A stretch of 64,000 bases of DNA from a virus. The notes beneath the pieces are model-generated. The model did no database searches. It had not been told where the DNA came from and worked only from the letters and a program-made list of their open reading frames with translations. Where the stretch lies: positions 17,692 through 81,691 of IMG/VR virus record IMGVR_UViG_3300046675_000234. One strand, given 5' to 3'. Both the position numbers and the translations under genes were made by a program. Below, piece after piece: positions 1-64,000 of the stretch (the first letter of the stretch is position 1; every line of letters starts with the position of its first letter).

Positions 1-8828: not shown

Positions 8829-10402
8829 GCCAGCCGTCCCGGCGGCGGGGTGGACGGCGGTTTAGCAGGCGGTGTCCGCTGCTGCGCCGCTGCCAGCGGC
8901 TGGCCGGGCGGCGGTCGCATGGAGGCACCTTGCGGCCTCATGGCCGCACGGTTCGCAATGGCGGTCGCGCCCGTCGCCAGCCCCTGGAGACCGCCGAGCG
9001 CACCGGCTGCCTCGGGCGGCATGCCGGGCGGCGGCTGGGCCTGGAGCGCCTCGGCGCGCTGGGACATGGTGGACACCAGCGCCTGGTGCACCTGGTCCAC
9101 GTCGAGCTGGAGGATCGAGGCCATCCGCTCGGTGATCAGGTCCACCACCTGGATCGGGATGTGCAGCGCGGGAGCCGCCGCGATCTGGCCGAACAGGGTC
9201 AGCAGCGCCTGCTCCTGCTCGTCCTGGAGCGGGCCGAACTTGGCCTGCGGGAACGCGGCGTCCGGCCCGAAGTTGAGCACCGTCAGCGGCATGATGATCT
9301 GGTGGGAGTACGCCTGGGCGATCTCGGCGGCCACGCCCTGCCGGGACTTGAGGTAGAAGCTGGACTGGTCCTGGCTCAGCGCGTAAGAGCCCTTGCCGCC
9401 TGTTGCGCTGGAGGTCAGCGCCATGAACCCGGCCAGAACCGAGTGCACCTGCCAGCCCTCCAGGAAGCTCAGCGCGTCATTGAAGAACTTGCCCGAGTCG
9501 GCGTTGTTCTCCATCACCTCGAACGCCTTCTGGCCCTGCTGCGGCTGCTCCATCCCGACCACGCCGCTGCTCTTCAGCGCAGCGATCGAGTCGGCGCGGT
9601 CGTTGGCGGTGGGCTGGTCCGGCCCGTAGACGACCACGCGGGGCAGCGCCTGGGTCTCCAGGAAGTGGTACCAGAGGTAGAGCAGCTTCATCTTGGTCTG
9701 ATAGCACCAGTAGCTGACCTCCATCTCCGATGCCCCGGTCAGCGGCTCGCGGTGCTTGCCGTGGGTGTAGATAAACGACCGGACGTGCGGGATGTCCACG
9801 TAGCCGGGGACCTTCTGCCGTGCGGCCTGCGCCATGAGCTGCCCGCCGAACAGCCAGACCTGCTGGCGGAAGCCGTGCGGTGCGGCGGTCCTGGCGTTGT
9901 AGCGGGCCTGGCAGGTGGCGCTCGGGCGGAAGCCGATCTTGTCGTAGATGATCTTGCCGTCGCTCTCGCGGATCTTCCAGACCTTCTCGAAGAACGCCCG
10001 CCGGTAGATCTGGCCGGACGTGATCTGGCCGATCAGGTCCACGTTGGGCGTGCTCATCCCGCCCGCGTGGTCCGGGGTCATCAGCACGGACTTGGCCAGC
10101 TCCAGCTCGCCCTTGTCGCCCTTGGCCCCCGCGATGTCAAAGTCAGCCTCGCGGATCGGCAGGGTCAGCGCGGCCTCTACCGCAGAGCACAGCCCGTCCC
10201 GGCTGAACATCGTCTTCATGTCACGGCTTGACCACTCACCGTAGTCAAAGACATCGCCCTCGCCGTAGTAGGCGAACAGCCGCTGCCCCCAGTCGAACGA
10301 GGTGCCGATCTCAGGACCGAGCAGCTCGCGCCGGTTGGTCTTCAGGTCGGGCAGCTTCAGCACCTGGGCCAGGGTGCCGTTCGCGTTCTGGCTGGGAGGC
10401 AT
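8825..10402 (-). CDS. portal protein (DUF935/Mu gp29-like)
   Basis: 525 aa between terL and MuF; FFEKVW, GSYALSQDQ, LNFG motifs. Confidence 0.85.
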   Translation of the reverse strand: MPPSQNANGTLAQVLKLPDLKTNRRELLGPEIGTSFDWGQRLFAYYGEGDVFDYGEWSSRDMKTMFSRDGLCSAVEAALTLPIREADFDIAGAKGDKGELELAKSVLMTPDHAGGMSTPNVDLIGQITSGQIYRRAFFEKVWKIRESDGKIIYDKIGFRPSATCQARYNARTAAPHGFRQQVWLFGGQLMAQAARQKVPGYVDIPHVRSFIYTHGKHREPLTGASEMEVSYWCYQTKMKLLYLWYHFLETQALPRVVVYGPDQPTANDRADSIAALKSSGVVGMEQPQQGQKAFEVMENNADSGKFFNDALSFLEGWQVHSVLAGFMALTSSATGGKGSYALSQDQSSFYLKSRQGVAAEIAQAYSHQIIMPLTVLNFGPDAAFPQAKFGPLQDEQEQALLTLFGQIAAAPALHIPIQVVDLITERMASILQLDVDQVHQALVSTMSQRAEALQAQPPPGMPPEAAGALGGLQGLATGATAIANRAAMRPQGASMRPPPGQPLAAAQQRTPPAKPPSTPPPGRLA

Positions 10403-12065
10403 CTAACCGCCAATCGCGCCGGTTGGGGCTCTGGCCGTTCGGCTTCTCGTCCTCGTGCGGGGCGAAGCTGTCCAGGCCCCAGTCTCGCTCTTGATCGTAG
10501 GCCCCGTTATGCGCCTCGGCCAGCTTGCGCTGGGCTCGGGTGGCCTGCGGGTCGGTCAGGACGCCTGCCAGCGGCCCGGTGACGTCGGTGCCGGTGTCCA
10601 GGTCATCGGAGCGCAGCCACTCCCGCTTGCCGCCGGGGACCGGCGGGCCGAACCAGGTGTCCAGGAACGGGTAGCAGGCCCACACCAGCGAGTCCAGCCG
10701 GTCGGGGGAGCGCTCGCCAGCCGCCCCGGTGAAGCTGCACATCTGGTCTTCCAGGTCCACGAAGCGCTCGGTGTCGGTGTGCCAGACCTTCTCCCCGCTC
10801 TGCGGGTCGGTGATCTGGTAGGTGACCTGCTTCTGGCAGTGCCGGACGATCTTGCGCTCGTACAGCGCGCTGACCGGCTCGGCGCGGGTGCGCTTGGCGT
10901 GGCTGGCGTGCACCTCGCGGTAGCGGACCCGGCCGACGTCCTTCATGACCTGCTCGAACGTGGCCTTCAGCCACTCCCCGCCGTGGTTCTGCTCGACCAC
11001 CAGCGTGGCGTCCAGCTCCTGGGCCTTCTTGATCACCCGCTTGGCGAACATGACCGGGCTCTCCTGCCCGCCCCAGCTCTCGATCACGTACAGGTGCGGG
11101 TCATCGACCATGCCGCGTCCCACCACGGTGTACGCCTGCTCGTCGCTGTCTTCCTTGCCATCGGAAGGGTCCACGCCGATGAAGACCTGGGTCAGCCAGG
11201 GCGGCCCGCCTTCCTCGTCCACGCCGGGGCTCAGGCAGGACTCGATCAGCTCGCGGGTCCACAGCGCGTTGGCGACGTCATCGAGCAGCTCGCCTTCCAG
11301 CTCCTGGCGCTCCAGCCGGGTGCCCTTGGCGCTGCCGACCACCGTCCGGTAGAACGCCTCGGACAGGTTGGCGATGTTGTCGATGGTGCGCAGCCGCCGG
11401 GTGATCACGCCGCCGTGCTCGGGCTCGTTGCGGATCAGCGAGCGGATCAGCTTGCGGGCTGACATGCTGACCTTGGGCGTGCCTGTGGCGATGATCTTGG
11501 AGACACCCTGGCGCACCGCGTACTTGAGTGACTCGCCCCAGGCCACCTCCCACTTCTTCCACAGCCCGATCTCGTCGCACCAGGCGGCCCGCAGGTTGCG
11601 GCCCTGGATGCGCAGCCCGCCCTCGTCGGCGCTGTCCACGTAGATGATCAGCCCGGAGTGCAGCACCACCTGCCCGTAGGTGCGCCAGGCCGACCGGACG
11701 ATGTTGGAGCGGTGATCCTTGACCTCGGCCATCGAGGTGCCCAGCGCCCGCAGGATGCCGCTCTCGCCCTCCACGCACTTGGTCCAGGCGTCGGCGTAGG
11801 TGGGCGCGATGATGCCGTACTCGCCCTCGGTGTCGGTGTCGTCCAGGATGATGTCCGCCAGCCCCTGAGCGCCCGCACGGGTCTTGCCGCTGCCGCGCCC
11901 GCCCTGGAGGTAGAACACGCGCCACGGGTCGGGCAGCGGCGGCAGGATCTGCTCGGGCCGGGCCACGCCAGCCCGCCACCGCACGCGCGGGTCCTTGACC
12001 GGCTGGCTGAGCCGGGTGTCCGCCCACTCGGCCAGCAGGCTGGTGTCGGCCTCAGCGACGGTCAT
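10311..12065 (-). CDS. terL: terminase large subunit
   Basis: Walker A GGRGSGKT, WCDE, IGVDPS, VVEQNHGG, SPDRLDSLVW. Confidence 0.95.
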   Translation of the reverse strand: MTVAEADTSLLAEWADTRLSQPVKDPRVRWRAGVARPEQILPPLPDPWRVFYLQGGRGSGKTRAGAQGLADIILDDTDTEGEYGIIAPTYADAWTKCVEGESGILRALGTSMAEVKDHRSNIVRSAWRTYGQVVLHSGLIIYVDSADEGGLRIQGRNLRAAWCDEIGLWKKWEVAWGESLKYAVRQGVSKIIATGTPKVSMSARKLIRSLIRNEPEHGGVITRRLRTIDNIANLSEAFYRTVVGSAKGTRLERQELEGELLDDVANALWTRELIESCLSPGVDEEGGPPWLTQVFIGVDPSDGKEDSDEQAYTVVGRGMVDDPHLYVIESWGGQESPVMFAKRVIKKAQELDATLVVEQNHGGEWLKATFEQVMKDVGRVRYREVHASHAKRTRAEPVSALYERKIVRHCQKQVTYQITDPQSGEKVWHTDTERFVDLEDQMCSFTGAAGERSPDRLDSLVWACYPFLDTWFGPPVPGGKREWLRSDDLDTGTDVTGPLAGVLTDPQATRAQRKLAEAHNGAYDQERDWGLDSFAPHEDEKPNGQSPNRRDWRLDASQPERERHPGPGAEAARPEDQPARAARS

Positions 12066-12152
12066 CTCAGGTCACACACCACGGTCTGCCCAGGACGGAT
12101 GACAGCCGCGATCCAGCATTGCGGGCATGCCTTCCTGCACCAGTGGATCAGG

Positions 12153-12884
12153 TCAGGAAGCGAGCTTGACGTGCTCGCGGAAGACGGCACGGGCGGGCTC
12201 CATCTTCTCGGGCGGCACGCCAGCCTTGGTGAACGCCAGCGTCAGCGCGCGGTCGAGCATGTCGAGCGACTGCTGCCGGATGCCGACCAGCCGGGCGTCC
12301 AGGTTGAGCTTGGCGATGGAGATCAGCATGGTGCCCAGCCGCTCCATGGCCCGCTCGTACAGCACGATCTCGGCCCGGACCTGCTCACCGGTCCTGCCGC
12401 TGTAGCGGTACTGGGCGGGCTTCAGCAGCGCCACCCGCTCCCGCAGCATGTTCTTCCAGGCGCGCATCTCCCCGGCGAGCTGCATCAGCTCGGCGTAGGG
12501 GTCCTGGACCGGCTGGGCCTCGGCCAGCTTGCTGCCGTACTCCGCGATGATCTCCACGGCACGCTGCTCGGCCCCGCCGTTGATCAGCCGCAGCGCGGCA
12601 GCCCTGGAGGTGTTCGATCCGACGTTGGCCCCGTGGTTCTTGCAGGCAGGCGGATCAGTACCGGCCACCGCGTAGTAATGGCAGGCGTCCGGGGTGCCGA
12701 AGTCCTGGCGGCAGCGGCGGAAGCTGGTGATGGCCTCGGCTTCCTCTAGCAGCTCGTCGGGCATGTGGTGCAGGCAGTACTCCAGGCCCTCGACCTCGAC
12801 GTTGCCGCAGTGCTGGCCGTCCCGGCGGAAGCCGGTGCACAGCGCGGTGCCGAAGCCGGGCGGGGTCGGCGGGATAGACGGCAT
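12153..12884 (-). CDS. terminase small subunit-like protein with Cys/His-rich N-terminus
   Basis: position upstream of terL; CxxH zinc motifs and helical C-terminus. Confidence 0.65.
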   Translation of the reverse strand: MPSIPPTPPGFGTALCTGFRRDGQHCGNVEVEGLEYCLHHMPDELLEEAEAITSFRRCRQDFGTPDACHYYAVAGTDPPACKNHGANVGSNTSRAAALRLINGGAEQRAVEIIAEYGSKLAEAQPVQDPYAELMQLAGEMRAWKNMLRERVALLKPAQYRYSGRTGEQVRAEIVLYERAMERLGTMLISIAKLNLDARLVGIRQQSLDMLDRALTLAFTKAGVPPEKMEPARAVFREHVKLAS

Positions 12885-12905
12885 GACCCCATTGTGCACG
12901 CATGA

Positions 12906-12937
12906 CGAAGGCCCCGCACGCAGGTGCGGGGCCTTCG
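12906..12937. terminator. 14-bp hairpin, likely intrinsic terminator
   Basis: CGAAGGCCCCGCAC-gcag-GTGCGGGGCCTTCG. Confidence 0.7.
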
Positions 12938-12989
12938 CAAAGCCGCCGGATCATTCCGCCCCCCGGTGCGGGCGGCGGCGGCTAGTTCC

Positions 12990-13727
12990 TCATCGCCGGG
13001 CGAGGCCGGTGGCCCACACCTGGATGTTGCTGTAGCGCGGCTGGATACGGTTCTGGAGGATCGGGTTGCCCCTGATCAGGCGCAGCGAGCAGACGCCACG
13101 GATGGTCGGGAACACCCACTGGCCGGTGAGCAGGTAGGTGCCGTTGCCGATCGAGTTGCGGAACAGGCTGCCGACCGGCCCGCCAGCGAACCTCCACACG
13201 CCGAGCTGGTTGACCGAGGCCACGCACAGCGCGAGGTTGACGCTCGGGAACGCGATACCGGTGTGGGGCACGTTCACCCTGCGCAGCAGGCCCGGCAGGC
13301 TGAACCGGGAGAACGTGTTGGTCTGGACGCCGAGATCATCAGAGCCGGTGCCGAAGACCGGGCCGTTGGCGATGACGCGGTTCTGCGTCACGACGTTGCC
13401 CACCGTGGTCTGCTGAAGCACGAACTGCTCAGGCGAGCAGCGCAGCGGGTTGACCACGGGGCGCGTCGGCTCGGGCGTCGGCGTGTTGCCGTGCCAGGCC
13501 GACAGGGCGATCGGGCTGCCCTGGTCGGTCGGGGTGTCGGTGGGGGTGAAGGTGATCGGCCGCTGGTTGCAGGTCTGCGGCACCGGCCTCGGGGGCGGGG
13601 TGAACGTGTGGGTGAAGGACGGTGACGGGCTGGGCGTGACCCCGGCCGACGCGGAAGCCGCGCCCAGGCCGACCGTCATGCAGGATGCGGCGGCTACTGC
13701 TAGCGCCACGTTGAGCTTGATGGACAT
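12990..13727 (-). CDS. secreted protein (signal peptide, Pro/Thr linker, beta-rich domain)
   Basis: MSIKLNVALAVAAASCMTVGLGAASASA; AAGGA RBS. Confidence 0.8.
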   Translation of the reverse strand: MSIKLNVALAVAAASCMTVGLGAASASAGVTPSPSPSFTHTFTPPPRPVPQTCNQRPITFTPTDTPTDQGSPIALSAWHGNTPTPEPTRPVVNPLRCSPEQFVLQQTTVGNVVTQNRVIANGPVFGTGSDDLGVQTNTFSRFSLPGLLRRVNVPHTGIAFPSVNLALCVASVNQLGVWRFAGGPVGSLFRNSIGNGTYLLTGQWVFPTIRGVCSLRLIRGNPILQNRIQPRYSNIQVWATGLARR

Positions 13728-13804
13728 TGTTGTCCTTTCATGCAGTTGTTACCTTGGCTGACCATGGACAGGCCCCCCCTTGATCAGCGAGGCAATTTCC
13801 AGGT

Positions 13805-13917
13805 CATCGTGATCCCATCGTGATCGTTGGCTCGGGACGCACCGGCTGTCCCGCACCCCGACATTACACGCCCCCCAGGGGGTGTTGACACGGATTCGAT
13901 CACGAAACGATCACGAA
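13805..13917. repeat. inverted pair of tandem repeats flanking a GC hairpin and GTGTTGACAC
   Basis: CATCGTGATC x2 (13805, 13816) and CGATCACGAA x2 (13897, 13908), 11-bp period. Confidence 0.8.
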
Positions 13918-13955
13918 CACTCACAGTGAACTCTGAGCCTATCTTGATCCGGCCC

Positions 13956-14441
13956 TCACCTGAAGCGCATCGCCATCGTCGGCTGCCAGCCGCCCGGCCA
14001 CCACCTGACCCAGCCGACGCGCGTCCCGCTGTCGTGCGCACCGAAGCTCATCAGGTGCCAGATGGTGGCGAACTCGACGTGCCCGGAGCCGAAGAACAGC
14101 AGGTCCCCGCGCCGGGCCTCGGACAGCGGTATCCGGTACAGGTGCGGCCCGCCGCCGAGCATCGAGTAGGTGGAGTGCGGCACCGAGATCCCGTGCTGCG
14201 CCGCCGCCCACACGACTAGCCCGCTACAGTCGAACGCGCCCGGCCCGGCCGCGCCGTAGGAGTACCAGTCACCGGTACGCGATTCGGCAGTGTTGAGGAT
14301 CGAGCCGCCGAGGCTGCCGCCCGAGGCCGACGCGGCGGGTGCCAGGACGCAGACAGCCAGGAAGCAGGCTGCCAGCAGGCCGAGCAGGCGAGTCACCCGT
14401 GACTCAGTTGCTCTACGATCCGTTACCGTGTCAGCACCCAT
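13956..14441 (-). CDS. secreted NlpC/P60 peptidoglycan endopeptidase
   Basis: signal peptide; YSYGAAGPGAFDCSGL, RGDLLFF, GHV. Confidence 0.9.
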   Translation of the reverse strand: MGADTVTDRRATESRVTRLLGLLAACFLAVCVLAPAASASGGSLGGSILNTAESRTGDWYSYGAAGPGAFDCSGLVVWAAAQHGISVPHSTYSMLGGGPHLYRIPLSEARRGDLLFFGSGHVEFATIWHLMSFGAHDSGTRVGWVRWWPGGWQPTMAMRFR

Positions 14442-15321
14442 CGTAAGGGCTCCAGTTCGACTGGCCGCCCCGCGCGATGGCGTTGAGGAAGACCCGGCGC
14501 TGCTCGCCTACCGAGGCGTGACCGAAGCTCCCGGAGCTGCCGCCGTACGCCTGCCAGGTGCTGGCGCTGAACTGATAGAGGCCGTAGTGCCCGCTGGCGT
14601 TCATGATCTGGGAGTTGCCGCCGCTCTCGCGGGCGATAACGCACCGCTCGAACGAGCCGTTACCCGAGTAACGGGAGCCGCTGTAGACGGAGACCCGGCG
14701 GTAGGTGCGCCCGGCGTGCCGGTAGCTGCTGGCCCCGCCGTGGTAGACGCTGTGGTGCAGCATCGAGCAGGGCATGTCCATCCCGTCGCCGTCGCCGTCG
14801 CCACACTGATCGTGGTGTCCGTCCCACTGGTCGTGGTGCCCGCCGCTGCTGACATACGCCGTGGTGGCCACCTGGTGCCAGTGGTGGCGCGGCGCGATGG
14901 CGAACCGCAGCTCACCCGGCTTGTACACGCAGTCGATGGCCAGGAGCTGGCCCACGGTCAGCACGTTGGCGTTGTACGCGGTCAGGTGCTCGGCGCGGCT
15001 CTCCGCGTAGATGCCGGTCCAGTAGTCCGCGTGGCCGTGGCAGGCGTTGACCGCTACTGATGAGATCGACTCGCCAGCCGTCACCTTGTGCAGGGCCAGC
15101 GCCCGGTCAGCGCCCTGCCGGGCCGAGGCCAGGACCGCCCGCACAGCCTGCCGCATCACCGAGCCGTCCCGGCTGGTGTGCAGATCCGGGGCATCTTTCG
15201 CGGGTACTGCCGCGTGAGCTGCCTGGGTGCTGACCAGGGAGGCCAGCAGGGCGATGAGAGACAAATATGCCCACCGCAGATGTTTGATCGCGGCGGGCAG
15301 GTGCGCGTGTATGCGCTGCAT
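14431..15321 (-). CDS. secreted LysM-like + Rpf-like lytic transglycosylase
   Basis: signal peptide; HKVTAGESISSVA..VLTVGQLL; CVIARESGGN..GLYQF..TW..EQ..NW. Confidence 0.88.
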   Translation of the reverse strand: MQRIHAHLPAAIKHLRWAYLSLIALLASLVSTQAAHAAVPAKDAPDLHTSRDGSVMRQAVRAVLASARQGADRALALHKVTAGESISSVAVNACHGHADYWTGIYAESRAEHLTAYNANVLTVGQLLAIDCVYKPGELRFAIAPRHHWHQVATTAYVSSGGHHDQWDGHHDQCGDGDGDGMDMPCSMLHHSVYHGGASSYRHAGRTYRRVSVYSGSRYSGNGSFERCVIARESGGNSQIMNASGHYGLYQFSASTWQAYGGSSGSFGHASVGEQRRVFLNAIARGGQSNWSPYDGC

Positions 15322-15399
15322 GTGTACCCTTTTCGCAGAGATGGCCGCTTCCAGGGGAGGATTTCCAGGTCTCGCCCCTAGTCGCGCTTGTCCTCACCG

Positions 15400-15428
15400 A
15401 CGATAACAAGACGGTCTCAGGCTGTCAG
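15400..15428 (-). promoter_or_regulatory. sigma-A-type promoter for the rpf-nlpC pair
   Basis: CTGACA-N17-TATCGT with TGn extension. Confidence 0.6.
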
Positions 15429-15450
15429 CGTTTTCGGCGGTGACATGCGG

Positions 15451-15484
15451 GAGCCCAGGACCCGCACCTTGCGGGCCTGGGCTC
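15451..15484. terminator. hairpin terminator
   Basis: GAGCCCAGG-a-CCCGCA..TGCGGG-CCTGGGCTC. Confidence 0.65.
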
Positions 15485-15544
15485 TCGTCAGTTCCAGGTA
15501 TCTGATCGCATAGGTCAGCAGCCTAGACCGGTGTTCTCAGGCCA

Positions 15545-15835
15545 TCAAGCGTGTGCCCACCGGCACAGCTTGGCGATGCACCGCCCGTCGTTGTGGAAGA
15601 ACAGGCTGACCTGCTCCGACGTATCGCAGGCAGGGCACCGGTCATCGGGATCATCCCCGTGATCGGCACATGCCGCGTGCACGTTCAGGACCGGCCAGGC
15701 CCGCCAGCCGCCGCAGGTCTGCGTGCCGTCCCCGGTGTGGTACCAGGCAGGCACCGTGACCAGCACCTCGCCGTCCCGCACGAACCCGGTGCAGTCCCGG
15801 ATGCGCCGTCCGCAGCGTGCGCAGCGGCTGATCAA
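15545..15835 (-). CDS. hypothetical Cys-rich protein
   Basis: coupled ORF with CxxC motifs. Confidence 0.6.
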   Translation of the reverse strand: MISRCARCGRRIRDCTGFVRDGEVLVTVPAWYHTGDGTQTCGGWRAWPVLNVHAACADHGDDPDDRCPACDTSEQVSLFFHNDGRCIAKLCRWAHA

Positions 15836-16473
15836 TGCCGCGACGGCCAGAAGAACCCGGCCAGCCAGAGCACCACTCCGAGGGTGAAGTAACCGCCGCC
15901 GGTCATCATCAGCACGCTCCCGGTCATGATCAGCGCGCAGGAGATGGCGAAGCTGCGGCTGGCCACATGCGCCATCAGGTACTGCCTGAACGTCGGCGGA
16001 CGCTCGGTCTCAGGCGGCACCGGTGCCGGTGCTGGCGCGAGTATCCGCAGCTCATCGCACCATTTGCACAGCTCCGCGCCCGCCGGTCCCTTGACGTCGC
16101 CGTCATCGAGCCCGCACTTCGTGCAGGTGCCAGGCTGCCAGCCGCTCTGCGCCTCCGCGATCTCGCGGCGGCGCGCTCTCAGCTCGGCCTCGGCGGCGTC
16201 CAGGCCCATGACCTGCCTGATCGCCGCGTCCTGCGCCCGCATGTGGAAGTGGAACGGGCACTGGCAGTCCGGTCCCTCGGAGCACTCCGGGTAGATGATG
16301 CTCCGCGAGATCATGTCGCCGGTAATGGTCCCGGCCACGATGTTGCCGGTGGTCCAGTGGCTCTCATCGCCGTGCGGGTCGGTGCGCCCGCACACCGGGC
16401 ACATCCCGGCGTTGATCTTGCGCACCGCCTCGCGCAGTGCTTCCTCGGCCTGCTCTTCAGGGGAGCCGGTCAT
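15832..16473 (-). CDS. hypothetical Zn-binding membrane protein
   Basis: CxxC motifs, two C-terminal TM helices. Confidence 0.7.
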   Translation of the reverse strand: MTGSPEEQAEEALREAVRKINAGMCPVCGRTDPHGDESHWTTGNIVAGTITGDMISRSIIYPECSEGPDCQCPFHFHMRAQDAAIRQVMGLDAAEAELRARRREIAEAQSGWQPGTCTKCGLDDGDVKGPAGAELCKWCDELRILAPAPAPVPPETERPPTFRQYLMAHVASRSFAISCALIMTGSVLMMTGGGYFTLGVVLWLAGFFWPSRH

Positions 16474-16759
16474 GCACGGTCCCTCCCATCAGCACGTCCT
16501 CGGTGACGATGACCAGCCGCCAGCCGCCCGGCGGCAGGTCGATGCTCAGCCTGACCGGGACCTCGAACTTCTCGGCCGGGTCGATGTCCTCCATGTGGGG
16601 CCACAGATCCGGGTCGCGGTAGAGCATGCCCCGTACTGACGGGTGCACCTCCAGCCGCAGGCCCTCGGGCAGCCTGCGGCTGATGGGCGGGCCGTATTCC
16701 TCGGTGAGCTTGCTGGCTATGGCCTGCACCAGCTCCTTCGGCGCTACCGCGTCGTCCAC
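16457..16759 (-). CDS. hypothetical protein
   Basis: overlapping operon packing, codon bias. Confidence 0.65.
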   Translation of the reverse strand: MDDAVAPKELVQAIASKLTEEYGPPISRRLPEGLRLEVHPSVRGMLYRDPDLWPHMEDIDPAEKFEVPVRLSIDLPPGGWRLVIVTEDVLMGGTVHDRLP

Positions 16760-17109
16760 TGCCTGTCCTCGCCCAGCACGTAGTCCCGGCGCTGGCCGTC
16801 AGTCTCGCGCAGCACCGTGCCCGCTTCCTCGTCCTTGCAGATCACCATGGCCATCTGGAGGTTCAGCGCCGTGACGTGCACCGTCTTGTAGGTGGCCTCC
16901 ATGGAGTCGATCTCGGCCTTCAGCCGGGCGACCTCGGCGGTCAGCTCCCCGATCTGCTCGCGCTGGTAGCTGAACACCGAGTCCGGCACGATCCAGGCGA
17001 CCACCTCATCGTCCAGGTAGACCTGGGTTGTCGTGCCCGCGTGCTGGCTGGCCAGCAGGGCTCCCCCGACCGGCCAGCCGTGGCCCGTCTTGATCCGCAG
17101 CTCAGCCAC
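16744..17109 (-). CDS. hypothetical protein
   Basis: GTG start overlapping upstream stop. Confidence 0.6.
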   Translation of the reverse strand: MAELRIKTGHGWPVGGALLASQHAGTTTQVYLDDEVVAWIVPDSVFSYQREQIGELTAEVARLKAEIDSMEATYKTVHVTALNLQMAMVICKDEEAGTVLRETDGQRRDYVLGEDRQWTTR

Positions 17110-17593
17110 GGGTGGCCTCTCTCTCGACCAGGGCGGTGGACACATGCGCCATCAGCGTCAGTATCTGGTCGGCGTCCTCGATAGAACCCCGGCTGATCTC
17201 CTTGCCCTCGGTCGCGTCCTTGTGACTGGCGTGCATCCACTCCGCGAACGCGGCGAACCGCTCCGGGTCGTTGTGCACGTACTCGGTGGTGAAGCTGCCG
17301 ATCGCCAGCGCGGCGGCGCTGCGCATCTCGCCGCCGTCGATGCGCGGCACCACGAGCTGGAACTCGGACAGCGCGCCGCTGTGCCGCAGCAGCCGCGCGC
17401 CGACCTCGGTCACCGCCGCCTCGGACAGCTCGATCACCGTGGCGTCGATCCTGCTGGCGTCGAACGGGACCTCGGCCGTCTTCGCCAGCTTCTGGAGCTG
17501 CACGATCAGCACGGGGTCCTCGCGGATGAGCTGCATGGCCAGCACCGCGATCATGTGCGCGGTGCTGGCCTGCGTGGCGTCCTTGCTCGCCAT
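17102..17593 (-). CDS. hypothetical protein
   Basis: TGATG coupling. Confidence 0.7.
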   Translation of the reverse strand: MASKDATQASTAHMIAVLAMQLIREDPVLIVQLQKLAKTAEVPFDASRIDATVIELSEAAVTEVGARLLRHSGALSEFQLVVPRIDGGEMRSAAALAIGSFTTEYVHNDPERFAAFAEWMHASHKDATEGKEISRGSIEDADQILTLMAHVSTALVEREATRG

Positions 17594-17916
17594 CAGCCGT
17601 TCTTCCTCTCAGCGACGGCGGCCTGGAGCCGCTCAACGGCGCTCTTCTCGCCGGGCAGCAGCGTCATCTGCTTCTCCACGCGCGGCAGCACCGCCTTGAC
17701 GTCGGCGGCCTTGACCATGATCCAGCCCTCGTGCTCCCAGGCATACGGCAGGTCCATCGTGCCATCGGTGAGCCCCGCGTCCAGCTCGGCCCAGGCACGG
17801 GTGAACGCCTCGGCCGACTCGAACTCGCGCCGGGAGCCGCCCTCGGCGTCCTCCCAGTCCTTCACGCGGTCCCTGATCTCGTCGCGCAGGTCGTTCGCGC
17901 TCGGCTGGTCTGTCAT
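17593..17916 (-). CDS. hypothetical protein
   Basis: ATGA coupling. Confidence 0.7.
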   Translation of the reverse strand: MTDQPSANDLRDEIRDRVKDWEDAEGGSRREFESAEAFTRAWAELDAGLTDGTMDLPYAWEHEGWIMVKAADVKAVLPRVEKQMTLLPGEKSAVERLQAAVAERKNG

Positions 17917-18401
17917 GACGCACCGCCAGCCGCTTCTGCCGCCTCTGCCTGCGCGGTGCGCGCGGCCTCCTTGAGGCTCCGGTACGTGCGGGACTTCAGG
18001 AACGCCGCCAGCTCATCGCGGGTGCGGTTGCGCTCGCTGATCAGGATCTCCAGTGCCTGGTACTCCGGTGCGGTCAGGCGCGGCATCGCGGTGCTGCCCT
18101 GGTAGCCGGGGATCTGCTCGGTCTTGCCGTTGTGCTGCCAGCGGACCATCAGGTTGCCGTTGGTGGCGTGGATGCTGGTCACCGTGCCGTTGCGCGGGCC
18201 TCTGTCGGTGACCTCGGTGAAGTCCAGCGCGAACGGGATCTTGATCTTGCGGGTCTTCCTGACCAGCTCGGCGTAACTCGCGGCCTTGATGATCTGGCTG
18301 GAGCCCTGCTCCACGCCCAGGTTGGTGACGAACTCGCCCTCGCCGTTGATGCTGACCGGGTAGCTCTGACCGGCTACCTCGACTGTCAGGTCAGTTTGCA
18401 T
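17913..18401 (-). CDS. hypothetical protein
   Basis: AACGATGAGG leader then ATG 18401. Confidence 0.75.
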   Translation of the reverse strand: MQTDLTVEVAGQSYPVSINGEGEFVTNLGVEQGSSQIIKAASYAELVRKTRKIKIPFALDFTEVTDRGPRNGTVTSIHATNGNLMVRWQHNGKTEQIPGYQGSTAMPRLTAPEYQALEILISERNRTRDELAAFLKSRTYRSLKEAARTAQAEAAEAAGGAS

Positions 18402-18473
18402 TGCTCTCTTCCTCATCGTTGACCCGCCGGATCTCAGCGGGGGTGTTTACACAGTACAGCGTATCGTGGCCTC

Positions 18474-18746
18474 ATGACATTCCCGCTCGGCTACCCGCAG
18501 GCGGCGGGTCCGCCCGTGCTGCTGAAGGCCCTGCGCCCGCTGGTCCGCTGGACCCAGGCAGGCCCCCAGCCGCCGGTCCCGCTGAACGGCATCTTCTGGG
18601 CGACCGCGAAGCAGGCCCCGCTGCTGGTGGCAGGGAACCTGGCCGTGCCCGCCCCGCCGGGAACCCCGCACCCGCCGCCGGAAGAGCCGCTGACCGTCAA
18701 CATGGTGCCGGGCCTGGCATCCGGCGTCACCAACGCCAGCCGGTAA
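18474..18746 (+). CDS. Pro-rich hypothetical protein, possibly leaderless
   Basis: TATCGT-N6-ATG; GC3-biased codons; fills the gap. Confidence 0.5.
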   Translation: MTFPLGYPQAAGPPVLLKALRPLVRWTQAGPQPPVPLNGIFWATAKQAPLLVAGNLAVPAPPGTPHPPPEEPLTVNMVPGLASGVTNASR

Positions 18747-18763
18747 TGTGGCTCGATCCACAA

Positions 18764-18997
18764 TTACCCCGGCGGCGGCACCACCGGTTCCGCGAGATCC
18801 GGCCGGTGGGTGTGCGGCGCGATGTACGCAGCCAGCGAGGCCAGCACCCAGGCCAGGATGATCGGCAGGTTCTGCTTCTGGTCGGCGGTGAGGTTGTCCC
18901 GCAGCCACGGGATGATCTCGATCAGCAGCCCGGACAGGTACCCGGCGGCCAGCGTGGTAATGCTGCCCGCCGCCACCTTGGTCTCGATCCCGCTCAT
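18764..18997 (-). CDS. holin-like membrane protein
   Basis: 77 aa, 2 TM, ETKVAAG N-terminus, near endolysin. Confidence 0.75.
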   Translation of the reverse strand: MSGIETKVAAGSITTLAAGYLSGLLIEIIPWLRDNLTADQKQNLPIILAWVLASLAAYIAPHTHRPDLAEPVVPPPG

Positions 18998-19326
18998 CAG
19001 TCCGGCGGCTTCGCTTCGTAGGCCCGGCTGAGCTGGTCGCGCAGCAGGTAGCCCTCCAGCGCCCAGATCTTGTCGCGGGCGTGCGTGTAGGCGACGTCCC
19101 GGCCGACCTGCTCATCGAAGTTCTCCGGGCTGACCGCCGCCGAGTCACCGGTCACCGTCGAGCCGTTGACCAGTGTCAGCGCGCAGACGGTCACCGTGGT
19201 GCCGGGGAAGACGTAGAACTGCTCGCGCACGATCCGGGAGGTGACGTGCTCGGGCGTGACGCGCGGCGCGGTCAGGCCCTTGTCCTGTATGGCCTGCTCG
19301 ATCTGAGCCTCGCTTCTCTCGCTCAT
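18997..19326 (-). CDS. Gp49-family protein (possible Acb4-like nucleotide sponge)
   Basis: TVCALTLVNG..VTGDSAAVSPENFDEQVGR..KIWALEGY. Confidence 0.8.
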   Translation of the reverse strand: MSERSEAQIEQAIQDKGLTAPRVTPEHVTSRIVREQFYVFPGTTVTVCALTLVNGSTVTGDSAAVSPENFDEQVGRDVAYTHARDKIWALEGYLLRDQLSRAYEAKPPD

Positions 19327-19694
19327 CGCGGCCTCTGCTGCTTGCTGTTGCCGAGCTGCGCGGCCTGGCTGAACATCGCGGCCTCAGCCGGGTTGGCGGG
19401 CATCAGCCCGCCCCTCAGCTCCAGCCCGAGCGCGTGGCTCCAGCAGACCGGCAGCGCGCCGAACTGCGGCACCACGGTGCTGATCGCGTGGGTGACGGCG
19501 ATGTTCAGCTCCTGGCCCTTCATGCTCGGGGCCATCGTGACCCGGACAGCCGGGGCATCCGCATCGCTCACCGACGCCTGCCGGACCAGCTCCTGCTTCT
19601 CGGCCACGACGTGCTGCTTGACCAGCATCACGCAGACCGCGCACCACTCCCGGCCCGGCGGGGGCTCGGGACCGTCAAAGTAGATGTCCGCCAT
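19323..19694 (-). CDS. hypothetical protein
   Basis: AAGGAG RBS, ATGA coupling. Confidence 0.75.
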   Translation of the reverse strand: MADIYFDGPEPPPGREWCAVCVMLVKQHVVAEKQELVRQASVSDADAPAVRVTMAPSMKGQELNIAVTHAISTVVPQFGALPVCWSHALGLELRGGLMPANPAEAAMFSQAAQLGNSKQQRPR

Positions 19695-19720
19695 GGGGCT
19701 CCTTCCGTGTACTCAGGACC

Positions 19721-19984
19721 CTAGCAGCCGGACTCGACCCGCAGCCTGTCCAGCTCGGCAATCAGCAGCGCGTCCCCGCCGTTGGGCAGGGGCCGGGTGA
19801 CCACGGCGTAGAAGTGGCACCAGCGGTCGTTGTTCTTCTGGATGTACCAGGACGACAGCACCCATACGCCAGCCGTGCCGAGCAGCAGCGCGGCCAGCAG
19901 GATGGCCGTGCCCCAGATCAGCCGCCTGGTCTTACGGGGGACGGCAGCAGCAGGCACCGGCTCCTGTTCCGCCGTCTCGCTCAC
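19721..19984 (-). CDS. membrane protein in lysis cassette
   Basis: single TM; follows endolysin. Confidence 0.7.
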   Translation of the reverse strand: MSETAEQEPVPAAAVPRKTRRLIWGTAILLAALLLGTAGVWVLSSWYIQKNNDRWCHFYAVVTRPLPNGGDALLIAELDRLRVESGC

Positions 19985-21009
19985 AGCGCGCCGAGCTTGG
20001 CCCAGGTAGCCGGGCCGACCACGCCGTCAGCGGTGAGCTGGTGCGTGCCCTGGAAGTGCTCGACCGCAGCCGTGGTGGCCCCGCCGAACGCGCCGTCCGT
20101 GGCGATGCCCGCGTTCGCCTTGTTCAGGTCGTGCTGCATCAGGTGCGTCCACGCGCCGGATGATCCCGCGCGCAGCACCGGGGCATCTCCCGCGATGATC
20201 GTGACCTGCGCGCCGGGCCTGGCATCGCTGCCGATGGCGGGGCCGGTGGCGGTGCAGATCTGCGCGGCCTTCTGGCCAGCGGCGGCGGCCGGGACCAGGT
20301 GCGCGGCCAGCAGCCGGTCGTGGCTGGCTCCCGCCGTCTTGCCCGCGCAGTCCGGCACGGTGACCATGCCAGCCGGGGTGACGTGTACCGGCACGGGTCC
20401 GGGCAGCGGCGGCGGCGCGCTTCCGCCGACCATGGCCGCGAGCTGGGCGAACGTGCCCTTGTAGGCGTTGGCGTCCACGGCGCTGAACCCGCCCGTCCGC
20501 ATCGTGGACGAGTACTGCCAGACATCGGGCGACATGCCGCCGTAGCTGTTCCAGCCCGGCCCGCCGTCGCTGTAGCTGGTGTACGCGCTTGAGACCAGGT
20601 GCAGGCGGCGCTGGATGAACGGGTTGAGCGACGGCGACCCGAGCTGCTGCCACCACCAGCGCGGCAGGTACAGCATGTTGCAGATCCCGCCGTGGCTGCG
20701 CAGCCGGTCGCAGAAGGCCGCGCCGTCCCCGATGCCGGGGTGCGAGCTTCCGGTGGGCTCCAGGTCGATCATGCAGGGCAGCTTCCCGGCCCGGCTGAAG
20801 TAGTAATCAGCCTGGCCAGCGCCGTTGCCCGCCGTCAGGAAGTGGTAGCCGAAGAAGTACGCGCCCGCGTTCGCGGCCTGGCCCTTGAAGCGCTGCCAGT
20901 ACGGGTTGGTGTAGCCGGTGCCCTGGGTGACCTTGGACGCCACGGCGTGCCAGCCGTTCAGGTTAATCCCGGCCTGGAATGAGCTGATGTCGATGTAGAA
21001 GACGGCCAC
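19981..21009 (-). CDS. endolysin: GH25 muramidase + C-terminal peptidoglycan-binding domain
   Basis: IDISSFQ, KVTQG, IDLE, WQYSS, VDAN; DGAFGGAT..FQ..LTADGVVGPATW. Confidence 0.92.
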   Translation of the reverse strand: MAVFYIDISSFQAGINLNGWHAVASKVTQGTGYTNPYWQRFKGQAANAGAYFFGYHFLTAGNGAGQADYYFSRAGKLPCMIDLEPTGSSHPGIGDGAAFCDRLRSHGGICNMLYLPRWWWQQLGSPSLNPFIQRRLHLVSSAYTSYSDGGPGWNSYGGMSPDVWQYSSTMRTGGFSAVDANAYKGTFAQLAAMVGGSAPPPLPGPVPVHVTPAGMVTVPDCAGKTAGASHDRLLAAHLVPAAAAGQKAAQICTATGPAIGSDARPGAQVTIIAGDAPVLRAGSSGAWTHLMQHDLNKANAGIATDGAFGGATTAAVEHFQGTHQLTADGVVGPATWAKLGAL

Positions 21010-21017
21010 GGTTCCTC

Positions 21018-21242
21018 CTAAGACCGGCGCGGGGGCCGGGTCGCGGTCAGCACCGCCAGCTCCGTGGTGTGCCGGGCTACCGCTTCCCGCAGCTCACCGG
21101 CCTCGGTGATCAGGGACTCGATCCTGGCCGCGTTGGCGCTCGCCTCGGTGGCGGCGCGGTAGATCGACCGGGCCAGGGACACGATCAGCCCCATGCCCGC
21201 GCACAGGCCGCTCAGACCGCCGATCCAGATGCCGGGGTGCAT
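21018..21242 (-). CDS. TM + coiled-coil protein (lysis-associated)
   Basis: N-terminal TM directly upstream of endolysin. Confidence 0.6.
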   Translation of the reverse strand: MHPGIWIGGLSGLCAGMGLIVSLARSIYRAATEASANAARIESLITEAGELREAVARHTTELAVLTATRPPRRS

Positions 21243-21647
21243 ACCACCATGGTGCCCCAGGAATCGCACATCGGCACGCGCCGCTTCATCCCGTCCTGGT
21301 CCGCGATCCACTCAACCGCCGGGATGCTCACATGGTCCGGCCCGGAGTACGGGCACATGCACTCGGAGCAGGTGCAGTGCCCGATGAAGGCCATCGAGCC
21401 CTCATCGGCGGTGGACCGGACGCCGCAGTGGTGGCCGCAGCCGGGGCTCAGGTGCTCGCCGGGCAGCGCCTGCCGGATGCTCATGCGTGGCACCGCTCCC
21501 GTTTCCAGCAGGTGACCGCCAGCGGGTGCGCCCGCCAGCCGCAGCGCTCCGGTTCGGTCCAGGGCCTGGTCCAGGTGCACGCCACGAACCCGTGACCGGT
21601 CTCGGGCTGGCGGCAGGCCAGCCCGAGCTTGTGCCGCAGCCAGTCCA

Positions 21648-21932
21648 TCAGCCGTGCGCGAGCGGCGGCGGGGCTGGCTCGAACGGCGGCGGCATGACGT
21701 CCCTGGCTACCGCCATCTCGCCCCCGCCGTGCTCGTAGTGCTGGACAACCAGCGCATCGCCCAGGAACGCGCGGGTCTCGTCAATGCAGGAGCCGCACAG
21801 GTCGAACGGCTTGTACTCGTCCTGGCTGACCACCTCGCCGCCAGCCCTGGCGTGGAACTCCGACAGGTGCAGGTGCCCGGTGCGGTAGGCGCACTCAGCG
21901 CCGCAGCGGTCACAGAAATGCCTCGTGCTCAT
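21648..21932 (-). CDS. hypothetical Zn-ribbon protein
   Basis: FCDRCG..DLCGSC. Confidence 0.65.
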   Translation of the reverse strand: MSTRHFCDRCGAECAYRTGHLHLSEFHARAGGEVVSQDEYKPFDLCGSCIDETRAFLGDALVVQHYEHGGGEMAVARDVMPPPFEPAPPPLAHG

Positions 21933-21978
21933 GGTGCCCTCATCTGTATAGGTCCGCGAGATGCCCGATCCGTGAGCA

Positions 21979-22356
21979 TCAGATCCCGGAAATATTCGTG
22001 ATCGCCTTCGGGTCGGCCACGACCATGCCCGCGCGGGCGTGCTGCTGGAGCCGCAGCACCCGCTGGTGCTCGGCCGCATCCTCGCGCGCCCAGCGCTCCA
22101 GCACCCACTGGATCGCCTGCGCGGGCGTGTCGGCGTCCATGATGATGGTCGAGCGCATCGTGGCGGCCAGGTGCCAGTGCACCTCGGTGCCGCCCTCGAT
22201 GGTGCGCTGGCCCCAGCTCGCGCCGGGCAGGTCCCGGCTGGCGTACAGCCGGATGCCGCCCTCATCCCGCCGCACCCATGTCAGCAGGCACTCGGGCTTG
22301 CCGTTGCTGACCGGGACGGCGATCTCGTTGCTGGCGATGTCCTGGTACTGGGTCAT
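21979..22356 (-). CDS. hypothetical protein
   Basis: ATGA coupling. Confidence 0.65.
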   Translation of the reverse strand: MTQYQDIASNEIAVPVSNGKPECLLTWVRRDEGGIRLYASRDLPGASWGQRTIEGGTEVHWHLAATMRSTIIMDADTPAQAIQWVLERWAREDAAEHQRVLRLQQHARAGMVVADPKAITNISGI

Positions 22357-22631
22357 TCGATCACGCGCCTCTCTGGCTCCCGTGCGAAGTTCGCCGCGAT
22401 GTCCTTCATCGCGTCGGTGTAGCCGGTGTCGGCCCACGGCGCGGCAAATGGCGGCAGCTCCTGACCGGCGTCCTTGCGGAGCTGGAACGCGGCCCCCTTC
22501 AGGAAGTGGTAGACCGCGTGCGCGGTCGGGTCGGTCACCAGCTCGCGCGGCATCTGGCGCTCCAGCGCGCCCATGGCGCGTTCGAGCAGTATCGCGTCCG
22601 CGACCATCCGCTGGTGGTCTGCGCAGGTCAT
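22353..22631 (-). CDS. hypothetical protein
   Basis: TGATG coupling. Confidence 0.65.
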   Translation of the reverse strand: MTCADHQRMVADAILLERAMGALERQMPRELVTDPTAHAVYHFLKGAAFQLRKDAGQELPPFAAPWADTGYTDAMKDIAANFAREPERRVIE

Positions 22632-23089
22632 CAGAATCCTCCCCCCTGACTCGGGCTAGACGGTGACGCGGGAGACGTCACGCCAGGGATCGGGTTATCC
22701 GTGCTCGGTGACGCATCACCTCCCGTGGCAGATGGCGGGACGTATCCCGAGATACCGGGAATGTTGGCGGAGCCAGACGATGGCACGCGGTTCGGCGTCA
22801 GGCTGGGTGAGGGTGTGCCCTGCGGCCGGGCAGTCGGCTGGTAGCTAGGTTGCACAGTGACAGGCGGCTCAGTGACGTAGTGCGTTGAGGCACGCGGCAC
22901 CGGGGGCCGGATCGTGGTGTGGATGACCTGGGCGGGCGGCGTGATCACCTTCACCTGGGCTGGCTGCACCGCGTAGTAGTAGACCACGGTCGCGGCCATC
23001 CCGAGCAGCACCGAGCTGCCCAGGACCGCCAGCAGGAGCTGCCAGCCGCCGATGGGCCGCCACTTCTGCCGCCACCTCTGCCGCCTCAT
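22631..23089 (-). CDS. membrane protein with Pro/Ser/Thr-rich tail
   Basis: basic N-terminus, TM helix, low-complexity tail. Confidence 0.6.
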   Translation of the reverse strand: MRRQRWRQKWRPIGGWQLLLAVLGSSVLLGMAATVVYYYAVQPAQVKVITPPAQVIHTTIRPPVPRASTHYVTEPPVTVQPSYQPTARPQGTPSPSLTPNRVPSSGSANIPGISGYVPPSATGGDASPSTDNPIPGVTSPASPSSPSQGGGF

Positions 23090-23209
23090 CCGTGCCGCCG
23101 GAAGAAGTGATGGCGGTAGCGCTTCAGGGCGCGCTTGCGCACGGGCCAGGTCCGCAGGCACAGCGGGCACTGGACCCGCTTGTGGCTGTAGGCCAGCGGC
23201 GGCATCGGG

Positions 23210-23683
23210 TCAGGAGCCACCCAGGTCAGCGTGCGCAAGGGGCTCCCTCCGTATGTAGCGGGCCAGCACGACCGTACCCGTCGCGTCCCAGCACAGCGAG
23301 CACCGCCAGCCCAGCTTCGTGCGCTCGGCCTCATCAGCGTGGGCCTCGCAGGCGTCACTGGGCGCGATGTGCTCGCTCGGGCAGCCGATCCAGATCCGCA
23401 CCGTCGCGGCCATGCGGCAGCGCCTGGTGCCGTGGTAGACCACGCAGGCATCATCGGTCTTGCGGTGGTCCGGCCGGTTGTCCCAGTGCGGGTACAGCCC
23501 GCCGCCGGTAGCACGGTCCAGGGCCTGCTGAAGCTCGGTCTCCCGGTTCTCGGGCAGGGTGAGCATGCCCGGCGGCGGGGTGTCAGGATCTGTTAGCGGG
23601 GTGCGGCGGGCCGGGGTCCGGGAGAGCAGTTCCTCGTCTATGTCCCGCTGATCGGGTTTGCCGGTGCCCGTTGATCCGCTCAT
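23210..23683 (-). CDS. hypothetical Cys-rich protein
   Basis: ORF with Cys/His pairs. Confidence 0.6.
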   Translation of the reverse strand: MSGSTGTGKPDQRDIDEELLSRTPARRTPLTDPDTPPPGMLTLPENRETELQQALDRATGGGLYPHWDNRPDHRKTDDACVVYHGTRRCRMAATVRIWIGCPSEHIAPSDACEAHADEAERTKLGWRCSLCWDATGTVVLARYIRREPLAHADLGGS

Positions 23684-23798
23684 GAATCAGGTGTCCTCGC
23701 AGGTAGATGCGGTAGTCCGTCAGTCCGCCGAGGTACAGCAGGAACGCCTCCAGCGCATCCTGGCACTCGGCCTCGCTGGTCGTGGAGACGATGATCAT

Positions 23799-23990
23799 CT
23801 ACAGCGCCTTGATCAGCACGGCGAGCTGGCTGAACGTCCACTTGATGCCGGTCCCCACGCCGCTCATGAACGGCTGGCTGCTGGTGCCGGGGGTGCTGAT
23901 GATGCCCACGATCCAGAACACGATCAGGACCGCCGCGATGGTCAGAGCCGCCGCGAACACCTTGATCGCGCCGGACGCGATATCACCCAT
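23799..23990 (-). CDS. small membrane protein
   Basis: two hydrophobic segments. Confidence 0.6.
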   Translation of the reverse strand: MGDIASGAIKVFAAALTIAAVLIVFWIVGIISTPGTSSQPFMSGVGTGIKWTFSQLAVLIKAL

Positions 23991-24360
23991 GGCCCCATCC
24001 TGACTCGGGCGGGGGCTCGGCGGCGGCTGCCAGCCCCGGATAGGTCCGGTCGATCTCGGCCATCGCCAGCGCCCCGGCCTCGCCGCACAGCGACTGGGCG
24101 GCGTCGGGGTCCGGGTCATTCTCGGCCATGTAGCTGCCCACGGCGGCCTGGACGGCTGCGCGGCGTCCCAGCCAGCCGGGATCGTGCTCCCGGTCGTGGC
24201 TCGGGCCGTAGCCCTGCTCGATCTGCCGCCTGCGCTCGGCCAGCACAGCCGACGCGCCGCGCCAGGCCCCGCGCTGACCCAGCCAGAGCAGGTCGTGTAT
24301 GGCCTGCTCGATCGTCCCGGCCATCTGGTTCGCGGGCTTGGCCTCGCCCATGGTCATCAC
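23983..24360 (-). CDS. hypothetical protein
   Basis: AVLAERRRQIEQGY..HDREH motif; AACGATGAGG leader. Confidence 0.7.
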   Translation of the reverse strand: MMTMGEAKPANQMAGTIEQAIHDLLWLGQRGAWRGASAVLAERRRQIEQGYGPSHDREHDPGWLGRRAAVQAAVGSYMAENDPDPDAAQSLCGEAGALAMAEIDRTYPGLAAAAEPPPESGWGHG

Positions 24361-24680
24361 TTCCTCATCGTTGTGTAAACAGCATAGCGCGGCAGAAGGC
24401 CCGGCAGCGCGGGACTGCCGGGCCTCCTTGCGTGCTTACGGCCGGATCACGACCGTGGAGAACAGGTCCGTCAGGTTCCGGGGCTGGCGCTTGACCTCAG
24501 CTCCGTAGTACGTCGGGTTGACCTGGCTCCCGCTCGGGTTGCTGTACACAGGTTCCTCTCACTTGCTCGTGCCGAACACCACCGGGTCAGGCGGCTCGGT
24601 CTGCTTGTCCTCGGGCACCCCGGCCTGGGAGACCTCGCGCCAGAGGCGGGCGGCAGCAGCGGCGTCCTTCTTGCTGCCCA

Positions 24681-25244
24681 TCAGATGGGCTTGAACTTCG
24701 GGAACAGCCAGACCTGCGTGAACGGGATATTGCCGCTGGAATGCAGCCACTGCGTCCCGCGCCCGCTCCCGGCCTTGTTCGGAGCGGACAGCAGCCTGCC
24801 GCCGTGCGCCTGGATGATCGTGTTGTAGATGCCGCCGATGTGGCCGAGCAGGGTGCCTCCAGGGGGCAGCTCGATCCCCCGGCCGCAGTCGTACATGTGC
24901 GCGTAGTGGAAGACCTTGCCCTTGATCTTGACCGTCTGGGGCACCGCGCTCAGGCAGGAGCCGGGGTTGGCGGCCAGGCCCATGACGATGACGGCCTTGT
25001 ACCGGGCGACCTTCCAGCGCTGGGTGGCGTTCAGCCTGGATGTGCACGGGGCCAGGTTCACCCGCGCGCCGGGGTGCGTGCTGGCGGCGGTCAGGCACGG
25101 GTGGTGCTGCTGGTCGGCCGTGATGTGGCCCTCAGCGACGGACGGGGGCGGTCCCGGCTTGGCGGATGCTACCCCGCTGGTGAGACCGGCCGCCAGGGCG
25201 GCTGCGAAGGGGATGGCCACGAGCAGCGTTGCTCTGTGCTTCAC
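24681..25244 (-). CDS. secreted ricin-B/beta-trefoil-like protein
   Basis: signal peptide; CLT..VNLAPC..TQRW..CLS..TQVW (QxW repeats). Confidence 0.65.
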   Translation of the reverse strand: MKHRATLLVAIPFAAALAAGLTSGVASAKPGPPPSVAEGHITADQQHHPCLTAASTHPGARVNLAPCTSRLNATQRWKVARYKAVIVMGLAANPGSCLSAVPQTVKIKGKVFHYAHMYDCGRGIELPPGGTLLGHIGGIYNTIIQAHGGRLLSAPNKAGSGRGTQWLHSSGNIPFTQVWLFPKFKPI

Positions 25245-25271
25245 TGATTTTCCTTCCTTATCGTCGTGTAC

Positions 25272-25619
25272 TCACCCCGATGCTAACCCAGCCGCCTCCG
25301 CTTCGCAGCCAACTTCGGTGACCTCCAGCTCATCCCAGCGGGCCAGCCGCATGAACATCGGGTCATCGGGCCGGATCACCATCAGCCGGGTCAGGTCGCG
25401 GCGGGTGGTCTGGACCGTGCCGTCGCTCTGGAGGTAGCCGAGCCTGATGCCCCGCTCGGTCAGCGTCTCATTGGCTGGCATATTGTTGCAGGCCAGGTCA
25501 ACGACCGTGAAGAAGCCGGTGATGTCGGTCTTCAGCAGGTCTCCCAGCCACTGCATCGTGGCCTGGACCGCGACGGCGGGGAACTGCACGTCGCTGCCCT
25601 TGACCGTGACCAGCTTCAT
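25272..25619 (-). CDS. hypothetical protein
   Basis: ATGA coupling. Confidence 0.65.
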   Translation of the reverse strand: MKLVTVKGSDVQFPAVAVQATMQWLGDLLKTDITGFFTVVDLACNNMPANETLTERGIRLGYLQSDGTVQTTRRDLTRLMVIRPDDPMFMRLARWDELEVTEVGCEAEAAGLASG

Positions 25620-26458
25620 GACCGCAGCCACCGCTCGACCTGCTCGGCGGTTCGCCCGCCGCCGGGCGTCAACTTCAGCCCGAGCCCCTCGTACGACAGC
25701 AGGCCCCCTTGCAGCATCTCGGTGATCACGCGGGCCAGCTTGCTCACGTTGATCGTCTCGACCGTGCTCACCTGGTACAGGTCGGGGACCTGCTGCGGCG
25801 GCTGCGGCGGGCTGTCCGCATCGCGGGTCAGGTCCATGATCGGCCACTGATTGCGCTCTTCCTCGCGCGACGGCAGCCAGCCCTCGGTCTCGGCCTGCCA
25901 GCCAGCCGGTATGCCCGCCTCGCCCTCCTTGAAGATCTGCGTGGCCAGGTCGCGGGTCTCCAGGTCGCGGCTCAGCCGCTGCGCTGACTTGTACGCGGCT
26001 CCCTGGAGGATCTGGATACCGCTCAGCCGCTCGCGGAACTTGTCCGGGTCATAGCCAGCCTCGGCCTCAGCCGCCCAGCCCTCGATCATCGCGTCGGTGA
26101 TGATCCTGCCGTCCTTGGTGCGGTAGACCTCGGGCAGCTCAGCGGGCGGCAGCAGCCAGTCCTCGGCCTCGGCCTGCTCGGCAGCGGGCTGTTTCACCGT
26201 GGCGTCGTCGTTCAGCTCGCCCGCGTAGCGGAACCGGATCACCGGCCGGGAAGCGCCGACTGAGTACTCCATGCCGCTGAAGGTCACCGCGTACTGTCCG
26301 GCCGGTAGCTGGCCGGGCAGCCCGTCGATCTTGATCTCGCAGTGCCGGGCTGACTCGATGTCCTCGGCCGTGATCAGCTCGGGGTCGGGCACCAGGCCCT
26401 CGCAGCCGGTGTCGCCGGTCGGCTCGGTGCCGTGGCGCTCTTCGTAGGTGTCGCTCAT
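25616..26458 (-). CDS. acidic hypothetical protein
   Basis: ATGA coupling; ITDAMIEGWAAEAEAGYD segment. Confidence 0.7.
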   Translation of the reverse strand: MSDTYEERHGTEPTGDTGCEGLVPDPELITAEDIESARHCEIKIDGLPGQLPAGQYAVTFSGMEYSVGASRPVIRFRYAGELNDDATVKQPAAEQAEAEDWLLPPAELPEVYRTKDGRIITDAMIEGWAAEAEAGYDPDKFRERLSGIQILQGAAYKSAQRLSRDLETRDLATQIFKEGEAGIPAGWQAETEGWLPSREEERNQWPIMDLTRDADSPPQPPQQVPDLYQVSTVETINVSKLARVITEMLQGGLLSYEGLGLKLTPGGGRTAEQVERWLRS

Positions 26459-26694
26459 CGTGCCGCCGCCTCTGTTCCCTCGGGCGCTGGCGGCGGGGTG
26501 TAGCCCGTGCCGCCGCGCAGGTGCTGGCGCTGCGGGTGCCGCGAGCGCATCAGCAGGTCGCTGACCGGCGCGGACATCGAGATAGCCGCCAGCTCGTACC
26601 GGCCGGTCGGCCACCGCTTCCGCAGGATCTGCGCGGCGGTCTCCAGCACCTCGGCATCGCCTCGCAGGTCAGCGGGGCTGTCCATCGTGTCCAT
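26455..26694 (-). CDS. hypothetical protein
   Basis: GGAGGA RBS. Confidence 0.65.
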   Translation of the reverse strand: MDTMDSPADLRGDAEVLETAAQILRKRWPTGRYELAAISMSAPVSDLLMRSRHPQRQHLRGGTGYTPPPAPEGTEAAAR

Positions 26695-26815
26695 GGCGTT
26701 TCGTCCTCCATCTGTGAATGCGCTCAGCCAGCCGCGACAGGTGCGGCCTCAGCGCGAGGATCAGCAGGATCAGGATGGCTGCCAGTCCCCCGATCCACGC
26801 AGCGTGGCTCATCGC

Positions 26816-27160
26816 TCATTCCTCATCGTTGCCGTGCGGGTGCTTCTCACCCGCCTCCGGTGGCGTAAACAGACCAGGCGGGATGGGCATTCCCGGCAAG
26901 ATGGGCTCGCCCGTCCAGGGCGATGCCAGCATGATCCCGTGGACCGGGCACTTGGCCTGCGTGGGCACGCGGGACCGCCAGCGGTAGGCCATCCGGCAGG
27001 TGCACAGGACCGGCGCGAGGAACGCCACCAGCTCGATCCGCTCGGCCAGCATCGCCCGCTCGGCCGCGTTGACGGCCTCGATGTGCGCCCTCTGCTCGGG
27101 CGTGAACTGCGGCGGTCGCTGCTGGCCGAAGAACGCCTCAAGGTCGGGGATCTCCGTCAT
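26816..27160 (-). CDS. hypothetical protein
   Basis: CTC..CPVHG; coupled. Confidence 0.65.
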   Translation of the reverse strand: MTEIPDLEAFFGQQRPPQFTPEQRAHIEAVNAAERAMLAERIELVAFLAPVLCTCRMAYRWRSRVPTQAKCPVHGIMLASPWTGEPILPGMPIPPGLFTPPEAGEKHPHGNDEE

Positions 27161-27414
27161 GCGCGCCTGCTGGCGTGCCCGAGCTTCTTGCGGATGCGCC
27201 GCCGCTGGGCAGGCGTCTGGGCGCGGCTGGTCGGCCCGGACGCATCGCGCAGGCCGTAGCTCGCCAGCCGCCGCTCGTAGCTCATCGGCAGCGCCTGGCC
27301 GCGCTTGCGCATTGGCGGCGGCTCGCTGTACGTGACCTTGATGTTCTCGGCCTCGGCCTCGGGCTCGTCCTTGCGCCAGTGCCGGGTGATGATGTCGAGC
27401 ACGCTGCTAGGCAT
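27157..27414 (-). CDS. basic hypothetical protein
   Basis: TPAQRRRIRKK C-terminus. Confidence 0.6.
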   Translation of the reverse strand: MPSSVLDIITRHWRKDEPEAEAENIKVTYSEPPPMRKRGQALPMSYERRLASYGLRDASGPTSRAQTPAQRRRIRKKLGHASRRA

Positions 27415-28668
27415 GGGCTGCGTCCCTGGTCGCGGTGTCGTAGGTGTCAGCGACCTGCCGGGCGTAGAACCCGGCCAGGGCTCCCGCTGCCACGGCTGCC
27501 GCCACTATCAGCACCATCTTCATCTTCTTCACGCGGTATCACTCCCTCATCGTTGAGATGCGCCCGCCACGCCGCGACCGCATCGCGTGCCAGCATACGG
27601 GCTCTCGGCCCGGCCAGGATCTTGCGCTCGCCGCGCGGGTAGCAGGTGCACGTCACCGCGAGCGGCGCGGTGGACCGCCGGGCGCGGTTGCTGTTGCCGG
27701 TTCCCCAGTAGAAGATCACCAGGTCATGGCCGCGCGGCATCAGGTCCGCCGCCGTCCTCGCGTCCGCTGCCGGATAGCCCGCAGTCCGGGCATGTCCCGG
27801 AACCTGATGCGGTTCTCGATAACGTGTATGCCTACGCGCTCTGACCTGGCCCGCTTCAGCAGGAAATCCTGCTTGGCCTTGCCTCTCACCGCGCCTCCCT
27901 CTGTTGGATCGTGTTGGTTCTCACGTTCCGTGATTACCCCAGGTTACGGTGCGTCCGTGCACCGGCCGCGCAGCAGCACGCCCTCCAGGCAGCGCATCAT
28001 CGCGCCGGGCCTGCCGCAGCGGTCCATGCCGCGCAGCGGGGCCTGGCACGTCTTGGGGCCGGGCATCGGGGGCGCGGGCTCGTACGGCTCGGCGGCTCTC
28101 AGACGCTCACCAAGGCGCTTGCGCTCGCTCGGGTCCAGTGACGCGAGCGCATCGCCCAGCGGGCCGTCTGGGACCGCCAGGGCCGCGCGCAGGCCATCCT
28201 GAGCCAGCCGGGCATCGACCGGTTCAGGCATCGCCAGCCGCCTTCTGCGCCCTGAGACGGTTGATGTTCTTCTGACGCAAAGCGTCTCGCATAGCGTGCT
28301 GAGCCAGGTGGTTCTCACGGGATCGGCAGTCCTTGCACGAGCACGCCAGGATGACTTCCCAGGTGACGTGGCAGAGGCTGCAACGGCCCGCCTCGGTCCC
28401 GTCGTACGCGCAGAGGCCCGAGTGCCTGGGACAGCCCGTGGTGGACGTCTGAGAGCCGCTCATGCCGGGTGCTCCAGGTCGGCCTGGATCTTGCTCATGC
28501 GCCCGGCCTGGCCCTCGATCATGACCGTGGGCTCGACGTCGGCAGGCTCGCCCTCGTGCTCCGCGAACTCAGCCAGCCCGTCCCAGCATTCCACGAATAC
28601 CCGCAGGTCAGCCATGGTGAGCCAGCCCTGCTTGGCCTCGGTCACGACGCGCACGGAGGTCTTCGCGC

Positions 28669-29220
28669 TCACTCGCCAGCCGCCGCGTCGATCTTGGCCT
28701 GCTCCCACAGCGCGGGCCAGTCGATCGGCTCGGGCGGCGGCGCGGGCATGATCATCGCGTGCTCGGGCCGCAGCCCGCCCCTGATGCCGAGCGCGGTCAT
28801 GATCATCGTCAGCTTGTGGTCGAGCAGCTCCAGCGTGACGGGCTCGGGAGCGGGCAGCGCAGGACCCGCCCAGTCGGGTGCCGCTGCCACGGCCTCGGCC
28901 ATCCCCGGCAGGGCGTCCTGGGCGTAGTCATGACCGCTCGGGTGGCGCTCGATCGAGGCGGCGAGCTGCTCCGGGGTGACCCCCGCGTCGGACGCGGCGG
29001 CCACCAGCCGCTGCTGCCGGTACTCGCCGGTAACAACCTCCCACGCCTCAGCCAGCCCCTGCTCCGAGTCGAGCAGTCCCCGCTGTCGCAGGTGCCCCTC
29101 TATGCTCACAGGACTCGACAGACGGGGCTTGTCGGGGAGGTCTTTCCAGTACCTCGCAACCCATCCCACCTGGTCTTCTCTGCTCCGCTGGTCCATCAGC
29201 CACGCGCTAAAAGTTGCCAT
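28669..29220 (-). CDS. YozE/SAM-like N-terminal domain protein
   Basis: TFSAWLMDQRSREDQVGWVAR. Confidence 0.65.
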   Translation of the reverse strand: MATFSAWLMDQRSREDQVGWVARYWKDLPDKPRLSSPVSIEGHLRQRGLLDSEQGLAEAWEVVTGEYRQQRLVAAASDAGVTPEQLAASIERHPSGHDYAQDALPGMAEAVAAAPDWAGPALPAPEPVTLELLDHKLTMIMTALGIRGGLRPEHAMIMPAPPPEPIDWPALWEQAKIDAAAGE

Positions 29221-29415
29221 GAGTAACCATCCGCTCCCTCATCGTAGTCGTGCGGCCCGGCCCCGCCCCAGGGGAACCCCCGCAGGGCACCCAGGACGGG
29301 GCCGGTCCGTGCCCTCCACCCTACCGCCTGAGTACACCGGAAGCACCCCATTCCTTCAAGTTCTAGATGAGATCCTGGATTCCTCGTTGCGGGCGGGCGT
29401 GCCTGTCTCTCTTAC

Positions 29416-29528
29416 CCCTCTCTTTTTCTTTTTCTCTAGTCCATAAAGGTATAGAACGGACACCCGCACACCCGCTACACCCGCAGACACCCGCTGTGTA
29501 TTTCCATCCGCAATACCCGCACACCCGC
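29416..29528. other. putative replication origin: AT-rich tract + ACACCCGC iterons
   Basis: 5 perfect ACACCCGC (29460, 29468, 29477, 29487, 29521) + 2 degenerate, next to a T-rich tract and downstream of the ATPase gene. Confidence 0.7.
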
Positions 29529-29548
29529 AGATTCTGTGTTTACACACC

Positions 29549-31039
29549 CTAGATTTGCGGGGGTACGTTTTGTACCCACGCAGAGGAATTGACGCCATCC
29601 TGGATGAATCTAGACGGCGGTACGAGCAAGATCCTGCGTGACTTCGTGTGCGTGTCCAGCGGTCTCCTGACCGTCCAGCCGTTGGCCGTCAGTGCCGCCG
29701 TGCACCGGTCGAGCCGCGAGCTGACGAGCCGTGGCGTCCACTCTCTCCCGGCTAGCTGGGGGAGCATCAGGAAGGTCATCAGCTCCCGTGAGGTGCCCTG
29801 CCACGGGGCCGTGATCCGCTCGGTGATCAGCCAGCTCACCACATCATCATCGACCAGCTCGGAATAGCTGCGGGACTGGCCTTCCTTCCACGCCGACAGT
29901 GCCTGCGTGCCCCACATCGCATCGCACGCCGTCAGCACCCGCGCGAAGTCCGGCATAGTCTCCCCGCCAGGCGCAGTAATGTTCGGCAGCATCGCCATTA
30001 CCCTGCACACCATGTCGAACAGCCAGCCGAGCGCGGCCGGGTGCGCCGCTGACCACGCGGCGTCCAGCTCGGCGTCACCGAGATACCGGTCAGGCGGCAT
30101 CAGCTCGTGCACCGCTGCCCTGCGCACCAGGTCACCCCGGATGCTCATCTCCACGGTGTTGATCACCACGGATACCGGGTCGAACCGCATGGCGAACAGC
30201 TCGGCGTCCTTGTAGAGCTTGCGGCTCGCGTAGCTGTCACCGCTGGCCGCCCGGCAGATCAGGTCCGACTGGTAGTGGCTCAGCCCGCTGATGTTGTCGT
30301 GGCCGATGCAGTGCGTGTTGGATGCCAGCGCCGCCCAGTCCTTCGGGTCCTTGGGCATCTGGGCCATGAAGCCGCCCAGCCAGGCCACCGTCATCTCGGT
30401 GGTCCGGGTCTTGGCCGTTCCCGGCTGGCCGGTGAATATCTCCGCTGGCAGCGTCACGTCCGGCATGCAGGCCATGATCCGGCAGGCGCAGTAGACCGCC
30501 TTGGCGTCCCAGTCGCGCAGGTTGACCAGGGCCAGCGCGGGTCCGGCTCCTTCCGGCGTGCGCGACGGCAGCGGCAGCTCGACGTTGAACGCGCTGCGGC
30601 GGAACAGCGCCACGCCCTGCGTGATCATCCAGCCTTGCGGTGAGCACAGCACGACCGCGCCGTCATCGCGTCCGAGGTCGATGGCTATCCGGTTGTCGCT
30701 GGTCCGCGCGGTGCGCAGGTGCGGTCTGGCTTTCGGCATGGTTCCCGCCTCGCCCCTGATGATGCCCATGACCGCGCCCAGCGTGGTGTCGCTGGTAGTC
30801 ATGTCGAGCAGGTTGTACAGATGCGATGCCAGCCGGTCCCGCAGGCTGACCGCGCCGTCCAGCGGGATCGCTATGCCGGGCACGGCCTTGTCCACCACGT
30901 AGGGCTCACCGCCAGGCGATGCCCCGAGCGCGTAGTTGTCCTTGAAGATCGCCAGCAGTGCCCGCTGCGCCGGGATCTTGGCACCGGTCGGCGCGGCCTT
31001 GGCTACTTCAGCATTCCAGGCATCCCCCAGCGCGGCCAT
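29549..31039 (-). CDS. replicative ATPase/helicase-like protein
   Basis: Walker A GQPGTAKT, GHDNIS, RKLYKD; near Prim-Pol. Confidence 0.8.
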   Translation of the reverse strand: MAALGDAWNAEVAKAAPTGAKIPAQRALLAIFKDNYALGASPGGEPYVVDKAVPGIAIPLDGAVSLRDRLASHLYNLLDMTTSDTTLGAVMGIIRGEAGTMPKARPHLRTARTSDNRIAIDLGRDDGAVVLCSPQGWMITQGVALFRRSAFNVELPLPSRTPEGAGPALALVNLRDWDAKAVYCACRIMACMPDVTLPAEIFTGQPGTAKTRTTEMTVAWLGGFMAQMPKDPKDWAALASNTHCIGHDNISGLSHYQSDLICRAASGDSYASRKLYKDAELFAMRFDPVSVVINTVEMSIRGDLVRRAAVHELMPPDRYLGDAELDAAWSAAHPAALGWLFDMVCRVMAMLPNITAPGGETMPDFARVLTACDAMWGTQALSAWKEGQSRSYSELVDDDVVSWLITERITAPWQGTSRELMTFLMLPQLAGREWTPRLVSSRLDRCTAALTANGWTVRRPLDTHTKSRRILLVPPSRFIQDGVNSSAWVQNVPPQI

Positions 31040-31443
31040 CAGGCGCTCGCCACTGAGTACACCGTGACAGATAGCTGCTGATCAGCTAGGATCATCATCG
31101 TTACGTGCTCCTGTCTCCGCAGGGGTATGGCCACGCAGCGCCTTGTCCAGGGAGCGCCGCGAAGGCGTTGACGGCGCGGGCCGGTTCTCAATGCGACTTG
31201 GGGACCAGCCCGCCCGTTCACACTAGCCCCGTACCGGCGCGTAGGGCAGGCCCGGAGCCGGGTGATCTTCACGGATCGACTCCGCAGCACTCGGCCAGCC
31301 AGCCGTCCTCGGCCTCGTAGAACCGGATCAGCTCACCGGCTGCGTACCGCGCGCCGCAGCCCCGGCAGTACCCGTCATACCGGCTCAGTATCCAGGTGCC
31401 CAGCCCGGAAGAGCGCTGCACCATCCGCCACAGCGCCTCCCAG

Positions 31444-31653
31444 TCATAACTCAGCGGCGGCAGCCGCCCTGCGCGCCCGTCCATCCATGTACGCCCTCCA
31501 CCGGGCCATGTGCACGTCCTCGGTCGGCTTCCCTACCGTCTTGCCCGGCTTGGGCACGTACGCCACGCACCGCTCCCCGGCCGCAGCCCCGCAGGCATCG
31601 CACCCGACCGCCGCCCGGATGGTCGGCCGGATGCCGGGGTTACGCCTGCCCAT
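31444..31653 (-). CDS. small Zn-finger protein
   Basis: CDACGAAAGERC..HMAR. Confidence 0.6.
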   Translation of the reverse strand: MGRRNPGIRPTIRAAVGCDACGAAAGERCVAYVPKPGKTVGKPTEDVHMARWRAYMDGRARRAAAAAEL

Positions 31654-32593
31654 GCCCCGCCTTCCAGGCGGTGAACGCCATCCGCTCCTTCTGCTCCTGG
31701 TCCCGGATGAACTTGCGCGCCGATTCGACAGACACCAGCACCTCACGCCAGGGGTAGTCGATATGGCTGCTGGCTTCCCAGATCTCCCGGATGATGCTGA
31801 GCACGATCTCCGAGACCTCCAGGTGCGTGCCGTACCGGCGGTAGAGCGAGCACGCGGCCCGGTACATGGTGCGGTTGCGCTCCCCGACCGGGATGCCGGT
31901 CTTCACCAGCTCCGTGATATCGGGAGGCGGATCAGCAGCCCCTGCCTGCTGCTGATTCGCCGGGGCGCTGCCCAGCCAGCCGCCTACCCAGTCAGGAGCC
32001 TGCGGCGCTGAGCACGGGCAGCCGCGCTCCCACGTATAGGGAACCGGGATCTGCTCAACTCGCTCGCCATCCAGCCCCATCGGCATCACCAGCCGCGCGC
32101 TCGGGGCCGCGATCACCAGCCCGCCGTCCCCTTTCGCGTCCACGCCCGGCAAGATGCCCGGCCTCTCGGGCACTGCCGCCCAGGCAGGAGTCCGCATCCA
32201 GATGTGGTAGCCGCCAGACGGGGTGCGCGCCAGCGGGTAGCTGGTCAGCTCCGTGACCGGTGCTCCGGTCAGGAACTGCGCTAGTGACTCGATGCCGTTG
32301 TGCTCGCCCTTGACGTCCAGGTCGATAACGGCGAGCGCGGAGACCTGCCCCGTCGCAACCCCGATGCTCGCGGCGGGATCTTGCGACCACCACTCGCGTA
32401 TCTGTGCCGGGTCAGTGCTGGCCCAGTGCACCCCGCCTTGCGGCGGGAGCATCCGGTGCGGCTTCTTGCCTCCGCGCTCGCACGGGACGACAGCGTAACC
32501 CCACGAGGCGTACCGCAGGGCCGCAATGCCGAAACCGATCGAGCGCGCCTCATCACCAGCGGGCATCCCCCACTGATGGCCGCAGCCGCTCAC
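31640..32593 (-). CDS. bifunctional DNA primase/polymerase (Prim-Pol)
   Basis: ASTDPAQIREWW, IGVATG, VIDLD, RTPSGGYH, GVDAKGDGGLVIAAPS. Confidence 0.92.
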   Translation of the reverse strand: MSGCGHQWGMPAGDEARSIGFGIAALRYASWGYAVVPCERGGKKPHRMLPPQGGVHWASTDPAQIREWWSQDPAASIGVATGQVSALAVIDLDVKGEHNGIESLAQFLTGAPVTELTSYPLARTPSGGYHIWMRTPAWAAVPERPGILPGVDAKGDGGLVIAAPSARLVMPMGLDGERVEQIPVPYTWERGCPCSAPQAPDWVGGWLGSAPANQQQAGAADPPPDITELVKTGIPVGERNRTMYRAACSLYRRYGTHLEVSEIVLSIIREIWEASSHIDYPWREVLVSVESARKFIRDQEQKERMAFTAWKAGHGQA

Positions 32594-32841
32594 CGGCTCT
32601 CCATCACGCTGGCCAGGCGGTCTACCGCCTTCGCCAGCCCGTCGAGTGAGTCGGACACCTCGCTGAGCCCGGCGTGCACTGCCGAGCCCGCATCAAATAC
32701 CGCCTGGCCGACCGGCACACTCAGGTTCTGTCCGGCGAGAGCCATGGCGATGCCCTCAAGGAACTGGAGGTTCTGGTTGAGGACTTTGCCGATGCCGTCT
32801 AGTGCCTCGATCTGCGTGGTGCTCGCGCTGTCGCTCATCAC
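32590..32841 (-). CDS. hypothetical protein
   Basis: coupled ORF. Confidence 0.6.
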   Translation of the reverse strand: MMSDSASTTQIEALDGIGKVLNQNLQFLEGIAMALAGQNLSVPVGQAVFDAGSAVHAGLSEVSDSLDGLAKAVDRLASVMESR

Positions 32842-33068
32842 TGCGCCGCCCGCTGCGCCTCGGGCGTCAGCAACTTGGCGAACAGCTCATCGAAACTCAG
32901 CGGCGAGGTCTGCACCGACGCGACCACGACCCGCCGGTTGAACACCTCCACCAGCCCGAACGTGTAGGTATCCGCGCCGAGCCGGTACATGCCCTGCTCG
33001 ACCGCCTCTGCGGAAACCTCGTACTGCTGGCCTTTCAGCGGGCCGTCCAGCCAGACCGGTGATGCCAT
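32838..33068 (-). CDS. hypothetical protein
   Basis: LDGPLKG motif; AACGATGAGG leader. Confidence 0.7.
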   Translation of the reverse strand: MASPVWLDGPLKGQQYEVSAEAVEQGMYRLGADTYTFGLVEVFNRRVVVASVQTSPLSFDELFAKLLTPEAQRAAQ

Positions 33069-33121
33069 GTCTCTCCCTCATCGTTGCTGTACTCACCAGC
33101 AGCCTACCCCTGGTACGGTCG

Positions 33122-33152
33122 GGAATGCGGCGTAAACACCCGGTGTTGACAC
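33122..33152 (+). promoter_or_regulatory. SigR/SigH-type promoter with two operator copies at the strand divergence
   Basis: GGAAT-N18-GTT; GCGTAAACAC and GTGTTGACAC. Confidence 0.75.
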
Positions 33153-33227
33153 CGCTGCGGCACCATCCCTGCCGCGAACGATCCAGTGGTCTACCGGCGA
33201 GAGCAGGTGACCAAGGAAGGGGTAAGC

Positions 33228-33941
33228 ATGCCCCGTAGTAACAGCACCGCCATCCCCGACACCAACGGCAGCCCGCAGGCGGCTGCCGTTGCCCTGGGGG
33301 TCCTCGCCGCATACGCGGACGAGGGCTACCTGAAGGAAGACGGGACCGGCATCGACACCGCCAAGGTCCGGGCCAAGATCCTGGAAGTCGTGCGCGAGCA
33401 CAAGGTCTTGACCTGGAAGGACCGCGCTACCAAGGCGATCCGGCGCGGCGATGTGGTCAGGGCGGTTTTCCCGTCCCTGCCAGCCCCGCCGGACGGCTTC
33501 TCCGAGACCGAGGACCCGCAGCTCGCCAAGGCGGTCTGGGGCAAGGTCTACGGCGATATGTGGCTGCACCTGTCGGTGAGCGCGACCAGCGCTCTCCAGC
33601 AGCTCGTCGGCGCGTCCATGGGTAACGGGTACGTGCTGGTGAGGACCAGCCTGGACTCGCCCCGCCCGGACGCGGTGTACATCACCGACGACCGGACCTG
33701 CATCGACCGCGACCTGCGCAAGCCCGAGAACGACGCGGCCGAGCGCAAGATCAGGTCCGTGCTGGCGACCGTCTCGATGCTGGCCATGCGCCAGCCCGAG
33801 AACGCGAAGCACTATGCCAAGGGCGGCAACGATTTCCTGCGGCACCTCCAGGTGTCCGGCCGGGATCAGATCGCTCTCGCGGTCGCGTCAGCCAGCGGTA
33901 ACGGCGACGAGCCCGGCGACGAGCCCGGCGGCGACGAGTAG
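33228..33941 (+). CDS. hypothetical protein
   Basis: AAGGAAGG RBS. Confidence 0.8.
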   Translation: MPRSNSTAIPDTNGSPQAAAVALGVLAAYADEGYLKEDGTGIDTAKVRAKILEVVREHKVLTWKDRATKAIRRGDVVRAVFPSLPAPPDGFSETEDPQLAKAVWGKVYGDMWLHLSVSATSALQQLVGASMGNGYVLVRTSLDSPRPDAVYITDDRTCIDRDLRKPENDAAERKIRSVLATVSMLAMRQPENAKHYAKGGNDFLRHLQVSGRDQIALAVASASGNGDEPGDEPGGDE

Positions 33942-33997
33942 AACCGGGAGAAGGTGAACGGGGGCGCGGGCAGCGATGACCCGCGCCCCTGGCAGCT

Positions 33998-34990
33998 ATG
34001 GACATATTCTCAGATGACCCGCTGGTCCAGGAAGCGCGCAGGCACTCGGGCCGCATCGTCAACGCGATGGCTGGCCTGGCCGGGCTGATCCAGTATGCCT
34101 GGGACCGGCGCTATGACCGCGTGCTCGGCTACGCGAGCTGGCAGGCGTACTGCGTCGGTGAGTTCGGCAGCGGCGAGGTTGCCATGAAGGCCCGCCAGAT
34201 CGTGGTCTCCCTGCTGTCCGACGCGGGCATGTCCCAGCGCTCGATCGCAGAGCAGACCGGCGCATCCCAGAAGACAGTCAGCCGGGACCTCTCGGCGGGT
34301 GAGTCATCCGTGACTCAGTTGAACGACAATCAGCAACCGGAGGTGACGCAGAGTAACCCGCAGACCGTGCGGGGGAAGGACGGACGAGTGCACCCGAGAG
34401 TGAAGCGGCCGAAGCCGACGCCAGCCGCGATCGGCGCGCTGCGCAAGGAGATCGAGAAGCGGCTGAAGGCCGGTAAGAAGACTGACTTCCGCCAGCTCAT
34501 GACCCAGTTCGAGATGAGCCAGAGCGTCGTGCAGACCCAGATCCAGGTGGTCAGGGCGCTGCTGGAGGACAGGAGCCAGCGCCCGGCAAGCCGGACGCAG
34601 ACCTGGAACGGCAGGTCACGCACGGCACGGCAGAAGGAGATCAAGCTCGCCCGCACGGCATCCGACGCGGCGAACTACCTCAAGATGATGGATCTCCAGG
34701 CGGTGATCTGGAGGCTGTGCGCGGTACTGGAGAACTTCCATATCGAGGACATGCCGCTAGACGAGCACACGCTGCGGACGATCACCGACCTGCTCGATGA
34801 CCTGATCAGCCTCGGTATCTGGCACAACCGGACGCTGACCGCCGTAAAGGGCTGGGTCGGCAGCGCCGACCGGCGGCGCAGGATCGAGCAACTGCGCAAC
34901 GTGGATGGCCGACTGCCCGAGGAAGCCAGGGCATTCCTGGCGATGGCCGACAAGCTGGAGCGCGAGCTGGCCCTGACGCCAGCGGAGTGA
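33998..34990 (+). CDS. HTH DNA-binding protein
   Basis: LGYASWQAYC..GMSQRSIAEQTGASQKTVSRDL..GKDGR. Confidence 0.8.
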   Translation: MDIFSDDPLVQEARRHSGRIVNAMAGLAGLIQYAWDRRYDRVLGYASWQAYCVGEFGSGEVAMKARQIVVSLLSDAGMSQRSIAEQTGASQKTVSRDLSAGESSVTQLNDNQQPEVTQSNPQTVRGKDGRVHPRVKRPKPTPAAIGALRKEIEKRLKAGKKTDFRQLMTQFEMSQSVVQTQIQVVRALLEDRSQRPASRTQTWNGRSRTARQKEIKLARTASDAANYLKMMDLQAVIWRLCAVLENFHIEDMPLDEHTLRTITDLLDDLISLGIWHNRTLTAVKGWVGSADRRRRIEQLRNVDGRLPEEARAFLAMADKLERELALTPAE

Positions 34991-35002
34991 AAGGAGAAGA
35001 TC

Positions 35003-35956
35003 ATGGGTGAACGCCCGAGAGGCCCGATGCCGGGCTGGAGTCCGAAGGGGGACTTCCAGGCCGCGCTGCTGGCCGACATAGTAGACCGGCTGAACCAGCA
35101 CGACCGCGAGGGCACGCTGCCGCGCTCCCCGCGAGGGCTGTTCTACGACCTGCGCCCGAGCGGGTTTGGCCGGGGCATCACGTACACCAAGTACCCGGCC
35201 ATGCGGGTGACCGCATCCGGGCAGAAGCGCAAGGTCAACCCGATGGACGCCAGCGTTGCCAGCGTCCAGGAAGTGCTGGCACTCGCCCGGCGGGCCGGGA
35301 TCATCAGCGAGAACTGGATTGAGGACACCCGCGCGCCCGTCCCGGCAGTGCCGTCCTACGATGACGGCGAGACCGCCGAGAGCCTGGCCGCATCGCTCGC
35401 GGACTGGGTGCGCAACCCGTCCCTGGAATACAGCCCGCAGGAAGGCCAGGAGACACACCTGGAGGTACTGGTGGAGGCCGCTGGCCTGATCAGCCGCCTG
35501 GAGCGGGTGGCCGCGCCCTACGGGGTGCCGGTCTACTCCGGTGGCGGCTACGACGGCATCAAGGGCAAGCGGGCGGCGGGCAACCGCGCCGCGCGCCGCG
35601 ACGTGCCGACCGTGGTGCTGCGGGTCAGCGACTACGACGATCACGGGCTGGCACTGGCACGGGCGTCTTCCGAGGACAGCATCGCCTGGGCCGAGCGGTA
35701 CTACGACGCGGAGCCCGGATGGCTCTCGTTCGAGCGCATCGCGCTGACGCAGGACCAGGCGGCGGACGCCGACCTGCTCGACCAGTTCGGCAAGGCCGAG
35801 GCGGACGGGCTGCCGGTGCAGGTGATGGACCAGATCCTCACCGACGCCATCGAGGGCTACCAGGACCCGGATATCCGCCAGGAGAACATCGAGCGCGCGG
35901 CCGGTGAGCGCGAGCGCGTTCCCGCCCTGGTGCGAGAGCTGCTGAGCCAGTCATGA
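35003..35956 (+). CDS. Topo VI-A/Spo11/JetD-like Toprim nuclease
   Basis: RGLFY; EVLVE..GGGY..SDYDDHG..ERIAL..EADGL. Confidence 0.75.
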   Translation: MGERPRGPMPGWSPKGDFQAALLADIVDRLNQHDREGTLPRSPRGLFYDLRPSGFGRGITYTKYPAMRVTASGQKRKVNPMDASVASVQEVLALARRAGIISENWIEDTRAPVPAVPSYDDGETAESLAASLADWVRNPSLEYSPQEGQETHLEVLVEAAGLISRLERVAAPYGVPVYSGGGYDGIKGKRAAGNRAARRDVPTVVLRVSDYDDHGLALARASSEDSIAWAERYYDAEPGWLSFERIALTQDQAADADLLDQFGKAEADGLPVQVMDQILTDAIEGYQDPDIRQENIERAAGERERVPALVRELLSQS

Positions 35957-36180
35957 GTCGCAGGCACAAGATGCGGGCCAAGTCCGGCAAGCAGCTCGCG
36001 GAGAAGATCCGCGCCGCCTGCCCGGACGCGGTGATCGTCCTGACCGGGAACGGCCACCTGAAGGTGACCGGTCCCGGCGGGACCGCGTTCATCCCGAGCG
36101 CGCCGCCGGACACCCCGAGCGCCCGCTACGAGACGCGCAACAAGCTGCGCTCTCACGCGGGAATCGTCATCGCTACCTGA
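35953..36180 (+). CDS. HicA-like protein
   Basis: TGNGHLKV..IPSAP..RNKLR; 75 aa, basic. Confidence 0.65.
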   Translation: MSRRHKMRAKSGKQLAEKIRAACPDAVIVLTGNGHLKVTGPGGTAFIPSAPPDTPSARYETRNKLRSHAGIVIAT

Positions 36181-36207
36181 GCGCCTGCGCATCCGCCCAG
36201 GCCAGCG

Positions 36208-36238
36208 GGAAGCTACCGGTCAGTTATCCTGTTTACAA
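36208..36238 (+). promoter_or_regulatory. dual SigR-like and sigma-A-like promoter with operator variant
   Basis: GGAAG-N18-GTT; TATCCT-GTTTACAA. Confidence 0.55.
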
Positions 36239-36272
36239 CGAGCATGATGACGATGATGAATAAGGTGCCGAG

Positions 36273-36758
36273 ATGACGCTAGTGGTTGCCGGACGAGAAA
36301 TCGGGGGCGTGCTGGCCTGCCCGCCGATCTCGACAGCACGCAGGCGCGGCCGGTGGTTCGTCCTGGAGCTGTACGCGCTGGATGACGGCGGCTGGCTGGT
36401 GCACCGCACCGGCATGTCCGTGATCTACCACCGGGCGGACACGCTGTGCCAGACCAGGACCGGTGCCCAGAGCGGCGACCCGGCCCGCCTTGATGACCTG
36501 CCCGACGACGCCGACCCCTGCGACGTGTGCGAGCCCGAGTACCCCGAAGACCTGCCGGACGAGCCGGGCATCATCCGGTACGAGTTCCCGAGGCATAGCT
36601 GGGATGAGTGCGAGACGCCAGCCGTGGTGAAGATCCGGCTGACCACCGTCCGCAGCCGCGACGGCTCGGTCAGCGAGTTCACGTCCAAGCCAGTGGACCG
36701 GCTGCTGCGCAGCGCGGCGCTGGCTTACCCCGAGTTCGCGCCGCTGCTCGCAGCATGA
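36273..36758 (+). CDS. hypothetical protein
   Basis: RWFVLELY..S.IYH..PCDVC.P. Confidence 0.75.
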   Translation: MTLVVAGREIGGVLACPPISTARRRGRWFVLELYALDDGGWLVHRTGMSVIYHRADTLCQTRTGAQSGDPARLDDLPDDADPCDVCEPEYPEDLPDEPGIIRYEFPRHSWDECETPAVVKIRLTTVRSRDGSVSEFTSKPVDRLLRSAALAYPEFAPLLAA

Positions 36759-36980
36759 CGTAGGGTGTAAACGCCCCGGCCCGCGCTCACCCCCCAGGCG
36801 CGGCCGGGTGCTCAACGATGAGGAAGCACTGATGAACGAGCCAGCCGAAGACCCGCGAGAGCACTACGCGGTCCTGGTGGTGGACCTGCCGCCGACCGAG
36901 ATCAAGTGCAAGTGCGGGGAGCGGTTCTGGGACGATGACCCGATCGGGCAGATGAAAGCCCACATGGATGAGCTGAACTG

Positions 36981-37430
36981 ATGCCCGGCAAGGGGCCGCT
37001 GAACTGGTCCACGTCGGTCCCGGCGGACAGGACCGCGATGGAGTGCATCGCCATCCTGATCAAGCACGGGGCGAGGAACGTGGGCATGTCACTGGGCGAG
37101 GACCGGGTGCCGGACGGGCTGGATTTCGTGGTCAGCACGCCGTGGGGCCTCCAGCAGTACTCGCTGCCCATCAACATGAGCGGCACCGAGAAGGCGCTGA
37201 AGAAGGCGTGGCGCGAGCACCGGATCGAGCCCCGGTTCGCCACCCCCGAGCACGCCCGCCGGGTTGCCTGGCGGGTGATCAAGGACTGGCTGGAATCCCA
37301 GCTCGCGCTGGTGGAGGCTGGCGTGGCCGACCTGCCGCAGGTGATGCTGTCGTTCATGAAGGTCAGCGTGAACCAGACGATGTACGAGGCCGTGGTCGAG
37401 AACCAGATGCGGGCACTGGAGCAGGGCTGA
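36981..37430 (+). CDS. conserved phage hypothetical protein
   Basis: ARRVAWRVIKDWLESQLA motif. Confidence 0.8.
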   Translation: MPGKGPLNWSTSVPADRTAMECIAILIKHGARNVGMSLGEDRVPDGLDFVVSTPWGLQQYSLPINMSGTEKALKKAWREHRIEPRFATPEHARRVAWRVIKDWLESQLALVEAGVADLPQVMLSFMKVSVNQTMYEAVVENQMRALEQG

Positions 37431-37595
37431 TGTACGAGTGCCCGTCCTGCGGGGCGAAGGGCCTGGTGCTCCGGGCCATGTCCGATCCGGGCAGCCCGTA
37501 CCGCCGCGTGATCTGGCGGCTGTGGTGCGACGGCCCGGAGCCGCACGAGTGGATCGCCATCGCGGGCACCGTGATCACGATCAGCAAGGAGACCG

Positions 37596-39353
37596 GTGTC
37601 CGGCGCTCTGGATGACGTCACGCTGCACCTCGTCAGCAACCTGGACGAGCTGTGGGCCTGCGCCCGGTGGGCGGGCGAGCGCCGCGACGGGCCGCTGTTC
37701 GCGGACACTGAGTCGGCTGGGCTCAACCCTCACCATGACCGGATGCGGATGGTGCAGCTCGGGGACACCCGGCACGGCTGGGCCTTCCCGAAGGGCTGGT
37801 GGGGCGCGGCCATCGAGCTGCTCACCCGGTACGCCGGGGCGATCGGCTTCCACAACAGCCCGTACGACTGGCGGGTGCTGAAGATCCACGAGAACGTCAC
37901 CCCGCTGTGGCACAAGACCGAGGACACGCTGCTGCTCGGGCACATCGCGGACTCACTGCGGCTGGCGGGCCTCAAGCCCAGGGCCACCCAGGAAGTGGAC
38001 CCGCGCGCACTGCGCGGTGAGCAGGTGCTGAGCGAGGGCATGAAGGCCCGGCACTGGACCTTTGATGACGTGCCGGATACCTGGGGGCCGTACTGGATGT
38101 ACGCCGCCCTGGACCCGGTACTGGCCGCGCACCTGTGGGCCGCGCCGAGCTTCACCCGCGCCCGGACCACCTACCGCGAGGCGTACGACCTGGAGCGGGC
38201 CACCGCCCGGATCTGCGCCGGGATGATGCTGACCGGGATGCGGCTGGACCTGCCGTTCATCCATGACCGGATCGCTGAGATCGAAGACTACACCGGGCGG
38301 GCCTCCAACTGGCTGCGGGCCGAGTTCGATATCCGCAACCCCGGCTCGACGCAGCAGGTGGTGGCGTCCATGGAGGCGGCCGGAATCCCGGTGGAGGTGT
38401 TCACCGAGAAGGGCAACCCGTCCCTGAACAAGGAGGCGCTGGGCTATTACGGGCTGGCGTACCCGCAGCACAAGGCGCTATTCGACGCGGTTCGCTGGAC
38501 CCGCAAGGGCAACTCGATGGTGAACAATTACCTGGGCAAGTTCCTGACGCTGGCCAATGATGACATCCTGCATTACAACATCCATTCCTGCCGTGCCCGC
38601 ACCACCCGGATGAGCATCACCGACCCGGCCATGCAGACCTTTGACCGGGACGTTCCCGCGATCCGGGGCAGCTACATACCCCGGCCGGGCCATGCGCTGA
38701 TCACCATTGACGCCGATCAGATCGAGGCACGGCTTACCGCTCATTTCGCCAATGACCCGCGCATGATCGCGGACTTCCGCTACGCCGACGAGAACCACCT
38801 GAAGTTCTTCATCGAGATGGCCAGCCGGATCTACGCCGAGCGGATCACCAAGCGCGACCCCCGGTACACCTGGACCAAGAACGCCACCTACGGCCAGATC
38901 TACGGCGCGGGCCTGGCCAAGGCGGCGGTGACCGCTGGCGTCCCGGTGGAGGTAATGAGGCCCGCCTACGAGGGCCTGTCCCTGATGTACCCGAACGTCG
39001 GCTACTACATGAACCACCTGATCCGCACCGGCAAGGGCCAGCGCCCGAAGGTGCAGACGATCGACGGCCGGTGGCTGTACGTCAACCGGGGGCACGAGTA
39101 CGCCCTGCTCAACACCCAGATCCAGGCCAACGCCGCGATCATCCTCAAACGCGGCATCATCGGCCTGGACGCGGGCGGGCTGGGCGAGTTCCTGCGGCTC
39201 CCGGTGCATGACGAGATCCTGATGGAAGCCCCCGTTGACCTGGCCGCCGAGGTGCTGCGCGAAGCCGAGCGCATCCTGACCGACTACGAGTCATTCAGAG
39301 TTCCCATTACCTGGAGTGGCTCTATCCTCACGGAAAGATGGGTGAAGACCTGA
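37596..39353 (+). CDS. polA: DNA polymerase family A (3'-5' exonuclease + polymerase)
   Basis: DTE, HN..YD, YAALD; DADQIEARL, KNATYGQIYG, VHDEI. Confidence 0.95.
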   Translation: MSGALDDVTLHLVSNLDELWACARWAGERRDGPLFADTESAGLNPHHDRMRMVQLGDTRHGWAFPKGWWGAAIELLTRYAGAIGFHNSPYDWRVLKIHENVTPLWHKTEDTLLLGHIADSLRLAGLKPRATQEVDPRALRGEQVLSEGMKARHWTFDDVPDTWGPYWMYAALDPVLAAHLWAAPSFTRARTTYREAYDLERATARICAGMMLTGMRLDLPFIHDRIAEIEDYTGRASNWLRAEFDIRNPGSTQQVVASMEAAGIPVEVFTEKGNPSLNKEALGYYGLAYPQHKALFDAVRWTRKGNSMVNNYLGKFLTLANDDILHYNIHSCRARTTRMSITDPAMQTFDRDVPAIRGSYIPRPGHALITIDADQIEARLTAHFANDPRMIADFRYADENHLKFFIEMASRIYAERITKRDPRYTWTKNATYGQIYGAGLAKAAVTAGVPVEVMRPAYEGLSLMYPNVGYYMNHLIRTGKGQRPKVQTIDGRWLYVNRGHEYALLNTQIQANAAIILKRGIIGLDAGGLGEFLRLPVHDEILMEAPVDLAAEVLREAERILTDYESFRVPITWSGSILTERWVKT

Positions 39354-39646
39354 TGTACTACACCGACCGGGATGTCAAGGGGTCCGGCACGGGCGGGCAG
39401 TTCAACCCGCAGTCGCCTAAAGCCCGCGAGGTTCTCGACTGGATCTACACACAGAAGCCAGGCAAGAGAATCCTGCGAGATGATGCGCCAGCCTGCCACC
39501 AGATATCCGATGGGGAGATCAAGGAGGCGATAAAGATGAACCTGATTGACGATCAGGGCGTCCGCACGGAAATAGGCCACCACCCCAGTCTCATCCGCAG
39601 TCAGCCAATTGACTGGCAGGCACTGTGGGAGATGGCGGATAAATGA
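39353..39646 (+). CDS. hypothetical protein
   Basis: TGATG coupling to polA. Confidence 0.6.
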   Translation: MYYTDRDVKGSGTGGQFNPQSPKAREVLDWIYTQKPGKRILRDDAPACHQISDGEIKEAIKMNLIDDQGVRTEIGHHPSLIRSQPIDWQALWEMADK

Positions 39647-39951
39647 TCGGTTACCTGCACATCGGTGAGACCCGCGCCGAGATCGACACCATCGAGTTCG
39701 GCAATGACTGCATGGTGATCAGGGCCACCCTCGGGGGAAACGTCGCGGCCACGCTGCGCGGGCACGTCAAGATCACCGGGTCAGACGGCACGGTCTGCTG
39801 GCGCGGCACTAAGTGGCACGACTACGGTGTCAAGACCGTGGGCGGTCCCCTCGGGCCGAGCACCTGGTTCATCACGCTGAACGCCGACCTGTTCGACCGG
39901 ACCAACGTCGAGATCACGGCCAGGTATGACCCGCCCGTGGACCCGCCATGA
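39643..39951 (+). CDS. hypothetical protein
   Basis: ATGA coupling. Confidence 0.65.
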   Translation: MIGYLHIGETRAEIDTIEFGNDCMVIRATLGGNVAATLRGHVKITGSDGTVCWRGTKWHDYGVKTVGGPLGPSTWFITLNADLFDRTNVEITARYDPPVDPP

Positions 39952-39953
39952 TG

Positions 39954-40385
39954 CTAGGCGGGCGGCGCGTTCGGGTCTACCGGCACGTTCGGATCGACCG
40001 GGGCGTTCGGGTCTACCGGTGCGGCGGGCTGCACCAGGGCACTGACGCTGCCAGCCGCCGAGTCGAGCGCGGCCTGGACCTGGCTGGCCCGCTGCGCGAG
40101 CGCGTCGAGCTGGGTGGTGTCCACCGGGGTGCCAGCCGCAGCCTGCGCGGCGATGGACTGGGCGGCGGCGGTGAGGTCGGCTGCCTTGGCCGATACGTCA
40201 TCCATCATCGTGCTGATGGCGGCGACGTCGGCGGCGATCTGCTGCTCTGTCATGAGGATCTGGTTTACCTTCCCGTGCATACGGTCAACGGAAGACTGGA
40301 GATTGGACAGCGCCGTGGTCACCTGCACGTACCAGGAGTTCGACGGCGCGCGGGGGGACCACACGGCTCTGAACCAGCCGGTCAC
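39954..40385 (-). CDS. coiled-coil protein with PVDPN repeats
   Basis: Ala-rich heptads; PVDPNA/V x3. Confidence 0.6.
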   Translation of the reverse strand: MTGWFRAVWSPRAPSNSWYVQVTTALSNLQSSVDRMHGKVNQILMTEQQIAADVAAISTMMDDVSAKAADLTAAAQSIAAQAAAGTPVDTTQLDALAQRASQVQAALDSAAGSVSALVQPAAPVDPNAPVDPNVPVDPNAPPA

Positions 40386-40582
40386 CCGGCGTCAGGCGGC
40401 GGCGGCTGTACGGGACTGGCCTCGGCAGCCTGGGGCTCTGGCACCTCGGCGGCGGCAGCGGCTTCCTCATCGAGCTTGCGCTGCTCGGCTACCTCGGCAG
40501 CGACGGCCTCGCGGTCCTGTGGCATGGTCATGATGGCCTCCCTTCGCACTGAGCCTCGCACTTACCCGCCAAGGAGGCAACT

Positions 40583-41032
40583 ATGCCAGCCCCGCCACCC
40601 GTGACGCTGTGGCTCGATCCGGGCGGAATGACCGGTTTTGCCTGCTGGGAGTCCGGCACCGACCACTTCTGGGCCGACGAGTTCGCCTGGGACGATGCGT
40701 GCGACAAGCTGGCCACCCTGGCTAGCTACTACCGCTCGCTGCTGTACATCGGCTGGGAGAAGTTCACCATCCTGCCGGACACGCACAAGAAGACCCCGCA
40801 GCCCGAGGCGTACGAGTTCCCCGGCGTGGTCAAGTACCTGGCCCGGACGTGGGCCTGCCGCCTGCTGCCGCCAGCCCGGCCTGCCGAGCGCAACGTGGCC
40901 ACTCCCGCGATACTGCGCAGGGCTGGCTGGTGGTCACCCGGCAAGAACGACGCTCAGTCGGCTGCCCAGCACCTGTACGCCTGGATGCTGCGCGAGAATT
41001 GCGTGCCGCATCGCATTGCCGCGATGAGGTAG
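40583..41032 (+). CDS. RuvC-like resolvase
   Basis: LWLDPGGMTGFA..IGWEKF..DAQSAAQH. Confidence 0.8.
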   Translation: MPAPPPVTLWLDPGGMTGFACWESGTDHFWADEFAWDDACDKLATLASYYRSLLYIGWEKFTILPDTHKKTPQPEAYEFPGVVKYLARTWACRLLPPARPAERNVATPAILRRAGWWSPGKNDAQSAAQHLYAWMLRENCVPHRIAAMR

Positions 41033-41056
41033 CCTGTTTACACCATCAAGGCAACG

Positions 41057-41497
41057 ATGACGATAGGACAACCGATGGCAGATGTAGCACGGCTATCTGA
41101 CCGCCAGGCTCAGCCGTTCACCCCGCCCGAAGAGCGGCGGTACGTTACCAGGCTCAACCAGATCCCGGATGCGCAGCTCGCCTGCCGTATCCACCACAAG
41201 TGGCCATCCGAGGAACTTGAGTACGGCAAGCCGATGCCCGAGGGCCTGACCGCGACCCGTACCGAGAAGCAGGGCGTCTTCCTGATCGAGGACCAGTGCC
41301 CGCGCTGCGGCAAGGTCCGGTGGAAGCTCACCAGGCCGCGCCGTGTCTGGGACACATCCGAGGGCTGGCATTACATCGACCCGAAGAACCTGCCCGGTTT
41401 CGAGGACTGGGTGTCGCTGGATAAGGACATGAAGCGCGGAGCCCGCACGATGATGGGCGAGAACATCCGGCGCAACGCCAAGCAGCTCTTCAAGTAG
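41057..41497 (+). CDS. hypothetical Zn-binding protein
   Basis: LACRIHHKW..CPRCGKVR. Confidence 0.75.
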   Translation: MTIGQPMADVARLSDRQAQPFTPPEERRYVTRLNQIPDAQLACRIHHKWPSEELEYGKPMPEGLTATRTEKQGVFLIEDQCPRCGKVRWKLTRPRRVWDTSEGWHYIDPKNLPGFEDWVSLDKDMKRGARTMMGENIRRNAKQLFK

Positions 41498-41504
41498 GCC
41501 GCTC

Positions 41505-41969
41505 ATGATCATCATGGAGCGGTACGACGATCTGGCCTGGAAACGCAGCGAGGCCAAGATCGTCGCCACGGAGACCGTCCGCTTCACCTACCGGGGCGTC
41601 ACCGTCGAGCTGGACCTGGCCGAGGCAAACTACGCCGACGTCAACAAGTACATGGAAGAGCTGGCTGAGGCTGGCACGATCGTCAAGGGCCGGAAGGGCG
41701 ATATCAAGAGCGGTCCCCGGTCCAGCGGCAACGTCACCCGCACCACGGCCGAGAACAAGAATCTGCGCGAGTGGGTCAGGGCCAACAACATAATGGCCAG
41801 GAAGGGCAAGCCACGGCTGGCCTACCGTACGGAGATAAGCGGGAAGTATTACTACCCGCAGTGGCTCTGGGACCTGTACGACACAGCGACGGAGGAAGCG
41901 GATGGCATGGGCGTCGATCGACCAGACCGGCGAGCGGCCGATGCTGGCAATCGGGGCGGCAAAGGCTGA
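41505..41969 (+). CDS. lsr2: Lsr2-like nucleoid protein
   Basis: DDL..ETVRF..VELDL..N; LREWVRANN. Confidence 0.8.
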   Translation: MIIMERYDDLAWKRSEAKIVATETVRFTYRGVTVELDLAEANYADVNKYMEELAEAGTIVKGRKGDIKSGPRSSGNVTRTTAENKNLREWVRANNIMARKGKPRLAYRTEISGKYYYPQWLWDLYDTATEEADGMGVDRPDRRAADAGNRGGKG

Positions 41970-43746
41970 GCACCACTTGTGCGCTGCCATCCCCGGCTGC
42001 AACTACGACAAGAAGGACGGCATCTGGCGGCTGCCGCTGAGCTGGCCGGGCTATGTCTGCTTCCGCACCGCGTGGGCCTCGATGCCGGTCTACATCTACC
42101 CGCCGCTGCTGGCCTGGGGTGAGTCGGCCTGGACGCAGGTCCAGAAGCGGTTCGCTGACCGGATACGGATCGACTGCACTACCGAGTACGGTGCGATGAT
42201 CCGGGACGCCGAGGCCGACAACTCGATGGAGCTGCGGCCGGACCAGCGCGGCGCGGTGCAGTGGCTGTGCACCTACGGCCGGGTCGGCATCGAGGACCCG
42301 ACCGGCAACGGCAAGACCCCGATCGTGATCCGCGCGCTCCAGGTCCAGCAGCAGGTGACCGGTACTGCCCTGCCAGCCCTGTACATCGCCAACGGCTCGG
42401 CGCTGTTCGGCATCCGTGACAAGTTCGCCGCCTGGGCTCCCGAGCTGCGGGTGGTGGTGGTCACCGGCACGGCGGCGAACCGGGCCAAGGCCCTGGAGCG
42501 CGAGGCCGACGTCTACATCATCGCGTGGGACAACCTGCGGCTGCACACCCGGCTGGCGAAGTACGGCAGCCAGCGGCTGTCCCGCTGCACTGAGTGCGCC
42601 GGGACCGAGACCAAGGTCACGCCGGGCCGCTGCGAGGTGCACGAGAAGGAGCTGAACAAGATCCGGTTCGGCACCGTCATCCCGGACGAGGCGCACAAGA
42701 TGCGCGACCCGACCACCAAGCAGACGCGGGCGGCGTGGTGGCTGATGCACCACGCCGAGTTCGCCTGGCCGATGACCGGCACGCTGGTGGCCGCGACGGT
42801 GGCCGACCCGTGGGGGCCGCAGCACGGACTCGACCCGCGCGCCTTCCCGTCCCGGTCACGCTATATCGACATGTTCGCCCAGAAGGAGTTCGCCTGGAAC
42901 CGGGGCGCGGAGATCCTCGGCTTCCGGCCCGAGCACGAGTACCAGGCACAGACGATCATCCAGCCGTACTGGCGGCGCATCCCGAAGGAGATCGCCCGGC
43001 CCAACCAGCCGCCGCGCGGCGAGCCCGAGTTCCGCTACACCGAGCTGTCGCCAGCCCACCGCAAGGTCTACGACCAGCTCACCAAGGAGGCGCTGGCCGA
43101 CCTGGAGGGCGCGTCGATGGTGACCGGCAACGACCTGGAGAAGTACACCCGGCTGTGCCAGCTCGCCTCTTCCATGGTCGAGCAGTACGACGGCGAGGAC
43201 TCCCAGGGCTTCACCCGGCCGCTGTACCGGCTGGCGCTGCCCTGCCCGAAGGCCGATGACCTGATCGAGTTCCTGTCCGAGACCGATGACCAGGTGGTGG
43301 TCGCGGCCATCTCCACCCAGCTCATCGAGCTGGCCGAGCGCAAGCTGCACGATGCCGGGATCAGCTTCACCCACATCATCGGCGGGATGAGCAGCGAGGC
43401 CCAGTACCAGGCCAACATGACGTTCCTGTCCGGCCAGGTCCGGGTGATCCTGATCAGCGCGGCAGGCGGCGAGTCCATCGACCTCCAGTCCAGCTCCGTG
43501 ATCTACTTCCTGGAGCCGGACACCTCGTTCCTGGCCCGCGAGCAGAAGATCGGCCGCGTGGACCGCTACGGCCAGCGGTACGCGGTGCGCCAGGTCTACG
43601 CGCTGGCCCCCGGCACCGTGGACATGCACCGCTACCAGCTCGGCTCCGACAAGGCCGAGCGGCACGATAGCGTGGCCCGCGACCCTGACCTGCTGCGCTG
43701 GATTCTGACCGGCGAGCAGGTGGACTTCAGCAAAGGACAACGATGA
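41902..43746 (+). CDS. SNF2-family helicase
   Basis: GNGKT, DEAH, MTGT, GESIDL, QKIGRVDRYGQ. Confidence 0.9.
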   Translation: MAWASIDQTGERPMLAIGAAKAEHHLCAAIPGCNYDKKDGIWRLPLSWPGYVCFRTAWASMPVYIYPPLLAWGESAWTQVQKRFADRIRIDCTTEYGAMIRDAEADNSMELRPDQRGAVQWLCTYGRVGIEDPTGNGKTPIVIRALQVQQQVTGTALPALYIANGSALFGIRDKFAAWAPELRVVVVTGTAANRAKALEREADVYIIAWDNLRLHTRLAKYGSQRLSRCTECAGTETKVTPGRCEVHEKELNKIRFGTVIPDEAHKMRDPTTKQTRAAWWLMHHAEFAWPMTGTLVAATVADPWGPQHGLDPRAFPSRSRYIDMFAQKEFAWNRGAEILGFRPEHEYQAQTIIQPYWRRIPKEIARPNQPPRGEPEFRYTELSPAHRKVYDQLTKEALADLEGASMVTGNDLEKYTRLCQLASSMVEQYDGEDSQGFTRPLYRLALPCPKADDLIEFLSETDDQVVVAAISTQLIELAERKLHDAGISFTHIIGGMSSEAQYQANMTFLSGQVRVILISAAGGESIDLQSSSVIYFLEPDTSFLAREQKIGRVDRYGQRYAVRQVYALAPGTVDMHRYQLGSDKAERHDSVARDPDLLRWILTGEQVDFSKGQR

Positions 43747-44729
43747 CGATCACGATGACCAATAGCGAGTTCTTTACCTGGCAGCGCTGCCCGCGCTTCT
43801 GGTTCCTGCGGTACTACCTGGGCTACACGCCCGACGCCGACGAGGTGACCGGCAGCCGCATCCTGGGCATCCGCATCCACGCGGCGCTGGAGGGCATGTA
43901 CGGCTACGGCCTGGACCCGCTGACGGTGCTGCACCTGCTGTACAAGATCGCGCTGGAGCAGTTCCCCGACAATGAGGCCGAGCTGATCAAGGAGCGCGAC
44001 CTGGCCAGCGCCATGGTCGAGGGCTACATAGAGTGGACAGCCGCGACCGGCGCGGACGCGGGCCTGGCCGTGATCGCCACCGAGGCGGCGGTGACCGTGC
44101 CGCTGCCCGGCGTTCCGGGCGTGGACCTGCGCGCCAAGCTGGACCGGGTGGTGCTCGATGAGGCCACCGGGCTACTGAGCTTCGTGGACGACAAGACCGC
44201 CGCGAGCTTTGACCGGCACGAGATCCTGGCGCTCAACCCGCAGTTCCGGTTCTACTCGCTGATCCAGAAGATAGCCAGCGCCAATCCGGGCGGGCCGCGC
44301 GTGCTCGGCGGCGTGGTCAACACGCTGCGCCGGGTCAAGCGCACCGACCGGTCCAAGCCGCCCTACTACCAGCGTGACCCGTTCCGGTACACCGAGGTCA
44401 ACATCGGGTCCACGCTGCTGAAGGTGACCGGGCTGGCCCAGCAGATCATGGAGACCCGGCGGCACCTGGACTGGATCTACGCCGAGAACGGCGGCAAGGC
44501 CGACCTGACGCTGCTCAACCACTACCAGCTCCTGCACCTGGCCCCGACGCCGATCGAGACGGACTGTAGCTGGCGGTGCCCGTTCGTGCAGCTCTGCCCG
44601 CTGATGGATGACGGGTCCGACTGGGTGGGATCATTGGTACGTTCCGGTCATTTCCGGCAGGAAGACCCCTACAGCTACTACGAGCGTGACCCGCTGGCGG
44701 AAGTCCGGCAGATGCTCGCCAAGCAGTAA
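43743..44729 (+). CDS. PD-(D/E)XK (Cas4/RecB-like) exonuclease
   Basis: CPR..G..IH..E..KLD..DDKT..CSWRCPF..LC. Confidence 0.88.
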   Translation: MTITMTNSEFFTWQRCPRFWFLRYYLGYTPDADEVTGSRILGIRIHAALEGMYGYGLDPLTVLHLLYKIALEQFPDNEAELIKERDLASAMVEGYIEWTAATGADAGLAVIATEAAVTVPLPGVPGVDLRAKLDRVVLDEATGLLSFVDDKTAASFDRHEILALNPQFRFYSLIQKIASANPGGPRVLGGVVNTLRRVKRTDRSKPPYYQRDPFRYTEVNIGSTLLKVTGLAQQIMETRRHLDWIYAENGGKADLTLLNHYQLLHLAPTPIETDCSWRCPFVQLCPLMDDGSDWVGSLVRSGHFRQEDPYSYYERDPLAEVRQMLAKQ

Positions 44730-44777
44730 TGTCAGACCCCTGTGCTCTGATAGGGTGAGGACACCGGAAAGGTAACG

Positions 44778-45587
44778 ATGACGATTCAGCCTTATGCGCA
44801 GCAACCCGTGCGCCCTGATCTCCGGGTTGCCGCGCCGCAGCAGTATCCCGAGCTTCGCCAGCCGCAGCGCCGCGTCCAGGGCATCTCCGCGCTGGTCTAC
44901 GGCTTCGCCAAGGCGGGCAAGTCATCGCTGGCCGACAGCGGGCCGGTGCCGCGCCTGATCCTGGACATCGAGGGCACCAGCTTCTGGACACCCTCTCGCA
45001 AGGTCTACTGGAATCCGATGACCGAGCCGATCCCCCGGCCAGACGGCACCTGGGACACCTGCGTGGTGCTGACCAGGGACATCTCCACGATCGACCTGAC
45101 GTACCGCATCCTGGCCAGCGGCCAGCACCCGTTCAACTCGGTCAGCGTGGATAGCGTCACCGAGATGCAGCAGCGGATCATTGACGAGCGGGTCGGCTGG
45201 AAGAAGATCGAGCGCGATGACTGGGGCGTGCTGCTGCGCCGGGTGTCCTGGGTGACCCGGCAGTGGCGTGACCTGGTGACCCATCCGGTGCACCCGATCT
45301 GGACGCTGACCTTCGTAGCCGGGGTGCACATGGACGGGCGCACCGGCCGGTGGCGTCCGCTGGTCCAGGGCCAGGTGGGCGACTTCCTGCCCTACTACGT
45401 TGACGTGCTCGGCTACCTCGGCGCGATGCCCGATCAGAGCAGGCAGCTCCTGATCGGCCCGCACCCTCAGTACGAGACCGGCGAGCGGATCGGCGGCAGG
45501 CTACCGTACTCGCTCCCGATCGCCTATCCAGGCCGCGATGGCTACACGATGGAATCCATGCTGAGTCAAGTCTTGGCAGGAAGGTAG
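44778..45587 (+). CDS. AAA_24/Sak4-like ATPase
   Basis: YGFAKAGKS, LDIEG, VDSVTE. Confidence 0.85.
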   Translation: MTIQPYAQQPVRPDLRVAAPQQYPELRQPQRRVQGISALVYGFAKAGKSSLADSGPVPRLILDIEGTSFWTPSRKVYWNPMTEPIPRPDGTWDTCVVLTRDISTIDLTYRILASGQHPFNSVSVDSVTEMQQRIIDERVGWKKIERDDWGVLLRRVSWVTRQWRDLVTHPVHPIWTLTFVAGVHMDGRTGRWRPLVQGQVGDFLPYYVDVLGYLGAMPDQSRQLLIGPHPQYETGERIGGRLPYSLPIAYPGRDGYTMESMLSQVLAGR

Positions 45588-45593
45588 AGAACG

Positions 45594-46820
45594 ATGGGAT
45601 ATCCGCAAGGACCGCCTCAGCAAGGACCGCCGCCGGGACAGGGCGGATGGCAGCAGGGCCAGGGCGGCTGGCAGCAGCCACCCCAGGGCGACCCGTACGC
45701 CCAGCAGCAGGGCGGCTTCACGCCGTTCCAGGGCGGCCAGCCGATGGGCGGCAGCGCGGGCGGCTACGACTGGAACACGCTGTACGGCCAGGCCGACCAC
45801 ACCGTTGGCCAGCTCGTTGACGCCGGTCTGTACACCGCGATCGTCAAGGCATCGGACTGGGACCGGACCAAGGACGGCAGCAAGGGGGCCTGGACCATCA
45901 CGTTCATCCTGACCAGCGGTCCCCGGCCTGGCATGAAGCAGGTCATGACCATGGCGGTCAGCCCGAAGACCAACAAGGGCGAGGACAACCCCGAGGGCAT
46001 GGGCCGGATGTTCCGGCAGCTCGCGGCGATGGGCATCCCGGTGCCGCCGCCGTACGGCCAGCAGGGCTGGTGGCAGCTCGGCTGGAACGAGCAGCAGGTG
46101 GGCCAGGCCATGGTCGGCCACCCGGTCCTGCTCCAGCTCATCCACGACGAGTACGAGGGCGTCACCCGGAACAAGGTGCGCGACATCCAGCCGCCGCCGC
46201 CCGGAGCCCCGACCCAGATGCCGCAGATCGCCCAGCAGCAGCAGCAGCAGGGCTTCGCCCCGCCGCAGGGCCAGCAGTGGCAGGCCCCGCCGCAGCAGGC
46301 CCCGCAGCCCGGCGGTGCCCCGGCACCGTGGCAGCCGCCGCAGCAGCAGCCGCAGCAGCAGCCGCAGTTCGAGGGCCAGGGCTACGGCCAGGGCTTCGGG
46401 CAGCAGCAAGGCCCGCCGCCCGGCTACCAGGGCCAGCCCCAGCAGGGTCCGCCGCCCGGCTACGGCCAGCAGCAGCAGCAGCAGCAGGGACCGCCTGCTG
46501 GCTACCAGCAGCCGCCGCAGGGCTATGACCCGAACGTCCCGCCGTACGCCCAGCAACCGAACCCCGGCGCACCGGGTGCGCAGCAGTTCACCGGCCAGGG
46601 CCAGGCGTGGCAGTCGTCCGTCAACCCCGCCCAGGAGCAGCAGGCCGCGCAGCAGATGGGCCAGCAGCAGCCACCGCAGCAGCAGCCGTGGGCAAACCCG
46701 AACGGTATGCCCGGCCAGCAGCAGCAGGGCTACGCTCCGCAAGGCCAGCAGCCGCAGCAGGGCGGCGAGCAGGGTCCGCCGCAGGCTCCGGGCTGGGCAG
46801 GCGGCCAGCCGCAGCAGTAA
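45594..46820 (+). CDS. DUF669-like SSB with long Gln/Pro/Gly-rich tails
   Basis: DAGLYTAIV..YEGVTRNKVRDI core; exo-Sak4-SSB synteny. Confidence 0.8.
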   Translation: MGYPQGPPQQGPPPGQGGWQQGQGGWQQPPQGDPYAQQQGGFTPFQGGQPMGGSAGGYDWNTLYGQADHTVGQLVDAGLYTAIVKASDWDRTKDGSKGAWTITFILTSGPRPGMKQVMTMAVSPKTNKGEDNPEGMGRMFRQLAAMGIPVPPPYGQQGWWQLGWNEQQVGQAMVGHPVLLQLIHDEYEGVTRNKVRDIQPPPPGAPTQMPQIAQQQQQQGFAPPQGQQWQAPPQQAPQPGGAPAPWQPPQQQPQQQPQFEGQGYGQGFGQQQGPPPGYQGQPQQGPPPGYGQQQQQQQGPPAGYQQPPQGYDPNVPPYAQQPNPGAPGAQQFTGQGQAWQSSVNPAQEQQAAQQMGQQQPPQQQPWANPNGMPGQQQQGYAPQGQQPQQGGEQGPPQAPGWAGGQPQQ

Positions 46821-46861
46821 GACCAACTGACAGCCATCCCAACACAACAGAAGGAAGAACG

Positions 46862-47653
46862 ATGCAGATAACCCGAACCGAGGTCCCCACCGGGACCGAG
46901 GACCGGACCCGGCGCGAGACCATCGTGCCGCTGAACACCGGCACGCGCGAGGTCGAGCCCGAGATGTACCTGGACTGCTCCGAGTCCGAGGGCTGGCCCT
47001 GGAACAGCCTGCCAGCCGTCAACACCTGGTCTGTCCAGATCGAGGCCGTGCGCGGCTTCATCGTGCCGTTCGAGGTGCTGGACTCCCAGGCCGCAGCCGA
47101 GCAGGCCGGGGGTGACGATGACAAGGGCGGCGTCTACTGCTACCCCTTCAGCAACGCCTTCCTGCCGATCGGTGACGGCGACGATGACGGGGACCTGAAC
47201 AGCTCCAATTTCGATGAGAAGATGACCGCGTTCGCCGCCAAGTACTTCGGCGGCGACGGCCTGCCGCGCGGCGGCACCGAGGCCATGACCGCGATCCTGG
47301 CGGGCGATGACCACTTCATGGGCGAGTTCCGCGACGACCCGCGCGACGAGCGGCCGGTGCGCGCCCGCGTGATGTGGACGGACGGCAAGCTCAACGACGC
47401 GCCGAAGTTCCAGCGCTACCTCGGCCAGGCCACCGTCACCGATGAGGGCTACGGCTCCCACGGCGACTGGGACGAGGTGTGGGCGGTCGCCATCCTGGGC
47501 GAGCCCGGCGGCGGCGGCAAGGCTGCCTACCAGCAGTACGTCGATCTGGCCAAGACCCACCCGTGGATACACGCCTACTATTTCGAGGGCGTGACCAACC
47601 CGGCCGAGGTCGCGGAGGACATGGCCGTCGCGGTGGTGCCCACCGCCGCATGA
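46862..47653 (+). CDS. vWA (MIDAS) domain protein
   Basis: LDCSES, GGT, WTDG. Confidence 0.75.
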   Translation: MQITRTEVPTGTEDRTRRETIVPLNTGTREVEPEMYLDCSESEGWPWNSLPAVNTWSVQIEAVRGFIVPFEVLDSQAAAEQAGGDDDKGGVYCYPFSNAFLPIGDGDDDGDLNSSNFDEKMTAFAAKYFGGDGLPRGGTEAMTAILAGDDHFMGEFRDDPRDERPVRARVMWTDGKLNDAPKFQRYLGQATVTDEGYGSHGDWDEVWAVAILGEPGGGGKAAYQQYVDLAKTHPWIHAYYFEGVTNPAEVAEDMAVAVVPTAA

Positions 47654-47657
47654 AGAC

Positions 47658-47947
47658 GTGACCGGCTGTAGCGAGGCTGGCTGAGAATATACCGCTGATG
47701 TGCACCGAGCGCTTGCACCACGGGAGCGCACACGAACACGAGTAGCGGGTGTCACCCGGTCGCCAGCCGGTCACTTAGCTGCCCCGCAGGCTCTCTGAAT
47801 GCGCGCGGGATACCGGCCCCGATGTAATCAGGGGGGTGCTGGTCCCCGACTAGGCACAACCTGCGGGGGCGTCAGCCGGGAACGGAAGACCACGGCTGGC
47901 GCTGCCCGGCCCCTGCGAGATTCACGGGATCAATCGGGGGCCGGGCA
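47658..47947 (+). ncRNA. candidate structured ncRNA, four consecutive stems
   Basis: perfect 9-11 bp closing stems filling a 290-nt intergenic region; strand assumed. Confidence 0.5.
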
Positions 47948-47958
47948 CCGGCATGTCT

Positions 47959-47989
47959 GGAATAGATCCATGGCCTGGGGTGTTTACAC
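47959..47989 (+). promoter_or_regulatory. SigR/SigH-type promoter + operator
   Basis: GGAAT-N18-GTT, GTGTTTACAC. Confidence 0.8.
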
Positions 47990-48051
47990 CATCGTAGGGC
48001 CGCAACAGCAGCCCGGATCAAAATGTCAGACCCGACAGAGACGATGAGGAA

Positions 48052-49074
48052 ATGTCACAGGAAACCAGCGAGTGGCTGAACAGGTACACCCTGATCGGCT
48101 TCACCGACAAGCGCGACAAGGCATGGCACTACCGCGAGAGCGCGCAGGGCGCAGAGCCCAACCACTATCCCGGCGAGATCCCGGTGGCCGACATCAACCG
48201 CCGCCTGTTCGACTGGGAGCCCGCGATCGGCACGTCCGAGTCCACCTGGGCCGACGCCGATGGCAAGACCCGGAAGACCACCTGGCAGGACCGGATCACC
48301 CTGATCCACCCGCACACCGGCTTCCGCCTCGGTGAGTTCACCGATGGCTTCACCCCGCACAGCTACCGCGAGTGGCTGGTCAAGCTCAGCCAGGACGTCA
48401 TGGACTCCGACGTCGGCGCAAGCTCGGCAGGACTGCTGAAGGGCGGCAAGCTCGCCTGGGTGCAGTTCGAGCTGCCCGAGACGCTGGACACGCCGCAGGG
48501 CGTCAAGTACCGGCCGTTCTTCCTGGCCGCCGACTCGCTCGACGGGTCGCTGAGCACCACGCACCAGCGCGGTATCCAGCTCGTTGTCTGTGACAACACC
48601 CTGGCTGCGGGCCTGGCCGAGGGCAACGCCCTGAAGGTCAAGACCCGGCACAGCAAGTACTCCAACGCCAACATCGGTGACGTCCGCGCCAAGCTGGACA
48701 TCATCTACCAGGCGGGCGACGACTTCGCCGCCGAGGTGGACAAGCTCACCTCGACCGCCGTCAGCGACACCCAGTGGGACGAGTTCCTGAAGGCCCACCT
48801 GGGCGAGCGCCCGGAGGACAAGGGCCGTGGGCAGACCAACTACGACAACCGGCGCGATGAGCTGACCAACCTGTGGGACAACGACATGCGGGTAGCCCCG
48901 TGGGCCAACACCGCGTTCGGAGTACTCCAGGCAGTCAACACCCACGCGCACCACATCCAGACCGTGAAGGGCGCAGGCCGCGCCGAGCGGAACATGACCA
49001 AGATGGTGACCGGCGAGTTCGAGAAGCTGGACGCTGCCACCCTCGACCAGCTCAACCTGGTGCTCGCAGCCTGA
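48052..49074 (+). CDS. DUF932-family protein
   Basis: AWH..SAGLLKGG..DSLDG..VVCDNT..RHS..TAFGVLQAV. Confidence 0.85.
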   Translation: MSQETSEWLNRYTLIGFTDKRDKAWHYRESAQGAEPNHYPGEIPVADINRRLFDWEPAIGTSESTWADADGKTRKTTWQDRITLIHPHTGFRLGEFTDGFTPHSYREWLVKLSQDVMDSDVGASSAGLLKGGKLAWVQFELPETLDTPQGVKYRPFFLAADSLDGSLSTTHQRGIQLVVCDNTLAAGLAEGNALKVKTRHSKYSNANIGDVRAKLDIIYQAGDDFAAEVDKLTSTAVSDTQWDEFLKAHLGERPEDKGRGQTNYDNRRDELTNLWDNDMRVAPWANTAFGVLQAVNTHAHHIQTVKGAGRAERNMTKMVTGEFEKLDAATLDQLNLVLAA

Positions 49075-49095
49075 TCTAGTAGGCTGATTACACCA

Positions 49096-49123
49096 GGGGG
49101 CCAGGCGGTACGCCGCCTGGCCC
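49096..49123. terminator. hairpin after DUF932 gene
   Basis: GGGCCAGGCGG-tacg-CCGCCTGGCCC. Confidence 0.65.
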
Positions 49124-49144
49124 TCGGGCCGTTAGGAGGCGGTT

Positions 49145-49450
49145 ATGCAAGAGGCCGGGGTCAAGCCCGAAGCGGCGTGGCGCTCGGCTGTCTCGTTTAC
49201 CAAGCTGGCTGAGCTGCTCAGCGCGCATTACGGGGAGACGATCACCCGCCAGCGGGTGTATGAGTGGTGGAAACGGGAGACGAAGAACGCGGCCGGGCAG
49301 GTGTTCCCGCGCGAGGTGCGCGGGGTACCTGACGCGCCGCTCAACCGGCCGAGCCGCCACTTTGACTACAGCCAGGTGCTGACCTGGACCACGCACGGGG
49401 TGCCAGCCCGCTACGGTAACGGCTGGCGACAGCTAGGTAGCCGGGAATAG
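49145..49450 (+). CDS. HTH/excisionase-like protein
   Basis: FTKLAELL..ITRQRVYEW..FP..FDYSQVLTW. Confidence 0.65.
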   Translation: MQEAGVKPEAAWRSAVSFTKLAELLSAHYGETITRQRVYEWWKRETKNAAGQVFPREVRGVPDAPLNRPSRHFDYSQVLTWTTHGVPARYGNGWRQLGSRE

Positions 49451-49474
49451 ACCCCGGACCTGGAGTGTTTACAC
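49444..49474 (+). promoter_or_regulatory. SigR/SigH-type promoter + operator
   Basis: GGAAT-N18-GTT, GTGTTTACAC. Confidence 0.8.
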
Positions 49475-49738
49475 CAACGTAGGGCCTCGCAAGGAGGCCC
49501 CGAACGGCAGGACAACGATACAGATGACGATAACCGAAGCCAGGGCGCAGTATGACGCCGTGGAAGATCACGCCGCGAGCTGCGAGCGCACGGTGGCCGC
49601 TGGCCGGTGCACCGGGTGCGGGGAAGAGGCAGGGGAGCTGATCCCCTGGACGCCGCGCGAGCGCCTGTGCTGGCGCTGCACCGATCTCCAGCTCGACCTG
49701 CTCGCCCTGGCCATGGGCCAGGCATGGACGGTGACGGC

Positions 49739-50176
49739 ATGAACGTCACCGAGGCAGTGCGGTTCGTTGAGGGCCTGGCCTTCAAGCCGGGCTGGCAGCC
49801 CACCGCCGAGGTCTACACCGCCAGCGGGCTGGTGGAGCTGAGCTTCATCATCCGCACGGTGGACACCAGCTACCCGGACCCTGATGGGGTCTGCCGCAGG
49901 CAGATCACCATCTACGGTCAGCAGCGGCTGGTCAACGTCCGCGACATGGACGAGACGGACCTGCTGGCCGAGGTGCTGAAGTGCGCGGCCGACAACGACA
50001 TGCACGAGAACCGCGAGTTCCTGAAGGTCCGCCAGCCGGACGGGTCCTGGCACGCACCGCTGCACCCCCACACCAACGCGGGCAACCGCGCGTGGGACCA
50101 GCGGAAGGAGCCAGCCCGGAAGCCAGCGGCTACCAGCGCTGCTGGCCTGATGCAGCTCCTGGGCCTGGAGGACTAG
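49739..50176 (+). CDS. hypothetical protein
   Basis: FKPGW..HENREF..PLHPH. Confidence 0.75.
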   Translation: MNVTEAVRFVEGLAFKPGWQPTAEVYTASGLVELSFIIRTVDTSYPDPDGVCRRQITIYGQQRLVNVRDMDETDLLAEVLKCAADNDMHENREFLKVRQPDGSWHAPLHPHTNAGNRAWDQRKEPARKPAATSAAGLMQLLGLED

Positions 50177-50616
50177 ATGAGCCAGCCCGTCCTGTACGGG
50201 CCGGGCAGCGTGGAGGTGCAGGCCATCGGATACGCCGATGGCCAGCCCTCCGCGTACCGGGTCCGCCGCCATGGCTTCCAGGTGCTGTACACCCCGCCTC
50301 ACTACCAAGGACCAGGCGGGCGCAACCCCCGCACCATAGCCGAGCTGTCCGCCCTGGTGGATCTCGGCACCCTGAAGGAGACACCCTATGCTGAGCCCGA
50401 CCAAGCGCCGTGAGCTGAACCGCACGGTCATCAGGGCGATGCGGATGCACGCGGTCTGGAGCGGCAACGAGCTGCGTGACCGCCCCGACGCCCTGCGCGA
50501 GCGCAACGAGGCGCTGCTGACCGCTAAGCGCGCCCTGGTCGAGCTGATGGCCGACCACAACGATGAGGTGCGGGTCGTGCTGAACCTCAAGCCGCCGCCG
50601 CTGAAGGCGGTGGACA

Positions 50617-51051
50617 GTGCCTAAGCTCAAGCCGCGCAAGAGCCCCTGCGCGTCCTGCCCGTACCGGCTCGACGTGCCGTCCGGCGTGTGGGCCGAGTCG
50701 GAGTACGACAAGCTGCCCGCCTACGACGGCGATACGGGCGAGCAGGCGATGGCCGGGGCGCTCGGCGCGTTCCTGTGCCACAACGACCCGGACAAGTCCA
50801 TCTGCGCGGGCTGGGCGGCGCTCAGCAACTACGACACGCTGGCGCTGCGGATGGCTTCACGGCTGGACCCCGACGTTGACGTGCAGGCGTGCGTGGACTA
50901 CACCACCGACGTGCCGCTGTTCGCCAGCGGGGCCGAGGCCGCCGAGCACGGCAAGCGCGAAATCGAGGCTCCTTCGGACAAGGCGGTCTCCACGATCGGC
51001 AAAGTGGTCAAGGTGAGGGCTCGCACGAGCAAGCCAGTTGTCACGGAATAA
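50617..51051 (+). CDS. DUF6283-like Cys-rich protein
   Basis: PCASCPYRLDVPSGVWAESEYDKL..FLCH..CAGW. Confidence 0.75.
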   Translation: MPKLKPRKSPCASCPYRLDVPSGVWAESEYDKLPAYDGDTGEQAMAGALGAFLCHNDPDKSICAGWAALSNYDTLALRMASRLDPDVDVQACVDYTTDVPLFASGAEAAEHGKREIEAPSDKAVSTIGKVVKVRARTSKPVVTE

Positions 51052-51075
51052 CCACCTGATCTGGAGTGTTTACAC
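51045..51075 (+). promoter_or_regulatory. SigR/SigH-type promoter + operator, probably driving leaderless ORF 51080-51250
   Basis: GGAAT-N18-GTT, GTGTTTACAC; ATG 9 nt after GTT. Confidence 0.8.
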
Positions 51076-51252
51076 CAGTATGAACGACACGAAGAAGCCC
51101 AACTCCGCTGAGATCGCCGCTGCGATGGCCAACTGGACGCCGCCGCGCACAATCGACGCCGAAGACCTGACCGAGGCCCTGATCAAGCTGGACCTCTACA
51201 TCCCCGGCCTCTCCTACCAGGAGACCGCCGAGAAGATCATGGAGTCTTGACG

Positions 51253-51810
51253 ATGAACAGCACGCAAACCTTCACCTGGAAGCGCCAGCCCGATGGCCAC
51301 TACGTGGCCCGGCACGGCTTCTGGGTCTACGACGTATGGCGCAACGACCGCGCCGCCAAGGGCCGCCAGTGGAACCTGACCGCGTACCCCGAGGCCAACG
51401 CCGAGGCTGCCCAGGAGCGCAGCGGCTTCGCTAATCTCAAGACGGCCAGGCTCGCGGCCGAGCGCACCCACTGCTTCATCTGCGGGCGGCACTTCCCGTT
51501 CGGCACGCTGAAGCGCCAGCCCGGCCGCAGCCAGCTCAGCTACCCGACCTGGGTGTGCCGCGACGAGAAGCCGTGCCGCGCCGAGCGCGACCGGCTGACC
51601 GGCGAGCGCGAGCGGGCAGACGCTCCCCGCGACTACGCCGACACGCTCGCTGAGATCGTGAAGGCCAAGGCCCGCGTGCGCCAGCTAGAGTCTGACGCGC
51701 TGAAGCTGCACGACAAGGCCCGCGAGCTGGGCACGCCCGAGCACGAGCTGCGCGCCATCGAGCAGCAGCACGGCTTCGGCCTTCCCGCCATCCCGTACAC
51801 CGGGGAATAA
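51253..51810 (+). CDS. hypothetical protein
   Basis: GGAG RBS, codon bias. Confidence 0.7.
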   Translation: MNSTQTFTWKRQPDGHYVARHGFWVYDVWRNDRAAKGRQWNLTAYPEANAEAAQERSGFANLKTARLAAERTHCFICGRHFPFGTLKRQPGRSQLSYPTWVCRDEKPCRAERDRLTGERERADAPRDYADTLAEIVKAKARVRQLESDALKLHDKARELGTPEHELRAIEQQHGFGLPAIPYTGE

Positions 51811-51834
51811 CACCCCGGCCTGCGGTGTTTACAC
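51804..51834 (+). promoter_or_regulatory. SigR/SigH-type promoter + operator
   Basis: GGAAT-N18-GTT, GTGTTTACAC. Confidence 0.8.
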
Positions 51835-51905
51835 CATTGAAAGGGATGCTTGAGTCAAGGGGGCCGGAAGGCCCGGCCCCTCTTCAAGCTCCTGGAGAGA
51901 CAACG

Positions 51906-52310
51906 ATGCAGATCACGATACTGAAGGAAGACCTGATCCATGTCCGCGATGAGGGCACGATCATCGTCTTCACCGGCACCGCCGAGAACGGCGACCGGGT
52001 GAGCTTCGGCGCTGACCACCGTCCCGCCTGGGCGCTGTACGAGGGCGTGCTGGAAGAGGGCGAAGCGCAGGCCGAGGTCGAGAGCTACCAGGTGCTCAGC
52101 ACCGTCCCGCTCCGCAAGGGCCGGATCGCGCGGGGCTCCAGCTCCGTCGAGAGCGTTGCCCGCTACCTGCCCGCCAACTACAAGGTGACGGACTCCGACA
52201 CGGATTACGTCTACTTCGCAGGCCACGACAACGCTGGATGGACGATGGAGGACTACGTGCTCCCGCGCCTGGCCAGCGGCCTGATCTTCGCAGAGGAAGT
52301 GAAGTCATGA
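51906..52310 (+). CDS. hypothetical protein
   Basis: GHDNAGWTMEDYVLPRLASG motif. Confidence 0.75.
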   Translation: MQITILKEDLIHVRDEGTIIVFTGTAENGDRVSFGADHRPAWALYEGVLEEGEAQAEVESYQVLSTVPLRKGRIARGSSSVESVARYLPANYKVTDSDTDYVYFAGHDNAGWTMEDYVLPRLASGLIFAEEVKS

Positions 52311-52549
52311 CCACCGCCGAGCCCCGCCCGCTGCACAAGATCGCGGACGAGATCACCAGGGTATGGCGCAAGCCGTACTTCGGCGCGGTGCCCTACATCG
52401 ACGCGATGCGGCACCTGGCTACCGTCGAGGACAAGTTCTACAACGAGCCCGGCGACGACATCGTGATGTACTTCCTGTCCAACGCCAGGTACTGGCGCGG
52501 GCCGGACGCCACGCGGATCAAGGCCGAGCTGAAGGCGATGCTCCCATGA
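52307..52549 (+). CDS. conserved phage hypothetical protein
   Basis: YFLSNARYWRG..IKAELK. Confidence 0.75.
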   Translation: MTTAEPRPLHKIADEITRVWRKPYFGAVPYIDAMRHLATVEDKFYNEPGDDIVMYFLSNARYWRGPDATRIKAELKAMLP

Positions 52550-52971
52550 GCACCCAGGGCCACCCGCGCCACCAGATCCGCGAGTTCACCGTCAGCTACA
52601 AGCGCAGCACCAACGGGCACACCAGCTCGTGCAAGGTGATGGCGCAGACCGAGGATGACGCGATACTCCGCGCCGGGATGCTCCTGGCCGCCCGCTACCG
52701 CCCCGTCAAGGACGCCGCCGGGTGGGCCTCCCAGTTCATCGTGACCGGCGTGGAAGACCCCGCCCCGCTGACCTGGCAGCCGCCCGGATCAGCAAGCGGC
52801 AAGTCCTACTGCACCAACCCGGAGCACGGCCACGGCGAGCACGATGCGTCGTGTTGCCCGCCAGCCGACCCGTCCGACCCGGAGCTGCGGCTGCTGCGCG
52901 CGATCTTCGGCCTGTGCGGGCTGTGCGACGTCGAGGACGCGCACAGCCACGTCCCGGAGGACCGGCCATGA
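52546..52971 (+). CDS. hypothetical protein
   Basis: ATGA coupling. Confidence 0.65.
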   Translation: MSTQGHPRHQIREFTVSYKRSTNGHTSSCKVMAQTEDDAILRAGMLLAARYRPVKDAAGWASQFIVTGVEDPAPLTWQPPGSASGKSYCTNPEHGHGEHDASCCPPADPSDPELRLLRAIFGLCGLCDVEDAHSHVPEDRP

Positions 52972-53487
52972 GCGCCACTTACCGCTGGTACAGCGTCGGT
53001 ATCCGGCCGGTGACCGGCGACAGCAAGACCGTCGAGATCCTGGGCTGGTCCAGGAGCCAGCCCAACGCCCTGGCGGTGAAGGGCACGATCGCTGTCTACT
53101 TCGCCTCCAGCCGCCGGATGGCCGCCCGCATGGCCAGGGATGATCGCGGGTTCGAGATCGAGTGGAGGAAGTACTGATGGGCAGCCCGATCGACCGCAGC
53201 CTGGCGTTCACCGCGCTACTCGACCAGGGCCAGTTCGCTGGCGTGGAGAGCAAGCGCGGTGAGCAGATGGTGACCGTCTTCCTGCACGACTACTACCGCT
53301 CGGTGGACCGCTACAAGGCCGCTGAGCAGCAGTTCCCCACCATGTACGAGTTCGCCCGGACCTGGGAGATGCACGATGTGCCCTGAGTCCGAGGACGTCC
53401 TGACCGACTGGGACCGGCTGGCAGACGCCGAGCTGACCCACGACAAGCCGCTGGCCGACACCGAGCTGGCGCACATAGGAGCACACG

Positions 53488-53808
53488 ATGCCGGTAACAC
53501 CTGAGTGGACCGAGGACCAGCTACGGGCCTACGTCGATGACAAGTACGACGAGGACCAGGCCCAGCACGATGAGGCATGGGCGCTGATCCAGCGCTGGCT
53601 GGCCCGTGGCGACGGAGCCGCCGTCTACGAGAATCACGACCTGGGCCACCCGCAGCTCGGAGAGCCCCGGATCGTCTCGTGGGGCTCGCCCCAGGCCGTG
53701 TTCGAGAACGTGACCGAGCCAGGCCAGCTCCCCGACCGGCTGCCCGACTGGCCCGGCCAGATCAACTGGCGGTACACCCTGATCGCCACCTGCCGTAGGC
53801 CGTCATGA
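53488..53808 (+). CDS. hypothetical protein
   Basis: AGGAG RBS; AVYENHDLGHP. Confidence 0.7.
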   Translation: MPVTPEWTEDQLRAYVDDKYDEDQAQHDEAWALIQRWLARGDGAAVYENHDLGHPQLGEPRIVSWGSPQAVFENVTEPGQLPDRLPDWPGQINWRYTLIATCRRPS

Positions 53809-53989
53809 CCACCGCCGTGGGCTGGGCGACGTCCGTCGCCCTCACCGCCCTCTACATCGGGATCAACGTCCTGGTCCACCTGGACCAGCCGCGCGAGATC
53901 CTCCAGTTCGTCGGCGGCTACCTGGTGGTCTACGGCAGCGTCGGCCTGGCCATCCTCGCCTGGTACTACCTCTGGAAAGTGCCCCGGCT

Positions 53990-55009
53990 ATGAGCAGCCA
54001 GCACTATGAGCCGGTCACGCGGGCAGACATCGACGCACGGGGCTTCGGCCAGGTCTGCCCGCGTACGCTGAGCGCCACCGACGTGCTGGACATGCACGCC
54101 GACCTCCAGCGGTCCCTGGCCCACCCGGACCCGTGGTTCCGCGAGGGCCTGAAGGACTACGCGGTACGGGACGTGGGCGACACGCCGCAGTGGGCTGCCA
54201 GCCACCTGCACCCGTCCACCTCCATGAAAGACCTGGACCCCTGGCTGGCATCGCTCGGCAGTGACCTGTTCGGCGCGACCACCTACCAGGTGACCGCCGA
54301 GATGGTGGACCTGGCCGAGGCGCTGGCTGCGGCCAACCCGACCATCGGCGCGATCCAGCGCGAAGACCTGCCAGCCCGCTACGGGTTCATGTGGCTGGAC
54401 AAGCCGATCCCGCGCCCGTCGATCGAGGACACCGAGGACATGGAGCCGCTGCTGATGCACGCGGTGAGCTGGGCTCTGGTCCCGGAGATGACCGTACGGA
54501 TCGGCTGGAATCCCGAGTCCAGCTTCGTCGGCTCCATGCCAGCCATCCGGCTGCGCGAGTGGGGCTACAACAACGACCCCGACGTCCGGCCGCGCCCGCT
54601 GCACCTGATGGGCCAGGCCACCATCCCGATCACCGGCCAGGTGTACACCAGCCTGAAGGAGCACTGGCACGTCCACATGCTGTGGATACTCATGGGGATG
54701 GCGATCACCGCCAGCCGCACCGAGCTGCCCGGACGGCAGGGAGCCAAGCGCGCCGCGAACCTGAAGCACAAGCTGGTCCGGGTGATCACGCTGCGCCGCC
54801 CGGAGCGGAGCGCGGCCGACAAGCCCAGCGCCACGCCCCGGCACATCGACTGGACCTGCTCCTGGCTGGTGCGCGGCCACTACCGCAAGGCCCCGCACGA
54901 CGGCACGTTCAGCGACGGCAGGACCGAGACCTGGGTCCGCCCTTACATCAAGGGGCCGGACGGCCTGCCGCTGCGCTCGGCGGACATCCTGTACAAGCTG
55001 GCGCGATGA
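53990..55009 (+). CDS. conserved phage hypothetical protein
   Basis: WLVRGHYR..WVRPYIKGP C-terminal motif. Confidence 0.8.
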   Translation: MSSQHYEPVTRADIDARGFGQVCPRTLSATDVLDMHADLQRSLAHPDPWFREGLKDYAVRDVGDTPQWAASHLHPSTSMKDLDPWLASLGSDLFGATTYQVTAEMVDLAEALAAANPTIGAIQREDLPARYGFMWLDKPIPRPSIEDTEDMEPLLMHAVSWALVPEMTVRIGWNPESSFVGSMPAIRLREWGYNNDPDVRPRPLHLMGQATIPITGQVYTSLKEHWHVHMLWILMGMAITASRTELPGRQGAKRAANLKHKLVRVITLRRPERSAADKPSATPRHIDWTCSWLVRGHYRKAPHDGTFSDGRTETWVRPYIKGPDGLPLRSADILYKLAR

Positions 55010-55134
55010 AGCGCACACGGTACCGGTTCACCGGGCAGCACGCGGGCCGGTACTACTGGCAGAGCGTGCTGCCGGTGTCGCCAGGTGACTCGCGGTACGA
55101 GCAGATCAGTTGCCCGGTGAGCTGGTTCTGGGGC

Positions 55135-55165
55135 GGAATAAAAGCCTGAGCTGGAGTGTTTACAC
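55135..55165 (+). promoter_or_regulatory. SigR/SigH-type promoter + operator
   Basis: GGAAT-N18-GTT, GTGTTTACAC. Confidence 0.8.
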
Positions 55166-55263
55166 CAGTGTAAGACAAAAGCGCGGGACCGGGGTCACGA
55201 CCCCAGCACGGACCTGGGCGCAACGACAGATGCCGGTCCCGCGCCCCAGACGATGAGGAAGCA

Positions 55264-55545
55264 ATGCCACAGATTTCAGATTTCGAGTACGGCTGGGCCA
55301 CCGACCCGGACAGCGGGCGGTACGCCTACAGCTACCACCGGGACCGGGACGTCGCCGCCGTCTATCACGGCGGGCAGTACGTCGAGGTCAGCGTCTCGGG
55401 CACCTGGCATCCCGGCCAGCCGCTTCACGAGATGATCGCCTACGAGGCGCTCAACACCTACAGCGGCGACACCGGGGAGCGCATGCTCCAGCTCGACCCG
55501 GAAGCGCTCACCAGGTACTTCATTGCGTCGGGACAGGCGGGCTGA
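55264..55545 (+). CDS. hypothetical protein
   Basis: GACGATGAGG leader. Confidence 0.7.
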   Translation: MPQISDFEYGWATDPDSGRYAYSYHRDRDVAAVYHGGQYVEVSVSGTWHPGQPLHEMIAYEALNTYSGDTGERMLQLDPEALTRYFIASGQAG

Positions 55546-55859
55546 TGAACAAGATCATCACCTACGGCATAGAGGCCGAGACCGGCACCGTGATCAGCAA
55601 GGTAGGCGGCGAAGTCGCCTACCCGGTGCTGGACTTCGCGGCAATCGGCCAAGGCGGCGACGGCTACGCGCCCGGCGACTTCAACGGGCCGACCCGCTAC
55701 GACCTGGAGAAGATGTCCGTCTACGACATCGACTACCGGACCATCCGGTGGACGAAGGGACGCGGCACCACGCGCGGACTCCCGGCCATCCCGGTCGAGC
55801 TGAAGAACAGGCACCGCGTGTTCTGGGGCTTCAAGCCCCTACCGGAGGCGCAGTCATGA
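55545..55859 (+). CDS. hypothetical protein
   Basis: TGATG coupling. Confidence 0.7.
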   Translation: MNKIITYGIEAETGTVISKVGGEVAYPVLDFAAIGQGGDGYAPGDFNGPTRYDLEKMSVYDIDYRTIRWTKGRGTTRGLPAIPVELKNRHRVFWGFKPLPEAQS

Positions 55860-56080
55860 GATACGAGAACCGCAGGCTGGCCCACGGGCTGGCCTGGTTC
55901 ACCCTGGTCCTGCCGCTGCTGGTCCTGTTCTGGATTCCGGTCCAGGCGGTGCTGCTGATCAGCTCCGTGCTGATCGCCGCCGTCACGCTGTGGGTGACCA
56001 GCTCGACCATGCGGGACGTCCGCGTGATCCGCTACGGGTACTTCTGGTACTTCCACGCGGACCTGCACTAAGACCTGGCG

Positions 56081-56111
56081 GGAATAGGCCCGCCACGAGC
56101 GGTGTTTACAC
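56081..56111 (+). promoter_or_regulatory. SigR/SigH-type promoter + operator
   Basis: GGAAT-N18-GTT, GTGTTTACAC. Confidence 0.8.
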
Positions 56112-56164
56112 CACCGCAGGGCTCGCACCGAGCCCGCAACGATGAGGAAGAAGAAAACAAGACC

Positions 56165-56887
56165 ATGCGCAAGACCACTCGCGCCCTCGGCTGGCTAGCC
56201 GCTGCGACCATCGCAGCCGGTGTCCCCGCCACGGCGCTAGCATCGAACGCCAGCGCGGCGGTTCGCCACCCGGTCACGGCAGTGACCCACATCTCCAACC
56301 GCGATGACGGCGGCGGCGGCGGCGTCTGGGCGAAGGACTCCTTCACCCGCACCCTGACCGTCAACTACCTGGGCAAGGTCACCCCGGCTCAGATCGCGGC
56401 CAACCCGGCGCTGGCCACCACGCCGTACATCTACAACGCCCAGCTCCAGGACCAGGGCAGCTTCCGGGATCTCCCCGGCCAGCTCACCCCGAACCAGGGC
56501 GGGCACAACGCGGGCCGCGTTCTCAAGCCCGTCCAGGTCTCCGGTCCCATGTCCGGCTTCGGCCAGTTCGGCGTGTTCTACGCCTCGGCCAAGGCCCACA
56601 ACGGGCTGGTCCCCACCGCTCTGCGCGGCGCGATCAACAGCGCCTACCCGTCGAGCACCTGGCCCGAGCTGGCGTTCCCGGCTGGCACCACGTTCAGCGG
56701 TGTCAGCGAGTCCGGCTACGGCTACAACTACCAGGCCGTGCCCTTCACCAAGTACATCGTGAAGGTCGTCAACGGCAAGCGGGTCATCGTGCCCGTGCAC
56801 GGCTTCAAGCAGCACTGGAGCGACAGCGCCTGGAACGGCGATGGCCAGCTCCGTGCCGATGGCAACATCACCGGGCTGAACCACTGA
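56165..56887 (+). CDS. secreted protein
   Basis: MRKTTRALGWLAAATIAAGVPATALASNASA signal peptide. Confidence 0.8.
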   Translation: MRKTTRALGWLAAATIAAGVPATALASNASAAVRHPVTAVTHISNRDDGGGGGVWAKDSFTRTLTVNYLGKVTPAQIAANPALATTPYIYNAQLQDQGSFRDLPGQLTPNQGGHNAGRVLKPVQVSGPMSGFGQFGVFYASAKAHNGLVPTALRGAINSAYPSSTWPELAFPAGTTFSGVSESGYGYNYQAVPFTKYIVKVVNGKRVIVPVHGFKQHWSDSAWNGDGQLRADGNITGLNH

Positions 56888-56921
56888 GCTAGCCCAGCTC
56901 ACGCCCAAGGCTCGCCAGCCG

Positions 56922-57212
56922 CTAGCTGGCGGGCCTTTCGCGTACCGGCGCGGCGGCGGACTTGCAGCCGGTGATCGGGTCCAGGTCTTCGGTGTCCTCG
57001 CCCACCTTGCTCATCGGCTCGGTGGCCGCGTCGATGTACTTCCACATCCCGCGCGGGTTCAGCAGGTCGAGCACCTTGGCGGCGCTCACCATGACGTTCC
57101 TGCCGTGCAGGGCCTGGGCCTGCTCCAGGTCGATCTGCACGCGGGCCACCGCCTCGCGGTACTCGCAGGTGTGCGGCGGCGCGGGCAGGCGGAATCTGGA
57201 GGGTCGGGGCAT
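56922..57212 (-). CDS. hypothetical protein
   Basis: TAGGCT-N7-ATG, possibly leaderless. Confidence 0.6.
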   Translation of the reverse strand: MPRPSRFRLPAPPHTCEYREAVARVQIDLEQAQALHGRNVMVSAAKVLDLLNPRGMWKYIDAATEPMSKVGEDTEDLDPITGCKSAAAPVRERPAS

Positions 57213-57227
57213 GGGGCTCAGCCTAAC

Positions 57228-57500
57228 TCAGCAGCCGGTTACCGACAGGTAGGCACTGGCGGATGCCAGCCCGGCTGGCATCGTGATCACCGTCCCGGCC
57301 ACGACGCAGATCGCGGCCATGTTCGATCCGTTCGACATGACCACCGCCTTCCTGATCACCTGGAAGACGGGCTGGACCCCGGTCACGCTCAGGTCGAGCG
57401 TGTCGCCCGTGTTGATGTTCCGCAGCGCGAAGGCGGCGAACAGGTCGGCACCGCTCTGGTTGTAGAGCACGTCCACGTTCAGGCTGGTCAGGACGGCCAT
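57228..57500 (-). CDS. small tail-associated protein
   Basis: AAGGAG RBS right after the tail fibre gene. Confidence 0.7.
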   Translation of the reverse strand: MAVLTSLNVDVLYNQSGADLFAAFALRNINTGDTLDLSVTGVQPVFQVIRKAVVMSNGSNMAAICVVAGTVITMPAGLASASAYLSVTGC

Positions 57501-57509
57501 GGGATCTCC

Positions 57510-60500
57510 TTAGTGCTGGTACGAGACGGTGAGCTGTGGCATCGAGCCGGTCGAGCCGCCGCCTCCGTAGAAGTAGCCGTACCGGTCGGCGGACAGGTTC
57601 CCGGCCTTCAGCACCGTCCACCGCCCGGCGGTCTTCCACGCCGCCCAGTCCGCCGAGCCGATCGTGTGTGACAGTAGCTGGCCTTCGTTGATGTGCCAGT
57701 TGGTCAGCTCGCCGCTGATGTTGCCCGTGCCGCCCGGCGAGCCGGGGTTGCCGTAGCGCAGGCTGACCGTCATCCCGGAGTTGTACCAGGAGTGCAGGTT
57801 CAGCAGCCGCAGCTTGACGCTGGTCACCGTGTAGTTCAGCACCGTGGACAGGCTGTTGCCCCGGCTGCCGTTCGCCCAGACGATCCAGGAGTGATCATCG
57901 TAGTTGTTCCCCGAGTAGCAGCCCTGGTACATGCTGCCATTGCTGGTTTTCAGCCCGTACTGGTCGTAGGAGTAGGTGTGGCTCGGGTAGAAGGTCTCGG
58001 TGTAGTTCTGGACCGTGGTGCCGCCGCCGGTCCCGGTGCCCAGGGCCACGCCGTTGTTGCTGAACTGCGAGCTGAGGTAGTTGCCCAGATCCTCGATACG
58101 GATCTCCAGCGAGCCCTGGTACTGGAAGGTCCCGGCCTGCACGTTAGCCGTCACCAGCAGCCGGTACAGCGTATCGACCGCGAGGTTGCCGGGGATGTAG
58201 TCCAGCGGCGGGGTCTCGAAGTTCAGGTTGGCGTTGGAGAGTGCCAGGACCGACTGCCGCAGCACGGTGGACGACGTGCCCGGCGTGCTGCCATCGGTGG
58301 TAGCCCGGAGCTGCATCACGTACTGGGTGGCCGCATTGGTCGGGATGAAGTTGGTCGGCACGACGGAGAACCGGTAGCCGCGCCCGGCGGTGAGCGTCTG
58401 GTCCAGCTCCAGGATGGAGGTGTTCGTGGTCCCGACCGGCGTTGACGGCCATGGCCCGCCGGGGGTCCAGCCACGGGCGACCACGCCCAGGGCGAAGTTC
58501 GGCAGGATGTCATTGGCCACCGACTGGCCCTGGAGCAGCAGGTCACTGACGCCCGAGACGATCTGCCCGGTGATGTTGCCCTGCCCGTCGATGTTGGCGA
58601 GCTTGTTGCCCAGGTACGGGTCGGTGATCCCGAACACGTCGGTGAGCTGCGGCAGGCCGACGAAATTGATGCCCTGCGGGATCGGGTTGCTCAGCGCGTC
58701 CGTGGTGGCAATCGGGCTGTTGGAGTAGGCCAGCCCGCCGGGCACGGATTGCCCGTCCACCAGAAACCACTGGCCAGCCGTATCGGCCTGGCGCTCCATC
58801 ACGTAGAAGGTCGCGCTCTGCGCGGTCGGCGGCACAAACGAGTTGTAGATGACCCACGACGCGAACTGGTTAAACGCAATGACACCAGGCGTGATGAACG
58901 AGTTGCCCAGGTTGGTGCCCGTGCCGTTCGGCCCGGACCAGTAGGTGAAGCCGATCTCGACCGCGTTCAGCGCGATGTTCAGCGTGCCGATCACGATGCG
59001 GCTAGCGATGTAGGTGCCGGGCTGCACCGGGAACGGAGGGTAGGCGATACCCCACGACGTGGCCGTGCCCACCTTGGTGACCCTGGCGCTGAACGTGCCG
59101 TTGTCGGCCCACAGCGTGGACGCGGACAGGCTGGCGGCGGTCGATGTGGGAGCGGTGCTCAGCGGCGACAGCGAGGCGTCCTTGTAGCCGAGCAGCACGC
59201 CAGCCCACGCAGCCGAGGTGATGGTGGCCGAAGCGGTGACCGAACCGGAACCGGGGATGTTGGTGGAGTACCAGACCTGCGTCCACTGCTGCCCGGAGAC
59301 GTTGTTCGAGATGGCCTGCTGCCAGCCGTCCGGCACGGTACCGGCCCCGCCAGCCGTGGCCCACGAGGCGATGAACAGCAGCGAGTCCCCGTAGAAGCCC
59401 GGCGTACCGGTTACGCTCGGCGCGGTGCTGGTGCCGGTGGCCTGCGCGCTGAAGTCGAGCGGGGTCACGGTCGGCACGAACGCGGTGCCCAGCGCGATGA
59501 TGTTCTTCTGCTGCGTATTCGATGCGGCGTAAGCCACCGTGATCGTGTCGCTGGTGCTCAGCGCGTTGGCGTTGACCGCCTGGAAGACCTGCTGGTACGG
59601 CGCGACCGTGGTGTTGCTCTGCACCAGCGTGTACGTGTTGCCCTGGGAGTCGGTGACGCCGGTCGCGGCGGTCGTGCCAGCCGCCGAGGCCACCACGGTG
59701 ATCGCCCAGCCCTGCTGGGTGGCCTGGCCGACCCCGGTCAGGTAGGACCCGAACGCGGAGGCCGAGTTGGAGCTGAACAGCACCGCTGGCGCGGACGGCG
59801 GCTCAAAGTCGGTGATGGCCGGGGCAGTCTGCGAGGCGTAGATGGCCTGGGTGCCGGTGGGGGTCAGCTCCATCAGCAGGTGACCGGTCTGGTCGTACCA
59901 GAAGATCGTGCCGTCCGGGCCGATCTTGAAGACCACAGTCCCGGCCGCGTTGGTGATCGAGATCGAGCCGTCCGGGTTGATCGAGGTGCGCGGGTTGGTG
60001 GCGCTGTTCTGGATCGTCGTGCCGGTGACCACCGTGCCGTCCACGATGTTCGCCACCACGATGCCGGTCTGGAGCAGGCTGGCGGTGATCGTGCCCGCCT
60101 GGATCTGGGTCGCGGTGATCGTCCCGGCCAGGATCTGCGCGGCGGTGACCGCGCCCGCCGCGATCAGCGGCGTGGTGATCGCCCCGGCTGCCAGCGCCTG
60201 GGTGCCGTACTGGTAGGCGGTCCAGGTGGTCCCGTTCCACTGGGTGAGCTGGCCCCCGGCGGCGGTGTTGAACCACAGGTCGTTGACCTGCGGGCTGACC
60301 GGGGCCGAGCCGCCGACGCTGACCGTGGTGCCCCCGGCGGTGAAGCTCAGCAAGCCGGGCGTGATCGAGCCGGGGGTGAGCGTCTGGGCCGTGGACAGCG
60401 GCTGCCCGGAGGACTGCGCGGACGGCGGCGAGCTGGTGCGCGAGCGGTTGACGCCGACCAGCACCGCGTAATAGACCACGCTCGGGTCCAGCCCGGCCAC

Positions 60501-60923
60501 GGTAACCACGCCACCGGCCTGCATGGTCCGCTTCAGCGTGGTGCTGTCCGGGACAAAGGCGGACACCGTGCTGACGTGCACCTCGGTCCACAGGAAGTCG
60601 GCCAGCGGCGCGGTACCGCCCAGCAGCCCGTCCCAGCCGACGATCAGCCCGCCGATCTGCGCGGCCACGATAGGCACGCTCGGCGTCAGCGGCGGATTCG
60701 CGCCGACCTCGACTATGGTCACGGTGCCGTCCGGCTGGCTGCCGATGACCTGCCGGGTGTTGCCCTGGTCATCGTTGACCAGCAGCGCGCCGCCGTCGAT
60801 CGAGCTGTTGGCCAGGTTGTAGCTGGACCGCTGGCTGCGTTCGAGCTGCTGGATGCGGGCCTGCATCTGCTTGATCTGCTCACCGAGCTGGCTGACCGCC
60901 GGGCTGTACCCGTTCACTGTCAT
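57510..60923 (-). CDS. tail fibre/receptor-binding minor tail protein
   Basis: N-terminal coiled coil, FN3-like region, AGxIT repeats, T/S/G-rich beta domains. Confidence 0.85.
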   Translation of the reverse strand: MTVNGYSPAVSQLGEQIKQMQARIQQLERSQRSSYNLANSSIDGGALLVNDDQGNTRQVIGSQPDGTVTIVEVGANPPLTPSVPIVAAQIGGLIVGWDGLLGGTAPLADFLWTEVHVSTVSAFVPDSTTLKRTMQAGGVVTVAGLDPSVVYYAVLVGVNRSRTSSPPSAQSSGQPLSTAQTLTPGSITPGLLSFTAGGTTVSVGGSAPVSPQVNDLWFNTAAGGQLTQWNGTTWTAYQYGTQALAAGAITTPLIAAGAVTAAQILAGTITATQIQAGTITASLLQTGIVVANIVDGTVVTGTTIQNSATNPRTSINPDGSISITNAAGTVVFKIGPDGTIFWYDQTGHLLMELTPTGTQAIYASQTAPAITDFEPPSAPAVLFSSNSASAFGSYLTGVGQATQQGWAITVVASAAGTTAATGVTDSQGNTYTLVQSNTTVAPYQQVFQAVNANALSTSDTITVAYAASNTQQKNIIALGTAFVPTVTPLDFSAQATGTSTAPSVTGTPGFYGDSLLFIASWATAGGAGTVPDGWQQAISNNVSGQQWTQVWYSTNIPGSGSVTASATITSAAWAGVLLGYKDASLSPLSTAPTSTAASLSASTLWADNGTFSARVTKVGTATSWGIAYPPFPVQPGTYIASRIVIGTLNIALNAVEIGFTYWSGPNGTGTNLGNSFITPGVIAFNQFASWVIYNSFVPPTAQSATFYVMERQADTAGQWFLVDGQSVPGGLAYSNSPIATTDALSNPIPQGINFVGLPQLTDVFGITDPYLGNKLANIDGQGNITGQIVSGVSDLLLQGQSVANDILPNFALGVVARGWTPGGPWPSTPVGTTNTSILELDQTLTAGRGYRFSVVPTNFIPTNAATQYVMQLRATTDGSTPGTSSTVLRQSVLALSNANLNFETPPLDYIPGNLAVDTLYRLLVTANVQAGTFQYQGSLEIRIEDLGNYLSSQFSNNGVALGTGTGGGTTVQNYTETFYPSHTYSYDQYGLKTSNGSMYQGCYSGNNYDDHSWIVWANGSRGNSLSTVLNYTVTSVKLRLLNLHSWYNSGMTVSLRYGNPGSPGGTGNISGELTNWHINEGQLLSHTIGSADWAAWKTAGRWTVLKAGNLSADRYGYFYGGGGSTGSMPQLTVSYQH

Positions 60924-62719
60924 AGCGTCCCTGCCTGCCCTGTCTCGGCCTGGTAGGTGAAGCTGTCCGACCGGGCCAGCGCCAGCGTCATCAGGTCGGT
61001 GGTGGGGTCCTGGGTCATCGAGATGATCCGGCTCCAGATCACCGTGTTCCGCCAGCCGCTGGCGAGCATCACCGGGATGTCGTCACCGGGACTGAAGCTC
61101 CCGAACGGCGCGTTGGGGTGGTTCTTGACCACGATCTGGCTCACCGTGTCGATGTTCTCCATCGCCTTGAGTACCTTGGTGGCCTTGACCGCCAGCCGGG
61201 CCGTGGTGTAGATCGTCTGGTCGGAGTAGACGGCACTGCGCCGCAGCCGCCCGGTGTTCGTGTTGACCGCCTGGGTACGGATCTGCGCCGAGCCCTGGCC
61301 CGCGCCGAGCCCGATGATGTCGTTGGCGTACTTGGACCCGTCACGGCTCACTGACGCCGCCTGGATGATGTTCTCGCCTTCAGCGAACCGCAGGCCGGTC
61401 AGCCGCCCGCCGAGCCGGGGGACGCCGAAGTTGAGCTGGTGCCGGATCGTGCCCTTGGTCCTGTCCGCCCAGTAGTGCCGCTCGCGCCAGTCCATGAGGG
61501 CTTCCTGGGCGATGGAGCTGATCTCGGACCCGCAGTCGGTGCTGTTGTACCAGAGCATCTGCCATGGGGTCACGGTACGGACCTGGACCACCTGGATGCC
61601 CTTGCCGTATGCCTTGCGGGTATTCGTGGTCAGCGTGATCTGGCCGAAGGTACCGGTCACCACCTGGTTGATGGTGTACATATCGCCGCCGATCAGGATG
61701 CTCTCCCCGTTGGCGTAGGCCATGCTGTCCGTCAGCCAGACGTTGTTCGCCCCGGACGCGGCGGGACGGGACAGCGTGGTGTAGACCGGCGAGGTCTGGG
61801 CTACCGGGTCGCCCGCGTTGTGCGGCTCGCCCAGGCCCGTGGTCAGCTTGACCTGGCCGGTGGGCACGCCTCCGGTGCTCAGCACGATCGAGCTGATGGT
61901 GTACGGGTAGCCCGCGACGGAGATGGTCTCCTTGGCAGTGAACAGCGGGGCGCTGGCGATCCAGATGCTGGTGTCCCCGGCGTTCGCCTTCTTGGTGGTG
62001 ACGGTCTGCGCGCCGGGCGGTATCTGAGCGCCGATCAGGTAACCGGCCTTGGCCGAGCCCAGCTCCAGGCCGATGTTCCCGCCGGGCTGGGATTGTATCC
62101 AGTCCCAGATCAGCCGCACCGCGTCCAGGGCGTCGATGTTGGTCCGGGTGACGTTCGGCCCCTCGTAGATGATGCCGTTGGCGTACCCGGCGAAGCCGGT
62201 GGCGGTCATCTGCCACTGCGGCCCGGATATCTGCGAGCTGGTGACGATGCCGCCGAACTTCACCTCGTCGGCTTCCTCCAGGTAGACCGCATCGCGCCAC
62301 TCCAGCAGCAGCGCGTTCCCGCTGGCGTCCATCATGTCGGGCCTGGGCGGGGCCAGGGCGCAGGTGAAGGTATCGGCCGCGTTCAGCGCCCAGGTGATGG
62401 AAGGGTTGAGCACGCCCTGCACGTCGCGGTGCCACCAGGCCCCGGTCAGCAAGTTCTGGACGTGCATCCGGGGCATCTGGCTGCGGATGAAGGCCGGGCT
62501 GGCGGGCCGGATCGCGGTGCCGGGCACCTGCGCGGGAGCTGAGCCGATCCGCACCGACAGGGTGTCCACCGCGCCCGCCGTCTCGGGCAGGGCTGGCGAG
62601 ACGCTGATGCTGACGGCCAGGTCTTCGGTGGCAGCCCCGGTATCGGCCTCGGGCACGGCGGTGCTGACGGCAACCTTATCGGTCGCGCCTGCCCTGTCCG
62701 GGAGCTGCGGTGTGGTCAT
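60920..62719 (-). CDS. minor tail protein (ReqiPepy6 gp37-like) with duplicated insertion
   Basis: FGGIV..GFAGY..RFAEGENI..N.IIGLGAGQG..GDDIPV..RIISM; TGATG start. Confidence 0.8.
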   Translation of the reverse strand: MTTPQLPDRAGATDKVAVSTAVPEADTGAATEDLAVSISVSPALPETAGAVDTLSVRIGSAPAQVPGTAIRPASPAFIRSQMPRMHVQNLLTGAWWHRDVQGVLNPSITWALNAADTFTCALAPPRPDMMDASGNALLLEWRDAVYLEEADEVKFGGIVTSSQISGPQWQMTATGFAGYANGIIYEGPNVTRTNIDALDAVRLIWDWIQSQPGGNIGLELGSAKAGYLIGAQIPPGAQTVTTKKANAGDTSIWIASAPLFTAKETISVAGYPYTISSIVLSTGGVPTGQVKLTTGLGEPHNAGDPVAQTSPVYTTLSRPAASGANNVWLTDSMAYANGESILIGGDMYTINQVVTGTFGQITLTTNTRKAYGKGIQVVQVRTVTPWQMLWYNSTDCGSEISSIAQEALMDWRERHYWADRTKGTIRHQLNFGVPRLGGRLTGLRFAEGENIIQAASVSRDGSKYANDIIGLGAGQGSAQIRTQAVNTNTGRLRRSAVYSDQTIYTTARLAVKATKVLKAMENIDTVSQIVVKNHPNAPFGSFSPGDDIPVMLASGWRNTVIWSRIISMTQDPTTDLMTLALARSDSFTYQAETGQAGTL

Positions 62720-64000
62720 CAGTAGACCGTCAGGACCCCGACGAACTTCTTCGGTGCCTCGGGCGTGCCGAGCACCTCGCCCCAGACGTCGTACTTGCCA
62801 GCCGTCAGCGTGGGTCCGCTGGTGCCCGGCCCGACGATGCACTGCTCCACGTAGCCCTTGCCGGTGCCGCCCGCGAGCCAGGCCCCGGTGTACCAGGTGC
62901 CTGCTGCTGCCGGGTGAGCCGGATCACCCGAACTGACCGGCAGCGCGTACTGGCAGGTCAGCGGAGTAAGGGTCGGGTCGATCGTGGTGCCGTCCAGGTC
63001 CGATGTCCACCGGATGTTGACGAACTCCGGGCTGGTTGATGAGATCGGGCTGAATGTCTGCAAGGTAGCCTCCCACCTGCCCGGCTCGGGCTGGGCTGTC
63101 CATCGCGTGCGGCCCATCTGCGCCCTCCACCTGGCTTGCTCAGGTTCTGTGTCCCATCGTGCCTCGTCAGGCTCCGCGAGCCAACGTGCGCCGCCCTGCT
63201 CAGCTTCCCAGCGCTGCTTCTCCAGGACGGCCAGCCACCTGGCTGGCTCCCCGTACGCGGCCCAGGCGACCGTGCCGGTACGCGCCTCGGAGCTGATGAC
63301 CGCGAACCGGTCAGTGGCGCTGGCAGTGTCTGAGAAGGCCACAGCCGCCGCGAGGGTCAGTGCCTCGCCCGCCGCCGCGCGGTCGGCCAGCGGCACGCTC
63401 ACGACCACCGAGATGGCATCACGGGCTGCCGCGATATCGGCCTGCGGCACGGACTGGCTGATGACCACGGACAGGGCCTCGACCGCGCCCGCGCCCTCGG
63501 CTAGGCTGAGCCCGGCGGTCACGCCCAGCGAGTCAGCCGCCCCGGCAATTTCCGCCAGCGGGGACGTAGCGCTGACCACCAGCGCGTCAGCCGACGCCGC
63601 CGCGTCCGCTGGCTGCGCCGTGACCGCCGCCGTGAGCTGGTCGGCTCCCCCCGCGACGTCGGCCAGGCTCACGGCCTGGCCGCCGACCACCACGGAGATC
63701 GAGTCGGCTGCGCCAGCCGCGTCCGTTACGCTCGCAGCAGCGGTCACGGCAAGCTGATCTGCTGCCCCGGCTGCGTCCGCGACGGGCACGGACGCTGTGA
63801 CCGCTACCTGGTCCCTGGCTCCCGCCACGTCGGGCAGGGCAGCCAGCGCCCCGACTTGCACCGAGATCGCATCGACCGCCCCGGCGGCCTCCGGTAGGCT
63901 GGCTGCGGCGGTCACGCCCAGCGCTTCGGCTGACGCTCCAGCCTCAGTCAGGGGGACGCTGGCCGTGACCGCTATCTGGTCAGACCCGGCCGCAACGTCA
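62719..64000 (-). CDS. repeat-rich tail protein (5' end outside window)
   Basis: ~17-aa xxDxAGAxDxLxV repeats, RW repeats, C-terminal Ig-like domain. Confidence 0.8.
   Translation of the reverse strand, partial: DVAAGSDQIAVTASVPLTEAGASAEALGVTAAASLPEAAGAVDAISVQVGALAALPDVAGARDQVAVTASVPVADAAGAADQLAVTAAASVTDAAGAADSISVVVGGQAVSLADVAGGADQLTAAVTAQPADAAASADALVVSATSPLAEIAGAADSLGVTAGLSLAEGAGAVEALSVVISQSVPQADIAAARDAISVVVSVPLADRAAAGEALTLAAAVAFSDTASATDRFAVISSEARTGTVAWAAYGEPARWLAVLEKQRWEAEQGGARWLAEPDEARWDTEPEQARWRAQMGRTRWTAQPEPGRWEATLQTFSPISSTSPEFVNIRWTSDLDGTTIDPTLTPLTCQYALPVSSGDPAHPAAAGTWYTGAWLAGGTGKGYVEQCIVGPGTSGPTLTAGKYDVWGEVLGTPEAPKKFVGVLTVY

Follow-up and report, generated by a model that had tools for sequence, protein, structure and literature searches.

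In the 82-kb genome of this uncultured phage, whose host is a high-GC actinobacterium, nine promoter-like sites (class-2 sites) carry the signature of the SigH/SigR stress sigma factors, and we conclude that the phage probably relies on a stress factor of its host, the use of which it controls through its own regulator. Three features lead to this conclusion: the nine stress-type promoter sequences themselves, a genome in which no sigma gene can be recognized, and a phage-specific near-palindrome that lies over each copy. Judging from sequence, we assign a probability of about 0.5 to the reading that all nine are real SigH/SigR (ECF12) promoters, which would be read by a host sigma factor and gated at the near-palindromic core by a phage protein. 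The window referred to below is the whole stretch of DNA analyzed, 64 kb of an 81,691-bp record, and the comparison set comprised this phage (G000) and its relatives G005 (79% identity) and G003 (73%).

Table 1. Class-2 sites, core-only copies, candidate regulator genes, and 5' hairpins (coordinates within the window)
Feature	Position	Strand	Description	Support
Class-2 site, weaker variant	33122..33154	+	GGAATG-N17-GTT, core GGTGTTGACACC	motif match
Class-2 site, variant	36208..36240	+	GGAAGC-N17-GTT(TACAAC), 40 nt 5' of ATG 36273	orthologous copy in G005
Core class-2 site	47959..47991	+	GGAATA-N15-GTGTTTACACCA, before DUF932 gene (ATG 48052)	
Core class-2 site	49444..49476	+	upstream-gene TAG inside GGAATAG; before 72-aa ORF (ATG 49524)	
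Core class-2 site	51045..51077	+	upstream stop TAA inside GGAATAA; ATG 51080 downstream	
Core class-2 site	51804..51836	+	upstream stop TAA inside GGAATAA; before 134-aa ORF (ATG 51906)	
Core class-2 site	55135..55167	+	before 93-aa ORF (ATG 55264)	
Core class-2 site	56081..56113	+	before 240-aa ORF (ATG 56165), last rightward gene	
Class-2 site	26861..26893	-	GGAATG-N17-GTT, core CTGTTTACGCCA	orthologue in G005
Core-only copy	13882..13891	+	GTGTTGACAC, left-arm intergenic gap	block conserved in G005
Core-only copy	18443..18452	+	centre of 57-nt divergent gap	
Core-only copy	24372..24382	-	CTGTTTACACA, 21 nt 5' of leftward ATG	
Core-only copy	29536..29545	+	after array of ACACCCGCA direct repeats (29470-29535)	
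Core-like copy	33129..33139	-	GTGTTTACGCC, leftward facing, back to back with 33122 site in divergent region	
Core-like copy	36764..36774	-	GCGTTTACACC, between two + genes, not co-oriented with them	
Core-only copy	41034..41044	+	CTGTTTACACC, between two + genes, about 30 nt before ATG	
gp1 gene	33228..33941	+	first rightward gene, 237 aa	
gp2 gene	33998..34990	+	HTH protein, 330 aa, HTH at residues 62-100	
5'-proximal stem-loop	49482..49500	+	GGGCCTC-gcaag-GAGGCCC, fixed offset after class-2 sites	dG -17.7, z -2.9
5' hairpin of 56081 site	56116-56137	+		
Hairpin of minus-strand site 26893..26861	26860-26832	-		

GGAAT-N18-GTT has eight exact matches in the window, compared with 0.28 expected from 100 dinucleotide-preserving shuffles, none of which had more than 2. 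The plus strand carries seven, starting at 33122, 47959, 49444, 51045, 51804, 55135, and 56081; these, together with a GGAAG-N18-GTT copy at 36208, are the eight sites that a first-pass annotation had reported, and each was recovered at exactly the same coordinates. The eighth GGAAT match, on the minus strand (26893..26868) and co-oriented with minus-strand genes, was absent from that list and brings the total of class-2 sites to nine (its full extent is 26893..26861). The GGAAG form has 2 matches in the window versus 0.52 expected, and the 36208 copy alone is not significant; its positional homologue is retained in G005. The 17.7 kb of the same record outside the window contributed 0 additional copies. 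As the annotation had also proposed, the motif lies on the coding strand upstream of genes: the plus-strand sites are all 10 to 104 nt 5' of a plus-strand start codon, and co-orientation with the downstream gene holds in 9/9 cases. At three plus-strand sites, the preceding gene ends inside the motif, its TAA or TAG forming part of GGAATAA or GGAATAG, and the minus-strand site is located in the 3'-terminal part of a leftward gene, the next leftward ATG (26812) following after 56 nt. The 33122 site occupies the divergent intergenic region before the rightward operon (gp1, gp2, DNA pol A, and the following genes).

The fit to the SigH/SigR (ECF12-type) consensus is precise. A 33-nt pattern, GGAATA-N15-GTGTTTACACCA, which the annotation did not note, is common to the six best sites; the -35 hexamer is GGAATA in these six, GGAATG at 33122 and at the minus-strand site, and GGAAGC at 36208. 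The spacer between hexamer and GTT is exactly 17 nt in 9/9 sites and in their G005 and G003 orthologues, and the -10 element is TGTT at every site (9/9). The optimum for Mycobacterium tuberculosis SigH is GGAAYR-N17-18-GTT (PMC4803200), and the consensus for C. glutamicum sigmaH is gGGAAta / t/cGTTgaa, with GGAAG being tolerated, e.g., in the rshA promoter (PMC10012870). The likeness to SigR, SigH, and SigE claimed at first pass stands for the first two, whereas position -31 argues against SigE. This position is T in eight of the nine sites and G in the other (a single G003 site has C), and in C. glutamicum T at -31 marks sigmaH-only promoters, whereas SigE needs C (PMC10012870). As a name, SigH is preferable to Streptomyces SigR, since protein similarities indicate a Mycobacteriales-type host; on this basis, the host looks like a member of the Mycobacteriales. 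Phage and host are both uncultured, and we found no description of SigH/SigR-type promoters in such phage DNA in the literature.

Ten nucleotides past GTT, 18/21 sites (pooled from G000, G005, and G003) have a purine (G or A), which we infer to be +1 by canonical numbering. For the 51045 site, this position coincides with the first base of ATG 51080, a leaderless geometry. The 5' hairpins start just past GTT+10, at a fixed offset from the class-2 sites, and the orthologues of the 49482..49500 stem-loop in G005 and G003 pair using different sequences (compensatory changes). Both the spacing to the GTT+10 purine and that to the start codons support a promoter-like arrangement. The strongest six sites lie not at the first genes but in the distal right arm (47.9 to 56.1 kb), ahead of small unknown genes, and the replication genes have just the two weaker variants (33122 and 36208); for this reason, the assignment of these sites to an early program in the first-pass annotation is not established. 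No sigma-70-type promoters were found in the 45- to 58-kb region; the class-2 sites are the sole promoter-like signal of the 13-kb right end.

A second layer, missed at first pass, is the near-palindromic core GTGTTTACAC(C), which spans -14 to -5 in every class-2 site. Its arms (GTGT/ACAC) surround an asymmetric TT, and roughly half of the sites have the longer arms GGTGT/ACACC. GTGTTKACAC occurs 10 times (0.05 expected), in each case between genes or at a gene boundary. The 10 exact copies all lie on one strand (10/10), which is odd for a symmetric operator. Copies of the core (GTGTTTACACC) outside class-2 sites are found in about seven conserved intergenic locations, and the relatives G005 and G003 retain core-only copies. 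The 13882..13891 copy adjoins a GC hairpin and ACGATCACGAA repeats, and at 41034..41044 TGTTTACAC forms a conserved island of the three-genome alignment. The 33129..33139 copy is kept just partly in G005; in the region of the 36764..36774 copy, G005 has a perfect GTGTTTACACC at its position 59709 (minus strand), a match judged by position.

Between G000 and the diverged relatives G005 and G003, only the two boxes and their fixed spacing are retained. Orthologues of the 26893..26861, 36208, and 47959 sites are present in G005; at 47959 the spacer has diverged in both relatives around the two boxes, and when the 33122 site is aligned with G005, nothing but GGGAATGC and GGTGTTGACACC is conserved, their spacing being unchanged. 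A reversed control pattern gave 0 matches in the relatives. Sequence conservation continues after GTT as TACACCA (-9 to -3), which is far beyond the needs of an ECF sigma factor and is not explained by such a factor alone. Because the core is also found alone and conservation exceeds ECF requirements, a second, phage-specific reader appears to be involved. The core has one attribute of a repressor-operator network, namely, a conserved multicopy site that overlaps promoters, and it is probably read by a phage-specific regulator, for which the products of the first two rightward genes are candidates. gp2 is a candidate reader because it is an HTH protein whose family is restricted to this phage lineage, although its structure model is poor (pLDDT 58). 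gp1 has a confidently predicted (pLDDT 90.4), novel-looking fold that combines a winged-helix-like part with a long helical hairpin; it matches winged-helix proteins and coiled coils with best Z scores of about 6 to 7, below the trustworthy level, and the model makes it a candidate DNA-binding regulator.

In the mechanism that we favor, GGAAT(A/G) would occupy -35 to -30, with tGTT ending at -10, and the conserved GTT+10 purine would serve as the start site. In most transcripts, a protective stem-loop at the 5' end would then precede an ACGATGAGGAA-type ribosome-binding region, whereas the transcript from 51045 would be leaderless. The reader would most likely be host RNA polymerase carrying the host SigH/SigR orthologue, given that the phage is without a recognizable sigma factor. 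That the phage depends on the host redox-stress sigma factor, or senses it, as proposed at first pass, is at this stage a hypothesis. A phage DNA-binding protein, either gp2 through its HTH or gp1 through its winged-helix-like and coiled-coil parts, most likely binds the core; by repressing or activating, it would time the class-2 promoters and a few SigA-type ones. The 18443..18452 copy lies upstream of a conserved TATCGT-N6-ATG/GTG (leaderless SigA-type geometry) of the plus-strand gene 18474-18746. SigH and SigR are normally held by an anti-sigma factor (the ZAS anti-sigma factors RshA and RsrA), and phage reliance on them would therefore need a release step, which counts against the favored mechanism.

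The annotation saw no sigma gene in the window, and this extends, at the HMM level, to the whole 81,691-bp record; the search of the remaining genome for an ECF sigma gene that it proposed returned none that was recognizable. Profiles for sigma region 2 (PF04542) and PF07638 matched nothing at an E value of ≤10 in six frames of the full 81.7-kb genome, NCBIfam profiles gave no match among 10 candidate proteins, and no ECF sigma factor was found in the relatives. Matches to PF08281, PF04545, and TIGR02937 were confined, below cut-off, to the gp2 HTH, the sole weak region-4-like signal in the genome. This match is to an ordinary HTH near the N terminus of a 330-aa protein, and the confident fold of gp1 is not sigma-like; a factor of greater divergence than these profiles can recognize may nevertheless have escaped detection. 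PF00940, used to look for a phage RNA polymerase, gave 0 matches in the genome, and control genomes were equally silent. At the right end, the large proteins that lack annotation are of tail type. No integrase was noticed among the annotated genes, and the phage may thus be lytic.

These searches bear most directly on an alternative that we consider unlikely yet worth serious attention, namely, that a cryptic phage sigma factor or sigma-like RNA polymerase partner reads the whole 33-nt GGAATA plus GTGTTTACACCA element, with core-only sites serving as promoters that lack a -35 box and the SigH/SigR likeness reflecting descent from, or convergence with, an ECF sigma factor. Core-only sites do imply recognition independent of GGAAT, and whatever recognizes the core could be the true promoter reader; consistent with this, conservation reaches -3, the 24372 (minus-strand) and 41034 copies lie at promoter-like distances before genes, and a hairpin and CAACGATGAGGAAG come after the minus-strand core in the 18443 gap, an arrangement also seen in class-2 modules. 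Most right-arm proteins are ORFans, and for most early proteins no family can be detected. Mycobacteriophages do contain sigma mimics revealed solely by interaction and structural work: D29 gp53, with sigma2/sigma3-like domains, was recognized by interaction proteomics and structural modeling (bioRxiv 10.64898/2026.10.05.756390). However, we found no gp53/gp52 homologue in this phage, and the absence of region 2, a lone region-4-like match in gp2, and the fold of gp1 all weigh against this alternative.

A further argument against it comes from Bxz1, a cultured cluster C mycobacteriophage with 18 forward GGAAT-N18-GTT sites and no ECF sigma factor that we could find. As in the phage studied here, many co-oriented copies with the same spacing lie in short gaps before small genes, one copy is leaderless, and a purine is present at GTT+10 in 13/13 sites examined (first 50 kb). 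Bxz1 is nonetheless unrelated; its flanks read GGAATGA...CCCATACC...CGTT-ATACTGAGT, in contrast to GGAATA...CTGGnGTGTT-TACACCA here, and it has no GTGTTTACAC core. Because the two have this geometry and nothing else in common, the comparison suggests a common host reader, which is simpler than a separate phage factor. We found no published description of the Bxz1 array.

In T4, MotA and AsiA appropriate the host sigma factor at middle promoters, and by analogy a core-bound phage protein (perhaps also contacting GGAATA) might recruit the host SigA holoenzyme, making the ECF likeness coincidental. TTTACA/TTGACA within the core is similar to a SigA -35 element, the core occurs both with and without GGAAT, and the first operon supplies gp1 and gp2 as candidate DNA binders. 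We nevertheless regard recruitment as improbable: manual reading found no TANNNT -10 element 16 to 19 nt past TTTACA in any core class-2 site, the exact N18 spacing and the purine at GTT+10 are what ECF geometry predicts, and Bxz1 has the same geometry without the core. Slightly less probable still is the proposal that the elements are operator, architectural, or replication/packaging-protein sites between genes rather than promoters, since, for all that the core is near-palindromic, that an iteron-like repeat array (29470-29545) accompanies one copy, and that three copies (13882, 29536, and 36774 on the minus strand) are not co-oriented with their neighbors, the class-2 sites show complete co-orientation at a short distance from start codons with 5' hairpins and ribosome-binding regions following, their asymmetric GGAAT box at fixed spacing belongs to no palindrome, and they furnish the only promoter-like signal of the right end.

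The class-2 sites share with the promoters of the SigH (Mycobacterium, Corynebacterium) and SigR (Streptomyces) regulons the GGAAT(A/G) -35 box, 17 nt to GTT, a pyrimidine before GTT, T at -31, a purine 10 nt past GTT as putative +1, and both leadered and putatively leaderless forms (PMC4803200, PMC10012870). They differ in forming an array of near-identical copies in a phage genome, in the additional invariant TACACCA that builds a near-palindrome with the -10 box, and in having no thiol- or heat-stress genes downstream. Phage-encoded sigma factors, such as phiEco32 gp36, SPO1 gp28/gp34, and T4 gp55, govern regulons of their own. Along with D29 gp53, they resemble the present case in a rigid, phage-wide promoter consensus unlike the housekeeping one, although here no sigma-like gene is detectable. 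The stoperators of cluster A mycobacteriophages and the conserved inverted repeats of phiC31 are multicopy phage operators that overlap promoters. Like them, the core is a short, conserved, lineage-specific site found at many intergenic places and overlapping promoter elements; it differs in being just 10 to 12 bp long and in coinciding with the -10 box of an ECF-type promoter.

The GGAAT-N18-GTT sites of this actinophage appear to be composite elements, in which a promoter of the class used by SigH/SigR (the actinobacterial heat and thiol-oxidative stress ECF sigma factors) would be read by the host RNA polymerase and would be overlaid by the site of a phage-specific regulator; we give this reading a probability of about 0.5. 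The window holds eight copies against 0.28 expected, with a maximum of 2 in shuffled sequence. These comprise all seven plus-strand copies that the first-pass annotation had listed and an eighth that it had missed, on the minus strand and in the same direction as the leftward genes; the 17.7 kb of genome outside the window holds no additional copy. The GGAAG variant listed at 36208 is also present; alone it is not significant, and its orthologue is retained in a relative. As had been claimed, the plus-strand sites stand on the coding strand ahead of genes, all of them 10 to 104 nt 5′ of a plus-strand start codon. At three sites the upstream stop codon (TAG or TAA) lies within the -35 box itself (GGAATAG/GGAATAA), which fuses the end of one gene to the promoter of the next. 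Six sites share a 33-nt pattern, GGAATA-N15-GTGTTTACACCA, and the others are weaker variants.

When 21 sites were pooled, from this genome and from two relatives, information content was maximal at GGAAT(a) and gGTGTTTACACCA and nearly absent from the spacer. Numbered as for sigmaH of C. glutamicum (PMC10012870), GGAAT occupies -35 to -31 and GTT -12 to -10, and the base at GTT+10, a purine in 18 of the 21, is the predicted +1. At site 51045 this base is the first of the ATG at 51080, and the mRNA would be leaderless. At most sites a stem-loop begins at about +5 (e.g., GGGCCTC/GAGGCCC, GGGCTCG/CGAGCCC, and GCGGGTG/CACCCGC), its sequence varying between sites and orthologues with pairing retained, and a ribosome-binding region resembling ACGATGAGGAA comes 3′ of it. 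The succession of -35, -10, +1 purine, 5′ hairpin, ribosome-binding region, and start codon is the layout expected of a promoter module.

The GGAAT-GTT promoter class is textbook for host stress regulons. In M. tuberculosis, Sharp et al. gave the SigH optimum as GGAAYR-(N17-18)-GTT, with 17 nt between the boxes in 19 of 25 mapped promoters and a purine favored at position 6 of the hexamer (PMC4803200). The C. glutamicum sigmaH consensus has gGGAAta at -35 and t/cGTTgaa at -10, mshC and trxB1 carry GGAATA-N17-GTT and rshA carries GGAAGA-N17-GTT, and a T at -31 marks sigmaH-only promoters, C being required there by sigmaE (PMC10012870). All of these published features are present in the phage sites, and the motif class originally named, SigH/SigR, is therefore right; the T at -31 argues for SigH/SigR over SigE as the probable reader.

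The record of this uncultured phage is 81,691 bp long, carries a terminal repeat of 127 bp, and contains the window as its bases 17692-81691; the G+C content is 68.5%, and there are no tRNA genes. Gene calling by third-position GC gave a single rightward block, the remaining genes being leftward. Besides the polymerase, the block encodes an Lsr2-like protein, an SNF2 helicase, a PD-(D/E)XK exonuclease, a Sak4-like protein, a DUF932 protein, DUF6283, and many ORFans; in the leftward arm, head genes follow the lysin gene and tail genes come last, at the right end of the window. Two rightward genes without family matches sit inside the leftward arm beside the lysis genes. Megablast found no match among cultured phages. 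At the protein level, the polymerase was closest to those of Micrococcus and Arthrobacter phages (38% identity), the lysin to those of Mycobacterium, Rhodococcus, and Gordonia phages (33%), and DUF932 to Rhodococcus phage proteins (47%). No prophage relative was present among the genome contigs searched for host assignment. The host is certainly actinobacterial and, judging from sequence, likely of Mycobacteriales type.

Coordinates of promoter-like sites, core copies, genes, and other features in the window
Feature	Position	Strand	Remark
GGAAT site	33122	+	weaker variant
GGAAG site	36208	+	weaker variant
GGAAT site	26893..26868	-	weaker variant
GGAAT site	47959	+	33-nt pattern
GGAAT site	49444	+	33-nt pattern; stop codon 49448-49450
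GGAAT site	51045	+	33-nt pattern; stop codon 51049-51051
GGAAT site	51804	+	33-nt pattern; stop codon 51808-51810
GGAAT site	55135	+	33-nt pattern
GGAAT site	56081	+	33-nt pattern
Core without GGAAT	13882		kept in G005
Core without GGAAT	18443		kept in G005
Core without GGAAT	24382	-	
Core without GGAAT	29536		kept in G005
Core without GGAAT	33139	-	
Core without GGAAT	36774	-	
Core without GGAAT	41034		kept in G005 and G003
Divergence point of the arms	33069-33185		
Rightward block	33186-56887	+	
gp1	33228-33941	+	first rightward gene
gp2	33998-34990	+	HTH protein
Family A DNA polymerase	37596-39353	+	rightward block
Prim-Pol	31640-32593	-	first gene of leftward arm
GH25 lysin	19981-21009	-	leftward arm
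Rightward genes in leftward arm	18474-18746, 19081-19683	+	
Hairpin-dense gap	47654-47958		
Direct repeats	29470-29545 (adjoining core copy included)		
Core with hairpin and tandem repeat	13882-13950	+	
CGATGAGGA	48042, 55251, 56140	+	
CGATGAGGA	12995, 18418, 24370, 26828, 40472	-	
CGATGAGGA	36816		

A pattern scan of viral contigs yielded three true relatives: a near-identical fragment (G001), an 80.6-kb genome with 79% identity over 62 kb (G005), and an 83.8-kb genome with 73% over 34 kb (G003). G005 has nine sites, one GAAAT variant and positional homologues of the weak sites 33122 and 36208 included, and G003 has at least four, with unrelated spacers; in the divergent region of the alignment with G005, only GGGAATGC and GGTGTTGACACC are retained, at fixed spacing. 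More distant phages with gp1 at 39 to 46% identity (L047-L049) have SigA-type promoters before the gp1 gene and lack the motif; the module is therefore lineage specific. Contig G002 (51% GC) was rejected as a relative, its single match being due to chance. Rhodococcus phage Trogglehumper, picked for its size and DUF932 similarity, showed no enrichment in the 29.5 kb examined, which held five scattered GGAAY-N17-19-GTT matches of mixed spacing, mostly on the noncoding strand, and no motif copy upstream of the DUF932 gene.

The same geometry recurs in the cultured Mycobacterium phage Bxz1 (NC_004687), which matches the present lineage in both boxes, in spacing, and in the predicted +1 position but otherwise has nothing in common with it. 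Its first 50 kb contain 13 copies of GGAAY-N18-GTT against 1.17 expected, all 13 on the coding strand, and the whole genome has 18 forward and two reverse copies of GGAAT-N18-GTT, the reverse ones looking like tRNA T-arms. GTT+10 is a purine in 13/13 sites examined, many sites share the pattern GGAATGA-..CCCATACC..-CGTT-ATACTGAGT-G, and one copy is leaderless (site 7535, with the ATG at 7570 being GTT+10). Bxz1 lacks an ECF sigma. The convergence of two unrelated phages on boxes, spacing, and +1 would be explained most simply by a common reader. Orthologues of SigH/SigR are widely conserved across Actinobacteria, and a host sigma is thus the obvious candidate.

The second component of the composite is a near-palindromic core, GTGTTKACAC, of which the window has 10 copies against 0.05 expected; with one mismatch there are about 16, every one intergenic or at a gene boundary. 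In the GGAAT sites the core spans -14 to -5, and its TACACC is dispensable for an ECF sigma, so another factor constrains it. Its GTGT/ACAC arms, which are GGTGT/ACACC in half of the sites, point to a DNA-binding protein acting as a dimer. Seven copies lack GGAAT at the proper distance. That at 18443 sits midway between two divergent genes, in a gap of 57 nt, and has downstream of it a conserved TATCGT-N6-ATG/GTG for gene 18474-18746; this is leaderless SigA-type geometry, and the core is thus placed like an operator. It is an oddity that all 10 exact copies are on the plus strand, leftward arm included. The gp2 family (seven homologues) is, like the core, limited to this lineage, from which we infer that gp2 may be a better candidate core reader than gp1, whose family is broader (34 homologues, all unnamed and metagenomic). 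The model of gp2 is poor (pLDDT 58). That of gp1 is confident (pLDDT 90.4), with a winged-helix-like region at about residues 33-157 and a long helical hairpin at 163-231; it has no clear PDB match, the best resemblances being to winged-helix domains (ScpB, PurR, and OmpR type) and coiled-coil hairpins at Z 6-7, below trust level.

The absence of a visible sigma gene, first noted for the window, was upheld for the whole genome. In six-frame searches Sigma70_r2 and Sigma70_ECF had no match, and Sigma70_r4_2, Sigma70_r4, and TIGR02937 gave only one subthreshold region-4-like match, to the HTH at residues 62-100 of gp2 (330 aa), which scores better in Pfam as an ArsR/HTH_24-type helix-turn-helix. 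From these and related checks we conclude that a canonical sigma is absent; the relatives likewise lack an ECF sigma. NCBIfam gave no match for ten further ORFans, no ZAS (HxxxCxxC) or WhiB-like cysteine motif was found among the phage proteins, and T7-like RNA polymerase had no match in the phage, control genomes being equally silent.

It is doubtful that a cryptic phage sigma-like factor reads the entire element. D29 gp53, a sigma2/sigma3-like mimic, was found through interaction proteomics and structural modelling (2026 preprint, bioRxiv 10.64898/2026.10.05.756390); a search here for homologues of D29 gp53, gp52, and gp53.1 gave only noise, and the predicted structure of gp1 yielded no sigma-like match. 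We find it improbable that a SigA holoenzyme is activated or appropriated via the core: with TTTACA/TTGACA as the -35, TANNNT is absent 16 to 19 nt downstream; with TACACC or TAGGGC as the -10, the T at -7 is missing and the spacing wrong; and a sigma-70 scan of 45-58 kb gave 0 matches. Least credible is that the sites are nonpromoter elements. No part of the window matched a known RNA family in Rfam.

Transcription in actinobacterial phages is thought to depend on the housekeeping sigma and phage regulators. Our literature search turned up no account of SigH/SigR-type promoter arrays in phages of Actinobacteria, and no paper found describes the phage-wide array use of this promoter class with an overlaid phage-specific palindrome. 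One tentative extension of the composite reading is that phage development takes its cue from the host thiol/heat-stress sigma: SigH/SigR, released from its anti-sigma factor by infection or by a phage protein, would activate optimal promoters arrayed throughout the phage genome, with timing controlled by a phage regulator on the overlapping GTGTTTACAC core. Given the identical promoter geometry of the unrelated Bxz1, this, if true, would be a general and previously undescribed actinobacteriophage strategy linking phage gene expression to host redox state. It is plausible, as suggested earlier, that the early program depends on the host redox sigma or senses it. The strongest sites lie ahead of small uncharacterized genes in the distal right arm; for the replication genes there are just the two weaker variants and a single core-only site. 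A gene block wired to a host stress sigma would couple infection to the redox and heat-stress state of the host, which is relevant to phage therapy of mycobacteria, to induction and timing, and to subversion of anti-sigma factors. The 33-nt promoter, 5′ hairpin, and ribosome-binding region also form a compact portable unit, which, if SigH dependent, would give actinobacterial genetics a strong part inducible by stress.

Several other intergenic features were seen. A long, GC-rich, hairpin-dense gap without Rfam match lies upstream of the 47959 promoter. Direct repeats of ACACCCGC(A), in four to five copies immediately 5′ of a core copy, occupy part of a 328-nt gap between leftward genes and are kept in G005; they could be iterons, an origin of replication, or an array for a regulator. 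The core at 13882 is flanked by a CCCCCC-A-GGGGG hairpin and tandem ACGATCACGAA, on the plus strand between two leftward genes; this block, also kept in G005, may mark an antisense or noncoding transcript. Finally, the genome has 10 copies of CGATGAGGA (9 within the window), usually directly 5′ of start codons, and related ACGATnACGAT doublets precede other starts. This extended ribosome-binding motif is conserved and recalls the sequences associated with starts in cluster K mycobacteriophages.
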